In this document: piece after piece, positions 1 through 64,000 of the stretch
Layout: each line of letters starts with the position of its first letter
How positions within the stretch are numbered: the stretch's first letter is position 1
Source of the DNA: Macrostomum hystrix
Lineage: Eukaryota > Animalia > Platyhelminthes
DNA length: 64,000 bases
Assembly (NCBI GenBank): GCA_950097015.1
Contig: CATNEN010000001.1
Coordinates: forward strand, 27,094,001 to 27,158,000
Direction: 5' to 3'
Made by a program: the position numbers and the translations under genes
The notes under the pieces: model-generated
What the model saw: only the letters and a program-made list of their open reading frames with translations
Database searches by the model: none
Told to the model about the DNA's origin: nothing

Positions 1-644
1 TTTCTTGTTTCTATCGCGACCGCTATGCTAAATACGCTTAATTTCAAATTGCTTTTGTGAATTTTGTCCCGGAATAACGCTCTGATATATTTGTGAAGTT
101 ATACTGCGTTCTTGTATTGTTGCCGTGTGTCCCAGTTGCATTGTCCCGTTGTTTTTGCTATTTGTCATTTGCTTAATTTAATTGTCGTTGCCATGGTGTG
201 TGTCATTATGGAATTTCGTTCGGATTTCTTTGTTATTTTTACTCGCCGTTGCTACTGTTTTTCCACCGTGTTCGATTATTGTTCCTATTGTTAGTTGCTT
301 AATTGGTCAGATGCATTGCTAAGATGTTGCTGTGTTATTTCCTGATGTGTTGTCTAATTAGTATTGCTTATTGCTTAGTTATTACTCTGCCGAGTTGCGA
401 CTGCTTTGTATTGCTATTGCTCAGTTATTATTCGAATTGAATTTGACTCCTGAACTTTTTTATATATATTTTTTTCAGATTTATGCTAAGATAGTCGTAA
501 TACTTTATTTCGCACGAATTCAAAATTTTAGAGAGTTACGTATTTCATACCCGAATATTTGGTCTTTGTTAATTTCCGAATCGATATTGTCATGTTACAA
601 TTTTTTCCTCATTTTCCCTACTTACTTCTTTTAGGAGGGGGGAG

Positions 645-1804
645 TGTAGTGTCAGCTTGTTTGCCCTTCTATCTCCCCATGTTATTATTCAATACTTATT
701 TTTAGACACGTGTATTTTGCTAAGAGTTCATCCACGCCAAGCCAGGCCGGACCAGCTGGGGGAACGGACGCCCACCACCCCGCGAGCGCTACCCCTGGGC
801 TACAGTCCCGACCAATCAGCGAGCGACCCGGCCTCACTACCTGTCTACCCTCGGCAAGAAGCGACCCCGGGGCTCAGAACGGCGGTCGCAAGTCTACTGC
901 GATTTGTCGCCTTGGCTCAAGCTACAGCCAGGCATCCACCTCGCCGATCGACCTAATTTGGGGTTAAAATGACTCTATATAACGAAGCGTGTTTTTGTAG
1001 TCCAAATTATCTTTCTCTCTTTTTCTTCGCAATTCGCCTCACACTGTGAGAAGCACATGCAAATTATCGTTCTCCGCAATTCGCCTCACACTGCGAGAAG
1101 CAGGTGCAACTAGTCCACTTGTTTTGTCCCTCCCCGCCCGACCACACTCCGCTTGTTCAGTTAGGTAGCTTTCGGCGCTACGCGTCTTGAGAGTGCGCCG
1201 CTGACAAGGGTGGTCTAGATAGGCGCTTGTTGTCGAAGTCAGTACGTGCTCTCTTCGGAGACTCCGCCGTCAGGCAGAAGGAGTGCCAACCGATAGGATC
1301 TGTCGGGGCAGCGCTGAAAGCAGAGACAACCGGAGCCTCTCGGGAAGAGTAGGGCGCGGATGTAGGCCAGTTAAGTAAAATTGTTATATCCAAATTGTTA
1401 GACCAGACTTGCTTCTCATTGTGAGCGCGCTATAATTTATTTCCGTGTGAATATCTATTCTGTCAGTATAACTTTTAAGTCAAGTAAACTATATTCAAAG
1501 TAATTCCTATTCGTATCTGGAATCGAAGTCACAGCCAATTAACTCACTCCTAATCATATTATTCGAGTCTTCGTGTTCGTACTGTGTTATTCTTTTTCAT
1601 TGGGAGTTTCGCCGGGCCGGAGGGACACGCGGGTCTCATCGCTTATCTATTCCGCTTCGCTCGCTACCACAGTCTCTAACGCTATTTAATTCCAGATTCC
1701 CTGCTGCTATTGAAACGATTGGTAGGACACCGACCCCGGTGAATAGTGAATAGTCGCTATCTTTAAATTCCTCACGCTCCAGCTAGGACATTAATTTTAT
1801 TACA
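645..1804 (+). mobile_element. 3' LTR (~1.16 kb) of an LTR retrotransposon; bases 1-644 are probably its 3' internal region
   Basis: Polypurine tract AGGAGGGGGGAG (633-644) directly precedes TGTAGTGTC; ends ...TTATTACA. Same start, similar length and a shared GTAGGACACC(C)GACC motif with the solo LTR at 22194-23349. Confidence 0.75.
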
Positions 1805-2095
1805 CCAGATCCTCAGTTTGGTGACAATCCCAGATCCTCAGTTTGGGACAATCCCAGATTGGTGATAATCCCCCAGATAAAAAGTTTTAAACAATGAAAT
1901 GAACTAAGCCTTGTTACAACACTGATACAACACAACAACAATGATACAACATTGATACGATACACCGATACAATGATACAACAATATATAAAAATTTAAA
2001 GCTCAGTTTAATGACAATTATACCAGATCCTCAGTTTGGTGACAATCCCAGATCCTCAGTTTGGTGACAATCCCAGATTCTCAGTTTGGGGACAA
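1805..2095. repeat. Short tandem repeats (CCAGATCCTCAGTTTGGTGACAATC ~25-mer; GATACAAC-type repeats)
   Basis: Repeated units visible at 1805-1880 and 2023-2095, with GATACA repeats between them. Confidence 0.8.
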
Positions 2096-2185
2096 TCAGT
2101 CCATGACAACTAAATAACAAAACAACGAAACTAATTCACTAAGTTGACTTATGCTGGAATGCCGGATGCTGTTGCCAGGGGCCGG

Positions 2186-2554
2186 TTACCAAGGACGCCA
2201 CACAGGCTGCGCTCCCTCCTGGTCCATCGACTGGCTAGATTCTTCGTCAGTAGACAAAACCGAAACCGTTAATGAGGCCGAAGACTTGCAGCAGAAGCTC
2301 ATGGCCGTAGATTGAGTCTTGGCTGAGTCATACAGCAGCAGCTCCACAGTCAGCTCCAGGATGTCGGCCTTCTCTAGGCGCTTAATCCGGTACGGTTTTA
2401 TCACCTTGTTGGCCTGCAGCAGCTCTTTGAGTCTGTCCAAGCTGGCATTAATTCTGGCTCTGCGCTGCTGCTCCATCACCTGCTTGCTGATTCTCCTATG
2501 CTCCATCAATTCTACTGGGCGCGTGGTTCGTGTTTTTTTAATTCGGAGCTCCAT
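2186..2554 (-). CDS. hes: Hairy/Enhancer-of-split family bHLH repressor, intronless, 122 aa, no Orange domain
   Basis: bHLH signature KQVMEQQRRARINASLDRLKELL...RLEKADILELTV and C-terminal WRPW Groucho-binding motif; TATA-like TATAAA on the minus strand at ~2590. Symbol is family-level only. Confidence 0.9.
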   Translation of the reverse strand: MELRIKKTRTTRPVELMEHRRISKQVMEQQRRARINASLDRLKELLQANKVIKPYRIKRLEKADILELTVELLLYDSAKTQSTAMSFCCKSSASLTVSVLSTDEESSQSMDQEGAQPVWRPW

Positions 2555-2579
2555 CGAAATTTCGAAATCGACCGGCCGA

Positions 2580-2825
2580 GTTTATAATTTTATAAGTACC
2601 CCCTGCGCCGCCAACCCCCTGTTTCCTTTCCTCTATCCCCGCTTCACTCGTGAAATGAATTCTGTTCCAGAATGTTCTAGAATGTTCTGCAGTTTTAGCT
2701 GTCATGTTCAGCCTAGATTCTCCCAAATGTGCCTTATCTAAAAACAAACCTCATAAGCAAACAAGATAGATCATCTTCGTTGCAACGAGCGTGTGAATTA
2801 AAAAATAACTGTCAACACAGGTGGA
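2580..2825 (-). promoter_or_regulatory. Putative HES proximal promoter: TATA, candidate Su(H)/CSL site CGTGTGAA (2790), E-box CAGGTG (2818)
   Basis: Motifs are conserved in the paralogous promoter (19750-20000) and partly re-duplicated at 7760-7880 and 38577-38800. Function is inferred. Confidence 0.45.
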
Positions 2826-4539
2826 CAGGCGGCTTATTCTGAAGTTCTGACGGGCTTTAAGTTCTCTGAGTCGTTGTTCCCTTTGAGAAAACAAACTTCA
2901 GAATTTTTAGATAAGGGTCAGCATGTCGTAACCCAGTCCATGGACTGAACACTTCTGCAGCCAGCAGCTTGATCTTCGTAAAAATATTTTGTTTTATAAA
3001 ATTAAAAAGCGAGAAAACCAAAACCGAATTGATATTTAGAACTGCAGCAGCATTACACAGTTGTAGTTCGAATTTTCATAATGTACAGCGCTAATTTCCT
3101 ACGGCATTGTCAGTCTTGACGCCACTTTGGCTTAACAACAGCCAGTGAAAAAGTGTTTTTGTCCTTCAAAAAGCCAGTCACACAGCAATAGTTAGAAAAT
3201 CATAAACATATTTCATATATCACATATTTCTCAAACGTAGAATTTGAGAATTCACATTTATTTTGGCTTGAACAAATCACTTTTTAAGCTGCAATGCACT
3301 GCAAACCTTTGTTTTCACTTTCACTTTCACTTCTCCGTTAATCTAACGCACGTGTTAAATTTCAAACCGATAAACATAAGTTGACACTGAAAGTAATTAG
3401 ACAAGACGAAATAAATACAAAGACTCATGAGATTTTTTCCTGCCATTTCTTCATTTCTTCACAAGTTTGTGTATAGGTTCTGAAGTATTTATGCACTGTA
3501 GCTACAGTTTTTACAGAAGGCACATTTTTACCATTTTACCTTTAAGTCTCTTATAGCAGCTCAAGTTCTGTGTTTATCTATATTAGCAAATTTTGAAATG
3601 TCAACTAGGGATAAAAAGAGGGCCTCAGTTTAATCAATATTCATAAAGGCATTCAGAACAAGATTAGTTTATTCACAGTTAGTCAATCATGTCTTTTTGG
3701 TTGGCACTCAACAGGCTGTTGTTGATTGTTGGCCATTCAGCTTCAACACCAGACTAGGATTCTTGGGACTCCTTGTCCTGTTAGATAGGCTCTCCTTGTC
3801 CTGTTAGGTGTGAGAGGTGAGACAGTTGGTTTGCTGTTTGTATTTAGATCTATAGCTAGGCAAGAAGGGGCAGAAGGCTGATAAGAGCTTATAAAGGATT
3901 GTTAGCTATATTAGGTTAAATAGGACCACAATTGAGGTAATTATACAGGGCTGGTATGAACTGTGTATGGGGCTTGAGCATAAATGTACAAGATCTGATA
4001 GCTCAAGTGTACACTCTAGTACATCAGATAACTCAGTAAAGATAGCTAGCAATGCCACAATTCTAGCTAGTGTTATAAAGACCTGGGGAAAATAGTGTTC
4101 ATAAATAAATAGTCATTAGCTAGAGGAATTTCATAAACAGCAGTTTCAAGACAAGCAACTGCTCATGCAGTATCAAAACCAATAGCTCAAGGCAAACTGC
4201 TGTGCGTGCATTATCAAAACTGAGAGCTCAAGCAGCCAGCAAAAAATTTGTGAGTTGGGTATCTTGGGCTGGGTTGGGCTAACACTGAGAAATGATTATG
4301 TACTCAAGCACTTACCATAGCCTTTAATCATATGTGATTAGTTCTCATATGCCCTTAGGTATACCATGAGAGTGAAGACAACTAGATGCCACAATTCCAG
4401 CTAGTGAGCCAGTGTGATAAAGACCTGGTAAAATAAAATTGATAAATAAATAGTCATTATAAGGAAATTTCATAGCAAAGTTATGTACCTGTACCAGACC
4501 AAATATAGTGTACACTAGGATCACTTATATTGCTTGTAG

Positions 4540-4830
4540 GAACAAGAAGAGAAGACGAGAAAAAAGGAGAGGAGAGAAGAGGAGAGGAAAGAAGAGAGGA
4601 AAGAAGAGCAGAGAAGAGTAAAGGAAAGGAGAGGAGAGGGGGAGAGGAGAGAAGAGCAGAGCAGAGGAGAGGAGAGAAGAGAGCAGAGAAGAGGAGAGGA
4701 GAGCAGAGGAAAGGAGAGGGGAGGGGGAGAGGAGGGGGAGAGGAGAGGAGAAGAGGAGGGGGAGAGGAGAGGAGAGGAGAGGAAAAGAGGAGGAGAGGAG
4801 AGGAGAAGAGGAGGGGAGAGGGGAGGAGAG
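4540..4830 (+). repeat. GA-rich polypurine low-complexity tract
   Basis: GAGAG/GGAGA runs; a shorter paralogue lies at 35355-35480. Confidence 0.9.
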
Positions 4831-5746
4831 AATTTCATAAACAGCAGTTTCAAGGCAAACTACTGCTCATGCAGTATCAAAACCAATAGCTCAAGGCAAA
4901 CTACTGTGCATGCATTATCAAAACTAAGAGCTCAAGCAACCAGCAATTGTGTGTTAGGTATCTTGGGCTGGGTTGGGCTAACACTAAAAATGATTATGTA
5001 CTCAAGCACTTACCATAGCCTTTAATCATGTGATTAGTTCTCATATGCCCTTAGCTATGCCATGAGAGTGAAGACAACCAGATGCCACAATTCCAGCTAG
5101 TGGGCCAGTATGATAAAAACCTGGTAAAATAAAGTTGATAAATAAATAGTCATTATAAAGAAATTTCATAGCAAAGTTATATAACTGTACCAGACCAAAT
5201 AACTCTAGTGTACACTGGGATCAATTGTTATTGCTTTGCAGGAGCTAACCAACAATTTTGGGTTGGGTATCTAGCAAACACTTTACAACAAATGATTAGC
5301 CAAGCCTTACCAGTTCTCAGATGCCAGCCTGAAGATAGCAAGCAAAGCCATCATTCCAGCTTGTGTGATAAGGACCAGTTAAGATGTACTAAGCCTCACT
5401 GCAGTTTGCTAAGTTTTTACCATCCTTTTAACTGCTTTCACTTTCTTGAATCCTTAATTCCTTTCAGGCTCTTCAATTATTTGTAGCCACATTTCACTTT
5501 TCTTTTAAGCTTTCAGCTGAAATGCCTCTGACATTATCCATGAGCAATGAGCTGCAGCTCAGGAGCATTGAGCTAAAAGCTAGGTTTCTGTAGCTAGTGA
5601 AACCAAGCTCTACACTTTTACCATCCTTTTAACTACCTTAAACCCATTTGAACATTTTAAACACCCTTTGATACACTTATTTTACTCTTATTCACTTCTA
5701 CTTTTGCTTTATCTTTAATTTTACTTATTTACTTTTCAATTTTCAG

Positions 5747-6102
5747 AGAATTCGGACATTTCAGTATTATGGATACGCAGCAGCAGCAGCAACAGAAGCA
5801 GCTCGCCGGTAGCGCATCGGCGCTAATATTGGAAAACGCTAGAAACGAAGAAGAAGAACAGAAGCAGCAACAGAAGCAGCTCGCCGGTAGCGCATCGGCG
5901 CTAATATTGGAAAACGCTAGAAACGAAGAAGAACAGAAGCAGCAACAGCAGCAGCCCAGCAGCCTGAGCCCATGGCAGCTGCTGCCGACGACCACCACCA
6001 CTGACAAGATCCAGTGGTGGAAGGAGAAGGGAGGGGCCGGGGCGGCCACTAATTTCACGCCGCCGAGGCCCCGGTGCCCTCCCTCACAGAAGAAATAAAT
6101 AA
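5747..6102 (+). other. Putative polyQ-coding exon / short ORF of a second cargo gene
   Basis: TTTCAG acceptor and AAG|GTTTGT donor are conserved with paralogue 36391-36960; both encode KIQWWKxKGGAGAATNFTPPRP. Confidence 0.35.
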
Positions 6103-9100
6103 GGTTTGTCTAAGCTAACCATATGTGATACCTTTATTCCTGAATTCTTAATCCTTAATCGTTAATTCCTTAAATAAGAGCCAAGCGTGCAATTATACCC
6201 ATTTGCAGGTGTAAGTTTTCATTGACTCCGGTAAAACAATATTTACTTTTAGCCATAACATCGCCATTTATCAAACTGCGATTGTCACACTACAATGCTA
6301 ATGCAATATTACAACGTAACAATATGTACTAACATTCAATATGATTGTAGCCATAATGTCATGTGTCCGTGTTTAACCAGAAAATTGCATGAGCCATCCT
6401 CCAAGCTTTATAGTAAGTTTATCTGCAAATTTATAGAAGCAGATAGCAACTGCGTACGAAGACAAACCCCTCACTCCACCTTCATGCTGTCCAATAACAA
6501 GCTGCTAACACACCTTGAAACCTCCCACTTCGTCATTTCAGACGCATTTTTGAGGGATCTTAAACTCGACGCTTGCGTTTGAGTCATGCATAGATGAGTC
6601 ATGCATGCATTCAGATCTGGCGTCTGAAATATTTTGGAATACATCTTTGCTTGTTGTCTTCCTTTATTTCACTCATATTTATTTATTAGCTTGATGCACA
6701 GCCTAAATGTTTAGCTTCTTAGCTTTAGCTTAGCATGATAACCAACATATTTATCGAGCACTCCTTGCTTCGTGTTCCTGCACTTGCTCACTTGCTTTGC
6801 TTGCCTGCCTTGCTACAATTCGTAGCAAAAGTACATTATTTTCATTTCTACTAACATTTATACTAAGCTGCTACTAACATTTACACTCCGACCCTTAAGC
6901 TAGCTCACTTAAAAGATTCGCATGCTTACCATCTGACCTCTGTGTCCCTGTAGCTAAGAGTTTGCTACAATTCGTAGCAAAAGTACATTTTTTTCATTTC
7001 TACTAACATTTATACTAAGCTGCTACTAACATTTACACTCCGACTCTTAAGCTAGCTCACTTAAAAGATTCGCATGCTTCCCATCTGATTACAGACAATC
7101 GTTATAGACAAAGATAAATATGTAAATTGGTTTTGAAACATTCCATATTTTTTCCAGACGTTCTCCATGAACACCTGACGCCTGGTACACGGTCAGGCGT
7201 GTCAAGAAACGGAAGCTGCGGATGACATTGATATTAGTGTCTATTCTAATTCAATCAGCTACTCAGCGTCGAGTAGCAGTTGGCCCAGCATCCCGGCGAG
7301 CTGTATCTGGCCGAGTTTAGCAGGTTAGATAACGATCAGCGACCTTCACGGACTCATGTCATGTCAATGGAGTTCCACGGCTGCGCTCGCAACAAGGTTG
7401 AATAATCTTTTTGTTTTGTTTGTTGTAGTTTATGAAATAATGTGCAGCAACAATTAGTTTATTTATAGTATTTATAAGTAGCATTTATATAGCATTTATA
7501 AGTACTTGTAGTTATCTCATACTTTTATAGGAAACAGTCTGTTTTAATTACATGTCTTCAAAATCAAGGTTTAATTACAGATGATAAGTCATGCATGGGG
7601 AATATGAGAAAACACGAGAAAACAGAACAAAACATATCCGTAAGAAAAAATAGTTTTCGTGAGTGAAGTAACGCAACTGAGAATCGGACAATCCGTACTT
7701 TAATTCTGAGTCATTGTCTGGATCATGTGATTTCTAGGGTATTGTTGGGTAATGTGCATCCCCGCTTCACTCGTGAAATGAATTCTGTTCTAGAATTCCT
7801 ATCTGTGGTTTTAGATGTCATGTTCAGCCTAGATTCCCCCAAATGTGCCTTATCTAAAAACAAACCTCATAAGCAAACAAGCTAGCACAGGTAGTGTTAC
7901 ACTTAAAATAAAAAAGCAAGAAAAACAAAACCCAATTCATATTTAATACTGCAGTACACCGCTAGCTGGACTTTTCAGATCTCATACTTGTTTACATGAG
8001 TGAAGTAGCGCAACTGACAATCAGACAATCCGTGATGTAATTCTGAGTCATTGTCTATTTGTCTGGATCATGTGATTTCTAGGGCAACGTAGGGATTTCT
8101 GAGGTATTAATTAAATTATGGGATTTATGATTTGGGTGTCATTTTGTCTAAGTCATTTTTCTAAAAAAAGTTTTACTTTCTCGTGGTCGAGGTGAAATTT
8201 GTAAAAGTGCTTGTCTCTTGGGTGGGTCTTGGTGATAAGCTTGTCCTCCTAGTAATGCCTCAGCGCTCGCTTCATCGTTTCAAAGCTCATGTCCCGCCGC
8301 TTGTGACTGCTCCAGGCCTCTCTATATCTCTCCATCTCTCTCTATATCTCTCCATCTCTCTCCATGTCTCTCTATATCTCATTGTATCTCTTTGTATTTA
8401 CTTAAAAACGCATACCGTACTGACTTTGCATGATGACACTCTCAGTCTAAAACATTGCAATATAAATGATGTCTGTAGTTCCCTTACTCGTCTTTTCAAT
8501 CATTCCCTCTCTGAATGCGCTTTATAACACGTTTCATATGCATATTTGCTTTGAAATTGATAAAAAATCTGTACCTTTAGCTGCGTCAAAAGTATTTAAT
8601 GAGACTATAAGAGACATATTCGTAAACCATTTATAGCGGTTACGAATAGAAAATTTACATGAGCATGTTCAATTTTATTTATTTAAAGTGATTGCCGCTT
8701 TATATATACGGCGTGCATACAACATAATGAAACATACGTATGAAAAGTACATGGTTGTCGTCGGTGTCCCAATAGATTTGAGCACAGCTTATCGAGTCGG
8801 ATTCAATTGAAAATCAATCTAGAAATGATTTCCTAAATGACTGAGTTGGTTTCATGATTTCAAATGATTTCCACTCGAACTTATTAACCTGGAAAGTCAA
8901 CTAGAAAATTTTATCTTGACTCTGACTATGTCAGTACTATGTCTATAAATATTTGCTCAGTTAAAGAGTGACTAAGCATCCCAAACTTAACTGGTGCCTA
9001 CGAGAGAAATCTACTAATGCGAAACAAAAAATTTAATTTCTTTTCTTTGATCTCTCTCTGACTTATCATGTCATTAATGGCATTAATAACATTAATTAAA

Positions 9101-9194
9101 ACTTTAAATAACTGACTTCCCTGTACACCTGGGAACATTCGTAAATACAACTCAACTCGGATTCCTGCGAAATCTACTGCATCTAACTACCACA

Positions 9195-9720
9195 CTTCCT
9201 CTCACCCTACTGCTCTCCCTCTCACTCTACTGATCTCCCTCTCACCCTACTGCTCTCCCTCTCACCCTACTGCTCTCCCTCTCACCCTACTGATCTCCCT
9301 CTCACCCTACTGCTCTCCCTCTCACCCTACTGCTCTCCCTCTCACCCTACTGATCTCCCTCTCACCCTATTTTCAATTCTTGTCCAGTAAATGCTTTTTA
9401 GCAGCTGTATAATTTTCAGCTTTTTTACAGCTACAAAGATCCCCCAGTTGACAATGATCTCTAAGTTGACAATGATCCCCCAGTTGACAATGACCCCCCA
9501 GTTGACAATGATCCCTCAGTTGACAATGATCCCCCAGTTGACAATAATCCCCCAGTTGACAATCATCCCCCAGTTGACCATGATCCCCCAGTTGACCATG
9601 ATCCCCCAGTTGACCAGGATCCTCCATTTGATGATGACTACCCATTGATGATGATCCCCAGTTGACAATAATCCCCCAGTTGACAATGATCCCCCAGTTG
9701 ACAATTATCCCCCAGTTGAA
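9195..9720. repeat. Subterminal minisatellites: 20-bp CTCACCCTACTGCTCTCCCT and 18-bp ATCCCCCAGTTGACAATG
   Basis: Direct tandem arrays; they explain the periodic ORFs in the ORF track. Confidence 0.95.
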
Positions 9721-9949
9721 AATGGTCGATTAAGTACTGCGCTCAAAAAATACAACACAGCCTACTAACAGTAGATTTTGAGGATGTGCCCCGAATTTTA
9801 TTTACCCCCCACCCACCCCAACTCGCGCCCCACACTGGTGGGCCACCAGCGCCCCGCTGTACGCCCCACTATACGCCCACCCACCGGTGCCTGGTGGGAA
9901 GGCGCATAGTGGGGCGTACAGAGGGGCGTATAGTAAATGTCCCACCGGG

Positions 9950-10305
9950 GTGAGAAGCACGTGCAACTAGTCCACTTGTTTTGTCCCTCCCCGCCCGACA
10001 ACGCTCCGCTTGTTCAGTTAGGTAGCTTTCGGCGCTACGCGTCTTGAGAGTGCGCCGCTGACAAGGGTGGTCTAGATAGGCGCTTGTTGTCGAATTCAGT
10101 ACGTGCTCTCTTCGGAGACTCCGCCGTCAGGCAGGAGTGCCAACCGATAGGATCTGTCGGGGCAGCGCTGAAAGCAGAGACAACCGGAGCCTCTCGGGAA
10201 GAGTAGGGCGCGGATGTAGGCCAGTTAAGTAAAAATTGTTATATCCAAATTGTTAGACCAGACTTGCTTCTCACTGTGAGCGCGCTATAATTTATTTCCG
10301 TGTGA
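9950..10305 (+). mobile_element. Internal fragment of the 645-1804 LTR family
   Basis: Near-identical to ~1095-1450. Confidence 0.85.
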
Positions 10306-11600
10306 ACATGGCTACGTACCAGTATAAAGTCAGAGGCAAACGAACGCACGAAATTCCGCATGCCGACGCGTTGTCGAGACTACTAACAGACGGCAATAAC
10401 TGGAGCGACAAAACGGCGACTGAAGCGGTTAATGAAGTGGCGGCGGTGGACATCGCCTTGTCAGAAGATGGACCCGTCACGAAGGAGCAGATGGAGCAGG
10501 CGTCTAAGGAGGACAAGGAGATCCTAGACGTTCTACAGAAGTTGCGATCTGGTGAAGACGTGCCGGACGCATACAGAAGAGTACAGAGCAGGCTGAATTG
10601 CAGCGACCATCTACTGTTATTGGACCATCGGATCGTCATCCCGGTGAAGTTCCGAGCACGAGTCATCCAATTTCTCCACTGCTCCCATCCCGGAATGCAA
10701 GCCATGAAGGCGTGGGCCCGCCAGTATGTCTGGTGGCCGCTAATGGAGACGGAGATAGAAAAGTGCGTGTCGGAATGCCACACGTGCCAGCGCTTGAGAC
10801 CGTCCCAGAAATCGGTGCTCAAACCGTGGCCAAAGGAGGCGTGGGGCCGAGTGCATGCTGACCTGGGACAACTGGAGGGAAGCAACTTCCTGGTGGTTTC
10901 GGACGCCAAGACGGGATTCATCGCTGCCGAATGGGTGCGCGAAGTTGATGCAACGTCGGTCATTAGAGTACTCCGAAGAGCATTTTGCAACTTTGGCATC
11001 CCAGAGATACTCGTCACTGATAACGGACGACAGTTTGTGGCTCATGAGACGGAGGCCTGACTGAAGAGAATGGGAGTGTTACACCTGAAGTCGCCCCGCT
11101 ACCACCCCGCATCAAATGGCGTAGCAGAGGCTGCCGTGAAAAAGCTGAAGACCAAGCTGAAGCAGCTGAATGACCCAGATCCGGAGTTTCGGATGCAACA
11201 GGCATTGTACGCGGTGCGCGTCTGTCCAAGAGTAAACGGAGTCGCGCCATGCCGAGAAATGTTTGGGCGCGAGTTCAACACGCGACTCTCACTGCTGCAA
11301 CGTCGGTCCTTCCAAGACAAGCGTATTGACCAAGCCTACAGCCCAGTCTGGGTCCAGGATCCGTTTAATAAGGAGAGGAGGGAAGGAGTACTGCGCGAAG
11401 CTGTCGGCGAACAGTTGAGACGAGTGCGGGGCGAGCAAGGACGAGATCTGGTCGTGCACCGTGTCCATGTCAGGGACAGAGCCGAGGCAACGAATGAGCC
11501 AGAGAGAGAACCTCCAAGTGCTGAGGATCAACCGATGGCGGATCGCAGATACCCCCAGCGAACGCGAAGACCACCGGAGAGGTATCAGGCTCAAGATTGA
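10302..11600 (+). pseudogene. Ty3/Gypsy pol fragment: RNase H end, HHCC zinc domain and integrase core
   Basis: HADALSRL, LHCSHPG...YVWWP...CHTC, VHADL / VTDNG / GVAEAAV (DDE). One in-frame TGA at 11058-11060; 5' truncated. Confidence 0.9.
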
Positions 11601-11612
11601 AAGGAAGAGGGA

Positions 11613-11807
11613 TGTTTTGACGTGACACAGATTTAGTTTCCTTGCTGCCTAGTTTGCTTGCTGCTTCTAAAAGGGTCTAGGGTTGAAACCCTAGATACTC
11701 GTTACAGTATTGAATGCTTAAGACGGCTAGCGAGCCAAAGAAATATATTAAGTGTTTTTGGGAGCGGCTACGCTAATGAGTGGCATAAGCCCGCCAACGC
11801 TCAAACA
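11613..11807 (+). mobile_element. Short 3' LTR of the preceding Gypsy element
   Basis: PPT GAAAGGAAGAGGGA followed by TGTTTTGACG...CGCTCAAACA inverted ends. Confidence 0.7.
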
Positions 11808-12142
11808 CTATCTTACGGCTTTCTTCGGTGCTACTAAGGACATAACATCAACCAACCGGTTTTTCTGCTTCTGCAATTTTAAAAGGATGCGATTTATAAT
11901 GCAAACTAGCTTTTTTTGCCCGTTGTTTTTGGGGCAGAAATTTAAAGCAAAGCAGTAAGCAATTCACGTCTCTGTATTAACTTTATAGTGAAGGTCACCA
12001 TTTATTTATTTACTGCATTAATGAAAAGTGAAGAGTTTGTTTAAGGGCGTTTTAAGTAAAAACTTAGTGAAAAGTTTGTCCAAACAACCCCCTCTTGATT
12101 ACTTCTTTAGAAACATGTCTCTTAGCCACTCCTCTATACAGT

Positions 12143-12419
12143 CAGTGGCAGATCCAGGATTTTTGTTTTGGGGCGGTCTGTCAGGGGAGCGCCATGAGAA
12201 TCACAGAGGGGGTGCCAGCGGCCGAAAAAGGTCGCCAGGAGCCAAGAAAGGGCGCCAGCGGCTGAAAAACGGGAGCCAGCGGCTGAAAAAGGGGCGCCAG
12301 CGGCCGAAAAGGGGCGCCAGTGTTGCGACTGGCGCCCCTGGTGGGGGCATCTTATTCCCATGATTAAAATTTTGGGGGGGGGCGACTGCCCCCCGCCCCC
12401 CCCCCTAAATCTGCCTCTG
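12143..12419. mobile_element. hAT-type MITE
   Basis: TIRs CAGTGGCAGATCCAGG / CCTAAATCTGCCTCTG and perfect 8-bp TSD TATACAGT. Confidence 0.85.
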
Positions 12420-12577
12420 TATACAGTATGCATGTACAAGCGTATACATAAGGAAAATAGCCATGGCATAACAATAACAATGTCAAAGAAACAAAATTAA
12501 ACTGTTTCAGAGTTCAGAGTTAGACAGGTCAAGGTCAATTCGTGACTACTTTTCTATTAATTGCTTGCGAGTCACCT

Positions 12578-13200
12578 CTAGGCCTGGGGATACACCACAT
12601 TCTTCGTTCCTCCCCTTGGTGCGAAAATGAATAGGCCAGCTGGAGTTCCAACACGGGAGCAGGCGACATAAAGCTGCCCATGCGAGAAGCAAGGAGTCTC
12701 CGGGTTGATGCCAGCCACCTTCAGCGACTGTCCCTGAGCCTTGTTGTCATCGCAAAGCACACTCTCACAGCGAACTGCAGTCGCTTGAACTGAAATGGCA
12801 GGTCCGTGGGGATAATTGGAATCCGGGGAACGAACACAGACTCTCCTCTGCCAGATCCAGTCATTATCGTGGCCTCAATCACGTGTGGGAAGAGCCGCCT
12901 GACTATCAGTCTGGTGCCGTTACACAGCCTTGGCGCATTCAGGTTGCGGAGGAGCATAATTGGTGCCCCAACTTTCAGCTGCAAGTTGTGCGATGGAGTT
13001 CCAGGAGGATCTAGAGAGTTCAGAAACTCAACAGGATACTCCACAGCGGTGTCATCAGTCAACGTTGTATCAATTGACTTGTAGGTGAAAACTGCACCTG
13101 GCAACTCCTGAAGCAGTTGGTAGTTAATTTCGTTGGCGGCATCATTTCTAGGACACAGAATTGCCCTCTCTGACAGCCAGTCAACGCCAGCCTCTCTCTT
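12578..13200 (-). pseudogene. Helitron PIF1-like helicase C-terminal fragment
   Basis: RAILCPRN, LKVGAPIMLLRN, LCNGTRL, FKRLQF..FAMT / NKAQGQSL, FSHGQLYVACSRV; frameshift near 12750. Confidence 0.9.
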
Positions 13201-14394
13201 TCTTCTATCCCAGGCTGGCTGGAGAGAAATATCGACCGGAGAGCCCTGCGCACTGGGACGCCACCGCACTCACCGCACTCAGTCTCAGTGCTGCTTGGGG
13301 GCCAGTAGACAGTCTAGGGGTTTGGGCTGTGTACATTCACGGCTTGAAATACAATGTACAGTCTGGGGCTTCGGCGCCCGGGGAAGGGAGGGGGTGGCTG
13401 TAATAAAATTTGGCCCGCAGAGTGGCGGAGGGGAGTTGGGGTGGCTGTCCTCGGAAAACAAAAAGTGACTCACTTTGAGATGATGCAGCTTTGCTCTGGA
13501 TTGAGCAGAGATGTTCAAAATTGACAGCATTGTTGGAAAACATGGAAAAGTGTAAGTGGATCAAATTTGGAGAAAATCTGACAAAGTGGGGCGACGATAT
13601 GTCGAATTGAGTGATTTTTTAACGATTTTTGAGCAGTTTTTTGCACTTTTGAGCAGGAAGGAAATGATTTTTCGGGAATTTGAGTAGCCTATTGCACTCA
13701 GCGTAGGTGGTTTTAGGTATGTGCAAAGTTTGGTGCGATTTGGTTGAGCGGTTTCGGCGTCTATAAAGACAAAAGGTTGCACACACACACAGACACACAG
13801 ACAGAGTTTTCACTTTTATATATATAGATAATACGAAATGTATTTTACTCGTAGCCGCCTATTGCTATCTGCTTAACTGCGGCTGTGTTTGTCTCGGTGC
13901 GCTCATTGTTTTTAACTTGAGTATGCAATTTTTTACTACTCTAAGCAATAAGTATAATTTATTATTTCCTTGAATTAGTTTTAATGTTAAATTAATTTTT
14001 TCCCGTTGCGTTTATCATGCTAGTTATTTGGCAGGTAGTAGCATGATTGGAATGTAGATTGTAGAAACAATAAAAGTACATAAAATGAATATACGGAAGT
14101 ATTTTGGAATTATTATTATACTCTCTAAGTACTTTAAGCGAAACTGTCACATTATATTTTCTTGTTACTTTGACTACTTGTCGACCACAAAACTACTTTG
14201 TGTTATTTAGAAATAGATTGAATTCAACGATAACATCACTTAAATTGTAAAAAGTAATAATCGCACGTTGTGGACATAATTGCCATGGACGAGAATTTCT
14301 TTAATTAAACTAATTCTAGCATGCGCCCATTTACCACGCAAAAGATGGATTGTAGAAATGAGCTGCTCTTAAAGGACACCATAGTTTTGGTTAA

Positions 14395-14687
14395 AAAATT
14401 ACAATTCTCTTAAAGCGAAATTACGACATCTTACAATTCACGTTAAGCGAAATTGCGACATCTTACAATTCGCTAAACGCGAAATTGCGACTTCTTACAA
14501 TTCGCTTGATGCAAATTGCTGAAAAGTACAATTACCGTTCGCAAAAATTGCAATTTTGTTTTGTCCTACACAGAAATTGTAATTTAATTACACAATTGAA
14601 TTGCAATGAAATGGGCTTTCTTGCGCAATTTTGCCCAATTTCTGCGCGTAATTTTGCGCAATTTTGCGCAATTCGTGTGGTCATGTG
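14395..14687. repeat. AATTGC/GCAATT-rich subterminal array ending ...CATGTG; probable right end of a CACTA/CMC element
   Basis: Same repeat style as the CMC right end at 51360-51545. Confidence 0.45.
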
Positions 14688-14741
14688 AATGCACTCCTAT
14701 CATGGTGCCCGTGGGGTCTTTCAGCAGGTCTATTTCCTTTA

Positions 14742-17700
14742 ACGTTAGCGACATTTTACCGCACTGTTTATAACATGTTAAAAAACCGCACTGTCTAACA
14801 AACCTTATAATGCGGTAGACTATGCGGAATTTACCGCACTGTTCGAGAGTTCGAATCTCTTTTCAAAGGAAGCGAGTTGTGTCTTTTAGGAAGCTTCTGA
14901 TGTAGGCCTATGTACTTTGCAAACTCAGTTCAAACAAGCTGTAAAGTGGATACCATCATTATGTGGGGTATAAGTTTAGATGGTGCCGCGGTCTCTCGAT
15001 TCTACGGACTGAACAGTTAGCTGTTGACAGCCTTACGTATGTTTGTCTATTTGTAATGTATAGGTCTCTGTTGTTCGTAATTTTTTAGCTACGAGTACAT
15101 GTATATCTTCCGTAATCGCATAATAATTTTCAGGTATCTGGATGAGCAATTCCAGAGGTTCAGGACAGAACAAACGCCACGTCCCTCATCGCCGATTATT
15201 TTTATATGCTCAGTATAAAAATTTATAGTGTTAACGAAGCACTCTTGGTTGTCCAGTACGGTAAGTTATTGATGTATTAAAACTTCCTGGACATGTAAAT
15301 ATTGAATTTGTTTTATCACAACCGGAGATGTTGCGAACAGGTCTACTTCATTTGACTACCAGCAGAGTTTAATGGCCAGTCAAATTGCTGTCAGTCATGT
15401 GTCGTGCTCCAGTTGCGAACGTACAAGATATTCGAGACTGGCACAAATTAAAATTAAAATAAACTAACAGGTTCTTGACGCTTATCTAGCTTCCTTGGCT
15501 GCGGCTCACGATGGCATGTGAGCCTCCTGACCAGTCATGTCCAACTTGTATTATCTGGTCTCTCGAAAAGCTCGACGAAACCGCAAACGCGCAACTCGGG
15601 CAGGCCGAACAATCAGCTTGTACAAAAGAACACCAAACTGCCAGAAGAGCTAGTGATTAGGTTGCGTAAGGTTAGTTGTAGTTACATTTTTTAGTTCGTG
15701 ACACATTCTTTTTTTTTTTTCAACTAAAATCTGATTCGTTGATAAAGGGCTGGGTGGCAAAAGTGCATTGGCGTGCGCCATGAGTGAGTGAGCTGACTTG
15801 AGATAGAGACCGCTGCCACCAGTGTAAACTAAATCAGAAGGCGAGACTTGCGCGAGAACCGAGAAAACACCAGGTGACTAAAGCCTCAAGTGAGCGACTT
15901 TATATTTGGCGATTTACACCAGAGAGTGTACATCGCATTGCACAATTTACGAAGCCAACTTACGACCCGATGCGAGAATGAATCACCGCACACCTTACAA
16001 TATGTATCGATTCATTATCCAGTAAATTGATTGATTCGTTGGTTTTCGCTAAAATTTATTGATTTATTATCCCATGAATTGATTCATTGGTTGATTTAAA
16101 CATAATTTATTGACTGATTAACTATAAAAGTCCGATCTCCAAAAAACTACTGTTCAGGCCTCCATTGCCAAGGCCTCAGTGCTTGGCATCTGGCATGACA
16201 CCAACCATTTCATCCTTGTATGGATTAACTTGCGCAGCGGGTTCTTAACAATTTTGGACCCTGCTGGAGAGCGGGAAGCTGAGCTGCCAAGCATTTGTGA
16301 AGCTATCAAGTAATAAATTCCGTACCTTTGCTTAAACTTTTTTTACGGTCTCTGCACGTCACAATTCCTCCTTTGACTTGCAACGACAAGCAAAGCGACA
16401 TTGTGATTATGATTTTAATTTGGATTTTCTCTATTGAGCTATATAAATTTTCAGCACGTTGGCACTTCCGGCCGATATTAAATGGCCACAACTTGAGGTC
16501 CGCAGATTTGAACACCCGATGCAGCAGGACTGCAATAGTTGCGGAATATTTTGCTGCATTTATGCTTCTCGAATAGTGCAGCACGCCGACTTAGCGCAGC
16601 CAGTGCAGGCGACTGCGCTAGCCTTGCTAAATTATCGCCAAAAAAATTGGCGCGCATTGCTCCGGCGGGCCAGCAAATGCGTTGATTCCCGCTGCTTTTT
16701 ATGCGGTGAAAAAGATTGTCCTAGCGGAGCTGCCGAGCCCGAGAAAGAGCAAGACCTGTGGGTGAGTTCAATAAAGTTCGTGACTCATCTTATATATACT
16801 TAGACATAAACGTATAACAGTACACAGTAAACTCACAACCGCAATTTGTAAACATAATTATTGCATCAATTGTGAATCTTTTCACTTTCTAGCTATTGCC
16901 CACATACATTACACACGACAGATTTTTTGTGACTCGTGTCGCATGTGGTGCCACACGGTTTGCGCATTCGGCCATGCGCAAATCTCATCTGTCGAGTCAA
17001 TGGAGCAGCCGACTTGGCGGTGCGACTTCTGTATCGGGGCAGACACGTGAGTAGTTCGATTATGCTTTTAGATTCTGCAGTGCGAGTAAAAAATTCTTTG
17101 GTCTTCAGACGGCCGTGGCACCGATATTGACTGTTGCTGATATTAGAACATCCCCTTTCTCAAGAGGAACCAAGGTACGGAGGATTTGATAAGCTGCACC
17201 GTACGTCTTGACTGACTACGTCAAATGCAATGTCGCTCCGTCATTTGCAATTCAGTCTGGCTTGACTAATTGCATAGATTTTTGTACCGTAATATGGCTT
17301 GCGTCAGCATCCAGTTACTATTTACTCACTGTTTTGGCTCTGGACGATTTTTCGATGTGGACGTTTTTTTCGTTAACGACGTGCACAATGCAACAATACT
17401 AATTACACCGACTTTATATTCGAAGCTAAAATATATCTATCACTGTTAAACCTGACACTCCTACGCATAGTCCAAGCCTGAAATGAGGCTATTCAAACAG
17501 TGCGATAAATTCCGCATAGTCTACCGCATAGTCCAAGCCTGAAATGAGGTTATTTAAACAGTGCGGTAAATTCCGTATAGTCTACCGCATAGTCCAAGCC
17601 TGAAATGAGGTTATTTAAACAGTGCGGTAAATTCCATATAGTCTACCGCATAGTCCAAGCCTGAAATGAGGTTATTTAAACAGTGCGATAAATTCCGCAT

Positions 17701-17780
17701 AGTCTACCGCATAATAAGGTTTGTTGAACAGTGCGGTTTTTTAACATGTTATAAACAGTGCGGTAAAATGTCGCTAACGT
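14742..17780 (+). mobile_element. DNA transposon with ~100-bp TIRs and 8-bp TSD, carrying a Ulp1+PHD gene; no transposase seen
   Basis: TIR ACGTTAGCGACATTTTACCGCACTG... is mirrored at the right end; TSD TTCCTTTA on both sides; ~61-bp subterminal tandem repeats at 17460-17710. Confidence 0.85.
16158..17046 (+). CDS. Spliced Ulp1/SENP-like (C48) cysteine protease fused to a PHD finger (exons 16158-16309, 16455-16761, 16922-17046; upstream exons degraded)
   Basis: GT-AG joins keep frame. NHFILVWI...ILDP...QQDCNSCGIF gives the His/Asp/Gln/Cys set; CFLC...WIFCDSC..WCHTVC...WRCDFC is a C4HC3 PHD. Confidence 0.75.
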
Positions 17781-19315
17781 TTCCTTTAGGTGGTAAAAAT
17801 AAATGTTTGGTTGATGTATGGCAGCATACTTTATATCAACCTCCTTCTTGTTGCGACTATGTATGATTTATCAGTGGCTGAGATTTATTGTTGCTGTACG
17901 AAAATTGACTCAAATGCTTTGACGCTTGTCAGTTTATCAGCGAGTATTATTAAGCGAGTATCTTTTTTATTAGAAATTTATGTGGAAAGAGGAAAAGAAA
18001 AACAAAAGCGTATACGTTCGGAAGTGAAAAAGTATTGTATTTTTACAAAATCTAAATTAAAAAGCATACGAACGAGCGACAGCATATAAAAGGCGGACTC
18101 TGGGTAAAAGGTAAATCTCTAGTCTATGGCCAAGGGTGCGAGTACTATGTCTCATTTGACATAGTTATATTAAGACTGAGGCTATGTCAAAATTGTATAT
18201 AACTTTTAATCTAGAATTTTACTAATACTAGCTTTAATACAATATTGTCTAGATTTTTTTACTTTAGTTCTTCTTAGAGCCAAACGGTGATAAACTTCTA
18301 TTCTAAGTATAGCAAGCGTTATGTTAAAAGGGAAAGGACTTTTTTGAACATCCCTCATTGTATATCTTATTGTTATGTTAGGTCATTACTCCCCGGTGGG
18401 ACACCCGCGCCCAACCCGCGCCTTCCCACCAGTGGCCCCGCTGTACGCCCCACTATACGCCCACCCACCGGTGAGCGGCGGGAAGGCGCATAGTGGGGCG
18501 TACAGCGGGGCCACTGGTGGCCACCAGTGGGGGGCGCGGGTTGGGGTGGGGGGTAAATAAAATTCGGGGCATATCCTCAAAGTCTACTGTTAGTAGAAAT
18601 GTTAGTTTGAAATCATGAAGCCAACTCAGTCGTGTAGGAAATTATTTCTAGATTGATTTTCAATTGAATCCGACTCGATAAACTGTGCTCAAATCTATTG
18701 GGACACCGACGACAGCCATATAGTGTACTGACATAGTCAGAGTTAAGATAAAATTTTCTAGGTGACTTTCCAGGTTAATAAGTTCGAGTGGAAATCATTT
18801 GAAATCATGAAACCAACTCAGTCGTGTAGGAAATCATTTCTGTGGGGGAGATCAGTAGGGTGAAAGGGAGATCAGTAGGGTGAGAGGAAGTGTGGTAGTG
18901 AGATGCAGTAGGGTGAGAGGAAGTGTGGTAGTGAGATGCAGCAGAGTGAGAGGAAGTGTGGTAGTGAGATGCAGTATATTTCGCAGGTATCCGAGTTGCA
19001 TTGTATTTACGATTCTCATCCTGGATTCTCATTTTATATTCTCATCCTAGATTCTCATCCTAGTTTTCATCATAGATTCTCATCATAAAATCTCCAGGAA
19101 GAGAAAGCAGCAGCTCCACGACACCAAGCACGTCAAGAAAGACCAACCGGAAGGCCGTAAAAGTGCAGCGTCTACAGGTCTAAACACAATTATGAGCATA
19201 CGAGCACACATATATTTATGAGCACATGAGCACTGAGCACAACTGAATAACGAAAAATAACGAAACAAGTTCACTAAGTTGACTTGTAATGCCGCATGCT
19301 GTTGCCAGGGGCCGG

Positions 19316-19731
19316 TTACCAAGGACGCCACAAAGGCTGGGCTTTATCCTGATGCTGATGATGCTGCTGCTGCTGCTGATGCTGGTCCATCGACTGGCTT
19401 GATTCTTCGTCAGTAGACAAAGCCGACACCGTTGATGAGGCCGAAGACTTGCAGCAGAAGCTTATGGCCGCAGATTGAGTCTTGGCTGAGCCATTCAGCA
19501 GCAGCTCGACAGTCAGCTCCAGGATTTCGGCCTTCTTAGACGCTGAAGCCGGTACGGTTTTATCACTTTGTTGGCCTTCAGCAGCTGTATGAGTTTTTCG
19601 AAGCTGGCATTAATTCTGGCTCTGCGCTGCCGCTCCATCACCTGCTTGCTGATTCTCCGATGCTCCATCAACTCTTCTGGGCGTGTGGTTCGTCTGTTTT
19701 TTTTTTAATTCGGAGCTCGAAATTTTGCCAT
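19316..19731 (-). pseudogene. hes: Second HES copy, frameshifted
   Basis: Paralogue of 2186-2554 ending QHQQQQQHHQHQDKAQPLWRPW*. 1-bp deletion at ~19537 (CCTTCT-TAG vs CCTTCTCTAG) and an altered 5' end. Could be an assembly error. Confidence 0.8.
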
Positions 19732-20507
19732 CGACCGGCCGCCGCCCGAGTTTATAAGTACACCCCCACCGCCAACCCCCGGCTTCCTGTTTCCTCTATC
19801 CCCGCTTCGCTCGTGAAATGAAGTTTTAGCTGTCATGTTCCGCCTAGATTCTCCCAAATGTGCCTTATCTCTAAAAACAAACCTCATAAGTAAACAAGAA
19901 ATATCACCAATTCTTTGAGGACCTCTCAACAATTAGAGTTCACAAAAAGGCTCGTTTCAGCAAGCGTGTGAATTAAAAATGACTGTCAACACAGGTGGAA
20001 AGGCGGCTTTATTCTGAAGTTCTGACGGGCTTAAAGTTCTCTGAGACGTTGTTCCCTTTGAGATTGCGATTGAGAATGTGACAATTAACTGTAATTGCAG
20101 CAGCATTACATAGTTGTAGTTAGAACTTTCACAGTGTACAGCGCTAATTTCCTACGGCATTGTCAGTCTTGACGCCACTTTGGCTTAACAACAGCCAGTC
20201 AAAAAGTATTTTTGCCCTTCAAAAAGCCAGTCACACAGCAATAGTTAGAAAATCAGAAACATATTTCAGACATAGAATTTGAGAATTACGTTTATTTTGG
20301 CTCGAGCAAATAACCTTTTAAGCTGCAATGCACTGCAAACCTTCGTTTTCACTTTCACTTTCACTTCTCCGTTAAACTGATAGGTAATGCACGTGTGAAT
20401 TTCAAACCGATCAACATATTTTCCTCGCTCGCACTCACTCTCTCTATTGAAATTGCAATAGCGGCAATTCAGCCCGGCTGTGTAGTCTATGGTTTTTTAT
20501 ATAGCGA

Positions 20508-20850
20508 TTCTTATGCAGCAAAAGAGCCCGGCCGAGTCCCCTATGCTTTCTTATGCAGCAAAAGAGCCCGACTCAACCCTTAATGCTTTCTTATGCAGCA
20601 AAAGAGCCCGACTCAACCCTTAATGCTTTCTTATGCAGCAAAAGAGCCCGACTCAATCCTTAATGCTTTCTTATGCAGCAAAAGAGCCCGACTCAATCCT
20701 TAATGCTTTCTTATGCAGCAAAAGAGCCCGACTCAATCCTTAATGCTTTCTTATGCAGCAAAAGAGCCCGACTCAATCCTTAATGCTTTCTTATGCAGCA
20801 AAAGAGCCCGACTCAATCCTTAATGCTTTCTTATGCAGCAAAAGAGCCCG
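20508..20850. repeat. Tandem array of a 40-bp unit (TAATGCTTTCTTATGCAGCAAAAGAGCCCGACTCAATCCT), 9 core copies
   Basis: Core TTATGCAGCAAAAGAGCCCG recurs every 40 bp from 20511 to 20831. Confidence 0.95.
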
Positions 20851-21226
20851 CGACCCGCTTTGCTATAATTCTAAATTGATGACTACTGATAGCAGTTGTT
20901 GCAGTGTTAGGTGCGAGATCGGTTGGCTGATTGAATACATATACCAGTCATGATAATTTTGTTTCAAATGGCGCAGTTGTGACAGCAGCGGAATGCAGTT
21001 CGAACATTCTATGAAATGAGTTTCATGCAGGGTATTATCTTACGTTACATGATGACTGCAGCCCCATGCCACTGCCCGCACCTGAGTTAGGGACCCATTT
21101 CGCACTGTGATGATCGATCGAAATTTTTCCAATATACTGTGGGATATATAGTGACTATAGCGGTATTAGCTAGTGTTAGACGCGTTGCTGCTGCACTCAC
21201 GACATTGTTGGGTGCGTAGAACCACG

Positions 21227-21646
21227 ATGAATGCTCATCCTGTGGCGCTGTTCGGCTCGCCGGCCATCGTGGCACTCCTGGCCAGATGCGACATCGCCTG
21301 CCTGGCCCCGTTCCTGGCGCACCGAGGACGACTGGAGCAGCTGACCTGCCTGCAGCGCCACTGCCCGAATGCTGAGCTGAATGCCACCCAGCTACACACC
21401 TTGCTGAAGAGCCTCCTGGACTGGCTGCTACAACACCAGACAGCTGCGGGCTACGAGACTATCCTGGAGGTGACCTGCCTAACAGAGAACGAGGCTTTCG
21501 ACTTGGCCGAGCTGCTAGGCCTGCTGGAGGACACCTGTTCGGAGCTGCAGCACATTCTACACGGGCTGGACTACCGGCGCGGCGTGCAGCAAAGGGCAAG
21601 ACTGCGAGAGTTGTTCCGGAGTCGCGAATATCGAATGGAGCAGTAG
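21227..21646 (+). CDS. Small all-helical protein (139 aa), possibly CARD/death-fold-like
   Basis: GC-rich ORF in AT-rich context, followed by AATAAA at 21723. Leucine pattern LAPFL..RGRL...LLKSLLDWL...GYETILEV...DLAELL. Confidence 0.5.
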   Translation: MNAHPVALFGSPAIVALLARCDIACLAPFLAHRGRLEQLTCLQRHCPNAELNATQLHTLLKSLLDWLLQHQTAAGYETILEVTCLTENEAFDLAELLGLLEDTCSELQHILHGLDYRRGVQQRARLRELFRSREYRMEQ

Positions 21647-21733
21647 CAGCAGCAAAAAGACTTAGCTACTAGACAGTTAAAATAACTTATCCCTGTTTGT
21701 GAACCCAAACCAAGTCTGCACCAATAAAAGAAC

Positions 21734-23759
21734 CAAGGACCACTGTAGTATAACAGGACGGGAAACTCAAAGATCGTGTAAATTTTTAGAAGGCCGATTT
21801 CCTGGAAAAAATACACTGCGGAGATAGGAAAAAGTCATTTTTTCAGCACATAATCAATTATTGCTTTTGATCTGGAGCAAGTTCAAATCCGTTCATCTTA
21901 GTACAGCATGCCCAACATTAAGCTCCGTTGTTTTTATATAGCTTCGTTTATAAAAGTCTTATTTTCACATATATATATTATATAATAGTGTCTTGAATCT
22001 ATATAGACTATAGACTAGCACATTTAATGGCTCAAAATATGATAGCTAAATATTCTTAATTTGGCCTAAATTGTTTGAATTAACAAATTAGCTAAATAGT
22101 TTGGCAAAACTAACAGCCAAAAAAGTTAACTAATATAACAGTAACTATATAGCTATAAAGGTACAACAAATTTCAAAGTGATTTTAATGCAACTGTAGTG
22201 TCGGCATGTTTTATAATGCGTATATTTCTACTTGTAGTAACTTATTCGCGCACGTCAATATTATGAATTATTTTAATGTATCTTATAGGTTAGTTGTTTG
22301 TACATGCGCACCCCAGCCAGGCCTAACACGCGACCGGCCGGTCACCCCTGCTCTACAGCCAAGGCATCAGACTAGCCCTGGTCTGGTGGGCCCAACCAAT
22401 GGGAGGACGGCTAGCCGATTGAAGTGAACCGACTTAAGTGCGACACCCCGAGCCGGGCCAATCAGCAGCCGGTTCGTTAACCGGCAGGGTCGACCTGGCA
22501 GAAGAACAAGCGGCGCGGCCGGCACCCAGGCTTTGATGAGGGCTGGGGCGGGCGCTTGACTATAAAACTGACTATTGCGCTGAAATATTGTTCTCATGTG
22601 ATTCTGGTCTCGCGTTCGACCTTGCTCTTGCTCTTGATCTTGATATTGTTCTCATTCGTGTTACGCATCCTAGTAAATAGATACCGGGACAGGTAAACCG
22701 GTCCAACTAGTTAGTCAAAGAAAACCCCCACACTCAACCCCACGTCAGTAAGTAGCTTGCGCTGAGCTCGGTACGTCTGGCCAACTGCTGACGGAGTGTT
22801 AGATAGGGATTGGCAAGCACGGAAGCACTCTCCATATCGCCGACAATCATCGGTGGGACGCCGTCGAACAGACATTAGGTGTGGCACGATAGAACTATCG
22901 TTGTGCCATAGTGCAGAAGTGCTTGCTGGTCGCCTCGGTTTTATGTTAGGGATTTTGGTTAGGTTTCGCGTTATTTGTCTTGTTTGTTATAGGGACTATC
23001 TGTTTGTCTAGGATTTATTTGTGTTATTTATCGTGTCGTATTATCGAGTAGAGTTCGTGTTTTGTGTTGCGGTTATCGAGATTTTGTTAGTGCGAATTGT
23101 GAATTGGATTGAATTAAGTACAGTACCTGGCAGGGGACGAAAAGAGCGCTGCCAGGGGAATTGATCAGTGATCATAGCTTTCTCTTATTTACTGATTAAC
23201 ACTTAAATATCAGCTGTTTAGCTTGGGATTTGAATCGTCTTGTCTTCGTTATTTTCGAGTTGCGAAAAGGGAATCTCTCACAAAGAGTAGGACACCCGAC
23301 CTCATTTAGGAATCTCAACGTAAAGAGAGACCTAAGTCAAAATATCACACAACCAAGTAAGTTAATTAATTTTTGGCTGTTAGTTTTGCCAAACTATTTA
23401 GCTAATTTGTTAATTCAAACAATTTAGGCCAAATTAAGAATATTTAGCTATCATATTTTGAGCCATTAAATGTGCTAGTCTATAGTCTATATAGATTCAA
23501 GACACTATTATATAGTATATATATGTGAAAATAAGACTTTTATAAACGAAGCTATATAAAAACAACGGAGCTTAATGTTGGGCATGCTGTACTAAGATGA
23601 ACGGATTTGAACTTGCTCCAGATCAAAAGCAATAATTGATTATGTGCTGAAAAAATGACTTTTTCCTATCTCCGCAGTGTATTTTTTCCAGGAAATCGGC
23701 CTTCTAAAAATTTACACGATCTTTGAGTTTCCCGTCCTGTTATACTACAGTGGTCCTTG
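21734..23759. mobile_element. P-element-like foldback MITE (~400-bp inverted arms)
   Basis: Starts CAAGGACCACTG, ends CAGTGGTCCTTG; 8-bp TSD AAAAGAAC; arms 21734-22130 and 23360-23759 are near-perfect reverse complements. Confidence 0.85.
22194..23349 (+). mobile_element. Solo LTR
   Basis: TGTAGTG...TATCACA with 4-bp TSD CAAC; internal TATAAAA at 22561; related to the LTR at 645-1804. Confidence 0.85.
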
Positions 23760-23834
23760 AAAAGAACTAAGGTGGCAGATCCAACTCGATACCGGGAAGT
23801 TTATTTTGGATAACCTAAAAATAGACCGTATAAG

Positions 23835-23967
23835 AGTACAGTTCGTGGTGCGCGCACAATCCCTAAGAAATATATACATAAGACGATGCGAGGTGCTTAT
23901 CTACCTAAAAATAGCAGGCAAGTCCTTATATATTTTTAAGTAATGTGCGCGCACTATGAACTGTACT
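23835..23967. repeat. ~120-130-bp inverted-repeat module (GTACAGT..GTGCGCGCAC...GTGCGCGCACTATGAACTGTAC); other copies at 28616-28732 and, degenerate, 32152-32253
   Basis: Terminal inverted repeats with TA at the borders (MITE-like); in this window seen only inside the YR-Rep element. Confidence 0.7.
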
Positions 23968-24064
23968 TCTCGCTAAAAGTACACACTATCAACTTAACCG
24001 GGATCCGAATTAACCTAATTAAGCACCTATTAATAGAATCTGAGTCGATCAGTTTAAAACTATA

Positions 24065-24102
24065 AGATCAATATGCGCGCACATGTGCGCGCATATTGAT
24101 CT
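24065..24102. other. Perfect 38-bp palindrome
   Basis: AGATCAATATGCGCGCACA|TGTGCGCGCATATTGATCT. Confidence 0.95.
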
Positions 24103-24323
24103 ACTAGAAGTAGTATAGTAACACTGGTACTATCTGCTGCTCATCCTAAATAGCCTGCTCCTCCTCCTTGGGACGTACTTGGGACTCTATTATTAATAGC
24201 GAATCCCACCCTGTTGCACCCAGTTGAAGTTGAGTACCTGGGACTGCGTTGGCTTTCTGCAGCCTGCTCATTTTCATACATCCAAATTTGAACGCGCCTA
24301 TAATTAACCTGCGGAAGCACAGA

Positions 24324-27124
24324 ATGTCGTTCAACTTTTCAACCGGCTGCGACAGCGACGATGAGCGAATTGCGGCCGCGCTGGACGAGTTTGAGAGAGT
24401 TGCCCAAGATAGTAACTCCGCCGGGCCGGTAGCGTCATCAACTCGCCAGCCACCATCACAGCGAAAAAGAAAGAGCGCTCCCTCTCAACGTCGGATTGTC
24501 AATGCAGCAGCCGCAGAATCTACGCCAGGCCCAAAGCGTATATATACTTTCACCCCAGTGCAGACAGCAGCGGTGGCTAACATCAGCAGCGACGCCGACG
24601 ACTTCAGCCTGCTGCCATTGAGCGGTGTCATGCGCCTAAACACTGGAGAGCAGCAGCCTGCCAGTGACCAGATGTCCACAGGCAATCAGCAGCCACCGCC
24701 TGCCAGTATATCGGCCGTCTACGCGCCCATCTCCCACGCGATGGCAGCCTCAGCCTCGACTGCGCCAAAAGGGAGCATGCTGGCTTGGCTCGGAGATCAG
24801 CACCGGAGTGCCAAGAAGGCCACCAGCAGATGGTCATCGCCGGCAGCGATCAGGCACGTCAGGCGACATGCTCCTGCCAACTGCGGCGATGGCGACGGGG
24901 CGGCGTCTGATGCGCCCGACATGTCCACGGCAGCCCTACAGCCTCGCAGCCCCGTCGTCATCGAGATTGAGGACGTCGACGACGAGCGCGCCGATAACGG
25001 CAGGCCGACAGCGGCAACTCGCACAAAGGCGGAGCCATCGGAGCCTAACGAGCAGGAGGCGGCGATGGATAGCGACGACCGCGATGCTCTGCAGGCACTG
25101 CTGGACTACGAGGCGTCCACCGTTGCGCTGTCAGTCGCTGCAGATCCCCCACCGTCGGGCGCTGATGCGGAAATGGAGGAGGCCGCCAGCACGGTGCCGA
25201 AACCGCCTCAAGTCGCGGCCGACCAACAACAGCAGCCAGGGAGGCGGAGATTCCGTTTCCAGCGGCTCGAAACGACTGCTCCCGCTGTTGCTGCTGCTGC
25301 CGACTGCTCCATTGTGGGCGCCATGGTGCCAGACTCGCAGCCCGATGGCCGACGATTAGCAGTCGCCAAGACCACACCGTCTCAGCGTCCGGAAGATGAG
25401 ACGACGGCCTACGTGGTGTCGCCTGGCACAGCGGCATTCGCAGCAGCCGTGGTGGCCGCTATGAATGAGGCCAGCCAGTCCGTCCCTGTCGGCGAGGAGT
25501 GGTGGCGCATATTAACACCACAGCCGCTGCAGCAACAAGAGCAGGTGCAGCTCGAGCGTCCTCCCTCGCTGGTGCCCTTCAGCTACAGTCCGCCGGCGTC
25601 TGCGGCACAGCTTATTCACTTCCTCCAGCAACAGCAGGGGGACAGCGAGGCGAGCGGGAGCGGGGTCGGCGGCGCCAGAGGACAACGAGGCGGCCGAGGG
25701 GTGCGACGGCTGGGCCAAAATCCGCTGCTTAATGCGGCAGCAGCACAGCAGCAGTTCACTGTGACGCGCTCAGTCAGCCGGCCGCTCGCAATGACCGGTG
25801 CTGCTCCTGCGGAGCGACTGCCCGAGGACAGCGGCATTCTGACCGGGCGCCGCTATTTGCACGTCTTCCACATCGACAAGGTGCGCTTCGTCGGTGAGTC
25901 ACTTGCTTTGTTCATAAGCTCTGAATCATATAACCAGCTGCTGGCATCCACTGTTTCCATGCTGCCTACATAAACAGGTCGTGCCAAAGTATATCTGGGC
26001 GAGGCTCTGGAGGCACACTGTGTCGAGCTCGTCCTGGCGTCCAGCCCGGGCCTCTGCGTCGGCATGGATGAGTTCTGCGACCGGCGGCTAGTCGCTGACC
26101 CGCTCTCCGTCGACGAGATGGAGCAACAGCAGCAGCAGCAGCAGCAGCACAGCGAGTATCGGCCACACCGCACTCTGTCCGGCTTCGTGCGCCTGGAGAC
26201 CAACGCGGCCGGCTGGCATTTGTACGAGCTGCTGTTCAGCCTGCTGCCTAGCCGAGACGAGGGACGCTGCTTTGTGGTGCCCGACCGGACCACCCTGACG
26301 CTGTGCGGCGTCCGCTCGCCAGACAGTGTGCTGCGGAGCCTGACGCAGCACGACGGCTACCCGCTGCTGATCGGGATCGGCGCCACGCAGTGCAGCATGC
26401 TGGTGCAAGCGACTCGGTGGGCGCTGTCCTACCCGCTGACTGCCAACCTGCCAGACCAGACTGACGGCTTCTTGTTGGCCCACCAGCAGATGCGCGCCAC
26501 GTTGCTGGGGGTCTTTAGAGACGTGCAGCGCCAGCGCCGGATTCGCAGGGAGCAGCTCGCCGGCTGTTCCGCATGTTCCACCGAGGCTGCCGACATTAGG
26601 AACCTGTGCCCGCTCCGAGAGGCCGTCTGCACAGCCCTTCGCCACCAGTCGGGCGTTGTGTACCTTTACGGGCCGTCGGGAGTCGGCAAGACCACCGCCG
26701 TCGAGCGCCACCTGGGCCAGGAGCGCGTCTTCTGTCCGGTCATCAAGCGCTTCGGTGGCAATGACTTCATGTTCGACGGCCTGGACACCGCGCGCCACTC
26801 CGTCATCTTTCTGGACGAGGTGCGGCCGCACATGTTCGAGGGCGGCGACCTGGAGACCACGCTGTTGCGCCTGCTGAACGGCAACAGCTTCCTGGTCAAT
26901 GCGAAGCACCAGGCGCACGTCTACCTGGACTGGGGCCAACGGCTGGTGATCGCGGCGATGGCGGCCACGCCTCACCTGACGACTACCCGGCTGACGTGCA
27001 GCGGCGCCTGCGCAACGAGGGCAACACGTGCGTCGAGGTCGACCACGACATCGAGGCCTGCCAGGGGGGGTGCCGCCAGCAGCCAATGTTCGGAGCCGCC
27101 GCCGCCAACGCCCAGGTTGAATGA
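24324..27124 (+). CDS. Rep-like protein: long disordered N-terminus, degenerate HUH domain and SF3 helicase (exons 24324-25893 and 25978-27124; 1-bp frameshift at ~26958)
   Basis: Intron GTGAGT...AAACAG joins the two track ORFs in frame. Walker A YLYGPSGVGKTT, Walker B VIFLDE, B' LLRLLNG...VNAKH. Restoring one A gives motif C LVIAAN and arginine finger VQRRL. Confidence 0.8.
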
Positions 27125-28939
27125 GGCCGCCTTTATATGTCTGTCTGTCTGTCTGTCTATTGCTAAATTATTTCATCCCTGCGCCCGTATTTTGTCTCCA
27201 CCACCATCTTAAAGCGGGTTAGCAGATGTGGGCAGGCAGAAATAGCTAGACGGCCAAAATATTACATAACAAAATATTAGTCCTTATTGGGCTAAATAAG
27301 GAATGGCTTTTGGGTTCGGCTGTTTAACAGCACCATATATTATAATCTATACCTGGCACGCAGTTGCAGAAAACGGGGTAGCAGAAATGTGCGCGGACTA
27401 TAGCAATTTATAAAGCATTAGATGGGATTAGTTTAATTGAATTAAATAGCGCGCAGTGTTTTCCTAGTGTTTTTGTTGCTCGTCAGTCTAGATGTGCTAA
27501 GAGATGGAGATGGCATTTATTACTTGTTCTCAGGATCGCTTCTCGCTCTTATCTGATTGCTTTTATTTTGAGTTCTATTATTTCAGAGTCAATATTTTCA
27601 TTTAGCATATGTCGCAGGCTGTCGAAAATTTCAATTGTCCCCATTTTATTGCCGTTCTACTTTTTCTGTACCGGCTCCATTAAACTTTTTAATCCCTCAC
27701 CGCCAACAAATAGTTGTTGTTGTTGTTGCTGTTGCTGCTCTCCAACAAGTTAGATAGATGGGCAGCTAGAATAATTAACAATGATTGCCTACCTTGTGGA
27801 GCGCAGATAAAAATCACTTTAAACGCAGTCGTCGTCGCTGGGGTCGCAGCTGGAGCGGAGCAATCGGAACAGTGTAGGGGGCAGTCGAAACGAAATAGTA
27901 GATCACGAAGGAGCTGATTTGGTTGATTAATAGAGTTGGTATTGAAAATCAAAGTGTAGCTTGGGAACGATCGAGTCTGTCTTAATCGATTGGCATAGAG
28001 AAATCAATCAGTGCGCGAGCTAGCTCTCTTTGACTTGTGTGCTCAAGATGAGCAATACAGTCCTTCCTGATAAAATTTAGTTTCTATGTGCCTAAGCTTT
28101 GTCTATGTCTTGAGTTTATCGCATTCCTTTATTAATAGTAGTCTAAATATAATTTTACACACACGCAGTTGTTATGTGCTTATTTGGGCGCTATTTGTGT
28201 TATTATAATTTATAATAATTGAGCTATAATAATTTGAGTAAGTATACTAGTATATGGTATGAAAAGCTGACTGCATGCATTAATATGTGAATAAAGGACA
28301 TAAATCAAGAAAAAGCATTCAATCAAGAACTACATGTAGTAGACGGTACGTATGCATATGAAAAATCGGCAATTAACTAATTTAAGATGAAAATCAACAA
28401 GCGGCATCTGCAATAACAAGCAATTAAAATACATGTAGTAATGATGTGTGCATTAAAATACAATTTGGATGGACGCAAAAAGCTATACATATAATATAGT
28501 AGTACGATTTAATAACGGCAATTAACAGCTGCATATAGTGCTACTCAGTTATTTATAGATTTTATATAAGAAACTAAAATTTCAAATTCGCGCTAAATTC
28601 TACGAAATTCAATGTGTACAGTCTGTAGTGCGCGCACATTCCCTAAAAAATATATAAGGCATGTCAGCTCTAATTTTAGAACGACGATCCTTATATATTT
28701 TTTAAGTATTGTGCGCGCACTATGAACTGTACCTAAATCTAAAATTAAATTGCTTACTTGACTACTATAAGTAGAGCAGTTAGCAGCATTTGTTTAGTAA
28801 TTGTCAGATAAATCTATGGCTAATTAAATAATTCTATCAACAAAAACAATAAAGTATAATATTATCAACGGGAGTAATCAGTCAATCAATACAATCAATA
28901 TTCTTAACTATAGCATATAATATCAATTATAATAACATT

Positions 28940-28977
28940 AGCGTATAAAGCGCGCACATGTGCGCGCTTTATACGCT
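28940..28977. other. Perfect 38-bp palindrome with the same 18-bp core
   Basis: AGCGTATAAAGCGCGCACA|TGTGCGCGCTTTATACGCT. Confidence 0.95.
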
Positions 28978-29207
28978 GCAGTAACATGCAGTCAAACGAA
29001 TTCAATTATCCCTCCCTCGAAGGCCTGTGCATGTTTTCTCTGCGTGTTTTCTCTCTGTCCCGGCCCCCTTTATCTGCCCCACGGTGTTTTTCACTCACTA
29101 TTTAAATATTTAATAATATTTTATATTATTAATATAATATAAATTAAATATTTTATATAAAATCTTAAATAAAGCAGGCAGACAGACAGGCGGGCAGGCA
29201 GGGCGAA

Positions 29208-32068
29208 TCAATCAAAATTATGCTCCGCCACTGAGTGCAGCCGCCGTCGCTTTCCGGCCACCGGTCTACCGTGCAGGACTGCGTCGGCTCGTTGGGTGCT
29301 CGCCGCCACCTCCCCACTTCCACCAGCCAGGCTGCTGATGAGTCCCTGGGTCGGCGGCCTAACTATTGGTCGCATCTCTGCGTCACCTGATGGCACCACA
29401 AACCGGCGGACAATATCGCGGCTGCGAATTACTGTGCCCATCTCGGTGGCCATCTGGGCATTGTGCCCATAATTGTACCGGATGACAGCTGCAGATGTGC
29501 CGTGCGCTCTGGCGAACATATCCAGCTGCTCCGGCTCCATCATGAGCACTACGGCACAGAGGGTGCGACGCCAGTGCGTGGCCACATAGTGCCGACCCAG
29601 TACTCGCTGCCCGCCTGCGCTGATCATGCGGCTCATTGCCGACTGGCTGTACACACCGCCGAACACATCAATGAAGACGGTCGGCGACTCCGGTTGCTCG
29701 ATGCCGCGAGCAGCAAGCGACGGCACGATATATTCGTCGTGCAGGCGCAGCAAGGCCTCGCAGAATAGATCCGGCAGCACCATCCTGGCTGGGTCGCCGG
29801 AGTGTCCGACCTTGTGCGGCACTTCACGCAGCGGCAGGACGAGATGCGAGTGCCCAGCCAGATCGGCAGCGGACGGCCCGCTCTCCCCATCTACACTTTG
29901 CGTGTGTTGGCGGAACAGCTGTTTTTGGTCGGCCGACGTGTTTCGCCGAACCGAACGGTCGACCAGGTGTCGCCGACGGATGTAGATCCACGGCAGGAGT
30001 CGCAGGGGCTGCTCAATGCTGCAGTAGAACAGCATCTCCTGCACAATCCTCCGCAGACAAACCATCCGGCGACTGAAGGCACCATCATCTGCTTCGCCGT
30101 TGTCTTTGGTGACATCAGCGATGCCATCAGCGACCACACCTGCTGCCTGCATGCCCCATTCGCCGTCGACTGGCAGCAAAGTCCAGCTGTGCCTTTGTAG
30201 CATGGCAAAAAAACGATCACGGCGGGCGAACACGGCATCGACCTCGTCCACGTTGACGTAGGTGTCCATGAAGGCCACCTGCCGCTCGTTGTGGCCAAGC
30301 TTGTAGACTGCCTGCATAGTATAAATGTGGTTGCGTTTACTTATAGTAGATAGCAGCACGAAACCAAATAGAACTAACTGTCATTAATGCAGCTGCTGTG
30401 CAGCTAGCTCACCTGCTGGATGGCGCGGACGTTGCCGAACTCGCCGCGAGCCTGCTGCACCACGCTGCTAAGGCGGGCGATGAGAGCCTGCTCAGCCGCC
30501 AGCGGGTTGTTGGCCTTCTGCGCCAACTGCATTCTCCAGCAGACGCCACTGCCGACAGAGTCGACGTCCTCAATAGCAGGGCGCTCGGTGTCAGGCGAGG
30601 GTGAGTCGATGCTGCAGAACAGCTCGGCTTCGCGCAAGCCAACGGCGGCCATGATGGCATTGGCGCCTCGCAGGCCCCTCACGCGTAGCCAGCCCTCCAT
30701 GCAGCGGCAGATGCTGACAAGCTCCTGGCACTTGCGCGCAGCAGTCGACTGGGCCAGCTGCATGGCGTCACCGACTGTTTCAGCGCTGAAGCAGTCCTGC
30801 ACCCTGTCCGGCTGAAGCAGCAGGTCTGCAAGCGATATGCCCGCTCGCTGCCAGGTGCGTAGAAGCGTCGAGCTCACGGACCTGCTGATGTCGCGCCAAC
30901 GCTGCTGGTGGCACAAGTTGGCCGCAATCCTGGCCCGCGATGGGTCCCTCCACCATAGCTCCCGCAGGCGTTCCACCGTTGCGGAGATGCTGGGCCGGTC
31001 ACCCAACGGCTGCAGCAGCTCTGGTGGCACGGGCTTCGCAGGTGGCGACGTGCGAAAGTGTCGACAGCGCGGACCGCGACGCTGTTGCTGCTGCTTCTGA
31101 TCGGCTGTCGACGCTTCCTGCTGCAGTTCTGCTCCGAAGATGGACTTTTGAAGCCGGTCGAATTCGGCACTGGCCAGTTTTATCTTCAACGCAGCCCACC
31201 TTGCTGCAGCTGCTCGACGCTGCCTCGGCGGAGTAGCTGCCAGCTTCACTAGCGGCCTCTGTGCAGCCGACACCACAGCCGATGACGTGCTGGGACGATT
31301 AAGCGCCGACTTAGTGGCCTGCACCGCCAACTGCAGACAGGCAGCCGAAGAGGAAGACTCTGCTGCCACCGTATGGACTGTCGACAGAGTCCGCATTCTG
31401 ATGCTGGTTCCGGGCAGTAGCTCCTGCAAGCCGACATCGTCATCTCCATCGTCAGCGTCCTCCTGTGAGGACATTAGCAGCAGCGGCGCAGTCGGGTCAA
31501 ATAGGCGTCGCCGGACGGCTGGACGGCTGGCTGACGACAGCCGAGCACTGGCCGCTGACTGTCGACCGTAAACGGACGGCGCGGCGATGCTGTAGAGCTC
31601 GGCCAACAGAGACCCAGCCTCGTATTCAGCTGGTTCTGCCTCTGAAGGCTGCTGCGGAGGCGGTGGTGGCATCTGCTGCGGAGGCGGTGGTGGCATCTGC
31701 TGCGGAGGCGGTGGCTGCTGGTGTTCCACAGCAACGGTAGCAACAACAGCTGGCACTGCTGGACAACTGTGCTGCCTTGCTGTCCTACGCAGCACCTTGC
31801 CGCAGGCTGGGCACGCATGTACATGCTCAGTGTTGGCTGAGCTGCGCGTGTGGGTGCTGCACGTCAGGCAGAGCCAGACCATCTGGGCACGCTGCTTGGC
31901 TGACGCCGCTGCCCAAGATGCCTCGGACGGCCGCACCTTGACTGGGGCATCATCGAGTCGGAATTGGCGCACAGCCTCCTCCGCGTGCCTCCTCAGGAAG
32001 TGGCGCTTCGGATGCGTCTGCGGTCTGCCGTCGCCACAGAAGATGCAGCACGACTCGTTGTCTGTCAT
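29208..32068 (-). CDS. Tyrosine recombinase (~919 aa) with N-terminal Cys/His zinc-finger-like region (exons 32068-30413 and 30311-29208)
   Basis: A 101-bp phase-0 GTGAG...ATGCAG intron joins the two track ORFs. Catalytic pattern EQPLR (R), PHKVG (K), THWRR (HxxR), ARAHGTSAAVIRYNYGH (Y). The start could be up to 63 nt further upstream. Confidence 0.8.
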
Positions 32069-33198
32069 AGCTATTGTTATTACAAATTGATGCAGTGCCA
32101 TATAGGTGTATGAACTGAATTCAGTATACATGCTCAATCAACACATGCTATGTACAGTCCGTTGTGCGTGCATCTAAATAAATATATATATGCCCCTATA
32201 TCCCATTATGGAATACACTATTTTAAGTGTTGTGCGCGCACATTGTCCCGTACTGTTGTCATCGCTGCTGCATTTATATTCGATTGAGTGCTGCGTTGAG
32301 CACATAAATCACTTATTTTTATGTTGTACCTAACAACAACAACAACAACAACAACATCCTGGCTGTAAAAATTATAAGCCTCTGAATCATTTATAAATTT
32401 TAAAAACATAATTTTTCATTTGCAATGTAGTACAATCAGCTCAGACATTCGATTTTCCAGTGAACAGCACACCCACCCCCTCCAACTCGATCTTCCTCCC
32501 TCAAAAGCAGTGCCGAGCCAGCCAGACAGACCTGCAGATGGAAAGAGAGACGACTTCGATCGTCTTCAGTCTATGGCCACAGGGGTGACATTATCGATTG
32601 GTTAAAGCAGACACACTGCTTCTCTTTTTCAAGGCAGAGCAGTGGCCTTCCACACCCTTTTACCATAGACTATGAATTTAGAGACAGGGCCGCCCCCTTT
32701 CGCTTTCGAAGGTTTAAAGAAAGGGTGGCAAGCAAAGTAGCAGTCTTTTAGTTTTAGCCCGGCCCAACTGCTCGATCGAACTGCAGCTTACAGTCAAATA
32801 TAATTCAGAGATTCATCCACAATTCGAATCAACAGTCTGCCTTCTATTTGCTTGGACTATATTAAAACAGGCTACAGATATAATATCGACAGAGAGCCAC
32901 AGGATCTATTATTATGTCAACAGCAAGCATTAGGATCTAATATATTTCTAGGCAGCTCAGAACTGCATAACACTTACAGAGATTACTAATATATTATAAT
33001 TATAGAGAACTGCATGCGCTATTATCTATTAGATTAACAGACCGATTGTTATATGTATACAAGTACTAATTGAAGGGCCTATTATATATACAAAGACTAA
33101 TCTGAGGGCCTATTATATTAACACAGCTTGTAATGCATATTTATGAACAGATACTTATATGGCCTATTTAAAATACACAGCCTTTTTCTTATTTGCAG

Positions 33199-33810
33199 CG
33201 CAACAGACAGCATCAGCAGAAGCATCAGCAGAAGCAACCGACAGCATCAGCAGAAGCATCAGCAGTAGCAGCAGTAGCAGCTCAGTAGCAGCTCAACAGC
33301 TCTAGCAGCATCAGTACCAGCAGCCAGCCCCATCTGCCCGTGCCCACTTCGAGGTGCAGCAGAAGCAGCAGTACCAGCAGCCAACCCCGTCCGCCTGTGC
33401 CCACTTCGAGGTGAGATAAAAATTAAATTGTACAGCTGGATAGCATTAGTTAGCCTCAGCAACTATATTCGAGTAGACTTTAGCGTCGAAATTATATTCT
33501 AATTGCTTTTTTCCATGCTCATCCTCAGCTCAGTGCAGCTAAACCGGCCGGCACCAGCCAGCAGCATCAGTAGCCGAAGCCAGCCCCGTCCGCCTGTGCC
33601 CATTTGCCAAGCAGCAGCAGTAGCAGCAATAGCAGCACAAGCAGCAGAAGCAGCAGAAGCAGCAGAAGCAGCAGTACCAGCAGCCAGCCCCCGTCCGCCT
33701 GTGCCCACTTCGAGGTGAGATAAATATTCAATTGTACAGCTGGATAGCATTAGTTAGCCTCTGCGAAATATAATCGAGTAGACTTTAGCATAGAAATTAT
33801 ATTCTAATTG
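33199..33810 (+). pseudogene. Degenerate, internally duplicated Gln-rich exons (QYQQPxPSAxAHFE|GT)
   Basis: Acceptor TTTGCAG; donors GAG|GTGAGA repeated at ~33411 and ~33715; CAG>TAG stops. Confidence 0.35.
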
Positions 33811-36390
33811 CCTTTCCGTGTTTTTTGCTTGTCGTCGCTGCCGCCGCCAGTCAAAGTTAAATCAAATTATTGAATGTCATAAGACATAGAGTCTGTGTCA
33901 ATCAGTGTCAATCAGTCAGTCAATCGATCTCGAACGAAACAATACATTCAGTATACTGTACACTGCTGCTGCTCTAATGCAATATCAATAACGAGAGAAA
34001 ATGAGTGCTTGCGAGCAAAGCCATAGAGGAAGCGTGGTCTTCCCAGTTCTAAAAATAGCTGCAGAGCTAGCGCGTGAATTTAAATACACTGTTTACGTTG
34101 TTATAAACGAGAGAAGATGAAAGTGATTTTAGGAAGGCCTTTATGTTCATTTTTTGTCTTAATCTGACTTCCGAATAAATAAATCTAAATAGTAAGCTAA
34201 ATGGAGCAGAACTGAACTGCTGCGCACTGAAATATAAGCGCTATACGAAACTTGCTATGTTTGCGTTTCAATGAGGCCCAAATGGCTCTCCGAAAAGACC
34301 GAATAATGAGTCGAAAAAAGCTGGGCAAAAATCTGAAAATTAGGAAAGTATATTGACAAACTTGACACTGAAATTAATTAAACAAGACGAAATAAATACA
34401 AAGACTCATGAGATTTTTTCCTGCCATTTCTTCACGAAACATAGGAAAAGTTATTTTGCAAAGTTAATTATTGTTTCAAGCATTTATAATTGCTAGGAAT
34501 TTCAGCCATCTCATAATTATTTGAGTTGGCATTTGTATTTAGAGTATATGTTATATGAATATAGCAGCAAAGTGTGTTCTTATGAAGTTTGTGTGTTTTT
34601 AATTATTTATGCACTGTAGCTACAGTTTTTACAGAAGGCACATTTTTTACTATTTTACCTTTAAGTCTCTTATAGCAGCTCAAGTTCTGTGTTTGTCTAA
34701 ATTGGCAAAAATTGAAATGTCAGCTAGGGATAAAAAGAGGGCCTCAGTTTAATCAATATTCATAAAGGCATTCAGAACAAAATTAGCTTATTCACAGTTA
34801 GTCAATCATATCTTTTTGGTTGGCACTCAGCAGGCTGTTGTTGATTGTTGGCCATTCAGCTTCAACACCAGACTCAGATTCTTGGGACTCCTTGTCCTGT
34901 TATATAGGCTCTCCTTGTCCTGTTAGGTGTGAGAGGTAAGACAGTTAGTTTGCTGTTTGTATTTAGATCTATAGCTAGGCAAGAAGGGGCAGAATGCTGA
35001 TAAGAGATGATAGAGGAATGTTGCTCATAGGTTAAATAGGACCACAATTGAGGGAATTACACAGGGCTGGTATTAACTATGTACGGGGCTTGAGCATAAA
35101 TGTATAGTGTCGGGCTAACAATAAAAATGATTATGTACTCAAGCACTTACCATAGCCTTTAATCATTTGTGATTAGTTCTCATATGCACTTAGCTATGCC
35201 ATGAGAGTGAAGACAACCAGATGCCACAATTCCAGCTAGTGAGCCAGTGTGATAAAGACCTGGTAAAATAAAGTTGATAAATAAATAGAGGAAATTTCAT
35301 AGCAAAACTGTACCAGACCAAATAACTCTAGTGTACACTAGGATCACTTATATTGCTTGAAGAAACAAGAAGAGAAGAGGAGAAAAAAGGACAGGAGAGA
35401 AGAGGAGAGGAAAGAAAAGCAGAGGAAAGGAGGGGAGAGGGGGAGAGGAGGGGGGAGAGGAGAGGAGAAGAGGAGGGGAGAGAATTTCATAAACAGCAGT
35501 TTCAAGGCAAACTACTGCTCATGCAGTATCCAAACCAATAGCTCAAGGCAAACTACTGTGCATGCATTATCAAAACTAAGAGCTCAAGCAACCAGCAATT
35601 GTGTGTTAGGTATCTTGGGCTGGGTTGGGCTAACACTAAAAATGATTATGTACTCAAGCACTTACCATAGCCTTTAATCATGTGATTAGTTCTCATATGC
35701 CCTTAGCTATGCCATGAGAGTGAAGACAACCAGATGCCACAATTCCAGCTAGTGGGCCAGTATGATAAAAACCTGGTAAAATAAAGTTGATAAATAAATA
35801 GTCATTATAAAGAAATTTCATAGCAAAGTTATATAACTGTACCAGACCAAATAACTCTAGTGTACACTGGGATCAATTGTTATTGCTTTGCAGGAGCTAA
35901 CCAACAATTTTTGGTTGGGTATCTAGCAAACACTTTACAACAAATGATTAGCCAAGCCTTACCAGTTCTCAGATGCCAGCCTGAAGATAGCAAGCAAAGC
36001 CATCATTCCAGCTTGTGTGATAAGGACCAGTTAAGATGTACTAAGCCTCACTGCAGTTTGCTAAGTTTTTACCATCCTTTTAACTGCTTTCACTTTCTTA
36101 AATCCTTAATTCCTTTCAGGCTCTTTAATTATTTGTAGCCACATTTCACTTTTCTTTCAAGCTTTCAGCTGAATTGCCTCTGACATCATCCATGAGCAAT
36201 GAGCTGCAGCTCAGGAGCATTGAGCTAAAAGCTAGGCTTCTCTAGCTAGTGAAACCAAGCTATACACTTTTACCATCCTTTAACTACCTTAAATCCATTT
36301 GAACATTTTAAACACCCTTTGATACACTTAATTTACTCTTATTCACTTCTACTTTTGCTTTAACTTTACTTATTTACTTTTCAATTTCCA

Positions 36391-36960
36391 GAGAATTATA
36401 TTTAAATATTGCTGAATGGATCACATTCAGCAGCAGCAGCAGCAGCAGCAGCAGCATGTAGGTGGAGTGAGGGCTGGAGTGAAGGTGGAACAGCTGCAGC
36501 AACAGCAGCAGCAACAGCAGCAGCACCCGTCGGGCTTTACGCTCGGCCCACGGCTTTGCAGTGGCTCCTATCCGGCACCGCGTCTTCGTCGCGGAGGGGA
36601 GGCAACGCCCGGCTCCCACCGGGCGGCTAAGAGTGCCGGGACTCGGTCACCGCTCCTCTCCAGGGGGCGGTGGTTGGGGCTCCACCTGGCGGCGGCCTCG
36701 TGGGTCCTTCTTCCTCTGGGAGGCTGGGCCTCGCGGGGTGGCTGCTGGGTTTGGAGCCTAGTCCGTACACAACAACAACAGCAGCAGCAACAGCTGCAGC
36801 AACAGCAGCAGCAACAGCCCAGCAGCCCCTGGGCGCTGCAGCCCACGACGGTCGACAACCAAAAGATCCAGTGGTGGAAGGTGAAGGGAGGGGCCGGGGC
36901 GGCCACCAACTTTACACCGCCAAGGCCCGGTGCCCTCCCCCACCGGCTAAGAAATAAAAA
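36391..36960 (+). other. Paralogue of the polyQ exon at 5747-6102 with a different central segment
   Basis: Same flanks and C-terminal peptide; unrelated GC-rich insert between the polyQ tracts. Confidence 0.35.
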
Positions 36961-39564
36961 GGTTTGTCTAAGCTACCTATTTGTGATACCTTTATTCCTG
37001 AATTCTTAATCCTTAATCGTTAATTCTTTAAATAAGCGCTAGTAGTAAAATTATACCCGTTTGCAGGTGTAAGTTTTCATTGAGTCTGGTAAAACAATAT
37101 TTACCTTTAGCCATTATAGCACCATTTATTAAAATGCGATTGTCACACTACAATGCTAATGCAATATTACAACGTAGCAAAATGTACTCACATTCAATAT
37201 GATTGTAGCCATAATGTCATATGTCGTGTCTTGCCGTGTTCGTGTTTAACCAGAAAATTGCATGAGCCATCCTCCAAGCTTTATAGCAAGTTTATCTGCA
37301 AATTTAAAGAAGCAGATAGCAACTGCGTACGAAGACAAACCCCTCACTCCACATTCATGCTGTCCAATAACAAGCTGCTAACACACCTCGAAACCTCCCA
37401 CTTCGTCATTTCAGATCGCGCATTTGATTTTGTTGCTTCGAATTTGAATTTGAAGATTTTGGAATACATCTTTGCTTGTTGTCTTCCTTTATTTCACTCA
37501 TATTTATTTATTAGCTTGATGCACAGCCTAAATGTTTAGCTTCTTAGCTTTAGCTTAGCATGATTACCAACATATTTATCGAGCACTCCTTGCTTCGTGT
37601 TCCTGAACTTGCTTTGCTTGCCTGCTTTGCTACAATTCGTAGCAAAAGTACATTTTTTCATTTCTACTAACATTTGTACTAAGCTGCTACTAACATTTAC
37701 ACTCCGACCCTTAAGCTGGCTAACACTTAAAAGATTCGCATGCTTACCATCTGACCTCTGTGTCCCTGTAGCTAAGAGTTTGCTACAATTCGTAGCAAAA
37801 GTTCATTTTTTCATTTCAACTAACATTTATACTAAGCTGCTACTAACATTTACACTCCGACTCTTAAGCTAGCTCACTTAAAAGATTCGCATGCTTCCCA
37901 TCTGATTACAGACAATCGTTATAGACAAAGATAAATATGTAAATTGGTTTTGAAACATTCCATATTTTTTCCAGACGTTCTCCATGAACACCTGACGCCT
38001 GGTACACGGTCAGGCGTGTCAAGAAACGGAAGCTGCGGATGACATTGATATTAGTGTCTATTCTAATTCAATCAGCTACTCAGCGTCGAGTAGCAGTTGG
38101 CCCAGCATCCCGGCGAGCTGTATCTGGCCGAGTTTAGCAGGTTAGATAACGATCAGCGACCTTCACGGACTCATGTCATGTCATTGGAGTTCCACGGCTG
38201 CGCTCGCAACAAGGTTGAATAATCTTTTTGTTTTGTTTGTTGTAGTTTATGAAATAATGTGCAGCAACAATTAGTTTATTTATAGTATTTATAAGTAGCA
38301 TTTATATAGCATTTATAAGTACTTGTAGTTATCTCATACTTTTATAGGAAACAGTCTGTTTTAATTACATGTCTTCAAAATCAAGGTTTAATTACAGATG
38401 ATAAGTCATGCATGGGGAATATGAGAAAACACGAGAAAACAGAACAAAACATATCCGTAAGAAAAAATAGTTTTCGTGAGTGAAGTAACGCAACTGAGAA
38501 TCGGACAATCCGTACTTTAATTCTGAGTCATTGTCTGGATCATGTGATTTCTAGGGTATTGTTGGGTAATGTGCATCCCCGCTTCACTCGTGAAATGAAT
38601 TCTGTTCTAGAATTCCTATCTGTGGTTTTAGATGTCATGTTCAGCCTAGATTCCCCCAAATGTGCCTTATCTAAAAACAAACCTCATAAGCAAACAAGGT
38701 AGATTATTTTCTTCGAGGACCTCTCAACAATTAGCTAGTTCTCAAAAAAAACTCCTCGCAACGAGCGTGTGAATTAAAAAATGACTGCCAACACAGGTGT
38801 ATTTATTCTAGCACAGGTAGTGTTACACTTAAAATAAAAAAGCAAGAAAAACAAAACCCAATTCATATTTAATACTGCAGTACACTGCTAGCTGGACATT
38901 TCAGATCTCATACTTGTTTACATGAGTGAAGTAGCGCAACTGACAATCAGACAATCCGTGATGTAATTCTGAGTCATCGTCTATTTGTCTGGATCATGTG
39001 ATTTCTAGGGCAACGTAGGGATTTCTGAGGTATTAATTAAATTATGGGATTTCTGATGACGAATAGAAAATTTACATGAGCATGTTCAATTTTATTTATT
39101 TAAAGTGATTGCCGCTTTATATATACGGCGTGCATACAACAAAATAAAACATACGTATGAAAAGTACATGGTTGTCGTCGGTGTCCCAATAGATTTGAGC
39201 ACAGTTTATCGGGTCGGATTCAATTGAAAATCAATCTAGAAATGATTTCCTGCACGACTGAGTTGGCTTCATGATTTCAAATGATTTCCACTCGAACTTA
39301 TTAACCTGGAAAGTCACCTAGAAAATTTTATCTTGACTCTGACTATGTCTTGTACTATATGGCTGTCGTCGGTGTCCCAATTGATTTGAGCACAGTTTAT
39401 CGGGTCGGATTCAATTGAAAATCAATCTAGAAATGATTTGCTACACGACTGAGTTGGCTTCATGATTTCAAATGATTTCCACTCGAACTTATTAACCTGG
39501 AAAGTCACCTAGAAAATTTTATCTTAACTCTGACTATGTCAGTACTATATGTCTATAAATATAT

Positions 39565-40550
39565 GCTCACCCTACTGCTCTCCCTCTCACCCTACTGCTC
39601 TCCCTCACACCCTACTGCTCTCCCTCTCACCCTACTGCTCTCCCTCTCACCCTACTGCTCTCCCTCTCACTCTACTGCTCTCCCTCTCACCCTACTGCTC
39701 TCCCTCTCACTCTACTGCTCTGCCTCTCACCCTACTGCTCTCCCTCTGACCCTACTGATCTCCCTCTCACCCTACTAATCTCCCTCTCAACCTACTGCTC
39801 TCCCTCTCACCCTACTGCTCTCCCTCTCACCCTACTGCTCTCCCTCTCACCCTACTGCTCTCCCTCTCACCCTACTGCCTTCCCTCTCACCCTACTGCTC
39901 TCCCTCTCACCCTTCTGCTCTCCCTCTCACCCTACTGATCTCCCTCTCACCCTACTGCTCTCCCTCTCACCCTACTGCTCTCCCTCTCACCCTACTGCTC
40001 TCCCTCTCACCCTACTGATCTCCCTCTCACCCTATTTTTAATTCTTGTCCAGTAAATGCTTTTTAGCAGCTGTATAATTTTCAGCTTTTTTACAGCTACA
40101 AAGATCCCCAGTTGACAATGATCTCTCAGTTGACAATGATCCCCCAGTTGACAATGACACCCCAGTTGACAATCATCCCCCAGTTGACAATCATTCCCCA
40201 GTTGACAATGATCCCCCAGTTGACCATGATCCCTCAGTTGACAATCATCCCCCAGTTGACAATCATTCCCCAGTTGACAATTATCCCCCAGTTGACCATG
40301 ATCCCTCAGTTGACAATCATCCCCCCAGTTGACAATCATCCCCCAGTTGACAATTATCCTCCAGTTGAACATGATCCCCCAGTTGACCAGGATCCTCCAT
40401 TGGATGATGACTACCCATATCGATGATGATCCCCAGTTGACAATGATCCCCTATTCGATGATGATCCCCCAGTTGATGATGATCCCCCAGTTGACAATGA
40501 TCCCCCAGTTGACAATGATCCCCCAGTTGACAATTATCCCCCAGTTGAAA
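39565..40550. repeat. Expanded 20-bp and 18-bp subterminal minisatellites
   Basis: Same units as 9195-9720 at higher copy number. Confidence 0.95.
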
Positions 40551-43500
40551 ATGGTCGATTAATTACTGCGCTCAAAAAATACAACAGAGCCTACTAACAG
40601 TAGATTTTGAGGATATGCCCCGAATTTTATTTACCCCCCACCCCAACCCGCGCCTTTCCACCAGTGGCCCCACTGTACGCCCCACTATACGCCCACCCAC
40701 GTATAGTGGGGAGCGTATGATGAGCGGCGGGAAGGCGCACAGTGGGGCGTACAGAGGGGCGTATAGTAAATGTCCCACCGGGTCATGTCAAAGTCATTCA
40801 AGTCATAGCTTTTTCTGTATAACGAAAAGCCTTTAAAATAGTATAAAACAAGCAGAAGTATTTTTTCATATCGAATACCCCAAAATAGTAATAAACAAGC
40901 ACAAGTTTTTTAACATTTATCTTTCTATGCTTTGCCATACTCATGTTACATTTAATTTGTCTATTTACTATTTATTTACTCGTATTCTATTTATTTATTT
41001 GTTAGTTTTATATTGTATACATTGTACAATGCATTAAATTAATGAAAAAATAATAGTCCTACTATTTTAAGTCTATAGCATATTTAAGGCTTTTAGGTCC
41101 TAGTTAGTTTGATATGAAATATTTGTTTTTGTTTTTTTCTAAAGTTCTATAGAATAATAAATTAAGTATTTTGAATTTAAATTTAATATATATAGCAAAT
41201 ATGTTATGGCAATTAATTAGCTAGCTATAGCAAATATATTATAATAACCTTAAACTTTTTATAATGCAACAACTTAAAAGCTATATTTATGATTTTTCAG
41301 TTCCTACTACTATTACTATCAGATAAAACCGTAAAAGTGCTCTGAAGAAAAATGATGTTCTTTAGTTTGACCATCTACTTGCCTGGTTTCCAAAAAGTGA
41401 ATCCCATAGTGGAACTCTATATATCAATTCTAGCCATCTCAGCCACTTACAAGAATCGGACAAAATTAACTTCAAACCTGGACAACATATCACACTTCGT
41501 GATGCTAATGGTCTTCATGGTGCAATTATTCTAAAACTTGGCACAAATGCATCTGTTCGTATTGCAGAAAGCCAAGTTGAGGATTTGATTGATTCAGGTT
41601 ATAATACTGAAGGAATCTTAAAAGAACTTCAAAAAGATGCAAATGTTGACATTGATGATGCTGACAATGAAAAAGCAGATGAAAATTATTTGCCAAATGA
41701 AGATGAACTGCTTCATCTATCAAAGTCTTCTAGCCTCAACAGGGTTGCTAAACCATCCCAAGAATCAGCTGTATTTTCAAAGGAAAATAAAAAAGAGCAG
41801 CAGCTACAATCATCATATCTGGCAACTCATGAATTTGCTGCAAAGGCAAAGTTGACATTAGCTGCTACTAGCAATAGTCCAAATGTGTTCCAATCTCACA
41901 GTAGTGTGAGTGTAACTCCTAAGTCTCGAGTTTTAGCACCAGGATCTAGAACACCTTTCCAAAAGACTATCACTGTAGCAAATCCAAATGTTTCACCTGC
42001 ATTGCTAGGCTTTCATTCAGCTGCAGCTTCAAGTACACAGGAAGTAGGTTTGTGTAACTCAAGCACTGGTGGTTCTCAACAGACTCAGCAGCGTCACGCA
42101 ACTTTTAAATCTGCTGAGCCAGTTTCTACAACCCAGCTACTCTTAGAAGAAACTCGATTGCAAAATGGCCTAATCAAGAAGATGCTGCAACTTTAAGAAG
42201 AAAACAATAGTCTTCTTAAGCAAGCCTTTCTACCAAATGAAGAAACTAGGAATCGTGAGGACAAGACTGTTATTGCACATGATGGCAGTTCATTTCAGTT
42301 TTCCAAAGTGCCCCAAAGCTTGACCTCATTTGCTAGGGAGTTTGTTCATCGGCGTTTTGGAGAAGAATTTTGCAAATATGTTATAGTTGAGCCAAATGGC
42401 AAGACATTTTACCCTATAGTTAAATTCCTGAATCCATCTATAGAAATAAGTGCTCTTTGGGTGTTCCGGGTTCGGGTTTCGGGTCGCGTTTTAACTCTGG
42501 GTTCGGGGTAAGGTGTTCCGGTCGGGTTAGGGTGTTCAGGACGCATCCCTAATTATACCTTGTATTCAATTGCTACCTTCTGACTACTTTTAATTTAATT
42601 AATAACTAAATATTTCAGGAATTTTCAGCTCATAAACTTCAATGGACAATACTGGACTAGAGTTCCAAGAAGCGATCTCGTCCATGTGTCTGCACGACGA
42701 CCTGGAACTGGAATCCGAGGAAGCCTGACAGTATTACTCACGAACGTGATACTTCTGCATTTGGAGTCACCGATAGCAATATCCCTGACGCGCCTGATCC
42801 CTTCGAAACTTTTTTTGACGAACTGAATGCCGATGAGCTAGATGAGAAAGAAATCCACCCTGTTTCGACTACCAGCTGCGTTGATGATCTGAAAGATTTA
42901 GCTCGAAAAGAGTTTATTGCTGTAGTTGTTGTTTTTCTAATAGTAAACAAAGGCATCCCTGCTGCTACAATGGACGTCATTTTAAAGTCCTTTTTTGCTG
43001 TTAATTTACTTACCGTTTCGCTTTCTATGAAAGTAGTCAAGCGCCTAATGTTTAAGTTGGTAAAAGCGTGTAATTTTTTTCGATTTTCTCATCCTGCTCC
43101 AATTCGGAGTGCCAGCGATCTATATCGGACCACACAAATATTGAAATGTGTTGTGGCTTGCCCGTAACACGATTTGCATACCTAGACGTACATTTCCAAA
43201 TTTCTCTTCTTCTGGCATCCTACTTTCAGGACATGGTAGCCTATAGTTCTAGTACTGCAATGAAATCTGACGTTTTAAGAAGTGTGCCTTTAGATTATGC
43301 TTCTTCGTCACTAATTACTCTCTACTTACACCTATTAACTGATGGTTGTAGTATATTTTCAAATAATCCTAGCTCTTTGTGGCTTGTTCAAGCTCAGGTA
43401 TTAAATTTACCCCCTCAGTTAGGGTTTCAACCAGAGAATATGCTTATGCCCACTGGTAAAGCCGCTAGTGGGCCACTAGAGGTCCGTTAGCGGGATGGCG

Positions 43501-44994
43501 GCATTCTAGCGGGAGAGAAATGTTTAATAAAGAGTACAATTGGATGAGAAATGACAAGAAAATAACATTTGGTACTTCCAATAGAAAATTGGCCTTTCGA
43601 AATAGGAAAGTGCGGATGGTCGGCACATCGTCGGTTAATAGAATTCAGCCGCTATTGACCCACTAAGTAAAATCTATGCAAGAGTCATCAGTTTTCGACA
43701 AGTTTATGTTATAAAAAATTAAAATGTCATTATGATAATTTTCTAAAATGATTGTGATACTTTATTCAACGAAACCGTTACTATCCGTTTGTTCAAACTC
43801 AGATTCGAATAATCTTTTTTGAACAGATTTTTTGCGGGATTACAAAAGTAGCTCTGCTATCTATTCTTATTTACTTTCACTATTTTCACTATCCATATAC
43901 TCTCGATTGTGATTTGAATCATTTAATACATATAAAAGTCATCTAAAAGTATTGGCAAAATAGGCTGCTTGCTTGCTGCTGCTCTTATGGGAGCAGCGTC
44001 ATGTTTATGAAGTCCAACCCTAAAATTAAGCTAGTATATACGAGCGTACATAATTATAATATAGATTCAAGGCTCTATCTTTGCACTGCAGTGCTGATTG
44101 CCATTACATTAGTTACTATATTGTCATTTACTTGGGCTTTATAATTAGACTAAGCTCACTGGAGTTAAATATCCATAGGACTTGTGGTAGGGCCTACTTG
44201 TATATTAAAAATTGATAATACTAGATAGCCTTGACTTCTATACTTCATTTTTGTTGTATCTTGTTTTCTCCCTCAGTAGCTAGCTAGTATATTGTTTCAT
44301 TAGAAAAAGTATTGAAATTGTTAGTTAATAGGGTATTTTAAATACCCTACCCTATTGTTTCAAGATATTTAAGATGCAAGTGCATACTATCTAAGTAAAT
44401 GATCTATAGTATTGGTTAGACCTATTGCAATCTAGAACTCTGTGACTGAGTTTTATAGGCCTATGATTAGTTAGATTAGTCCAAAAGTGGTAGGCCTATT
44501 GCTTATGGCATTAGGATACGATTTATCAAGTCCTAATACAATACTAACAGATGATTTAATATACTTTTGAGTCTCCAAACTAGCACTGTTAATAAAGTTA
44601 ATAATTTGTCTATATCATTCAAAAAAGGAAATCTTGTTTGTTTGCAATCAACTATCTCCTATATTATTCTGAAGACAATAAAAACCTTATGTCTATTGTT
44701 CCATTTTTTGTAACAAGTAGCTAGTTAGCTAAATAAACTAGGCCTATTTAAACTAAAAAAATTATAGGGCCTTAAAAATAATTTAGGGGTTCTGTTCTGC
44801 TATATCAATTATTTCCTATAGCTGTAGCCATAGGGCCTAGCTGTATTCCTCATTTTTCCCATAGCCAAATATATTTGCATGACATATAAATAAACATATC
44901 TACCATGTTTCTAGGAAATTTTTTATAATTTCAAATCAGAGTTATTTCTCTTCATTTTGAAACATATGATTCTTTCCATTTTTTCTTTTAAGCA

Positions 44995-46407
44995 TTGAGG
45001 CTCTATGCAGCTATGCTTGCATTTAATGAAATAAAATGGGTTCTGCTTTATTTTCCAAGTGACAAAAGATCTGACTATGAGCCTTTTACTATCTATCCAA
45101 TTAATGAGACTAACTTCTCTGAAGCTATCTATTCAAAGATTATTAATAATCCTAATGGCAAAACAGTCCTTGAAGTCAATTGGGAGACAGAAAAAGTTAA
45201 TGCCATCTGTGTTCAGCTAGCAAAAGAAGAGGACCATCTACAGTCTACATGTGGCTTCTGTATTAAGGCTAAGAGAAATTGGCATGTGACAATTCAACAG
45301 CTTTTACCAAAACTTCCAAGGTTTGCAACTTCTAGACGTACTGTTCTTCCACCAGAGCATTCCTTTATTGGCTATAGTGGTGACACAACTGAACTTAGTG
45401 AACTTGAATTGGAGGATTGTCAATCACAGAATCTTCCTAGTGGTCAATATAATGCTCATGTTGTAGAAAATGGCAACCATGGTATTCAAGGAATGTTAAG
45501 TGCTAATTTTCAACAAAGGCTACCTTTGCTTGACTTACCTGCTCATCGCCAAGTTTCTAATAGAATGGCTTCTCTCAGCCAAAGTGTATTTGAACAAACT
45601 ATGATGGCAAATTCACCTTCTACGCCAACTATTGCTATGCCAACTGTTGCCACACCAACTGTCACTACACCAACTATTTCAAGAGTGAGTGAACTGCAGT
45701 CACGAATAAGTGAACCAGCTTCTAGTATAGCCAAAACAACACCTACTCATTTAGCTTCAACATCAGCCATTGGTGTGCCATCAACCTCTGCAATTGATGC
45801 CCGTGTTATTAGTGCAGGTTATAAACCATTCTCTGTTGAAGCTAACTACTTTTTGAATGCCATGATTCTTCGACGTCTTGCCATCATTGAATCAATGCTT
45901 CTAAAAGAAGGCCAGAATAAGCTTGCTGAGGGAGAAGATTTTGTTTTGTCACCTGCTTCATCAATCCATGAAGCAAATGATCTTCTCTTAAAGGTAAAAG
46001 ATGAAAGCTTCCTACAAAAGCTTGTTCATGCTCTGTCTCTTCGTGGAGGAAAAACTGTGCGACAAGCAGTAGTAAACATTGTCTCTGGCCTAATGACCAA
46101 TGCCCTTCAAGAATGTTATAACCGAAGTGGTTCTGATGGCAAGCAAGCTTTCGAACCATTTGCTCCAATTGTTGAGAAAGCAATAAAAAAGAAATTTGGT
46201 CATGCTAATGATGATGAGATTCGCCCAGCTATTGCTGCTGCATTAAAAAACTCAAGTGATAGGGATGGAGGTCGAAAGAAGAGAAAAGAACCTGAAACTG
46301 AAGGAGCCATGGCAGTGGAATCTAGGCCAAAGCAACAGAAGCGACGAAGGCGAAGGACTGCTTTTGTAATTCAATCAGATCTAGAAGACTCTTCGAATGG
46401 CCTATAG
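44995..46407 (+). CDS. CMC accessory protein (putative C-terminal DNA-binding domain, DUF4806-like, basic NLS)
   Basis: 470-aa open frame; LSLRGGKTVRQAVVNIVSGLMTNAL..YN...DRDGGRKKR resembles the second ORF of animal EnSpm elements. True start uncertain. Confidence 0.7.
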   Translation: MRLYAAMLAFNEIKWVLLYFPSDKRSDYEPFTIYPINETNFSEAIYSKIINNPNGKTVLEVNWETEKVNAICVQLAKEEDHLQSTCGFCIKAKRNWHVTIQQLLPKLPRFATSRRTVLPPEHSFIGYSGDTTELSELELEDCQSQNLPSGQYNAHVVENGNHGIQGMLSANFQQRLPLLDLPAHRQVSNRMASLSQSVFEQTMMANSPSTPTIAMPTVATPTVTTPTISRVSELQSRISEPASSIAKTTPTHLASTSAIGVPSTSAIDARVISAGYKPFSVEANYFLNAMILRRLAIIESMLLKEGQNKLAEGEDFVLSPASSIHEANDLLLKVKDESFLQKLVHALSLRGGKTVRQAVVNIVSGLMTNALQECYNRSGSDGKQAFEPFAPIVEKAIKKKFGHANDDEIRPAIAAALKNSSDRDGGRKKRKEPETEGAMAVESRPKQQKRRRRRTAFVIQSDLEDSSNGL

Positions 46408-46981
46408 TGTTGTGTTTTGCATCAGAAGCCTTGTGACAAACAATTTTCTTACACTGTTTGTTATGCATGAACTGTTGGATTAATTATTTATATTGTTCCG
46501 TTTTTTGTTGAAAAATGTAAGAACTGTCATTGAAACTAAATAGGTGTAATACTTATATTTATCATTTAAGTATACCTACAACTAATATATTTATTGTAAA
46601 AGTTATTTTGCTGTTGTGTTGTGAACAACTTTATGTTCAGCATTGTTGCAACTATGCATTATATAAATGCAATTTATATAAAATCAATTCAATGCTCTGT
46701 TATGACGAATTGCTTGTCTTTTCTTTTCTTTTCTTCTTTGTAATAATGATTTGTGTTTAACTAAATAATTGCGTGTGTCTATTTTCATCGTTAAACTAGT
46801 AGTGCAGTTTGCGTACTTCTTTTAGCAGTTTGCAGTTCTGAAGTAAAGACAGAAAATAGTTCTTTTTATTTGAATTGGTGCATTCCGTTACTTACATGTC
46901 ATTGGTCTTGTCCTTTTAAGTATCAGAAACAGTCACAATTGCAGGTGTGCTTTAATCCACTAATTCCAGACAACGAGCCAA

Positions 46982-48904
46982 ATGAGCCGTTACCGAGCCA
47001 TAAATCGGCACTTGTTTTCCATGCTTTGGGATTCGTCAGATCAGGAGCCATTGGCACAAGAGCCTGAGGAAGACTCCCATCTTCAATCAATGGATACCAA
47101 ACAACCAATCGTGACTGAGGGACTGAACCACCAAACAACTGATGTCGGTGATTTTGAAGACGAGCTCTCCGGCCTTGAAAACGTGGAATTTGAAGAGGCA
47201 GATTTAGACTACTTCTCACCATCGGACGAGTCTTCAACTCCTGAGGAAGTCGATACAAGCCTGTCTAACCAGATGACCTTCGCTGACGAGCTGCATCTTT
47301 TCTTTGTTTTGTTTAATTTACCAAGGATTGCAAGGCAATACTTGCTTGATTTGTTGCACAGAACGTGCACCTGTCAAAATTTCCCATCAACTGTTTATCT
47401 GTTGCAAAATCTGAAGACCAGGCTTTCACCTAGTATTAAAACAATGTCTAATGGGCAGTATGCCTACCTTAGCATTCGTGACAACCTTGTTTTCTGTGTG
47501 AAAAACAATTTGCTTTGCATTCCCCCCATAGGTGAAGATCTAGTGGTAGATTGCAAATTCAATATCGATGGTTTACCTCTTTACAAGAGTTCTGCTGCTT
47601 CCCTTTGGCCTATTCTTGTTTGTTTTAACAATATCCATCGACCTTTTCCTGTTGCACTGTATTATGGTGCTCAAAAACCCGATGTATCTCTTTTTTTGTC
47701 TGACTTGGTGCGTGAACTTACAGATTTGCGCGAATCATGCATGTATCTTGATGGAATTCGTGTCAAGCTTGGTAGTCTTATATTTGTTTGTGATGCTCCT
47801 GCCAGAGCTTACATCCAGTGTATTGCAGGGCACACAGCAAAGAACGGCTGCGGCTATTGTCGTGCTAAAGGTCGCTACCACACTGATCGCGTTGTTTTTT
47901 CTACGTCTGTTGGCGATTCTCGAGATGATTTTCTTTACATGCAAAAGAAGGAAGACAATCAAATTGCCGCGTCGCCTCTACTTTCCATTGCACGCTTGCG
48001 CTCAGATTTCCCGATTGACGAGCAGCACTGTATTTGTCTTGGCGTTACTAGACGATTGTTCCACTTCTTTTTTTCCCATGTTAAGGGCTTTAAACTGCCC
48101 TGTCGTGTCACTCGCGATGGTCTAAAATCTCTCTCAGACGCAATTTCTAACTATCGTGGTTGTACACCGAGTGAGTTCCAACGCCAAGTCAGGCGAATTG
48201 ACATTAACCTGGCGCATTACAAAGCTGTCGAATATCGAAGTATGCTTTTGTATTTTGGACCCTTTCTTTTTGGAAAATATTTATCTGCTCAATTCTATAA
48301 TCATTTTATTTTGCTACACTTTGCTTATTTTGTATTTTCTTCAAGAAACTGTAGTGACATGTATGCGCAAGCACATAGATGCATGGAGCTGTTTGTCTAT
48401 GATCTTCCAAGACTGTATGACGAACGTTGCGTTTCGTATAACAGTCATTTGCTGCTTCATCTGTACGAATTCGTCCTACAATATGGTCCATTGTCCAAAT
48501 TTTCGGCCTTCCCATTTGAAAATTTTCTTGGACTTTTAAAGCGTCGCATTCGATGTACTCGCGGTATAATGTCTCACTCTCTTAATCAACTAGTTGAACT
48601 GCGTAATATGCACACTGAAAGTAATTCTTCTGCGTTCAGCTTTTCTACTTCGAAGCCAGATAATGTTGCTATTATTGACGGATTTCCTGTTATTATTAAT
48701 GCTGTTCACTCAGATGGCTTGGTAGCTGGATTTAAGTTGGTTTTTCGAAAAGATTTGTATACCACTCCTTACCCATCCAGCACCATAGGAATAGGCTTTT
48801 TTGCTAAGTCCAAGCAGTGTGTTACTGGCTACCCATCAAACAAGGCCATCTGTTTTCCAACATCGTCTGAGTATGTAATCTTCCCCCTTGTCGAGTCGTC
48901 CTGA
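46982..48904 (+). CDS. CACTA/EnSpm-type DDE transposase, 640 aa
   Basis: FNIDGLPLYKSS..LWPIL, FVCDAPARA, GCGYC, DEQHCICLGV, YNSHLLLHL, FSAFPFENFLG. Confidence 0.93.
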   Translation: MSRYRAINRHLFSMLWDSSDQEPLAQEPEEDSHLQSMDTKQPIVTEGLNHQTTDVGDFEDELSGLENVEFEEADLDYFSPSDESSTPEEVDTSLSNQMTFADELHLFFVLFNLPRIARQYLLDLLHRTCTCQNFPSTVYLLQNLKTRLSPSIKTMSNGQYAYLSIRDNLVFCVKNNLLCIPPIGEDLVVDCKFNIDGLPLYKSSAASLWPILVCFNNIHRPFPVALYYGAQKPDVSLFLSDLVRELTDLRESCMYLDGIRVKLGSLIFVCDAPARAYIQCIAGHTAKNGCGYCRAKGRYHTDRVVFSTSVGDSRDDFLYMQKKEDNQIAASPLLSIARLRSDFPIDEQHCICLGVTRRLFHFFFSHVKGFKLPCRVTRDGLKSLSDAISNYRGCTPSEFQRQVRRIDINLAHYKAVEYRSMLLYFGPFLFGKYLSAQFYNHFILLHFAYFVFSSRNCSDMYAQAHRCMELFVYDLPRLYDERCVSYNSHLLLHLYEFVLQYGPLSKFSAFPFENFLGLLKRRIRCTRGIMSHSLNQLVELRNMHTESNSSAFSFSTSKPDNVAIIDGFPVIINAVHSDGLVAGFKLVFRKDLYTTPYPSSTIGIGFFAKSKQCVTGYPSNKAICFPTSSEYVIFPLVESS

Positions 48905-51559
48905 GAGCTCACTAGTAGGTTCCAGCTACTTTTTTAATTCAGTTAGCTTTAGCTTATTTTATTCTATACTTTTATACTCGTACTGTTCATACATTATCAA
49001 ATGCTAATAACTTTGTAGGTAGCTTACACCTACAAAGCTAGGAGTAAAGCTCTCAATGAACACTTCTTAATGCACTTGTAGTCAATCTTAATTTTCTGTA
49101 TGCTAAAAATTCAACGGCTCTTTCTAAATACATTTACTAATGGGGATAGATTCCCCCTATAACTTTAGCATATCTGTAGATAGCAAATTTCAAATCGCAA
49201 TATACTAAAACAAAAAATAAACCCCATTGCTATGCTTGCTAATTGTCTGTTCATGATTTCTACATGATATTTCAGCTAAACGTACATGTACGAATTTGCA
49301 TTAATGTGATTGACAAATGACCTTGGCAGTATCAACATGTGCAATTATTACACTTATTATAAATTCTGCCACTTAACATTCCATGCAAGTAGGAGAACAC
49401 GAAAATACCTAATTCTAGTATTGTCGGCAAATAAGCGGTAACGTGGCGGCAAAGCGGCAGTTTGGTGGCTTGACGCTAGCGGGCCGCTTAGCGGGCCGCT
49501 AGCGATTCGTGTAACATGCCGCAAGCGGCCCGATAGCGGAATATTGGCGGCTGCCGCTAGCGGGCCGCTAGCAATTTTCCCAGTGGGTGTTAGCCATGTT
49601 TTTAGGACCGAAAAAGCCTAACTAGAAGTCATTTTTAGACGATCATTTGTATTCAATTTTTGAGCGCACCTTTTGCTGTATTCTTGAGGGTAAACCTATG
49701 CGTTTTCAGTTACAAGTTTTTTCGGCTGTATTTGATCTACCTGCACTTACGAGTTTTAAATCATGTGCAATTCAATGGGAAGTTTAGCTGCTTGTATTGT
49801 ACTGCTCCTGGTAACAGTGTGAAGGTTGGGTCCGGCTGTTCACGGAAGTATCCGACTTCATTTGAATCCGTATCCCATGAGACTTACCTGTCACGCGTTG
49901 TACTTGTATCCCTTTCTGGGGAAAAATATATTTTTGGAGTTAAAGGAGAGTCTGTTTTAACGAAGTATGTGAAAATTCCTGAGAGAATTCTGCTAGACTC
50001 GTTGCACTTTGTGTATGAGAACTGCTGCGGTACCCTAATAAAATACTTGTTTGATGGATCATATCGAGGTCGATCTTTTTTTCTTGGCCGAGCAACAGAT
50101 TATTTTCATGGTATTTTTCAAAAGGCAAAAGTTCCTATTTCATTAGTAACACCATTCAACATAAAATTGCGCTCCAGCTGGAAAGCTAAGGACTATTCGT
50201 TTGTAGCGAAGTACTTTTTTCGGTTTTCGCAATTCACCTTTTGCGTCGCAATAAAAAATCCTGTGCTATTTCTCTACTGTCATTTTCCCTCAATTGCCAC
50301 ATTTCAAATTCTACTAGTTGTTCCCAGCAATTAATTATGGTATCAGCAATTATTTACTTCTTTATGTCAAACTTAGGTGACGTTTTTGACGAATTCATCT
50401 ACACTTTAATTTTCACTTGCTCTATCACCTGCCTTCTCAGCTAGAAAAATTTGTTCCCTTGCATGGATATTCCATGTCTACTTTTGAAAGCTATTTTTCA
50501 ACATTAAAGCTTTTTTTCACAAGGCACACGATTTTTTATAAATCAAATGTGCGAAAAGCTTCTTTCAAAAAGTGTTGTACTTTTTGTATTAAAGCAGGAG
50601 CTTCTTCCTTCAATAATAGTTTGTCCCATTTGTTAAATATATATTTTCCAAGTGGCTGTGCTAATGAATGGGAATTTACCTAATATGCTGTCAAATGCGG
50701 TAACCCTAAATTTTATGCTTCTTGTCATCCTAAAAACCAAAAATCTATCGTATGCTGTCCAACTAAAAAACACTAGCTTTTGTGTCGTTTCTGAATTTAC
50801 TTATACTCGTAACAGTCAAGTTCTTGCTCGTGTTAATTATTTAGATGTACTAAATCTTTTGCGATTTTTTTAGACCTTGGTGGTGAAACTGTATCGAGTG
50901 AGCTGAAAATACTATCTAATGCGTTCTTTTTCGTTTGTAGGCCATCTGTGAATTCCTGTACAATCCCAGTATCGGATTTTCTTTCTCCGTGTCTTGTTTT
51001 TGAGGATGTTTTTCTTCCTGATCAGGAGGTCCTATTTGTTATTCCTGACAGCAGTCGCCATGAATATGGTTGATCACATACGTGTAACAGTTTGACAATA
51101 TTTAATCCACGCATTAAGTCGCATCTAATAACCTTTATGAATCGTAGGGATAAATTCATTCATAGACTCATTCAAAAAACAAATAAATTCATTGACGTAA
51201 AATCCATTGCACCAAATTCATTGAGTATATAAATTGCGTCGAATTTACGCAAAAAACATCTTTCGGTGTGCTCTCAGTTACTTATTCATTTACAAAAAAG
51301 TGGTCGATCTTCAAGTGTTGCGCTCCATACATACTACTTGTAGTAGCAATATCTGATAGCACAAATTGCGGAAATTACAATTTGATTGCGATAATAATTG
51401 CCGAGATTGCAATAAGATTACAGAAATTTTACAAAAATTGCAATTATCTTGCACAATCAGATTGCAATTATTGAGCAATTATTGCAAAATTTTTGCAATC
51501 GTGATTGCAATTTTTGCGCAATTTTAGCAATTTTGGGTGTCTGGGGACTACTTCAATCG

Positions 51560-53800
51560 GCAGACTGCCGAACGTCTACAGGATAAGGTCGTGTTTGTGC
51601 TGATATACGTTCTTGGCGAAAGAGGCCAGGAGCATCTCAAGTAGTTGCGCAGAAGGGATTGTCTCCTTGAAAAAACGGACAGCGAAGGTAGGTCCGATCA
51701 ATAGTTGCTCTTTGAGGGTGTAATTGCATATACATTAGTGACGAAATAATCAGACCATTTAATCGGCTCATACGTTTAGTTTTCAAACATTTTTTAATTT
51801 TTAAACAGGCAGGCCCTACTTTGAACTGCCCCTGTTGCCGACAAAGAACCAAAGCGCTGATCCTACGAAGGCCAAGCGATTCAATCCCAAGCAAGCTCGA
51901 GTATATGGGAAACAGTACTATCTTCTGACTGTATAGATCGGCCCTTCCGTCTGAGACAAAGGATGATTATATGTTTCCCGACCAATGGCTAGTACCGCCT
52001 CGCATTATCAATTCTCAAGCAAGCAAATTTGGGGGCACCTTATTGATGACTTTGTTTAACACCGGAATATTGACAAAGTCAATTGTTTTGCATTTAAAAA
52101 CTTTTAGAGGTTTGTCAAAAAGCTTATTCGGTCATCCCATAAACCTCTTTAACAGGCTGTCAATCGTGTAAAAGAGAGGAATCAAACACTTAGCCAGTTT
52201 CCACCTGCAAAGCAAGAGACCGAGTTGTTTAGGGACCACTCTAAAAAATGCGGCTGCAGACACCAAAAACGCAATTTGCAACTGACCGCGGAGAAGGCTA
52301 CATGCTTTCTCAGGATGGAACAGCATACAAAGTGGAAGATATTGTGTCTTTCAACAACAAAATCACGTTTTTGTGCCGACCCTATTTATCCAAGCGACCA
52401 TTTCATCGATTTGTTCTTGATTCTGACAAGCTAAATGTATTTCACTTAGAGAAGTTGTCCTCCTGGCTAATCAAAGTTCCCTTGGGAGAATTCCAGTGCA
52501 AACTGATGGTTATTCCGTTGCTGAACAAGCGGAAGTAGTTTGCATGCAGACTGCATCACACATACAATGCCTTCTAGATCAGGCAAACTCTGCTTTGAGT
52601 GACTTGAATAATTCAGATATGAAGACCATTTTTAGTAAATATATTTAGGCAAGTTGTGGTTTTTTTATTGTTGTATTTCTTATATTTTTCGTAAAACATT
52701 TGAAGCGAATTATAAGAGCATGACTGTTTTTTTCTTTGCAGATGTATCCAATTGTCCAATTCGAAGATAGGGAAATAGTTATTTCGACCAGCTGGATTAC
52801 CGAGTGAGGTCAAACTTCCACCTAATGTCTCCGCGATGAACCCAACGGCATTCGTTAGGCTGTTAAGAAAGACCGAGCCACCCCAGAGCGATTAGACAAC
52901 GCATCCAATTTTGTCAGTTCAGTGGTAAGTATAAAATATTGATTGTTTTTGACTTCCTAGTTTTTGAAAGTATTTATATAATTCGCAAAATAGGTTTCGA
53001 AAAAAATGCTGTTTTTCGTTTCAGATGATCTAGAACATTAGCTGTATTGAATGAAAACATCTAAATCTATAGGAACTTACTCCGATACAGATGTCAACAG
53101 CAAAAGAAGACGCGTTTCTGTTGACTACTTGCGTCGGGATGGCGAGCCTAAAAAGAAAAAGCCAAGGCAGAAAGAATCTGCTGAGTTTCCTACACCCCCA
53201 GCAAATGTTGCCATGGCCCTTGCAAGCAGCAGTGCAGTGGGCTGCACTCGGCTGGCTTAAGCGAGAACAACGCGGATAAATCAAGACGCGTACCTGTTGT
53301 CTACTTGTGTCTGGATGCCGAGCCAAAAAGAAAAGCCAAGGCAGAAGGAATCGGCTGAGTTTCCAACACCCCCAGCAAATGTTGCCATGCCCCTTGTCTG
53401 GGCAGAAGTCTGGGCAGCACTCGGCTGGCTTGAGCGAGAACAACGCGGATAAAACAAGGCAGCACCAGACGCCCTCAGCATCTGGCTTCAGCGGGGATTG
53501 CGCCGATGAAGCAAGGCGGAAATAGACGCCTGTGCGGCACTCGTCTGGCAGGAGCGGGGACTGCGCTGATTAATCGGGGCAGCACCAGAAGCCTCTGCGG
53601 CACTGGGCTGGCACGAGCCGGGGCTGCAAGACAGACGCTGCCGAGCATGAATCAATTCCACCTGCTTTTGCATGTCAATGCAAGCATTTAGAAAGTAAGT
53701 CTGCTATAAGGTCTTCCAGTGCGCTCACTCGATGCACTGAAGCAATTTGTCAAGCAGGTGGATGAGGTTCCTGCTGTGAAGGCAGCCTTCGTAAGTTTTA
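51560..53800 (+). pseudogene. Further decayed CMC transposase C-terminus and accessory-gene exons
   Basis: FxFxNF...KKLIRSSHKPLxQAVNR remnant at ~52087-52150; many stops; ~180-bp tandem duplication at 53100-53455. Confidence 0.55.
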
Positions 53801-53989
53801 AAATGTGGGCCTAAAATCTAGGAAACTTGTAATTAATTTATTTATTCGTACTCATAACAGCTCCAGCAGTTAGCTCCGCGGACGGAGACCCACCCGAAGC
53901 TAACCGATGCTATTACAACAATGCTGCTCTGTACGGCCACCCCGACAGTGGCCGTACAGAGCAGCACTTCAGCACTTCAGTATGGAAGG

Positions 53990-55085
53990 TCGCAAGCGCA
54001 AGCCGCTTCGAGCTCTCGGACAGAGGAATCTGCCAGTAGCCCTTGCAGCAGTCTAGCTTGGATATGAACTTGGCCTTGGCGACTCGCTCCAGCAGATCCA
54101 CGATGTTCTTTATTGGGTAGAAATCGAAAGCCACCAGCTCATTCAGCGCTTTGAAGTTGACCGCAAATTGGACCGAGCCGTCCTTCTTGGCTACTAGACA
54201 GACAGGGGAGTAGTAGTCACTATCCGATGATCACTCCGAGGTCCAGCATGCGTTGGATCTCCTCTTAGAGCACTTGTCGATGCGCCTGCGGCTCCCGCCG
54301 CGGCCGGATGCGCACAACACGGTCAGATGTCGTCCGGATTCGGTGCTCCACCAGGTCGGTCCTACCCGGCATCTCACTGAAGACGTTCGAGAAGTCCTGC
54401 ACCAGCTGCTGGAGACGTTCCCTCTCGTCCGGGCTCAGGCGGTTGGACAGCGCAGGAGCACCCGTCGTTGCCGCTGACAGCTGCATCAAAATCGACTCTC
54501 GCGCGTTGTATTTCTTAAGCAGATTGATGTGGAACGTGTTGGTTGCCGTGCCAATCTGGATCCGATAGTTCACGTCGCCGCACTTCTCCAGTACTTCATA
54601 GGGGCCGCGCCATTCAGCGTGAAGCTTATTGGTTGACGATGGCAACAGCAGCAGCACCTGATCTCCGGGCTTCAGCTCTCGTTCCCGCGACTTTCGGTCG
54701 TACCAGAGCTTTTGGCGCTTCCGAGCTAAGTCTTCGTTGCTCCGTGCTTCTTCCTGGCCGGCACGCAGCCGATCTCTCTGCGGCCAGCACGAAGGAGATT
54801 ATGTCTTTCTCTTCGGAGAGCTGCTCGTCCTAGGTCTGTCGCAGGAAGTCTAGCGGTCCTCGTACGGTCCGTCTATACAACAGTTCGAAAGGAGGGAAAC
54901 CAGTTGTGTCGTTAGGCGCTTCTCGGATGGCAAACAGTAAATAAGGCAGGTACTGGTCGCACCTCTTTTTCTCGCGAGCTGGCAGCCGCCTCAACATAGT
55001 CTTAAGCGTGGCGTGGAACCTCAACATCAGCGCCTGGCTTTGCGGGTGGTACGGAGTCGACTGGATGCCTTTAACTCCAGTGCAC
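53990..55085 (-). pseudogene. Gmr1-like Gypsy pol fragment (integrase upstream of RT)
   Basis: In reading order: STPYHPQSQ...LLFAIREAP..TGFPPFELLY, WRGPYEV, FSNVFSEMPGRT..EHRI, then RT YPI...FISKLDCCKGYWQIPL. Confidence 0.85.
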
Positions 55086-55924
55086 CGGTACAGGGCAGAT
55101 ACAGAGCAGGGCTGGCCCACATCGGCCAACAGAGTGAGCGTACGTGGGATAGGAGGGGGCAGCGGCACGATAGATCACGGCGAAGCCTGATCTAGATATA
55201 GTGGATGTCGAGGTGGCGTGGATTGCCGACGAGACGGTCTGTGCGGACAGCGGTGCAGGTCCTATGAGTAGAGCGAGGGAAGGCAAAGAGACCTATTATG
55301 GAAGAAGTGGGGTGAAACAAGTTGTTAAGAGAGACCTTGGAGCGAAAGAGGTTAAAGTGATTTGTAAGCTGAATAACACTAGTCAGGTCATATTAGCTGA
55401 CAAACGAACAGTTGAGGGCCAGAGCCAAAACTTGCGATCTATTTATTATGCACAGACTGGTCGATGAATGTACACTGATTATTGAAACGATTTGATAGGT
55501 TGAGGGCTGAAACATGCACTGACACGCAGGTGCATATGCGGTGAGTAAACACGGCTAGATAGCGCACGAGAGAAAGGGAGTAAGATAACATAGAAAGTAA
55601 ACGAGGCCTAAAGCATAAAAGTGCAACCGCAAACCCAACATGATTGGATTAGTTTGGAACTGGAGGGGCTGCAGCGAGAAGAAATCTGATATGTGGCTTT
55701 AAAGGATGGGGGTTCCGAGTGGGGTCCGAAAGCTTGCAGCGCTCCTTGCGCTTGAAGGGTCAGTATGGTGAGCGGAGGTGTTCCACCGCAGAACTGGGGT
55801 TCTGCGGTTCTTCCGTACAGGGGCCTCTTATTTAAGCCTCTCCACTGTTTGGTTGTTAATGTTTGCCCTAGAACACAGACTAGACAGTTATCATCAGACG
55901 TCAGAGAGCGAAGCAGCTAACACT

Positions 55925-56550
55925 ATGTTCGACGAAGAAAGTGAGGACAGCTTTGATTCCATCGACGAAGTTAAAGAGCCCGTGGAACGAGGGCCACATG
56001 CCAAGATAAACGACGAGAAGTACGAGCTGATTGTGAGCGCAATCGAAAGGCCGATCAAATATCGCGCGATGGCTGAATGTGAAGAGAAAAACTGTTACTT
56101 CCATCAGAAGACGATACGAGCTGACGGGCCGCCGAGATCGGATCCTGCGAGGTGGTGACCGGGTGCCAAAGATGGAGGTGGAGCATATGCAGCTGCTGCT
56201 GGCATCGTTGGACGAAAAACCTCTGCTGACATTGAAAGAAATGCGACGCTTACTGCAGGACAGATTCTTGGCCTTGACTTAAGTGAAGCCACCGTGAGCA
56301 GGGCTTTGGACAAGCAGCTCATCACCCTCAAGTGCCTTGGTCGGGATGCCGATGTTCGGGTGGCCTGGAACACTCCCGAGAACAGAGCGCGCCGACAGGA
56401 GTTTGCCGAATGACTGATAGGCCTGGCACCAGAGTGCCATCTTATCTATGTTGATGAGAACGGCTTCAACATCTGGACGCGTCGGTCGCGCGGGCGCAAT
56501 CAACGGGGTCAGCGAGACTGGCGCGTGCTGCACACAACGAGGAGTGCAGG
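55925..56550 (+). pseudogene. IS630/Tc1-like transposase fragment
   Basis: HTH-like LTLKEMRRLL...LSEATVSRAL and first catalytic block LIYVDENGFNIWTRRSRGR; stops and frameshifts, truncated. Confidence 0.7.
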
Positions 56551-59538
56551 TGAACGTCCCTTTGAAAAAATGCGACAAAGCCGAAGCCACAGTTCCGTTT
56601 CTGTTTATATACCGTACACAGTGGCATATTAAATCTATGGGGCGGGACTAAATGCGTGTCCGAAGGATCAAATCAATTGCCCTATGGTCATACTTTTGGC
56701 CATAGACAACTTGAAAATCGGCCTGAAAAGCTTGTATTTTGCCACTGTGGATTAAATCGAATGCTTGAAGGATCAACTGGTCTGCAAAAAGCTATATCTG
56801 TATAGCTGCATTATCTATATTCAAGTCAGAGAGCAACTTATCTCATCTTGCTTTAATTAATGTTTAGGGTTATTTTAGGTTTTAGGCTAATTTACGTCGA
56901 GGGCCTAATATGGGCCGTTTTGCCAGTTTGAGGTCACAGGAGGCACTGCTCTGGCAGTCCAAGGTGCCCACCCGTTATGACGCTGCCCCTCGTGGGGTTA
57001 GCTGACGGGGCCCCATTGTGACGTTGTGACTTGGTATGCGTCTTCTCCGTTGATGTGGCCCTTTGAGTTGCACTGCAGCTCTTTCCGGTCGCTGTGGACG
57101 AGATGGTGCAATGGCTCGTTTAGTGCTCAATTGGATAGCTATTGTAGTGAGCCACTGCTTAGGGGCCTATTGGTGTCTCACTAGCTGTCAGTAGCCCCAC
57201 CTGCAAGGTAGCTTAGGTGCCCCCTTTTTTCTAGCATTGAGTGGCTGCCCGGCCCGCCCTCTCTGGCGTTGTCTGGTCTGTCCCTCTCTGCCCTTCCCTT
57301 CCCGGCGGCGCCTGCACTTAGAGTGTGTTGTCTCTTCCCCCCAGGGATGAGTCATCACCTCTTTGTCCCGCGCTGGCTTTGTTGTTCCTTGTCCTTTTCT
57401 TTGTGTGTGGTTGTCTGCACTCAGTCAGCACGTGATTCTCCTCATGTGACTGGCCTCTCTCTTTGTCTTTTAAAGTGCAAGTAAACATGTTTACTGCACT
57501 TGGGGCTTTATTATGGGACAGGAGCCTACGTAGGAGTGACGTTTCTGGCGCCTCTGACGTCAGTTGCTATTTTTAGAAACCACGTGATTCCATCACGTGT
57601 TTTCTAACTCTGCACTGACCCTATGGGAGGCCCCTGCCTATAAAAGAAAGCTCCCCGCTCCTTATAGCGCTTCAAGTTTTGATATCTGTTCTTCTTCACT
57701 TGTAGTTTTCCTATAGTTTGTCTAGCGGTTTATTGCAGTCTAAAGGTCTTGAAGGCTATAACTCCTAACGACTATCGAAGCTCAGTATTTCGGCTGCTCG
57801 TAGTGATCTCTCTGGATCGTTATCGCTGATCCTACTTAAGAAAGAACGCAAACACAATGATTTTCTAGTTTATCTAAACGGAACTCGAAGTGAGTCTATA
57901 ACTAACTGGAGCGGCGGATCTTTTCCCGCGCTCCGCACCGATATATATATTATCTTTAAAACCCCTCGATTCGAGGGGGGCAATACCGTAGCAACATCTG
58001 GCGAGAGAATTTATGCGGGTTGAGGTCGCAGCCTCTAGTCTATTACAGTCATTAATCATTGTGCTACTTGGTTGGCAGGCACGCCAACCCCTCTCCTATG
58101 GAGGGTGGGTAAAATTCTTAAAATGTCTTAGCTGAGTTAGGATGCGTTCCTCCCTCTACTGAGATCTCTTTCCTATTGTTCGTTATCCCCTCTCCTTTCA
58201 TCGATCCCGTCGTCTTGTGCGATCCCGGGCTCCTCCAGATCTCGTTCCCGAACAGGTCCGGGCGGCTCCAGTTTCGGCTGGGTTGGGTCGATGCAGGCAG
58301 CTGTGGGTCGGGACAGGCCGGGTTGATACCAGCAGCTCCACGTCAGCGCAGCTGCAGGTCCGGTCTCGGGTGGTTCCACGTCAGCACCGCCTCGGGTCCG
58401 GTCTCAGGCAGCTCCACGTCAGCACAGCCGCGGATCCGGTCTCAGGCAGCTCCACGTCAGCACCGCTGCTGCCCTGCCGCGCTGGGTTTGTGCTGAAATG
58501 ATTAATTGATCTCAGGGCGGGTTTTGTCTAATCATTCTCCTTTCAGTTGCTCGCTCTTTCTGCTGTTGCTATTTTTAGTTTTAGTTACCAACTAACGCTC
58601 ACTTGGGCGTCGCCCCGACGCCCAAGCCTTGGCTTGGCGAGCGGCGCTACGGATGACGCATTTCATCCAATAGCCCCGACGCCTTGTGGCCGATGGTGTG
58701 TCGTCGGGCCAACTTTCCTCCACGAACCTCTCTAGCTCCGTTAATATTCCCACCAGCCGGGCCCACCTGCGGTTGTTCATCTCCGTCTGGTGGATGACGG
58801 ACTGTTGAGTTCGCATGGTCCCGATGAGTGGGATGTTGACTGTGTTCATTGCTAGAAATTAGGATTATGTTTCGGATTCCGGTTTGAATGTTATATTTTT
58901 GTCTTTTAATCCTAAGTTCTCTGTGGCATACTTGTTGCGACTACCTATCTATTGTAATTGATGTTTAAGTTCAATTGAAATTAAGTTAAACAGAGATAAG
59001 TTATGAGGTTTTCCAAAAAAACCGAAACCAAAATACGATGTATTGATTGCGAATATACGTTCCTTGAGATCTCAAGTGAATAATAACATTTCTGGGACTC
59101 TCAGGACAATAACATGACTTAATTCATAGTGTTGTAATGGTTATAGCAATGCGTCATGTGGTTATGATGTAGTGTGTTCTGATTTGGCTGTTTCGTTCAC
59201 TCTTGGCAAGCTGAATTCTTGACTCTAGTGTGTTTGTTGTCTGTGTCCTATCTTTGTTTACTGAGGCAATGGTTGGTTTAGTCCACTCTGGCATGTGATC
59301 TGTGTGGCATTGTACTTTAGGTCTCGAATATGGCCCGGGGCACTGATGACTCTACTTTCCATCTCTCGTGATGTACATTGGGGTCCTTTCTCCGCGGCGG
59401 AGGGGATGGCTGTGATTTCACTTTCGAGTCCCCGTGCCTTCTGAGGCTGGGCTATATCAATGTTTTCCCCGGGGTTCCCTGCTTATTCTAAAGTGACTGT
59501 CTTCGCCTTTTTGGTTCTCGGCTAACTCGCATGTTTTA

Positions 59539-59796
59539 ATGTCGCGATACGAACTCACTCAACTCACTGAGCTCTCGGCCTTTCTAGAGGCGCGAATCAG
59601 TCGCCTTGAAGCCCGCCTAACCGCGGAGGCATCGCGCACTGCCTCTCTTGAGGGCAGCATGTTGACTGTTCGTGGACTATCTGGCGGTCTCGGGGCTGGA
59701 GGCCTAGTCCTATTAATCTTGGGCCTAATTATACTACTTCTTTGCTGCCGGCGACGTCGGGGCCCCCCGGCCGAGTCCATCACCATGACTGTTTGA
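59539..59796 (+). CDS. Small single-pass membrane protein (85 aa), antisense within a Gypsy 3' region
   Basis: Heptad N-terminus, Gly-rich TM segment GGLVLLILGLIILLL, CC, RRRR, C-terminal TMTV; AATAAA at ~59981. Confidence 0.55.
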   Translation: MSRYELTQLTELSAFLEARISRLEARLTAEASRTASLEGSMLTVRGLSGGLGAGGLVLLILGLIILLLCCRRRRGPPAESITMTV

Positions 59797-60290
59797 CCGG
59801 CCTCTGATTGTTTTTAATGACTTTTTAAACTTCTTGCTGATTTTTATTTTTTCGTGTCTCTGTATGCCTGTTGGTTTGTTGTGTTTATTATTGTTGGCTT
59901 TCTTTTATTAACGATTGATGTGTAATTGTTTGTCGTGTTAGAGTGGATGTAATAACCAAAGTGCTGATTGATAGTTTGTAGAATAAAACACTGAGTGTTG
60001 GATCATGGAATTTGAGTAGAGCTTGTCTTCGTGCTTCTTTATTATTCTAAGCTTAAATTCACTTTGATTGACGGGCCTGGCTTCCCCTAGTTCACTGGTC
60101 CGATGCTTCAGGTAGCGAGGCGCTTTCCCAAAGTTCTTTCCGTGAAACTGGTTCTAGCCTCAGGATTGCACCTGAGTGAGAGTGTCACAATGATAGGACT
60201 TCCGGTCGAGACGACCCATCTGTCTTAACATTGTGTCAGTGTCTCAGCTCTCGTGTCTCCTTATGCCCTTACATTCACGTCCCTACATTC

Positions 60291-61055
60291 TTACTGACGA
60301 GTAGGCTCTTGCGAGGCTTCCAGTGCCGCCTTTAGCTGTGGCCACTGTAGCAACGCCGGCGAATACGTTCGAACTACTAGCATCTTCATTTCGCGGCAAC
60401 TACTTTGAATTCCATGATAAACCAACGCATTGGACAAGTAATTAAATAACTTAGTACATATCACATTAGGTTGCGGGCCCCAAGGGTGGATCAGATTGAC
60501 GGATAGCGTACGGCAGAGTGCCTTAATTATGACGCAGGTAAAGGCGTCTTGTTCTCCATAGTGAAAGAAAATTGTTGTACGGTTACGTAGAATGTTATAG
60601 TCAGAGAGGAGCCAGATGGGGTTATTGTCTTCAGCCAGGATGCGCTTTGTGGTCAGATGTGTTACTACGTTAGCTGGGATTCGTGGCGCATCCAGCATCT
60701 CCAGGTGAATGTCAAATAGTTTCATCTCACCGTGCCGATTAGGCTTGCTCTGGATGGGCTGTCTATCCATGAAGTAGTACAGCTCCGTAAATGAAAGGTA
60801 TTTTTCTCCCCATCTGTGGCTCTCTCTCAGCACTGTTGGGCACTGCGGCAGTCCGTCTCTGGATTTTCTGATCCCCCATTGGGCTTGGAGATGTCGCCGT
60901 TGCTGTTCAGTGGCGGCGCTGTTCCTAATGTTCATCTCCTTCCCGACTGCCGTGCTTGGTTCTGCCGATGCAAACAATGGCTTGACCAATGTGTAGGTCG
61001 TAAGCGGCTCATCGATGGTGCAATCATCCACTGTGTCTAGCTCCGTCGAATACAT
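60291..61055 (-). CDS. Extra ORF (254 aa) downstream of Gypsy pol; C-terminal half resembles an inactive RNase H1 fold
   Basis: Intact ORF 171 bp after the pol stop; NLIHPWGPQPN...LSNAL...MLVVRTYSPALL pattern. Confidence 0.55.
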   Translation of the reverse strand: MYSTELDTVDDCTIDEPLTTYTLVKPLFASAEPSTAVGKEMNIRNSAATEQQRRHLQAQWGIRKSRDGLPQCPTVLRESHRWGEKYLSFTELYYFMDRQPIQSKPNRHGEMKLFDIHLEMLDAPRIPANVVTHLTTKRILAEDNNPIWLLSDYNILRNRTTIFFHYGEQDAFTCVIIKALCRTLSVNLIHPWGPQPNVICTKLFNYLSNALVYHGIQSSCREMKMLVVRTYSPALLQWPQLKAALEASQEPTRQ

Positions 61056-61226
61056 CTGATTGTTCGAGGGTGGGTTGAATATTTGTGGGTGAATAAATGG
61101 TGACTAGTGATGCAGAGTAATATAAAATATATATAATTCTAAATATCAGAGCGCACACCAACAAGGTAATAAATAGTTAAAATGTAAAATTGTCCGTCTA
61201 CTTCCTCCCTTTCTTGACTTCAAATG

Positions 61227-62075
61227 TCAAGGAAGTTTCGCTTTGCTCCTCAGATTGTACTTCTTCCGAGCTGTGTCATCCTGCGCGTCCAGCTCCTCTA
61301 CCTGCACGCTCACTTCCTTGGTGAATCGCTGTCTTGGCTGTCGCTGGTGACGCTGTGGGTCGCTCGGTCTGAGGTCCGGAAGCATCACATGTGGTGCTGA
61401 CGTGGCCATTGGTTTCAGCCTGTCGGTGTGCACTTGAAAGGACTCCTGATTTGGATTGTCGATTTTCCGGATTGTGACTGAAGTCTGGCTGCTCCTCTTC
61501 ACAATCTCATAGGGTCCTGTAAATTTAGCTTGGTGCTTTCCCTGTCTCATAGGAATTTGCAACATAACTCTACTCCCTACTTCCAGTGTAGTCGGTTTGC
61601 GGTTTTCATTTGCTTTTCCGGTATTCTTCTCTTGTGCGACCTGCAGGTGATGTCTCGCTATTTCCCTGGCTAGTACGACGGCTTCTTTCATCCTAGCTGC
61701 GAATGATGGCTCGTCCATGTACTTTACCAAGTTCAACTGAGTCGTGAGTTGAGTGGGCATCTGAGGTCTCCGCGCAAAGACTAACTCGAATGGAGAGTAG
61801 GTCGACGATGCTTGCTTTGCAGTGTTGTAGGCGAACATCGTTGCCTGCAGGTATTTGTGCCACTGGTCCGGATTCTCGGCTGTGTAGTGGCGTAACATGT
61901 TGTGGAGTGTAGAATGCAGTCGTTCCACATGATTCGCTCGAGGGTTATATGGGGATGTCAAGATATGTTTGATCCCCAGGATTTCTTAGGCTTCGGCTAG
62001 TAGAGTTGCTGTGAAGTTCTTTCCATTGTCCGTGGACATCTCCATCGGGATCCCAAAAGTACAGAACACTGTGAA
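61227..62075 (-). pseudogene. Ty3/Gypsy integrase core and GPY/F C-terminus (5' truncated)
   Basis: FGIPMEMSTDNGKNF, TSPYNPRANHVERLH, MFAYNT..YSPFELVF, KFTGPYEI; one in-frame stop near 61988. Confidence 0.9.
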
Positions 62076-62177
62076 TAGCGGAGGTTTTGCTTGCATATTT
62101 TATCTGCCTCCTTTTCCTAATCCATTCATATTGCACTATGCTGTTCAACCCCCGAATCATCATCCCCTCCGCCCAGG

Positions 62178-63531
62178 TTCAAGATACCCGTCTGCGCAGT
62201 TCGGCAAGACAATGCCTTCTGCTCCATCGGCAGGCGGAGCAAGCTCGCAGAGATTCTGCGGAACGCGCGAATCATCGTGTGGGACGAGGCACCGATGACG
62301 CACCGCAAGGACCTGGAGATCGTGGACCGGTCTCTGCGAGATCTGCTGCGGGTCGAGCAGCCGTTCGGAGGAGCGCTGCTGGTGCTAGCCGGCGACTTCC
62401 GCCAGCTGCTGGCTGTGGTGCCCGGAGGAACGCAGGCGAACACGATCGACGCCTGCCTGACTCAGTCGGCTTTGTGGCCACATTTCCAGCAGCACCATTT
62501 GACAAGAAATCTGCGGCTCGAGAGCGACTCTGATGCCAAAAGCTACGCAGATTTTCTTATGCAGGTGAGAAAATAATTCCTTCACTATTTTGCATAAACT
62601 TTTAAATTAATGCGTTTCATTCATAATCTACTTTCTAAAACTAATTTCCGAATAACTACAATATTTTGCTTAATCCATTTCTGCATGCTTACGGACACTA
62701 TTAAATAAATAATTCTATGGAACGTGAAATGTCTTTTTTATTCCACAATTCCATTAGGTTGGCAACGGAGAGCTGCCAGAGGACGAAGAGGGCATGGTTT
62801 CCCTGCCTAGCGAGATTCTCATGCCTGATGACACAACCACTGAGCAGCTCATCCGGCACGTCTACCCGTCGTTCGAGCCAAGCCCGCACCGTGACCAGAT
62901 GTTCGCGGAGCGGAGCATTCTGTCGCCGCTCAACAGGACGGTAGACGAGACCAACGCCGCCTGCCTGGCGCTCTTTCCTGGAGACAGTCGGGCTTATCTA
63001 TCAGTCGATTCGATTCCGAACGACGATGTGGCAGCTACCAATTTTCCACCGGAGCTGCTGAACCGACTTGATCCCAACGGCTTGCCGCATCACCGGCTGG
63101 AGCTCAAGGTCGGCATGCCGGTCATGATGATGCGGAACCTCGACCCACCGCTGCTGTGCAACGGAACCTGGCTGCTGCTGCGAGACCTGCGGGACAATGT
63201 GCTGCTCGCGGAGGTCGCCACTGGCATCTACCGTGGGCGGCAGGTGTTTATTCCGCGAATCCCACAGGAGCCGAGTCCTACTGAGCTGCCCTTCACGTTC
63301 CGCCGCCTGCAGTTTCCAATCCGGCCATGCTTCGCCATGACCATCCACAAGAGCCAGGGCCAGTCGCTGAGCACCTACGCTGTCGACCTGACGACGGCCT
63401 GCTTTCAGCACGGCCAGCTCTACGTGGCTCTGAGTCGTGCGCGAAGTGCATCGGGCGTCAAGGTGCGCGCCCCAGGCGGTCGGACGCAGAACATCGTACT
63501 GCGGCAGCTCATTGGTAAGTTGAATTGTTAA
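62178..63531 (+). mobile_element. Intron-containing Helitron PIF1 helicase fragment
   Basis: IIVWDEAPM, PFGG..LVLAGDFRQLL, LTRNLR; intron ~62564-62757; LKVGMPVMMMRN, TIHKSQGQSL, HGQLYVALSR. Confidence 0.9.
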
Positions 63532-64000
63532 ATCTCTTACCAATCAAATTCTACATATTTTATACTCAATTTCATACTCAATTTGACTTCATTTTCTCAC
63601 CCTAGCACGCAACTTCTGACATCGCCGCTGACGATAAAGCCCGGTTACTTCATCGAGATCTGCGGGACAATGGACTGCTCGCCGTGGTCGCTGCGGCCCA
63701 GTTTCAAAGGCGGTCGGCCTTCATCCCGCGGCGCGCAACACTGACCTGCGACAGCTCCCTCGCAGGCAAAGCAGCGCGCCGAAGTGACCGGGTTCGTGTC
63801 CTTCTTTTGCCGGATTTGTCATCTTTGTAAATACTAATAAGTCTGGGCTGCAGCTCAGCCAAAAGTAAAATATCTATAATGTCATTTCTATTTTAGGTAT
63901 GATTTGCACGTTCAAACTAAAAATTTAAGACTAAATAATGCTTCAAATGCAATGTAAATAATGACATTTGAACTTAAAATTAACATCTCAAACGCCCTGC

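Follow-up and report, generated by a model that had tools for sequence, protein, structure and literature searches.

We asked whether a presumed developmental regulator has been multiplied as the passenger of a transposon in the genome of the flatworm Macrostomum hystrix. The window (the whole 64-kb stretch of DNA that we analyzed) holds two copies of a HES-like gene, and an earlier note on it had proposed that a Pack-CACTA-like element carries them. We consider it fairly likely, at a probability of roughly two in three, that a whole intronless HES-type gene and the DNA upstream of it lie between the EnSpm/CACTA-like ends of an element that lacks a transposase, and that this element has spread the gene to ∼20 copies by cut-and-paste, using a presumed transposase from elsewhere in the genome.

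Copy 2 is the one HES-bearing element seen in the 64-kb window to be complete, having two inverted ends and an apparent target duplication. The terminal motif CCCGGTGGGACA occurs in the window at 18392 (+), 40782 (−) and 9949 (−), three matches compared with 0.11 expected, and none of 100 shuffles reached three. Outside the first two matches lies TC, at 18390..18391 directly before the left end and at 40783..40784 directly after the right end, bearing out the claim that inverted repeats and a TC duplication bracket this copy. The terminal inverted repeats turned out longer than previously described: 12 bp are perfect and ∼205 bp imperfect, with 158 matches in 172 aligned positions. The left one (18392..18596, + strand) is GC-rich and contains a palindrome (hairpin z of −13.15; 0/200 shuffles), and the right one spans 40591..40782 (− strand). 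Next to them are a left subterminal zone (18606..19012, + strand), with inverted copies of a 191-bp unit, of 20-bp repeats and of a 33-bp stretch from the right end, and the right subterminal repeats (39168..40553, + strand), composed of the 191-bp unit (two copies), a 20-bp unit (23.5 copies) and an 18-bp unit (25.3 copies). The 191-bp and the 20-bp unit are present near either terminus of copy 2, in inverted orientation.

We agree with the earlier note that a 2-bp duplication is weak evidence on its own; the flanking bases would match by chance with p ∼0.09, and a third pair of inverted 11-mers in the window, probably a chance pair, likewise has a 2-bp match. The same note had read the joined flanks as a continuous TCAT-repetitive sequence. 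They do carry five TCAT motifs in 80 bp, a density rarely attained (at least five in 8 of 6392 80-bp windows). The site, however, was chosen by eye, and a search for a true empty site gave none, neither flank having a match elsewhere in the 64-kb window. Had the termini belonged to separate small elements, each should have a partner of its own; no inner partner end was found for either terminus in the window, where a 12-mer search returned the three matches only.

Copy 1 shares the right part of this structure. On the 3′ side of its gene, 25-bp repeats (1799..2097, + strand) replace the left subterminal zone of copy 2 and are adjoined on the left by an LTR (646–1790); these repeats had no match elsewhere in the 64-kb window, and a left inverted end of copy 1 would lie outside it. 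The HES upstream region, an internal region and the right subterminal repeats follow the gene (2555..9761), and then comes the right terminal inverted repeat (9762..9949, − strand), succeeded by GT and by the 3′ portion of an LTR (9950–10309). The two copies are 92.0% identical over 1079 aligned bases of gene and upstream region, and, from 3378 on, 95.4% identical across 5393 aligned bases, with individual blocks ranging over 83%–100%. On the left, their homology begins ∼80 bp beyond the stop codon of HES, and it runs to the final base of the right inverted end, beyond which the flanks differ: GT and LTR in copy 1, TC and AT-rich DNA in copy 2. The right end of copy 1 abuts the middle of the LTR (349/355 aligned matches to 1097–1454), confirming that this copy stops at the same terminus, 9949, against different DNA. 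The unit common to both copies is ∼8.4 kb long, and 13,940 of the 22,391 bp of copy 2 are absent from copy 1. Copy 1 is flanked by the same LTR family on both sides, a layout that local rearrangement could also give.

As to the class of the carrier, subterminal repeats at both ends are typical of EnSpm/CACTA elements, and CCC ends occur in animal EnSpm families. A separate EnSpm-type element of a different family lies nearby (43449..49587, + strand), with CCCACTGG ends, a TG duplication and an open transposase frame of 640 aa (46982–48904) that has the motifs DGLP, CDAPA, CGYC, DEQH and FPFE and relatives with PF02992/PF13960. Since this neighbor shares CCC…GGG ends with the HES carrier and has a 2-bp duplication, as the carrier appears to, we regard the carrier as EnSpm-like; its ends being CCC and not CAC, it is not CACTA in the strict sense. 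For EnSpm/CACTA (CMC) elements, 5′-CA..TG-3′ (CAC) termini are described as holding “in most cases” (PMC12730594). The earlier interpretation is supported in part: a non-autonomous EnSpm/CACTA-like element brackets copy 2 and the unit stops exactly at the right inverted end. No transposase was found inside either copy (3 of 1507 frames in the window matched a transposase profile, all outside the copies), and the shared core showed neither transposase nor known domains in the six frames scanned, with short tblastx matches only. Judged from sequence, the carrier is a putative non-autonomous EnSpm-like element. The earlier note had called for its autonomous partner to be identified; none was found in the window, and the neighboring element was rejected in that role, its terminal bases matching at only 9/12.

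The cargo is an intronless bHLH-WRPW gene in both copies. In copy 1 (2186..2554, − strand) the open frame of 122 aa encodes bHLH and WRPW without an Orange domain, and the protein is 106 aa when counted from the ATG common to copy 2 and Macrostomum lignano. Copy 2 (19316..19668, − strand) ends in WRPW and has a 33-bp in-frame Gln/His insertion; its frame is broken in the assembly by a 1-bp deletion at 19536, with the WRPW codons kept behind the frameshift. Upstream of copy 2 (19669..20418, − strand) are TATA-like (19751), N-box-like (19810) and CSL-like (19965) motif matches, and one CSL-like and one N-box-like motif are kept upstream in both copies, as matches of sequence and not of function.

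The bHLH is of HES type (PF00010, E = 9.6 × 10⁻¹¹), with LEKADILE kept in copy 1, and every named relative among the 120 matches listed is HES, hairy or E(spl), the rest being unnamed. The closest relative is Mlig018776 of M. lignano, which forms one clade with the window copies (100/100). Its two annotated copies, among 506 matches (Mlig018776g1/g2; PAA71211.1, PAA47787.1), are likewise short bHLH-WRPW proteins without an Orange domain, sharing 42 of 56 bHLH residues with copy 1 but having a longer, unrelated tail. The subgenomes of M. lignano could explain its two copies, and Macrostomum can be polyploid (PMC10733133). Gln replaces the HES basic-region proline in both window copies and in M. 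lignano, whereas Pro is present in 118/118 other matches listed; PF07527 (Orange) was not detected in copy 1 or in protein P0001 at E 0.05. We therefore file the gene as HES-like: the identity given to it earlier holds for the HES-type bHLH and the WRPW but not for the basic proline or the Orange domain, and copy 2 is frameshifted here. The divergence between the copies looks near neutral (dN/dS 0.86 over 105 codons, with seven synonymous and 20 non-synonymous changes; Fisher p 0.81), and 9 of the 10 bHLH changes that distinguish the types are non-synonymous (p 0.47 vs. neutral); neither purifying nor positive selection is shown by these comparisons, whose power is low. Metagenome contigs gave 0 matches to a 29-base end motif, and of their 593 pattern matches to the M. 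lignano protein none was confirmed.

We gauged amplification from the contigs of one public DNA run (X2, possibly the assembly's own sample), a rough measure based on the 27 of 287 contig pieces listed, in which contig depth is no copy number. None of the 10 runs listed for this DNA was recorded as RNA. The contig with the left flank and junction has a depth of 60.9 and is identical over 222 bp, and on the repeat side it reaches 30 letters, one short of the bridging threshold. HES contigs have depths of 1384.6, and of 950.9 plus 268, a ratio to the flank of 16–26 that a polyploid genome would shrink. With two main sequence types of the gene among the X2 contigs, these rough depths uphold the claim of an amplified HES gene. 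An assembly artefact, with repeats wrongly joined to yield the two copies or the long span, we rate as extremely improbable: the region is highly repetitive, blocks of 99%–100% identity occur between the copies and the frameshift of copy 2 is not seen in the X2 contigs listed, but at the gene there is an 8% difference between the copies, both types form separate X2 contigs, and the left junction was matched without differences.

Another reading is that a host HES locus was multiplied by ordinary segmental duplication or by polyploidy, with small inverted-repeat elements lying on either side of copy 2 by chance. It appeals to the ploidy of Macrostomum, to the weakness of a 2-bp duplication and to the fact that single lineages often duplicate HES genes, with as many as 22 in zebrafish (PMC8429573). 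We find it very unlikely given that homology stops exactly at the right terminus, that the gene lies 16–26 times above its flank in depth, and that the termini have no inner partners in the window.

In an X2 contig with a depth of 402.6, the 3′ end of HES is joined to 19034, at a distance of 22 bp from the zone mirroring the right end; by this depth, about six copies would have the left arrangement of copy 2. The commoner, copy-1 type (depth 1094.8 on the 3′ side) has the 25-bp repeats and not the left zone of copy 2. We give a small but real chance to one-ended or tandem amplification, in which HES is linked to one right end, most copies are units placed head to tail or rearranged locally, and two ends are confined to the minor long type, perhaps a hybrid of two neighboring insertions. 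Such hybrids are documented for Pack-CACTA (PMC6379663). The 25-bp repeats of the common type resemble the right-end 18-mers by eye in the same orientation (with no blastn match), the LTR family recurs on both sides of copy 1, and in a further run (X5, kind unrecorded; 15/30 bins covered) a third 3′ neighbor of HES resembles element-internal DNA at 6396/37268. On the other hand, the window copies, which are in direct orientation, do not stand head to tail: between them lie 8.4 kb of unrelated elements, and their right flanks differ. Moreover, the inverted repeat reaches 34–45 times the flank depth, which corresponds to roughly two ends for each copy of the gene, even if overlapping contigs inflate summed depth over repeats.

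Transposition of a two-ended unit, the reading we prefer, would proceed as follows. The host orthologue of Mlig018776 would have been captured after the two species split, and the whole unit would then have transposed with a transposase supplied from elsewhere in the genome. It may later have split into a long type, with a 14-kb helicase/recombinase stretch, and the commoner short type, with gene conversion between copies. Direct-orientation neighbors 8.4 kb apart fit the behavior of Pack-CACTA (PMC6379663). A contig of depth 70.3 joins the HES 5′ end to 545 unlike letters upstream and is a candidate parent locus only. Most likely the cargo rides as a passenger under weak selection, while any intact transcribed copy would add to the dose of a WRPW (Groucho-recruiting) repressor.

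Several known systems resemble this carrier. In copy 2, host-derived sequence (the HES-like gene orthologous to that of M. lignano) lies between TIR-element ends, as in Pack-TIRs, and our verdict from the letters is that the carrier would be an animal Pack-TIR whose cargo is unusual in being both a whole gene and multicopy. What inverted-repeat transposons of animals capture of genes is, as surveyed, mostly single-copy fragments; among Pack-TIRs of reference genomes there were four multicopy cases (1.4%), and 87% were in hAT and TcMariner (PMC8277862). Twelve supplementary files of that survey do not contain the words Macrostomum or Schmidtea. The Ssk-FB4 Pack-TIR of Drosophila melanogaster is likewise a non-autonomous TIR element that holds a host gene with 5′ upstream DNA and multiplies by transposition; it is MULE-like and carries nearly the whole gene of a junction protein in four copies (PMC8277862), whereas the HES carrier has EnSpm-like ends, a whole transcription-repressor gene, a depth suggesting ∼20 copies and a parent known as a candidate only. 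Pack-CACTA of Arabidopsis shares the non-autonomous CACTA-related carrier, the closely spaced direct-orientation insertions and the loss of one end, but it is a plant system with a 3-bp duplication and gene fragments (PMC6379663), as opposed to an animal one with CCC ends, an apparent 2-bp duplication and a complete gene as cargo. Among animal EnSpm/CMC elements, ENS1_Cis and CMC-NA resemble the carrier in inverted ends, non-autonomous derivatives and, as it appears, a 2-bp duplication (CMCT elements make duplications of 2–5 bp), but end in CAC…GTG, unlike the CCC…GGG of the carrier and its EnSpm neighbor (PMC6004678; PMC12730594). The CACTA-flanked GsdfY supergene of Takifugu also moved whole developmental genes in an animal; there, two CACTA copies pointing the same way enclose ∼100 kb, terminal inverted repeats were reportedly not found, and the authors prefer recombination, with one locus per genome and not an amplified family (PMC9191631). 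Our literature search, which took in few subscription papers and not Repbase, found no report of this element.

A whole regulatory gene multiplied as a transposon passenger has rarely been reported in an animal. If true, this would be a direct, recent example of HES family expansion in a single lineage via an EnSpm-like carrier, with a cargo from a dosage-sensitive class of transcription repressors and in a laboratory flatworm genus; whether the extra copies are expressed, tolerated, silenced or changed can be tested. If the copies are silent passengers, they would still be a clear animal Pack-CACTA-like family, mainly of interest to transposon specialists.

A further reading we think quite unlikely: the repressor would be a working accessory gene of the element, with ∼20 recent copies, most of them open-frame with their own promoter, raising or altering Notch/Groucho repression in the worm or silencing host defenses in the cells in which transposition occurs; the long type, as a composite of 22 kb, would in addition transport a helicase and tyrosine-recombinase module. 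The 13.9-kb region found only in copy 2 (20419..34358) holds helicase-like and tyrosine-recombinase-like genes between three palindromes, together with a 40-bp tandem repeat, a 139-aa ORF, a nested element with 390-bp TIRs and Gln/Ala-rich exon-like repeats. The recombinase-like ORF had no match in Pfam, PHROG or PDB and no longer relative by word search, and its single-sequence structure model was uninformative (pLDDT 31). The internal region common to both copies (34359..39160 in copy 2) is without an EnSpm transposase remnant. Finally, we noted that 38575–38799, within this region, duplicates part of the sequence upstream of HES.

The element that carries HES-like copy 2 (18392–40782) is bounded by inverted ends. 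The 12-mer CCCGGTGGGACA has three matches in the window (0.11 expected), at 18392 (+), 40782 (−) and 9949 (−), and TC lies directly outside each copy 2 end, bearing out the terminal inverted repeats and TC duplication described in an earlier note on this DNA. The inverted repeat of copy 2 is ∼205 bp long (158 of 172 aligned positions match) and includes a strong palindrome; a 191-bp unit and 20-bp repeats are present at both ends, mutually inverted, and 18-bp repeats are confined to the right end. The local chance probability of a 2-bp flank match is ∼0.09. The joined flanks, which the note read as continuous TCAT-repetitive sequence, are indeed TCAT-rich (five TCAT in 80 bp, attained by eight of 6392 windows), but the window yielded no independent empty site. 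Our preferred reading, to which we give about two chances in three, is that a non-autonomous EnSpm-like element took up a host HES-like gene together with the DNA upstream of it, and then spread both.

Copy 1 (gene at 2186–2554, −) and copy 2 (gene at 19316–19668, −) have the same orientation, with 8.4 kb between them. They have in common 2106–3378 versus 19239–20418 (92.0% identity over 1079 aligned bases) and 3378–9949 versus 34359–40782 (95.4% over 5393). Identity varies by block from 83% to 100%, which suggests gene conversion between them. The homology ends on the final base of the right end, beyond which copy 1 runs into GT followed by the 3′ portion of an LTR, and copy 2 into TC and AT-rich DNA; copy 1 thus stops at the same right end (9949) against other DNA, as previously noted. 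Ordinary duplication is a poor fit and seems improbable. On the left, homology extends to ∼80 bp beyond the HES stop codon. Copy 1 there has 25-bp repeats and then a whole LTR (646–1790) preceded by a purine tract, so any left end of copy 1 would fall outside the window. This LTR is of the same family as the piece on the right, and because the site matching the copy 1 right junction is cacactGTgagaagc in the uninterrupted LTR, a GT duplication is predicted for copy 1. Without the 13,940 bp found only in copy 2, the element measures 8,451 bp.

Several smaller features accompany the two copies. The left LTR has a 47-bp tandem duplication (1040–1095), possibly a repair footprint or hotspot, at the same LTR site where the copy 1 right end joins (9950). 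Part of the HES upstream region is repeated near each right end (7758–7885 and 38575–38799; 84%–90% identical), and 509 bp of copy 1 (8131–8639) have no match elsewhere in the window.

The cargo gene is intronless. Copy 1 has an open frame of 122 aa, or 106 aa starting at the shared ATG, encoding a bHLH domain and a C-terminal WRPW. Its closest relatives among 506 matches are Macrostomum lignano Mlig018776g1 and g2, which form one clade with both window copies on a long branch (support 100/100, bootstrap not settled; 62 rows, 56 columns, 60 of 120 listed matches omitted). This grouping makes a macrostomid flatworm the likely host. At the HES proline position, both copies and M. lignano have Gln and 118 of 118 other matches have Pro; a search of the cargo protein for an Orange domain found none. 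Both are counted among HES features in the accessible text of PMC8429573, and since both are missing, the protein is HES-like; it was first proposed as a developmental transcription factor (HES). Copy 2 lacks 1 bp at 19536 and shows the changes L23F, K27I and D48E, each seen in none of the 118 other matches; the same holds for R13Q and K42 of copy 1. The two copies give a dN/dS of 0.86, a value indistinguishable from 1. TATA-, N-box- and CSL-like motif matches are retained upstream in both. The cargo probably rides as a passenger.

We compared contigs of four of 10 listed public sequencing runs with 18200–20480. In the DNA run X2, a contig spanning flank and junction (depth 60.9) shows no differences and breaks off after 30 letters of the inverted repeat, as a contig should at the onset of a repeat; mis-assembly fits poorly and is very unlikely. 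HES contigs reach depth 1384.6 mid-gene. Two cover the bHLH, at depths 950.9 and 268, the first with the copy 1 base at 11 of 11 listed sites and the second with copy 2 bases at 10 of 11. The base that copy 2 lacks at 19536 is present in both, so its frameshift may be either a change peculiar to this locus or a fault of the assembly; contigs drop rare variants. On the HES 3′ side, depth 1094.8 continues like copy 1 and 402.6 like copy 2. Depth is 16–26 times that of the flank in the gene and 34–45 times in the inverted repeat. Amplification, for which a genome-wide count had been suggested, is seen here as depth, and we take these values to mean roughly 20 copies, some three quarters of them like copy 1, with the proviso that contig depth does not equal copy number, that summing across repeats inflates it and that a polyploid genome would lower the ratio (three subgenomes in M. 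lignano, according to the accessible text of PMC10733133). In the main rival reading, which we hold to be possible though clearly less likely, two ends would belong to the minor long type alone, and one-ended or tandem events would have spread the common type. Run X1 yielded copy 1-type pieces at depth 17 and none from the flank; X6, labelled as another organism, yielded a right-end piece that has diverged at 10 of 59 letters and, at depth 6.5, one from the HES upstream region. A 683-bp X2 contig on 19640–19780, at single-locus depth (70.3), joins the HES 5′ end to 545 unlike letters upstream and is a candidate parent gene or rearranged copy.

No transposase remnant was found in copies 1 and 2. 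A separate element (43449–49587) ends in CCCACTGG and is flanked by a TG duplication. Its open 640-aa frame shows EnSpm-type motifs and, although a Pfam scan of the frame gave no match, its relatives bear Transposase_21 and DUF4218. CCC ends and 2-bp duplications therefore accompany an EnSpm transposase in this genome. As its ends match those of the HES element at only nine of 12 bases, we rejected it as the autonomous partner sought by the earlier note; it is a model for the carrier class. The carrier, initially called Pack-CACTA-like, is non-autonomous and is filed as EnSpm-like, sharing CCC ends and an apparent 2-bp duplication with this neighbor, but the animal CACTA elements with 2-bp duplications in the accessible text of PMC6004678 have CAC ends, and the ends of CMCT elements are "in most cases" CA..TG (PMC12730594, likewise). 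Element 43449–49587 also has a second frame (471 aa) and is nested within a decayed EnSpm-like element (profile matches at 50390–50680 and 52245–52535).

In the accessible parts of the literature, Pack-TIRs exist in animals, with four multicopy cases (1.4%) across 100 genomes and Ssk-FB4 as a near-whole-gene case (PMC8277862). Pack-CACTA elements are established in plants (PMC6379663), including barley MKK3 fragments (bioRxiv 10.64898/2026.03.23.713676), and a red alga has enlarged En/Spm elements (PMC6431247). Developmental genes moved between CACTA copies in Takifugu (PMC9191631), where, unlike HES copy 2 with its ∼205-bp inverted repeat, no inverted ends were found. Our literature search, with supplements limited to PMC8277862, did not turn up this element.

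The 14-kb stretch restricted to copy 2 may have been gained by copy 2 or lost by copy 1, and its edges lack a clean repeat. X2 depth is 542.7 just within its left edge, suggesting that several element copies hold at least its start. It contains a nested element (21734–23759) whose 390-bp inverted repeats are 100% complementary; this element has an LTR-like insert and an 8-bp duplication (AAAAGAAC), and we take it to be hAT- or P-like. Three related palindromes (23836–23966, 28616–28732 and 32152–32254) surround two convergent genes, each apparently divided by one intron. The first (+) has a C-terminal ATPase, nearest to RNA_helicase clusters (SF3-type); the second (−) has a zinc finger and a terminal frame whose closest clusters are of phage integrases (score 0.96), and one atlas row for 23836–32254 gives a telomere resolvase cluster (0.93). 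Seven relatives of the recombinase-like frame keep an Arg pair and Tyr, presumably where a tyrosine recombinase motif would be. Both frames of this gene match one 1084-aa M. lignano protein (E 1e-25 and 1e-4) from a six-member cluster, with relatives multicopy in M. lignano. Palindromes and genes together resemble another mobile element nested inside the first, possibly an undescribed recombinase-based one.

An open 139-aa frame at 21227–21646, also within the copy 2-only stretch, has no Pfam match and a weak PHROG match (E 0.003). Gln/Ala-rich exon-like pieces with splice-like edges lie within the element on the plus strand, at 33196–33715, 36416–37009 and 5766–6110; a three-frame Pfam scan of them gave no match, and they may stem from a further gene that was captured or has decayed.

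Pif1-type helicase fragments (12721–13269 and 62121–63531) and LTR-retroelement integrase fragments (10257–11600, 54265–54798 and 61227–61985) make the window a nest of transposons. Another element (14741–17781) has 103-bp inverted ends, 61-bp repeats and short frames that, by eye, we take to resemble an Ulp1 protease and a PHD finger.

Follow-up and report, generated by a model that had tools for sequence, protein, structure and literature searches.

What kind of DNA occupies 13,946 nt of a HES-like unit in the flatworm Macrostomum hystrix, and do the two large genes that it carries belong together? Eukaryotic DNA transposons fall into a small number of major groups defined by their enzymes, and the sequence-only reading of this locus had proposed a class of its own, in which a tyrosine recombinase is paired with a Rep-type SF3 helicase in an element that is apparently devoid of a capsid. 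The window analysed here is a 64-kb stretch of genomic DNA, and the element spans its positions 20411-34356 (11,912 nt once a nested element and its 8-nt duplication are subtracted). The insertion is real. Its flanks (20093-20418 and 34359-34434) align at 86% and 96%, respectively, to the contiguous stretch 3040-3453 of a paralogous HES-like unit, where the empty target site (3369-3380) confirms that the insertion is absent, and the empty junction is also present in contigs of the sequencing runs X1 and X2 (loose ends at 34362).

The ends themselves are informative. The imperfect terminal inverted repeats of 15 nt that had been read from the sequence are there, the left end (20411-20425, plus strand) matching the inverted right end (34342-34356, minus strand) at 13 of 15 positions. 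The accompanying claim that there is no target-site duplication was too strong, because a degenerate 7-nt direct repeat is present at both junctions (20409-20415 and 34355-34361, plus strand); each copy differs by one letter from the single copy in the empty site (3369-3375), and the repeat is likely the crossover core. The right junction lacks 5 nt of the empty site. In the left arm, the opening 8 nt agree with the empty site at 7 of 8 positions, so that the ends can be placed only to within a few bases. Joined head to tail, the two ends would make an 8-nt core flanked by 11-nt arms, and the target resembles that core, which points to excision and integration by a recombinase. The geometry described for recombinase sites is one of 11-13-nt arms round 6-8 nt (PMC3212892), and likeness between end and target is described as generating direct repeats (PMC10104507), in the available portions of both papers.

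A candidate for this activity is encoded on the minus strand (32068-29208) by a gene of 919 codons with one intron. Exon 1 (30413-32068) specifies two zinc-finger-like motifs, a long linker and a helical region, and exon 2 (29208-30311) a tyrosine-recombinase catalytic domain in which R-K-R-Y are kept and both histidine positions are replaced. The 101-nt GT-AG intron (30312-30412, phase 0) was not seen skipped in any of the four runs (X1, X2, X4 and X5); both flanking exons match one 1084-aa relative. The proposed identity of the enzyme is upheld by a top Atlas match of 0.97, with Phage_integrase making up 16 of the 30 matches, and by a 7-sequence family profile that meets 56 phage Xer-like integrases at P=58.6% and E=9.6e-5, its score of 36.1 exceeding the highest of 40 column shuffles (22.1); box II and the tyrosine are aligned in this match. 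The catalytic residues are conserved in all family rows that cover them (first R 4/4, K 4/4, second R 6/6, Y 6/6); the first histidine is variable and the second is threonine in 6/6, a type of substitution that an active eukaryotic recombinase is described as tolerating (PMC10104507, available text). The family has seven relatives among 1.84 billion proteins, and none of the nine members searched matches Pfam. Seven Macrostomum lignano records, among them the 1084-aa form, represent a relative that has its zinc fingers in the same arrangement and is 25% identical, although these near-identical records may reflect redundant haplotypes and not independent insertions. Judged by its sequence, the gene product is a divergent tyrosine recombinase of a family outside Pfam.

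Such enzymes drive several known kinds of mobile DNA, and the element resembles each of them in part. DIRS, Ngaro and VIPER elements were ruled out, there being no reverse transcriptase or RNase H ORF in the element. As in Cryptons there is a tyrosine recombinase, no reverse transcriptase and a short (here degenerate) direct repeat. Cryptons are described with the recombinase as the only mobility enzyme, short terminal direct repeats and a proposed circular intermediate, but terminal inverted repeats are absent from them, and the available text of that paper never uses the word helicase (PMC3212892); the element, in contrast, has 15-nt inverted ends, a recombinase without a Pfam match and an SF3 helicase, so that the recombinase is not its sole mobility or replication enzyme. 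Starships are likewise large, recombinase-driven and cargo-bearing, with short inverted and direct repeats and end-like targets, but they are fungal and led by a DUF3435 Captain gene in the account available to us (Urquhart 2023, PMC10104507), whereas here the recombinase is internal, has no DUF3435 match and is accompanied by a helicase. The recombinases of endogenous nimaviruses are animal, C2H2-bearing, sometimes multi-exon and associated with site-specific integration, but they are carried by giant viruses (PMC10871703, in part) and are set beside this family by description only.

A further possibility is that the recombinase acts as a telomere resolvase on two perfect 38-nt palindromes, a (24065-24102) and b (28940-28977), converting the element into linear DNA with closed ends. 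These are the only two perfect palindromes longer than 20 nt in the window; they flank the helicase gene and share a common core, with outer arms that are different but self-matched, and ResT/TelK clusters provide 2 of the 30 Atlas matches of the recombinase, at 0.93. Ordinary integrases provide 16 of the same 30, and a profile comparison with 20 TelN-like proteins gave P=1.6%, a value to be read beside a positive control that was equally without a match. We regard a hairpin-telomere replicon as very improbable.

The second gene lies on the plus strand (24324-27124) and encodes about 900 aa with one in-phase intron. Exon 1 (24324-25893) comprises 523 codons of low complexity with basic clusters and two similar acidic helices, and has no family match; exon 2 (25978-27124) encodes a 230-residue domain without assignment followed by an SF3 helicase (Walker A at 26670-26693). 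The 84-nt GT-AG intron between them (25894-25977) is skipped in one contig of run X4 and in none of runs X1, X2 and X5, so that of the two introns proposed from the sequence it is the helicase intron that finds support in the run data. The two convergent, intron-containing genes of about 900 aa are thus where the sequence-only reading had placed them, but the helicase gene is not intact: its frame breaks near 26,965, past motif C but ahead of the arginine finger, and its last 50 codons are in another frame. The break may be local, since an indel at this point distinguishes the window from contigs of X1 and X4.

Walker A, B, B', motif C and the arginine finger, the marks of an SF3 helicase, are all present, the finger beyond the frame break and both it and motif C identified by eye. 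The match to PF00910 (E=0.02) falls below the cut-off; the Atlas score is 0.95, with the clusters RNA_helicase, CRESS and pCRESS. Profile scores were 17.5 bits for CRESS (shuffle maximum 2.4), 6.3 for E1 (2.6) and 0.3 for D5 (1.5), and masking Walker A lowers the CRESS score to 1.0 bit. By these sequence measures the helicase is closer to CRESS Reps than to the D5 helicases and those of Polinton-like viruses (PLVs). Its motifs and their spacing are closest to those of CRESS-DNA viruses, pCRESS plasmids and RepE1 cressviruses, with a weaker E1 likeness in motifs B-C, as far as the available parts of the sources describe them (PMC10288648, PMC11071296). It differs from this group in its 523-residue N-terminal extension, its intron and its partner recombinase, as well as in the lack of a capsid and of a detectable HUH domain. 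An HUH nickase, the nuclease expected of CRESS viruses, Replitrons and Helitrons, was not detected with Pfam, with a 38-sequence CRESS profile or with a 28-sequence papillomavirus E1 profile; the nuclease profile from the 38 CRESS Reps scored -2.0 on this protein, within the range of 200 shuffles. A dead HUH-fold domain may precede the helicase (two single-sequence structure predictions reached pLDDT 32-33). The label Rep, which had been given to the whole protein, is therefore supported for the helicase half only. Replitrons and Helitrons, too, are eukaryotic transposons derived from Rep-related genes, but they are described as transposing by HUH nucleases, with no helicase or an SF1B one and no tyrosine recombinase (PMC10288648, in part).

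Does the helicase serve the element at all? The element might instead be a transposon that is cut out and reinserted in the manner of a Crypton or Starship, with the recombinase as its sole working part and the helicase as captured viral cargo that has no role in copying. The broken helicase frame and the short direct repeats at the ends would fit such an arrangement, and a second gene, for instance one for a C48 peptidase, is known from Cryptons (PMC3212892, available text). Relatives were found for the recombinase and not for the helicase, but the helicase searches were word-based and insensitive and missed the recombinase relatives as well. Against mere cargo, the helicase gene has the element's palindromic block upstream, a spliced, transcript-like contig and every SF3 motif, with a break that may be local, and both genes are alike in GC3 (0.67-0.86) and in having a single GTGAG-style intron each. 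We consider the cargo explanation unlikely.

That the two genes form one unit is suggested by three related hairpin blocks of 100-130 nt, which share their arms and differ in their spacers: block A (23836-23966) lies about 360 nt before the helicase start, block C (32152-32254) about 85 nt before the recombinase start, and both share arms with block B (28616-28732). The sequence-only reading had noted palindromes, and its iteron-like array is likewise confirmed as a subterminal repeat array (20508-20850, plus strand; 8.6 x 40 nt, 97% alike), with an 8-nt motif in common with sites near both ends. The remaining contents are a 139-codon leucine-rich ORF (21227-21646, plus strand; GC3 0.76) without a family match; a small, decayed or spliced minus-strand gene recognised by eye (27380-28003), Cys-rich, poly-Q and helical, with a longest open frame of 104 codons and no Pfam match; and a low-complexity spliced unit with repeated exons (33200-33720, plus strand), whose GT-AG joint 33408->33527 is seen in one X5 contig with a matching loose end in X4. 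Between array and helicase gene lies the nested element (21734-23759), a later insertion with 390-nt inverted ends and an 8-nt target duplication (21726-21733 / 23760-23767), which we take from these hallmarks to be a non-autonomous hAT-like element; one X2 contig lacks it (loose end at 23773).

One nested element is certain, the window is crowded with repeats, and runs X5 and X1 contain a palindrome like block B in different surroundings, all of which would be compatible with the possibility that separate recombinase and helicase elements, together with palindromic MITEs, have nested at one spot. Apart from the duplication of the nested element, however, no target duplication was noticed within the element, nor were inner ends noticed round either gene or blocks A-C. 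The blocks stand at gene starts and share arms but not spacers, and 14 of the 15 matches in the window to the core 8-mer of the palindromes fall inside the element. A composite origin is in our view quite improbable.

The question of a viral origin turns on what is missing. ORF and family searches of this copy found no capsid, polymerase, primase or packaging ATPase, which agrees with the proposal of an apparently capsid-less element; a decayed or multi-exon capsid gene may still lie in this copy. No open frame outside the two genes exceeds 158 codons (lengths 158, 123, 104 and 95), and because both ends are present the missing capsid is not explained by assembly truncation. PLVs resemble the element in their recombinase and SF3 helicase, inverted repeats and 14-20 kb length, in the available text of the sources (PMC4642659, PMC11296320, 10.64898/2026.06.19.733378); a pPolB, or a D5-like helicase fused to a primase or PolA domain, is not found here. 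The element could nonetheless belong to an endogenous virus with a capsid (a PLV, a group 2 Maverick or similar), as a reduced or satellite form whose structural module was lost or is borrowed. In the parts of these studies available to us, insect PLVs pair both enzymes beside inverted repeats in an 'end module' (PMC11296320), certain groups of virophages employ nickases resembling circovirus Rep and the modules for replication may be independently mobile (10.64898/2026.10.13.758929), and endogenous nimaviruses offer precedents for C2H2-bearing, multi-exon recombinases (PMC10871703). Set against this, the open frames leave no room between the two ends, the helicase is not D5-like and has no matched primase or PolA domain, and the introns and spliced cargo point to long residence in the nucleus. 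The recombinase, moreover, gave P=0.2%, within shuffles, against a narrow profile of 22 viral proteins chosen by motif and labelled OLV11-type in this analysis; by eye, its motif order and the Gly-Thr at box III resemble a supplement sequence. A reduced virus seems to us an improbable source.

So far the two genes have been found together at one locus only. In run X1 the right-junction contig (33751-34391) has a depth of 522, the main contigs of the element lie at 460-611, and the junction contig carries the window's own flank; neither another flank nor a circle junction was found for the right end among 23 of 103 loose ends and the 11 joints listed. The flank of the host unit has a depth of 976, the unit itself being repeated, and additional copies of the element may therefore have spread passively. 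No capsid-less element of this kind combining a recombinase and an SF3 helicase was found in searches of the published literature, within which the claim that it matches no described family holds, and it is probably a new type of recombinase-mobilised element.

The mechanism that we favour, at a confidence slightly short of even, is that of a capsid-less mobile element that leaves and re-enters the chromosome through its recombinase and is copied as an episome in between. The predicted recombinase would join both ends and release the element as a circle, host polymerases would copy the circle from an origin opened by the predicted SF3 helicase, and the recombinase would re-insert the circle at a host site resembling the element ends, with blocks A, B and C possibly serving as shared promoter or origin sites. 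Since neither an HUH motif nor a catalytic tyrosine is detectable before the helicase, episomal copying would be nick-free, in the manner of papillomavirus E1, and not by rolling circle; with its interrupted helicase frame, this copy would depend on another for the helicase step. The yeast 2-micron plasmid and prokaryotic integrative plasmids similarly combine a replicon with a tyrosine recombinase and rely on host polymerases. To our knowledge the 2-micron plasmid does not integrate and has no helicase, and prokaryotic integrative elements have no introns.

The pairing of a tyrosine recombinase with an SF3 helicase, in an element where no capsid, polymerase or HUH nickase was found, fits none of the groups compared here. 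Even a cautious reading leaves a recombinase family that has gone unrecognised and is entered in the databases under wrong names. A wider one, which we offer tentatively as possible rather than probable, would place the element in a new order of mobile DNA in animals: a nuclear plasmid able to integrate, with spliceosomal introns, a zinc-finger recombinase and a nickase-dead, CRESS-derived SF3 helicase, which replicates as a double-stranded circle in the way of papillomavirus E1 with neither capsid nor polymerase. Such an order would stand, without a capsid, midway from CRESS viruses to the small DNA tumour viruses, and would comprise at least two distant flatworm families and environmental relatives. 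If the two genes turn out to be conserved as a pair, animals would have their own equivalent of the integrative plasmids of prokaryotes. The pair would then also be relevant to how papilloma- and polyomaviruses came by nick-free helicases derived from CRESS Reps, and would add a new site-specific recombinase that is adapted to eukaryotes and has a short target. A laboratory flatworm is among the likely host group, and the circular intermediate that has long been proposed for eukaryotic recombinase transposons could be sought there.

Comparing the window with itself reveals a HES-like gene unit in two copies, the second of which holds the insertion. Its flanks (20093-20418 and 34359-34434) align to the uninterrupted stretch 3040-3453 of the first unit, and the empty junction is present in contigs of two public sequencing runs, which bears out the sequence-only reading of an insertion lacking at the paralogous site. 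The HES-like gene (19316-19670), approximately 750 nt downstream of the insertion, was named by eye from its WRPW end and a helix motif and has no Pfam match. The inverted ends of 15 nt described from the sequence stand, with two mismatches, while the claimed lack of a target-site duplication does not: a 7-nt direct repeat lies at the junctions, its two copies each one letter away from the lone copy of the empty site. The target thus looks like the ends of the element. Five nucleotides of the empty site are gone from the right side, and a single site does not suffice to fix the exact termini. Nested within the element lies a second one of 2,026 nt (21734-23759), whose inverted ends measure 390 nt and which is flanked by an 8-nt duplication; it is absent from one contig of run X2. 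Both HES-like units themselves resemble mobile or amplified DNA: unit 2 is bounded by long inverted repeats (18403-18970 and 39165-40760), and unit 1 lies between two direct repeats of 360 nt and 97% identity (1095-1454, 9952-10309), which continue into the frame of a Gypsy-type integrase. Elsewhere the window holds a 3-kb element (14741-17781) whose ends are inverted over 103 nt and which carries subterminal tandem repeats of 61 nt; by eye, its exon pieces look as if they coded for a Ulp1/C48 protease as well as a PHD finger. The segment 44992-48904 contains two long frames of 471 and 646 codons without a Pfam match at E 0.01, the second with a motif like that of EnSpm/Mirage-type transposases. 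Fragments of a Helitron-type Pif1 helicase (12721-13269 and 62758-63531; Pfam Pif1_2B_dom) are unrelated to the element.

No second copy was detected in the window by tblastn, and contigs of four runs (X1, X2, X4 and X5) were compared over positions 23770-35100. Apart from short indels, the main X1 contigs listed match the window at 99% or more, at depths of 460-611; the right junction with the window's own flank has a depth of 522 and the flank itself 976, which puts the element in about one half of the host units. Other versions, diverged or deleted, also exist (depth 70-100 in X1; 94-96% identity in X4). A tally of 18 coding differences from 40 of the 392 rows, a biased sample given no weight, comprises 8 silent and 10 replacement changes. 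Neither a second flank nor a circle junction occurs among 23 of the 103 loose ends and the 11 joints listed, in contigs that drop rare forms. Mobility is thus documented by one filled/empty pair only.

The gene for the predicted recombinase, on the minus strand, has 919 codons and a single phase-0 intron. It finds nothing in Pfam or PHROGs, and its only tblastn match among phages has E=6. In the ESM Atlas, integrase clusters rank first (0.97), with PF00589 in 16 of 30 hits and ResT/TelK in two. The least probable reading of all is that the element is a hairpin-telomere replicon, and a comparison with TelN-like proteins speaks neither for nor against it. Searched in full with HMMER, 1.84 billion representative sequences contained seven relatives, five of them singletons on contigs of 0.6-2.4 kb from JGI, Logan and ENA and two of them clusters that comprise seven Macrostomum lignano records (P0005, P0006 and P0008-P0012). 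The UniRef names of the latter, 'Ras-GEF domain-containing' or 'C2H2-type', are wrong, and these proteins belong to the recombinase family of the element. They are the only relatives with a named source, in keeping with a Macrostomum flatworm as host. P0011 (1,084 aa) aligns with exon 2 at 25% identity (E=1e-25) and with the beginning of exon 1, where the zinc fingers lie (E=1e-4), in support of the intron and of a layout that is conserved. Of the catalytic residues, both arginines, the lysine and the tyrosine are conserved in all family rows that cover them; the HxxR histidine is variable, and the second histidine is replaced by threonine in six of six. A seven-sequence family profile, from which P0005, P0006, P0008-10 and P0012 were excluded as near-copies of P0011, matches a profile built from 56 phage Xer-like integrases (P=58.6%, E=9.6e-5, score 36.1; 40 shuffles reached at most 22.1). 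Reference profiles were built from loci with a long enough frame (Xer-like 56 of 100, CRESS 38 of 124, OLV11-type 22 of 28, E1 28 of 60, D5 66 of 89), and for TelN 20 of 64 were kept after thinning. Membership of OLV11, suggested by eye, finds no support in the narrow OLV11-type profile, which itself matches the Xer-like one (P=87.9%). Word-based protein searches at near lengths, an approach that also missed known relatives, gave no hit for exon 2 among 7,996 candidates; the family alignment hit 2 of 8,000, both previously known. DNA-pattern scans, which require exact short motifs and likewise missed known relatives, gave none among 64 and 300 candidates.

The helicase gene, of about 900 codons on the plus strand, contains an 84-nt intron. 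One contig of run X4 skips it; no contig of X1, the deepest run, does so. The skipping is likely splicing, a reading kept at that strength because the library types are not on record, and the spliced contig (depth 84; only 262 of its 1,097 letters listed on the stretch) was not taken as expression. Exon 1 is of low complexity and contains clusters of basic residues, together with two acidic helices that resemble each other, of 15 residues each and in the N-terminal part (24351-24395, residue 10; 25068-25112, residue 249); these helices could be docking sites for host factors. An SF3 helicase makes up the C-terminal part: it falls with CRESS and pCRESS clusters in the Atlas (0.95), matches PF00910 at E=0.02 and scores 17.5 bits on a 34-sequence CRESS profile (shuffle maximum 2.4), 6.3 on papillomavirus E1 (2.6) and 0.3 on D5-like helicases (1.5); Walker A supplies most of the CRESS score, and motifs B-C underlie the E1 score. 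The SF3 half of the proposed Rep-SF3 protein therefore stands, and the nickase half finds no support: in the 230 residues before the helicase, the position of a Rep nickase, a CRESS-nuclease profile performs no better than on shuffles, the E1 origin-binding-domain profile gives -1.7 bits, within shuffles, and no HUH or YxxxK motif is visible by eye. The layout may resemble that of a Rep whose active site is dead. PHROGs matched the P-loop only, and tblastn found no match among plasmids. For the element's proteins in general, PDB sequence searches gave nothing significant, and two single-sequence structure predictions reached pLDDT 32.3 and 33.2, too low for a usable fold. Relatives of the helicase were absent from 7,993 candidates of a word-based protein search at longer lengths, and from 7 viral and 98 metagenome candidates of a DNA-pattern scan requiring exact short motifs; both approaches also missed recombinase relatives. 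The reading frame of the window copy is broken between motif C and the arginine finger; X1 and X4 contigs differ from it by an indel at this point, and the break may thus be local. That the element is a recombinase transposon carrying the helicase as passive cargo is unlikely.

The main evidence that both genes form one unit lies in the repeats placed around them. Three related hairpin blocks with common arms and differing spacers stand before the helicase (23836-23966), between the genes (28616-28732) and before the recombinase (32152-32254). Two perfect 38-nt palindromes with one core in common, the only perfect palindromes above 20 nt in the window, follow the first two blocks, and 14 of the window's 15 core-motif matches fall inside the element. 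A stack of independent insertions is, against this arrangement, very unlikely. A variant of the middle block (28676-28788) occurs between unrelated sequences in run X5 (depth 73) and, with identical letters, in X1 (depth 69), which makes it either a more distant member of the family or a repeat that occurs on its own. An 8-nt motif recurs at 20472, some 60 nt in from the left end, within every unit of the 40-nt array (20526-20806) and, inverted, at 34319, some 35 nt in from the right end; with eight further matches elsewhere in the element this placement may be chance. All seven Rfam matches, six of them to hairpin miRNA models, were sub-threshold and none was accepted. Outside the two genes no open frame exceeds 158 codons, and the remaining coding content amounts to a small ORF of 139 codons, a decayed small gene (27.4-28.0 kb) and a spliced low-complexity unit (33.2-33.7 kb). 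Capsid, ATPase and polymerase genes were not found in the element, and as both ends are present this is no assembly cut-off; this copy is apparently capsid-less, as first read.

By gene content the element fits no tested family. Its ends work like those of Cryptons and Starships, but it differs from the former by inverted ends and a helicase and from the latter in lacking DUF3435; it has no reverse transcriptase, unlike DIRS, and no detectable HUH domain, unlike CRESS, Replitron and Helitron systems as far as the accessible text describes them (PMC10288648). The C2H2 layout of its recombinase appears to be common to nimavirus recombinases in the accessible part of PMC10871703. Some Polinton-like viruses, in the portion available of PMC11296320, carry a similar recombinase-helicase 'end module'; from those in the available parts of PMC4642659, 10.64898/2026.06.19.733378 and 10.64898/2026.10.13.758929 the element differs by lacking a capsid, an ATPase, a primase and a helicase of the D5 type. 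Virion genes are present in those MELD viruses that have recombinase or SF3 genes, judging from the accessible parts of PMC8502044 and PMC11071296. That the element is a capsid-bearing virus in reduced or satellite form is an improbable reading. The available portions of PMC10680173 and PMC12801592 hold nothing on such an element, and no capsid-less recombinase-plus-SF3 element appeared among the paper listings and abstract openings searched, a scope outside of which lie Repbase, Dfam and most subscription journals. That it is a new kind is about as likely as not, since only one locus is known to carry the gene pair. The original observation is thus confirmed with three corrections, and its interpretation partly supported.

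The most likely mechanism, held at a little under an even chance, is excision and reintegration of a circle by the recombinase combined with copying driven by the helicase. The recombinase would bind both ends and excise a circle, whose head-to-tail joint would place 11-nt arms around an 8-nt core, a geometry comparable to the recombinase sites in the accessible part of PMC3212892. It would then integrate the circle at look-alike sites, as Starships do according to the available text of PMC10104507. The helicase would load at an origin, for which the palindromic blocks and the 40-nt array (20508-20850) are candidates, and would recruit host replication without nicking. Somewhat more tentatively, the element of M. 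hystrix may be an integrative nuclear plasmid with E1-like replication.

Follow-up and report, generated by a model that had tools for sequence, protein, structure and literature searches.

The window analysed here, a stretch of 64,000 nucleotides of Macrostomum hystrix DNA, contains an HES-like bHLH locus twice, with copy A at approximately 2100-9950 and copy B at approximately 19240-40780. The bHLH product matches PF00010 (E 1e-10) and has a C-terminal WRPW. Copy B holds approximately 13.9 kb without counterpart in copy A, inserted about 0.7 kb upstream of the HES-like gene. In the paralogue alignment, positions 3040-3378 pair with 20093-20418 and 3378-3453 with 34359-34434, the 13.9-kb insert is missing from the paralogue, and the 337 flanking columns contain 20 substitutions and 5 gap openings. 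The empty site of the paralogous locus lies at 3361..3392 (plus strand), and a joint of the same type (20418 to 34362) was seen in X1, X2 and X3 among the assembled contigs of four of eight listed runs (X1-X4), which were placed on window positions 18000-36500. From the paralogue without the insert, a contig joint from 20413 to 34356 and a slide test, the whole element was placed at 20416..34357 (13,942 bp), its boundary being slidable inside a 3-nt ACA overlap from 20414-34355 to 20417-34358. A tandem array with a 40-bp unit (20468-20850) lies just inside the left end of the element. The HES-like gene of copy A (2186-2554) is intact, with 122 aa ending in WRPW, and that of copy B (19290-19730) is frame-shifted near 19536; all contigs placed there, in the four runs, have one extra base relative to the window, and the frame shift may be confined to this assembly or allele. 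A Pif1 helicase fragment located between the two HES copies (12721-13269, minus strand; PF21530, E 1.5e-19) is likely a Helitron piece. An ORF at 16459-16803 (plus strand), also outside the element, has no match in a Pfam scan, and we take its motif QQD..SCG to be Ulp1-type protease-like.

Two open reading frames lie on the minus strand of the element, at 30404-32137 and 29208-30380; splicing of a 101-nt GT-AG intron that we infer at 30412-30312 would fuse them in frame. The upstream exon (30413..32137, minus), delimited from the ORF list and a weak N-terminal match to the Macrostomum lignano protein P0011, comprises a Cys-rich N-terminus, a low-complexity linker and a helical region. The second exon (29208..30311, minus) was taken as the tyrosine recombinase-like catalytic exon from ESM Atlas, Foldseek and residue conservation. 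ESM Atlas places it at 0.97 and 0.96 to Phage_integrase clusters (recognition 2780), with telomere resolvases at 0.93. Its predicted model is weak (pLDDT 58), and in the Foldseek search with this model XerA, XerH or integrase made up seven of the ten top rows, at E values of 0.25-1.1 (0.25-0.74 for the leading XerA and XerH rows), none significant. The longest VIA alignments were to integrase, topoisomerase IB, Xer and Cre, with Z of 4-5, tied with helical bundles. R105, K168, R249 and Y282, counted from 30314, are conserved in all alignment rows covering the respective column (5/5, 5/5, 6/6 and 6/6), and both catalytic His positions are variable; the catalytic roles are presumed from the spacing of Cre/XerD. 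A Pfam scan of the second exon gave no match, with neither DUF3504 nor DUF3435. A full HMMER scan with the catalytic exon found 7 relatives among 1.84 billion representatives; none was found in a word-indexed protein set (4,398 candidates), in solved structures or in phages, and locus searches gave none for the recombinase. The catalytic exon aligns with M. lignano P0011 (1,084 aa) at 25% over 306 aa (E 1e-25), and the first exon matches the P0011 N-terminus weakly, at 29% over 107 aa (E 1e-4). Near-identical M. lignano copies suggest that the recombinase belongs to a multi-copy family there; the UniRef labels of the relatives P0005, P0006 and P0008-P0012 read 'Ras-GEF' or 'C2H2-type'. Taken on these comparisons, the gene likely encodes a divergent tyrosine recombinase with an integrase catalytic fold.

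An SF3 helicase-like gene lies on the plus strand at 24249..27124, defined from ORFs, a Pfam scan, M. lignano P0013 and ESM Atlas. A long low-complexity first ORF is followed by the helicase domain, with a putative 84-nt intron at 25894-25977 and, in this copy, a frame shift near 26950-26970. The helicase matches P0013 at 71%, and in ESM Atlas lies at 0.91-0.94 to PF00910 clusters that include Cressdnaviricota and Rep_OBD plasmid Reps, with recognition under the tool's 2300 mark. In CRESS-type Rep replicons an HUH endonuclease domain precedes the SF3 helicase; here the Pfam scan gave no Rep match, and the fold model (pLDDT 43) was unusable. Helicase relatives of greater length were not found, which is weak evidence. 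Four weak ATPase loci (L001-L004), 3 of them from metagenome contigs, at 31-35% over 48-70 aa, and 1 from viral contigs, were dropped as not being true relatives. Two hairpin modules flank the helicase gene on either side. One (23836..24102) consists of an imperfect hairpin of about 120 nt and a perfect 38-bp palindrome (24065-24102), and the other (28616..28977) of a related hairpin and a perfect 38-bp palindrome (28940-28977). The two palindromes share their central 18 bp, and the window has one other palindrome of at least 20 bp, which is 20 bp long. They are candidate origins of replication or hairpin-telomere sites of the protelomerase type, telomere resolvases being among the look-alikes of the recombinase. 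An ORF of 157 aa at 21173..21646 (plus strand, from the ORF list), helical and of unassigned family, has no Pfam match and no relative among solved structures; contig depth in X4 is 137 over this segment and approximately 10 over the rest of the element, and the segment may also be part of a more abundant repeat or of a non-autonomous derivative. A Pfam scan of 6 element ORFs gave no capsid, packaging ATPase or DDE transposase. Near the right end, CAG-rich repeated blocks with apparent splice sites (33196-33790) are possibly exons of another element gene.

The element also carries a nested foldback element (21734..23759) with TIRs of about 400 bp starting CAAGG and an 8-bp TSD, AAAAGAAC, features that we take to be P-like. 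A joint from 21725 to 23760 shows it to be polymorphic in X1. Inside it lies a 1,156-bp TG...CA insert (22194..23349) with the 4-bp TSD CAAC, likely a solo LTR, whose contig depth is high in all four runs. Both are passengers of the 13.9-kb element. They also served as a control for the contig joints, the joint-table overlaps of 8 and 4 at these elements being the TSDs read in the window (8 and 4 bp).

The first-pass annotation had proposed that the element ends, with inverted arms of approximately 15 bp, would form a lox/dif-like site on circularisation. The strings that it quoted are present: TCAACATATTTTCCT at 20411-20425 and AGGAAAGTATATTGA at 34342-34356, complementary at 13/15, and GATAAACATA in the empty paralogue at 3369-3378. 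A window-wide scan for inverted matches with 3 mismatches allowed gave 5 matches against 2.65 expected, which is chance level (16/100 shuffles reach 5), whereas a 13/15 match no more than 8 nt away from two randomly chosen positions arose in only 2/20,000 trials, so that the end-to-end match is above chance. The decamer AGGAAARTAT occurs only twice in the 64 kb, at the two ends of the element. On the left it forms a 10-bp arm, ATATTTTCCT in plus-strand letters (20416..20425, minus), a predicted core-binding site of the recombinase that is complementary at 9/10 to the right arm, AGGAAAGTAT (34342..34351, plus). Outside the left arm is a host-side 6-bp spacer, ATCAAC (20410..20415, plus), which stays in the empty site and reads ATAAAC in the paralogue. 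Following the right arm is an element-side 6-bp spacer, ATTGAC (34352..34357, plus), a candidate donor or coupling segment on which the symmetry of the predicted circle junction is best centred. The two spacers are identical at 4/6 positions, namely the two outermost bases at either edge. By the joint and the slide test, the 3-bp direct repeat ACA lies at 20414..20416 and 34356..34358 (both plus), and the arms are offset from it by 0 and 4 bp.

Joining the ends would give AGGAAAGTAT - ATTGAC - ATATTTTCCT, likely a compact 10-6-10 lox/dif-like site of 26 bp, with arms matching at 9/10 (9/11 when lengthened) and a candidate coupling segment of 6 bp. Among random joins, 176/200,000 equalled 9/10 arms around a 6-bp spacer. 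All four crossovers permitted by the joint predict this one identical circle junction. The core site proposed in the first-pass annotation is upheld as a prediction, and a tyrosine recombinase-like gene lies within the same element, but the arms that belong to the element are of 10 bp. The apparent 15-bp arms arise because the two spacers are near reverse complements, which adds 4 matches. The likeness of the left arm to the target comes from the first five bases of the 15-bp arm, which are the target itself. The strings TCAA-ACCGA-TCAA and TTGA-CAAAC-TTGA are both in the window, but ACCGA and CAAAC are not couplings, since both remain in the empty site. The four arms share an AARY motif in the same position; it was noticed post hoc and left uncounted.

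The extent of the arms is read from an empty joint in run X1, which may share one source with the window. This joint leads from 20413 directly to 34356, leaving out 13,942 bases, and three letters (ACA) fit either side. It is carried by one contig of depth 183.5, which has 36 letters on its shorter side and is listed as 'between: not known'. TCAAC stays on the host side in this joint and the paralogue has TAAAC at the same place; the supposed 15-bp left arm therefore begins with five bases of host DNA. Of five end models compared, only the one with 10-bp arms and the left spacer kept reproduces the joint; its fit to the paralogue is 18.5, against 7, 9 and 14.5 for three 15-bp-arm models. The crossover ambiguity of about 8 bp given in the first-pass annotation shrinks to the 3-nt ACA overlap if this single-contig joint is right. 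The filled right junction is spanned by one X1 contig (33751-34391), and no piece spanning the left filled junction was among those listed. Contig depths of 522 at the filled right junction, 183.5 at the empty joint and 703.5 for the paralogue type are not readable as copy numbers, depths inside the HES gene being split differently. No circle-type joint was found among 15 of the 31 joints, in contigs, which drop rare forms.

The letter-by-letter reading covers one insertion of the element, and a single insertion cannot tell a fixed from a variable spacer. The ends could then be of a plain Crypton or Starship type, with a fixed donor motif of 3-7 bp in which ATTGAC(A) is constant at the right end, targets are merely similar and no variable coupling exists. 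In the accessible text of the respective papers, CryptonF-1 ends in CACCG and has CAYCG targets (PMC9977147) and Sanctuary has 6-bp imperfect repeats (PMC12257634), and this reading has the arms, circle and enzyme in common with the best explanation. However, a contig of organism B (X4 record 31, 3,139 nt) follows the element to 34353, within the supposed constant motif, and then continues with 2,539 other letters (not displayed); its aligned part has 14 other letters and 5 gap letters, and its orientation convention is taken from X3 record 17. A break two bases into the spacer is what another spacer and flank would be expected to give, and a nested insert or a clipped mismatch may look alike. 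We consider a fixed donor motif unlikely. The reading with 15-bp arms inside the element and ACCGA and CAAAC as 5-bp couplings, for which the joint in X1 could be an excision footprint, draws on the 13/15 end complementarity (2/20,000 by chance) and on Tn916-family ends, which in the accessible text of PMC12229494 often have 5-bp couplings between the arm and a 4-5-bp host stem. It is highly improbable: the paralogue has TAAAC where copy B has TCAAC, the three models of this kind disagree with the joint and fit the paralogue worse, and the additional 4 matches are explained by the near-reverse-complement spacers.

The unconstrained paralogue fit is best at 20417|34359 or 20418|34360 (22 against 18.5), one base off the register of the joint. 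A crossover at 20417|34359, the best gap-free fit at a score of 22, would cut the left arm to 8 bp, leaving the inverted repeat as an 8-bp subterminal motif, and would make the joint in X1 a later product of excision or repair, one base shorter. We weighted the joint above the paralogue fit because the paralogues have diverged to the extent given above; with 5 gap openings near the site a one-base indel is unremarkable, and this crossover leaves an overlap of 1 nt rather than 3 and destroys the 9/10 symmetry, making it improbable. A perfect 3-bp repeat on both sides of the insert, together with a virus-like helicase, would also be compatible with a DDE-type insertion with a 3-bp TSD, ACA, or with a repair-captured endogenous virus fragment, the recombinase being a passenger in either case. 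Yet there is no DDE transposase among the scanned element ORFs, the inverted repeats are not flush with ACA and would be 4-5 bp out of register if ACA were a TSD, and repair capture would not yield a symmetric junction (176/200,000). The poor fit to a DDE-type TSD is in agreement with the first-pass annotation, and we find such an origin very hard to credit.

Most probably, a 13.9-kb tyrosine-recombinase element of Crypton- or Starship-like type has its attachment sites at these ends, moves as a circle and accepts a spacer with partial mismatch. Points against this reading are arms shorter than those given for such sites, the variable His positions, the weak recombinase model, the low likeness of the host site to the arms, the single contig behind the empty joint and the better paralogue fit one base away. 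The recombinase would synapse the two junctions by binding both arms, with cuts predicted at the spacer edges, and excision would release a circle carrying the 10-6-10 core. Strand exchange with a loosely similar host site would then reinsert the circle, leaving the host spacer ATCAAC at the left junction and the element spacer ATTGAC at the right. The spacers agree in their two outermost bases at either edge, so that the enzyme likely accepts a mismatched spacer middle, as IntDOT does. The ACA repeat would then be homology between the spacers and no target-site duplication. Replication of the circle may be made possible by the SF3 helicase together with the two palindromic modules. A more ambitious reading, which we put forward only tentatively and think doubtful, is that of a capsid-less circular replicon combining a Rep-like SF3 helicase, palindromic origins, the 10-6-10 core and Tn916/CTnDOT-style spacers, which would form an undescribed ICE-like class of animal element.

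The element works like a Crypton or a Starship, yet it fails defining features of each. The following comparisons apply to the accessible parts of the papers cited. Cryptons, with the lineages A, F, I, S and V, have no TIRs and have 4-6-bp direct repeats, and a circle has been proposed for them (Kojima and Jurka 2011, PMC3212892; PMC13465315); CryptonV is mentioned in PMC8869645 and PMC5753468, and the active CryptonF-1_cRei has a donor motif at its terminus and excises cleanly (PMC9977147). Like these, the present element is eukaryotic and gene-proximal, with a tyrosine recombinase-like gene bearing a putative intron, a short terminal direct repeat as candidate substrate and, by one joint, a probably clean empty site. 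Unlike Cryptons, which carry a recombinase only or a recombinase plus peptidase, it has 10-bp inverted arms, 13.9 kb of length and an SF3 helicase-like gene, and its recombinase is without a Pfam match and without DUF3504. In place of the 4-6-bp repeats of Cryptons it has a 3-bp perfect or 6-7-bp imperfect repeat, and one precise empty joint. Starships have direct repeats and asymmetric or offset TIRs (PMC12257634), and circle reads, excision that leaves no footprint and a one-ended donor motif have been reported (PMC10104507, bioRxiv 10.64898/2026.09.21.753150), a circular intermediate having been demonstrated for Hephaestus. The present element is similarly large, with a short direct repeat and offset inverted repeats, its circle being predicted. 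In contrast to Starships, which are fungal with a DUF3435 captain first, it has an animal host, no DUF3435 and an internal recombinase gene, and its arms are symmetric and directly at a candidate 6-bp spacer.

In IntDOT and Tn916, overlaps and couplings are partly mismatched (PMC2817482, PMC12229494). Like CTnDOT and Tn916, the element has a short predicted overlap, part-identical between element and target, with imperfect inverted arms on both sides. CTnDOT and Tn916 are bacterial conjugative elements, and CTnDOT has a 7-bp overlap with 2 identical bases on one side, whereas the element has 6 bp with 2 on each side. In the bacterial type of coupling the segment next to the end varies between copies and derives from the previous target; the likeness here is drawn from one insertion. 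Compared with lox/dif-type sites, with core arms of 11-13 bp and spacers of 6-8 bp (PMC3212892), the predicted 10-bp arms are shorter and the predicted 6-bp spacer is within the range. Unlike the Cre/lox rule of identical spacers, the spacers here, ATTGAC and ATCAAC, match at 4/6. Polinton-like viruses have modules with a recombinase and an SF3 primase-helicase at their ends, and capsids (PMC11296320). The element is like these in combining recombinase, SF3 helicase and inverted repeats, and such viruses occur among the viruses and in the genomes of animals. Their capsid and protease genes and D5-type primase-helicase were not found among the 6 element ORFs scanned, nor were their long terminal repeats found in the element, and its helicase look-alikes are of the CRESS and plasmid Rep type. 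In the literature listed, no title or opening of an abstract described a flatworm element pairing a recombinase with a helicase; Repbase Reports and the supplements of PMC3212892 may hold one.

For eukaryotic DNA elements of the tyrosine-recombinase type, termini are difficult to delimit, and a demonstration of the circle model has come only recently, from a fungal Starship. The animal element described here supplies a testable candidate core, exact to the base and 26 bp long, for which the cut positions and a tolerance of spacer mismatch are predicted. If the proposed mechanism is true, integration through coupling sequences in the bacterial style would extend to animals, and a recombinase would stand beside a Rep-like helicase in an element without an evident capsid. 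A recombinase of this sort, with a short site and from a lineage of model flatworms, may also be of use as an integration tool.

Follow-up and report, generated by a model that had tools for sequence, protein, structure and literature searches.

A 13.9-kb insertion in Macrostomum hystrix with a predicted tyrosine recombinase and a helicase gene: a candidate mobile element

A stretch of 64,000 nucleotides of Macrostomum hystrix contig CATNEN010000001.1 (the window) carries on its reverse strand a two-exon gene in which a first-pass annotation had recognised a tyrosine recombinase (YR) of phage-integrase type. This raised the question whether the gene encodes such an enzyme, and whether it belongs to an element that it could move. 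The enclosing insertion, the empty site and the helicase gene described below were not part of that annotation. All features are listed in the table.

The coordinates, strand, 101-nt intron and joint (IQQ followed by AVYKLGH) annotated for the YR gene were all exact. Both exons lie in different frames, so that either splicing or a frameshift is required. The intron begins with GTGAG, finishes with TATGCAG and has a GC content of 0.41, lower than that of the exons (0.64 and 0.61). The joined exons translate into 919 aa with one terminal stop and no internal stop, and relatives align through the joint: P0005 covers residues 391-687 in a single frame (E 1e-29), P0013 covers YR residues 2-914 (22% identity, E 4e-34). 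The intact frame that had been claimed was thus borne out. Two of the Cys clusters near the N-terminus, CxxC...HxxxxH and CPAC, are zinc-finger-like and conserved in P0013 (pairwise alignment, E 1e-4), whereas the CLTC cluster did not align.

Table. Features of the insertion and of its genes (positions in the window)
Feature	Position	Strand	Remarks
Whole insertion	20416..34354		13.9 kb, direct repeat to direct repeat
Left end	20416..20425	+	5-bp direct repeat 20416-20420; 6-bp inverted arm 20420-20425
Right end	34342..34354	+	6-bp inverted arm 34342-34347; 5-bp direct repeat 34350-34354; bridged by X1 contig
Empty site	3372..3385 (at 3378)		in paralogous duplicated segment, same window
Subterminal tandem array	20508..20850		40 bp x 8.6
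Orphan ORF, 139 aa	21227..21646	+	coding-type bias; GC by codon position 0.69/0.40/0.76
Nested passenger element	21734..23759		390-bp terminal inverted repeats, 8-bp target duplication
Long imperfect palindrome P1	23836..23966		TA-CAGT ends; GTGCGCGCAC in both arms
Perfect palindrome S1	24065..24102		38 bp
Helicase gene	24324..27124	+	exon 1 24324-25893; 84-nt GT-AG intron 25894-25977; then exon 2
Long palindrome P3	28616..28732		73% like P1
Perfect palindrome S2	28940..28977		38 bp; 18-bp core of S1, other outer arms
YR exon 2	29208..30311	-	367 aa + stop; catalytic domain
YR intron	30312..30412	-	101 nt, GT-AG; relatives align through joint
YR exon 1	30413..32068	-	552 codons; spliced frame, relatives' alignment
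Degenerate long palindrome P5	32152..32253		upstream of YR start codon
Two zinc-finger-like clusters	YR residues about 7-103		exon 1; pairwise alignment with P0013
Low-complexity linker	YR exon 1		after zinc-finger-like clusters
Conserved helical stretch	YR residues about 390-465		exon 1; predicted core-binding domain
R656	30002	-	Arg-I; 4/4 covering family rows
K719	29813	-	Lys; 4/4 covering family rows
T797	YR exon 2	-	predicted His-I position
R800/R801	29570/29567	-	Arg-II; R-R in 6/6 covering rows
T824	YR exon 2	-	His/Trp-II position; T-S in 6/6 covering rows
Y833	29471	-	second Tyr, predicted catalytic; 6/6 covering rows

Three kinds of evidence predict a YR (DNA_BRE_C) fold for the product of the joined exons, in agreement with the first-pass annotation. 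In the Atlas language-model feature search, two clusters that contain PF00589 scored 0.97 (PF00589 in 17% of members) and 0.96 (79%). Structure searches were done with a model of mean pLDDT 52 and gave matches that are weak individually. With Foldseek, the four best rows in the PDB were XerA and a staphylococcal integrase (best E 0.29), and the best row among viral structures was an integrase (E 0.036); in the VIA search of 48,161 chains, ranks 1-6 of the best 50 rows were YRs or topoisomerase IB, at Z 5.1-6.3 and thus below 8 (rmsd 4.8-5.9, 147-185 residues aligned). A single-sequence fold (pLDDT 32) was uninformative. Finally, the YR family profile aligned with a profile of GTS-type integrases at 93.6% (hhalign, E 2e-7). 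The proposed comparison with known integrases held for XerA and the integrase rows, but not for lambda Int and Cre, which as single sequences reached 0.2% against the family profile (hhalign, no match). Pfam, PHROG, NCBIfam and PDB-sequence searches with the YR exon gave no match, and PDB sequences searched with the family profile gave one chance row only.

In the profile alignment, the columns of R656, K719, R800 and Y833 aligned to the integrase R, K, R and Y. From the R...K...HxxR...Y pattern proposed earlier, the R, K, R-R and Y833 are conserved, but H798 of HxxR is present in only 1/6 covering family rows. Similarly, the HGTS and IRYNYGH motifs exist as described, with T-S and Y833 kept in 6/6 covering rows, but the His of HGTS and that of YGH occur in one of six rows each. 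The His-II column holds Thr in 6/6. The His-I column reads T/Y/M/T/T/S if R800 is taken as the Arg and H/D/D/D/T/D if R801 is taken. The HxxR register was probably off by one, R800 aligning with the catalytic Arg and T797 with the His position, although R801 is equally invariant. Judging from these columns, Thr probably occupies each of the two canonical His sites, which leaves the activity of the YR uncertain. The model residues relevant to clustering in a catalytic pocket (101-180) had pLDDT below 50.

The GTS variant had been associated with phage and bacterial integrases. Such enzymes do exist, and 43 distinct GTS...HY integrases were recovered from viral contigs. These PF00589 variants resemble the YR here in that Thr replaces the second His, the first His position is non-His (Tyr in 41/43), nine residues lie from Thr to Tyr, and R-R occurs in 4/43; unlike them, the YR here has an intron and zinc-finger-like clusters. 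Kinship was not supported, since the 93.6% fell to 33.0% once the selected motif was deleted. Ordinary GHS-type integrases gave 42.4% with and 42.5% without it. The motif-free profiles thus suggest no special likeness, and the GTS motif is not supported as a mark of phage-integrase kinship. Searches of phage, plasmid and prokaryote genomes for YR relatives gave no real match. Mechanistically, the YR would rely on R-K-R-Y and dispense with both of the usual histidines, which seems to be true of GTS-type phage integrases as well.

The closest named relatives of both the YR and the helicase are proteins of Macrostomum lignano, for which seven near-identical entries of a related YR were found. Contigs of run X1 contain diverged pieces of both genes. 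In UniRef, the YR relatives are mislabelled as Ras-GEF or C2H2 domain proteins. Sequence identities available for a YR tree are near 10-20%. A word-indexed sequence search with YR exon 2 gave no match, a scan of viral contigs revealed no relative of YR or helicase, and the prokaryote genome scan yielded no YR relative and two Walker-A-only helicase matches, which are not true relatives. The single metagenome match (L003, 44 residues) was judged spurious. No second locus with helicase and YR together was seen, the relatives being unlinked proteins.

The YR gene lies in an insertion whose limits are given by a duplicated segment of the window: segment 2106-9949 recurs as 19239-20418 plus 34359-40782, split by the insertion. 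The left flank matches 3040-3378 (86%) and the right flank 3378-3453 (96%). The right flank has about 7 extra letters compared with the empty site, so that the position given for the right boundary may be off by some bases. A loose end of run X2 at 34362 shows flank letters that resemble the empty site. A direct repeat of at least 5 bp combined with arms of at least 6 bp was found in 5/4000 random position pairs, by criteria set after the ends were seen; the 5-bp repeat by itself (513/4000) is weak. When the ends are joined, the 6-bp arms surround a 6-bp spacer, which resembles the layout of a conventional YR site. According to the available part of PMC3212892, YR sites have 6-8-bp spacers and arms of usually 11-13 bp; the arms of the insertion are shorter. 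Runs X5 and X7 appear RNA-like, judging from CT..AC joints in the flanking gene; the YR intron is not spanned by any contig of X5, X6 or X7, which speaks neither for nor against splicing. In the two stretches covered by the contig comparison, neither of which reaches the left end, no circle junction was seen.

The YR probably made the 13.9-kb insertion, as we infer from the ends and the empty site, although its gene lies 2.3 kb from the nearest (right) end. The enzyme would attach to the short inverted arms of both ends and recombine inside the 5-bp direct repeat, freeing a circle which would reinsert at a similar AT-rich site. Alternatively, the gene could be a catalytically dead, domesticated DNA-binding gene of YR fold, fixed at this place like the Crypton-derived ZMYM and KCTD1. 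The probable loss of both His positions would fit, as would the fact that one insertion site only was observed, with no second near-identical one, and that the X1 contig over the right junction has the same flank as the window. However, the paralogous segment without insertion argues against domestication, and the YR family here keeps both the Tyr and the second Arg, which DUF3504 genes no longer have once domesticated (available part of PMC3212892). We consider domestication improbable.

Besides the YR, the insertion holds two further coding-like genes; elsewhere outside the nested element, ATG-started frames do not exceed 83 aa. Exon 1 of the helicase gene encodes a long low-complexity N-terminus and exon 2 a CRESS-type SF3 helicase with Walker A and Walker B (96% against the CRESS Rep helicase profile, E 3.5e-9). 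The frame is broken near 26950-26975 in the copy here. A degenerate HUH domain had been suspected from one motif-II-like stretch, but comparison of sequence profiles gave no support: against a profile built from 31 CRESS Reps, the region reached 0.4% (E 0.16) with a score below that of shuffles, and Pfam Rep models did not match it. The GC profile of the gene is the same as that of the YR gene, and the helicase gene probably belongs to the travelling unit of the YR. More tentatively, the helicase may be loaded at the palindromes and replicate the excised circle by means of the host polymerase, without an HUH nicking domain. The orphan ORF, in which family searches found no relative, may have a death-fold-like pattern. 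An Rfam scan gave 0 matches.

Reps of CRESS-DNA viruses and pCRESS share the CRESS-type SF3 helicase domain with the insertion, from which they differ by the HUH domain that is undetectable here. In Helitrons, an SF1 helicase accompanies HUH. According to PMC10288648, Replitrons have HUH but lack a helicase; a legend in the same paper names SF1B for Helitrons, and CRESS Reps, Replitrons and Helitrons are described there without a YR.

A virus-like helicase next to a YR could also point to a DNA virus of Polinton-like or MELD type that integrates by means of a YR, and of which a remnant or satellite without capsid is left, moving only with a helper, and the available part of PMC4642659 indeed reports that YR and SF3 helicase can co-occur in such viruses, Polinton-like ones with a primase-SF3 helicase. 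We regard this origin as improbable, in view of the CRESS type of the helicase, the introns in both main genes, the low number of coding-like genes and ends that are not long inverted repeats. Moreover, no capsid, packaging ATPase or polymerase gene was found within 20416-34354. The same interval showed no reverse transcriptase or RNase H frame of the kind that DIRS, Ngaro or VIPER elements carry.

TA-CAGT ends are a family trait of Tc1/mariner MITEs, and P1, P3 and P5 have such ends. This favours a reading to which we give a minor but real weight, in which a Crypton-like YR transposon carries helicase, orphan gene and palindromes as nested or captured passengers that stem from unrelated elements (a CRESS-like endogenous fragment and MITEs of Tc1/mariner type). 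One nested element is already inside the insertion (it is missing from one X1 contig, with the joint 21725-23760), a P3-like stretch (28676-28788) was found in unrelated contigs of runs X5, X6 and X7, and helicase-YR linkage was seen at one locus only. On the other side, the five palindromes of the insertion have one motif in common, and all 5 copies of GTGCGCGCAC in the window fall within 23848-32232 (0.04 expected), that is in 8.4 kb of 64 kb, where they flank both genes. S1 and S2 have exactly the same length of 38 bp and are perfect palindromes that share their core but not their arms, a pattern that decay would not yield. The helicase gene, for its part, contains an intron and has a YR-like GC profile. 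The 18-bp core occurs in six viral contigs, none coding for a relative.

In being perfect and in keeping a constant core between differing arms, S1 and S2 resemble the targets of telomere resolvases. The YR might be resolvase-like and free a hairpin-ended linear helicase replicon, the insertion having been made otherwise. In the Atlas list a ResT/TelK cluster stands at rank 26 (0.93, only 128 shared features), and VIA has TelK at rank 22 (Z 4.3); these rows are low-ranked, and Pfam gave no ResT/TelK match. Against the idea, integrase and Xer rows outrank TelK in both searches, and the ends of the insertion resemble a conventional YR site. We hold this idea to be very improbable.

The reading that we favour, with a probability of roughly 0.6, is that the insertion is a Crypton- or Starship-like YR transposon of an undescribed kind with its own helicase, for which excision as a circle is predicted. 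Cryptons (CryptonA/F/I/S/V) are, like the insertion, eukaryotic and YR-encoding, with a short terminal direct repeat and neither reverse transcriptase nor long terminal inverted repeats; their repeats are 4-6 bp and a circular intermediate was proposed (available part of PMC3212892). Here, a 5-bp direct repeat without long terminal repeats was found at one site. The insertion differs from Cryptons in its R-H-R-Y tetrad, which is likely not kept (the His is not conserved), and in that it spans 13.9 kb and includes a gene for an SF3 helicase; neither PMC13465315 nor the available part of PMC3212892 contains the word helicase. Neither the window YR nor 10 relatives matched DUF3504 or another Pfam family. 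Fungal Starships resemble the insertion in being YR-mobilised, with extra genes and a short direct repeat plus terminal inverted repeat (available part of PMC10104507), a combination seen here at one site. In contrast to Starships, the insertion is far smaller, has an animal host, begins at the left with the orphan ORF and has the YR gene last; the YR likely misses the His of the RKHRY pentad, and no DUF3435 captain match was obtained for it or the 10 relatives. The literature covered held no description of the YR family or of a capsid-less animal element with YR and SF3 helicase; Repbase, Dfam and subscription journals were outside its scope and an entry may exist there.

More tentatively, the insertion may be a self-replicating, capsid-less integrative animal element, in which a YR of a new clade without both catalytic histidines cuts out a circle of 12-14 kb, and this circle is copied from palindromic origins by an SF3 helicase of CRESS descent that has lost its nicking domain. 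If true, the element would stand beside Cryptons, Starships, Helitrons, Replitrons and Polintons as a new class II group, and would parallel in eukaryotes the integrative plasmids of bacteria. The YR family has no Pfam match and carries wrong labels in UniRef, and has therefore likely been missed by repeat annotation. In the cited literature, animal DNA transposons with only a YR are Cryptons, while multi-gene YR elements belong to fungi (Starships) or to capsid-bearing viruses. An animal multi-gene YR element with a replication-type helicase would bridge Cryptons and Starships or viruses, and would show that a CRESS helicase was recruited without a recognisable HUH domain.

The tyrosine recombinase (YR) gene sits inside a bounded multi-gene insertion together with a CRESS-type helicase gene. 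The limits of this insertion were given by a segmental duplication, as the segment 2106-9949 recurs as 19239-20418 and 34359-40782. Homology ends at 20418 and restarts at 34359, and both breakpoints correspond to position 3378 of the first copy. A stretch of about 13.9 kb is therefore present in one copy of the duplicated segment only. The two copies display 75-98% identity and contain several different nested repeats each. The right junction is spanned by a contig of sequencing run X1, while a loose end of an X2 contig at 34362 bears empty-site-like flank letters. The right flank is about 7 letters longer than the empty site.

Inverted arms of 6 bp lie just inside the terminal direct repeats, so that the joined ends read as arm, 6-bp spacer and arm. 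Of 4000 randomly chosen position pairs with similar composition, 513 showed the repeat by itself and 5 the repeat with arms, in a test framed after the ends had been seen. According to an excerpt of PMC3212892, Cryptons have terminal direct repeats of 4-6 bp and proposed excision as circles, and YR sites consist of 11-13-bp arms around 6-8 bp; a direct repeat with a terminal inverted repeat is described for Starships in part of PMC10104507. In the duplicated flank, contigs of X5 and X7 at 34421-35961 leave out 231 and 703 bases bounded by CT..AC, which indicates a spliced minus-strand transcript; the insertion lies about 70 bases past their ends.

From the left, the insertion contains a 40-bp tandem array, a 139-aa ORF with coding-type bias for which no family was found, a nested element, the helicase and YR genes in facing orientation, and CAG-rich repeats. 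The nested element, which we take to be hAT-like, is polymorphic, as it is absent from one X1 contig; what seems to be another repeat is nested within it at about 22190-23350. An 84-nt GT-AG intron interrupts the helicase gene, which has a relative in M. lignano with 71% identity; a flatworm host is likely on this ground. In the Atlas, the C-terminal domain of the helicase matched PF00910 clusters with a score of 0.93 and 200 shared features, at a recognition value under the threshold. It also matched a CRESS Rep helicase profile built from 31 sequences drawn from 124 loci (96%, E 3.5e-9). The CRESS helicase HMM score reached 15.5, and none of 300 shuffles exceeded 2.6. For the region upstream of the domain, comparison with the HUH profile gave no match (0.4%, E 0.16). 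The helicase frame breaks near 26950-26975; X1 and X7 contigs show gaps relative to the window over this region, so either an assembly error or a defect of this copy alone may underlie the break. Run X1 also contains 2.8-kb contigs, one internally deleted, with diverged pieces of the YR gene and of the helicase gene. The element family therefore has other members, known from pieces of the individual genes.

Coordinates of features in and around the insertion
Feature	Position	Strand	Observation
Direct repeat, 5 bp	20416-20420 and 34350-34354		ends of insertion
Nested element	21734-23759		non-coding, 390-bp terminal inverted repeats, 8-bp target duplication
Long palindromes	23836, 28616 (P3), 32152		
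Perfect palindromes S1, S2	24065, 28940		38 bp each
Frame between helicase and YR genes	27689-28003	minus	104 codons, CxxxCxxC stretch, weak coding bias, no family
YR exon 1	ATG at 32068, GT donor at 30412	minus	552 codons, open frame
YR intron	30412-30312, AG acceptor at 30312	minus	101 nt, GT-AG signals
CAG-rich 157-bp direct repeats	33200-33850		each ending donor-like in GT (33411, 33715); a fourth gene with small exons is possible
Direct repeat, 361 bp	1095-1454 and 9952-10309		
Gypsy-like integrase fragments	10257-13500 and 60291-61985		rve, Integrase_H2C2
Long AT-rich open frames	44992-50334 and 41366-42196		471, 646, 231, 276 aa; no Pfam match; 646-aa frame presumably resembles CACTA-type transposase
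Pif1-type helicase fragment	62758-63531		probably derived from a Helitron

All five window copies of GTGCGCGCAC fall within the three long palindromes (expectation 0.04, estimated on 100 first-order random sequences). S1 and S2 are two of only four perfect palindromes of at least 16 bp in the window. Because they have the same 18-bp core, different outer arms and a location after a long palindrome, their sequences suggest candidate binding sites that were kept. Against this reading count the ends of the long palindromes in TA-CAGT, presumably a trait of Tc1/mariner MITEs, and the occurrence of a P3-like stretch in unrelated contigs of three runs. That the YR would be a hairpin resolvase, to which such palindromes might point, is most improbable.

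The first-pass annotation had joined two ORFs into an intact YR gene, and both claims held. The two exons lie in different reading frames, and the predicted splice, based on sequence signals and on relatives aligning across the joint, gives a frame of 919 aa with a single terminal stop. The intron has a GC content of 0.41, lower than that of the exons with 0.64 and 0.61. The alignment with the relative P0005 continues in a single frame past the joint (E 1e-29); P0013 of M. lignano, which appears to be full length, was aligned to residues 2-914 (22% identity, E 4e-34). As for the proposed N-terminal Cys clusters, the two zinc-finger-like ones align with P0013 (E 1e-4) and the middle CLTC cluster does not. 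A dead, domesticated gene is highly improbable.

Exon 2 had no match in Pfam, PHROGs, NCBIfam or PDB sequences. When 1.84 billion representative proteins were searched in full with HMMER, seven relatives were obtained at E up to 0.001: three from JGI/IMG, one from ENA, one from Logan and two M. lignano clusters. Together, these clusters comprise seven near-identical UniRef entries (A0A1I8G604, A0A1I8GN39 and further members of their clusters). Annotated as Ras-GEF or C2H2 domain proteins, the entries are members of the YR family and may represent alleles, gene copies or redundant models. None of five exact window translations was present in the protein collection searched. No description of the family was found in the literature search; Repbase, Dfam entries and CryptonV sequences lay outside the comparison.

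Integrases were taken from viral contigs by motif, giving 56 GTS-type loci (52 usable frames, 43 distinct) and a comparison set of 120 ordinary LGHS-motif loci (63 frames, 59 distinct). All 43 GTS-type frames score against the ordinary integrase profile (E 1e-25 to 0.011), so GTS...HY phage integrases do exist, as initially stated. The YR family profile matched them at 93.6% (E 2e-7) versus 42.4% for the ordinary set; in the match to the GTS set, R656, K719, R800, T824 and Y833 fall opposite the R, K, R, T and Y of the integrases. After removal of the motif used for selection, the profile matched the GTS set at 33.0% and the ordinary set at 42.5%. The GTS motif is common to the YR family and these phage integrases, but descent from those enzymes, or a kinship marked by the motif, is not supported. 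Four phage integrases with FRRT...GTS (L138, L146, L149, L166) were the nearest motif match among the 43.

R656 and K719 are conserved in 4/4 covering rows, and R800-R801, T824-S825 and Y833 each in 6/6, the seventh row (P0005) stopping short of this region. The three histidines named earlier (HxxR, HGTS, YGH) each occur in only one of six rows. Profile alignment favours R800 as the putative catalytic Arg; the usual spacing of 22 residues is better matched by R801. With either choice, both His positions lack a conserved His in the aligned family. As the first His position is Tyr in 41 of the 43 GTS-type integrases, natural integrases with both positions changed exist, known here from sequences.

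In the Atlas feature search, phage-integrase clusters ranked first (0.97, PF00589 in 17% of members) and third (0.96, 79%), and a eukaryotic cluster without family second. The YR model obtained from the 7-row alignment had a mean pLDDT of 52, with model residues 101-180 below 50. Foldseek gave no match at E 0.001 with this model; its top rows were XerA, a staphylococcal integrase and XerH in the PDB (best E 0.29); the viral models had phage integrases on top (best E 0.036). The best 6 of 50 rows in VIA (48,161 chains) were four recombinases and two type IB topoisomerases (Z 5.1-6.3, rmsd 4.8-5.9, 147-185 aligned), where Z below 8 can reflect a common arrangement; in a second look the best 8 of 18 were all YRs. 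The fold assignment therefore rests on the agreement between methods: recombinases and integrases lead in Foldseek and VIA, each score being below significance. The YR is real and probably an intact member of a divergent family, and a predicted enzyme.

Apart from the nested element, the helicase and YR genes and the 139-aa ORF, the insertion holds no frame from an ATG that exceeds 83 aa, hence no capsid gene was found. Polinton-like viruses may encode both a YR and an SF3 helicase, as stated in part of PMC4642659, but no capsid module like theirs was found here, and a viral remnant is very unlikely. An excerpt of PMC10288648 describes Replitrons as having HUH and lacking a helicase. DIRS identity was rejected because the insertion contains no reverse transcriptase. 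The element is predicted to work like a Crypton or a Starship, but it departs from both in features that were tested: the Crypton tetrad is not conserved in the YR, and the YR has neither a DUF3435 match nor the gene position of Starships. A Crypton-like element in which the other genes and the palindromes are passengers is unlikely.

The reading preferred here, at a probability of roughly 0.65, is that the YR would bind the terminal arms with the help of its zinc fingers, exchange strands within the direct repeat and release a circle, which would reinsert at a similar AT-rich site. With comparable confidence, the helicase gene would travel with the YR. More doubtfully, the helicase might unwind the circle at the palindromes, allowing host enzymes to copy it.
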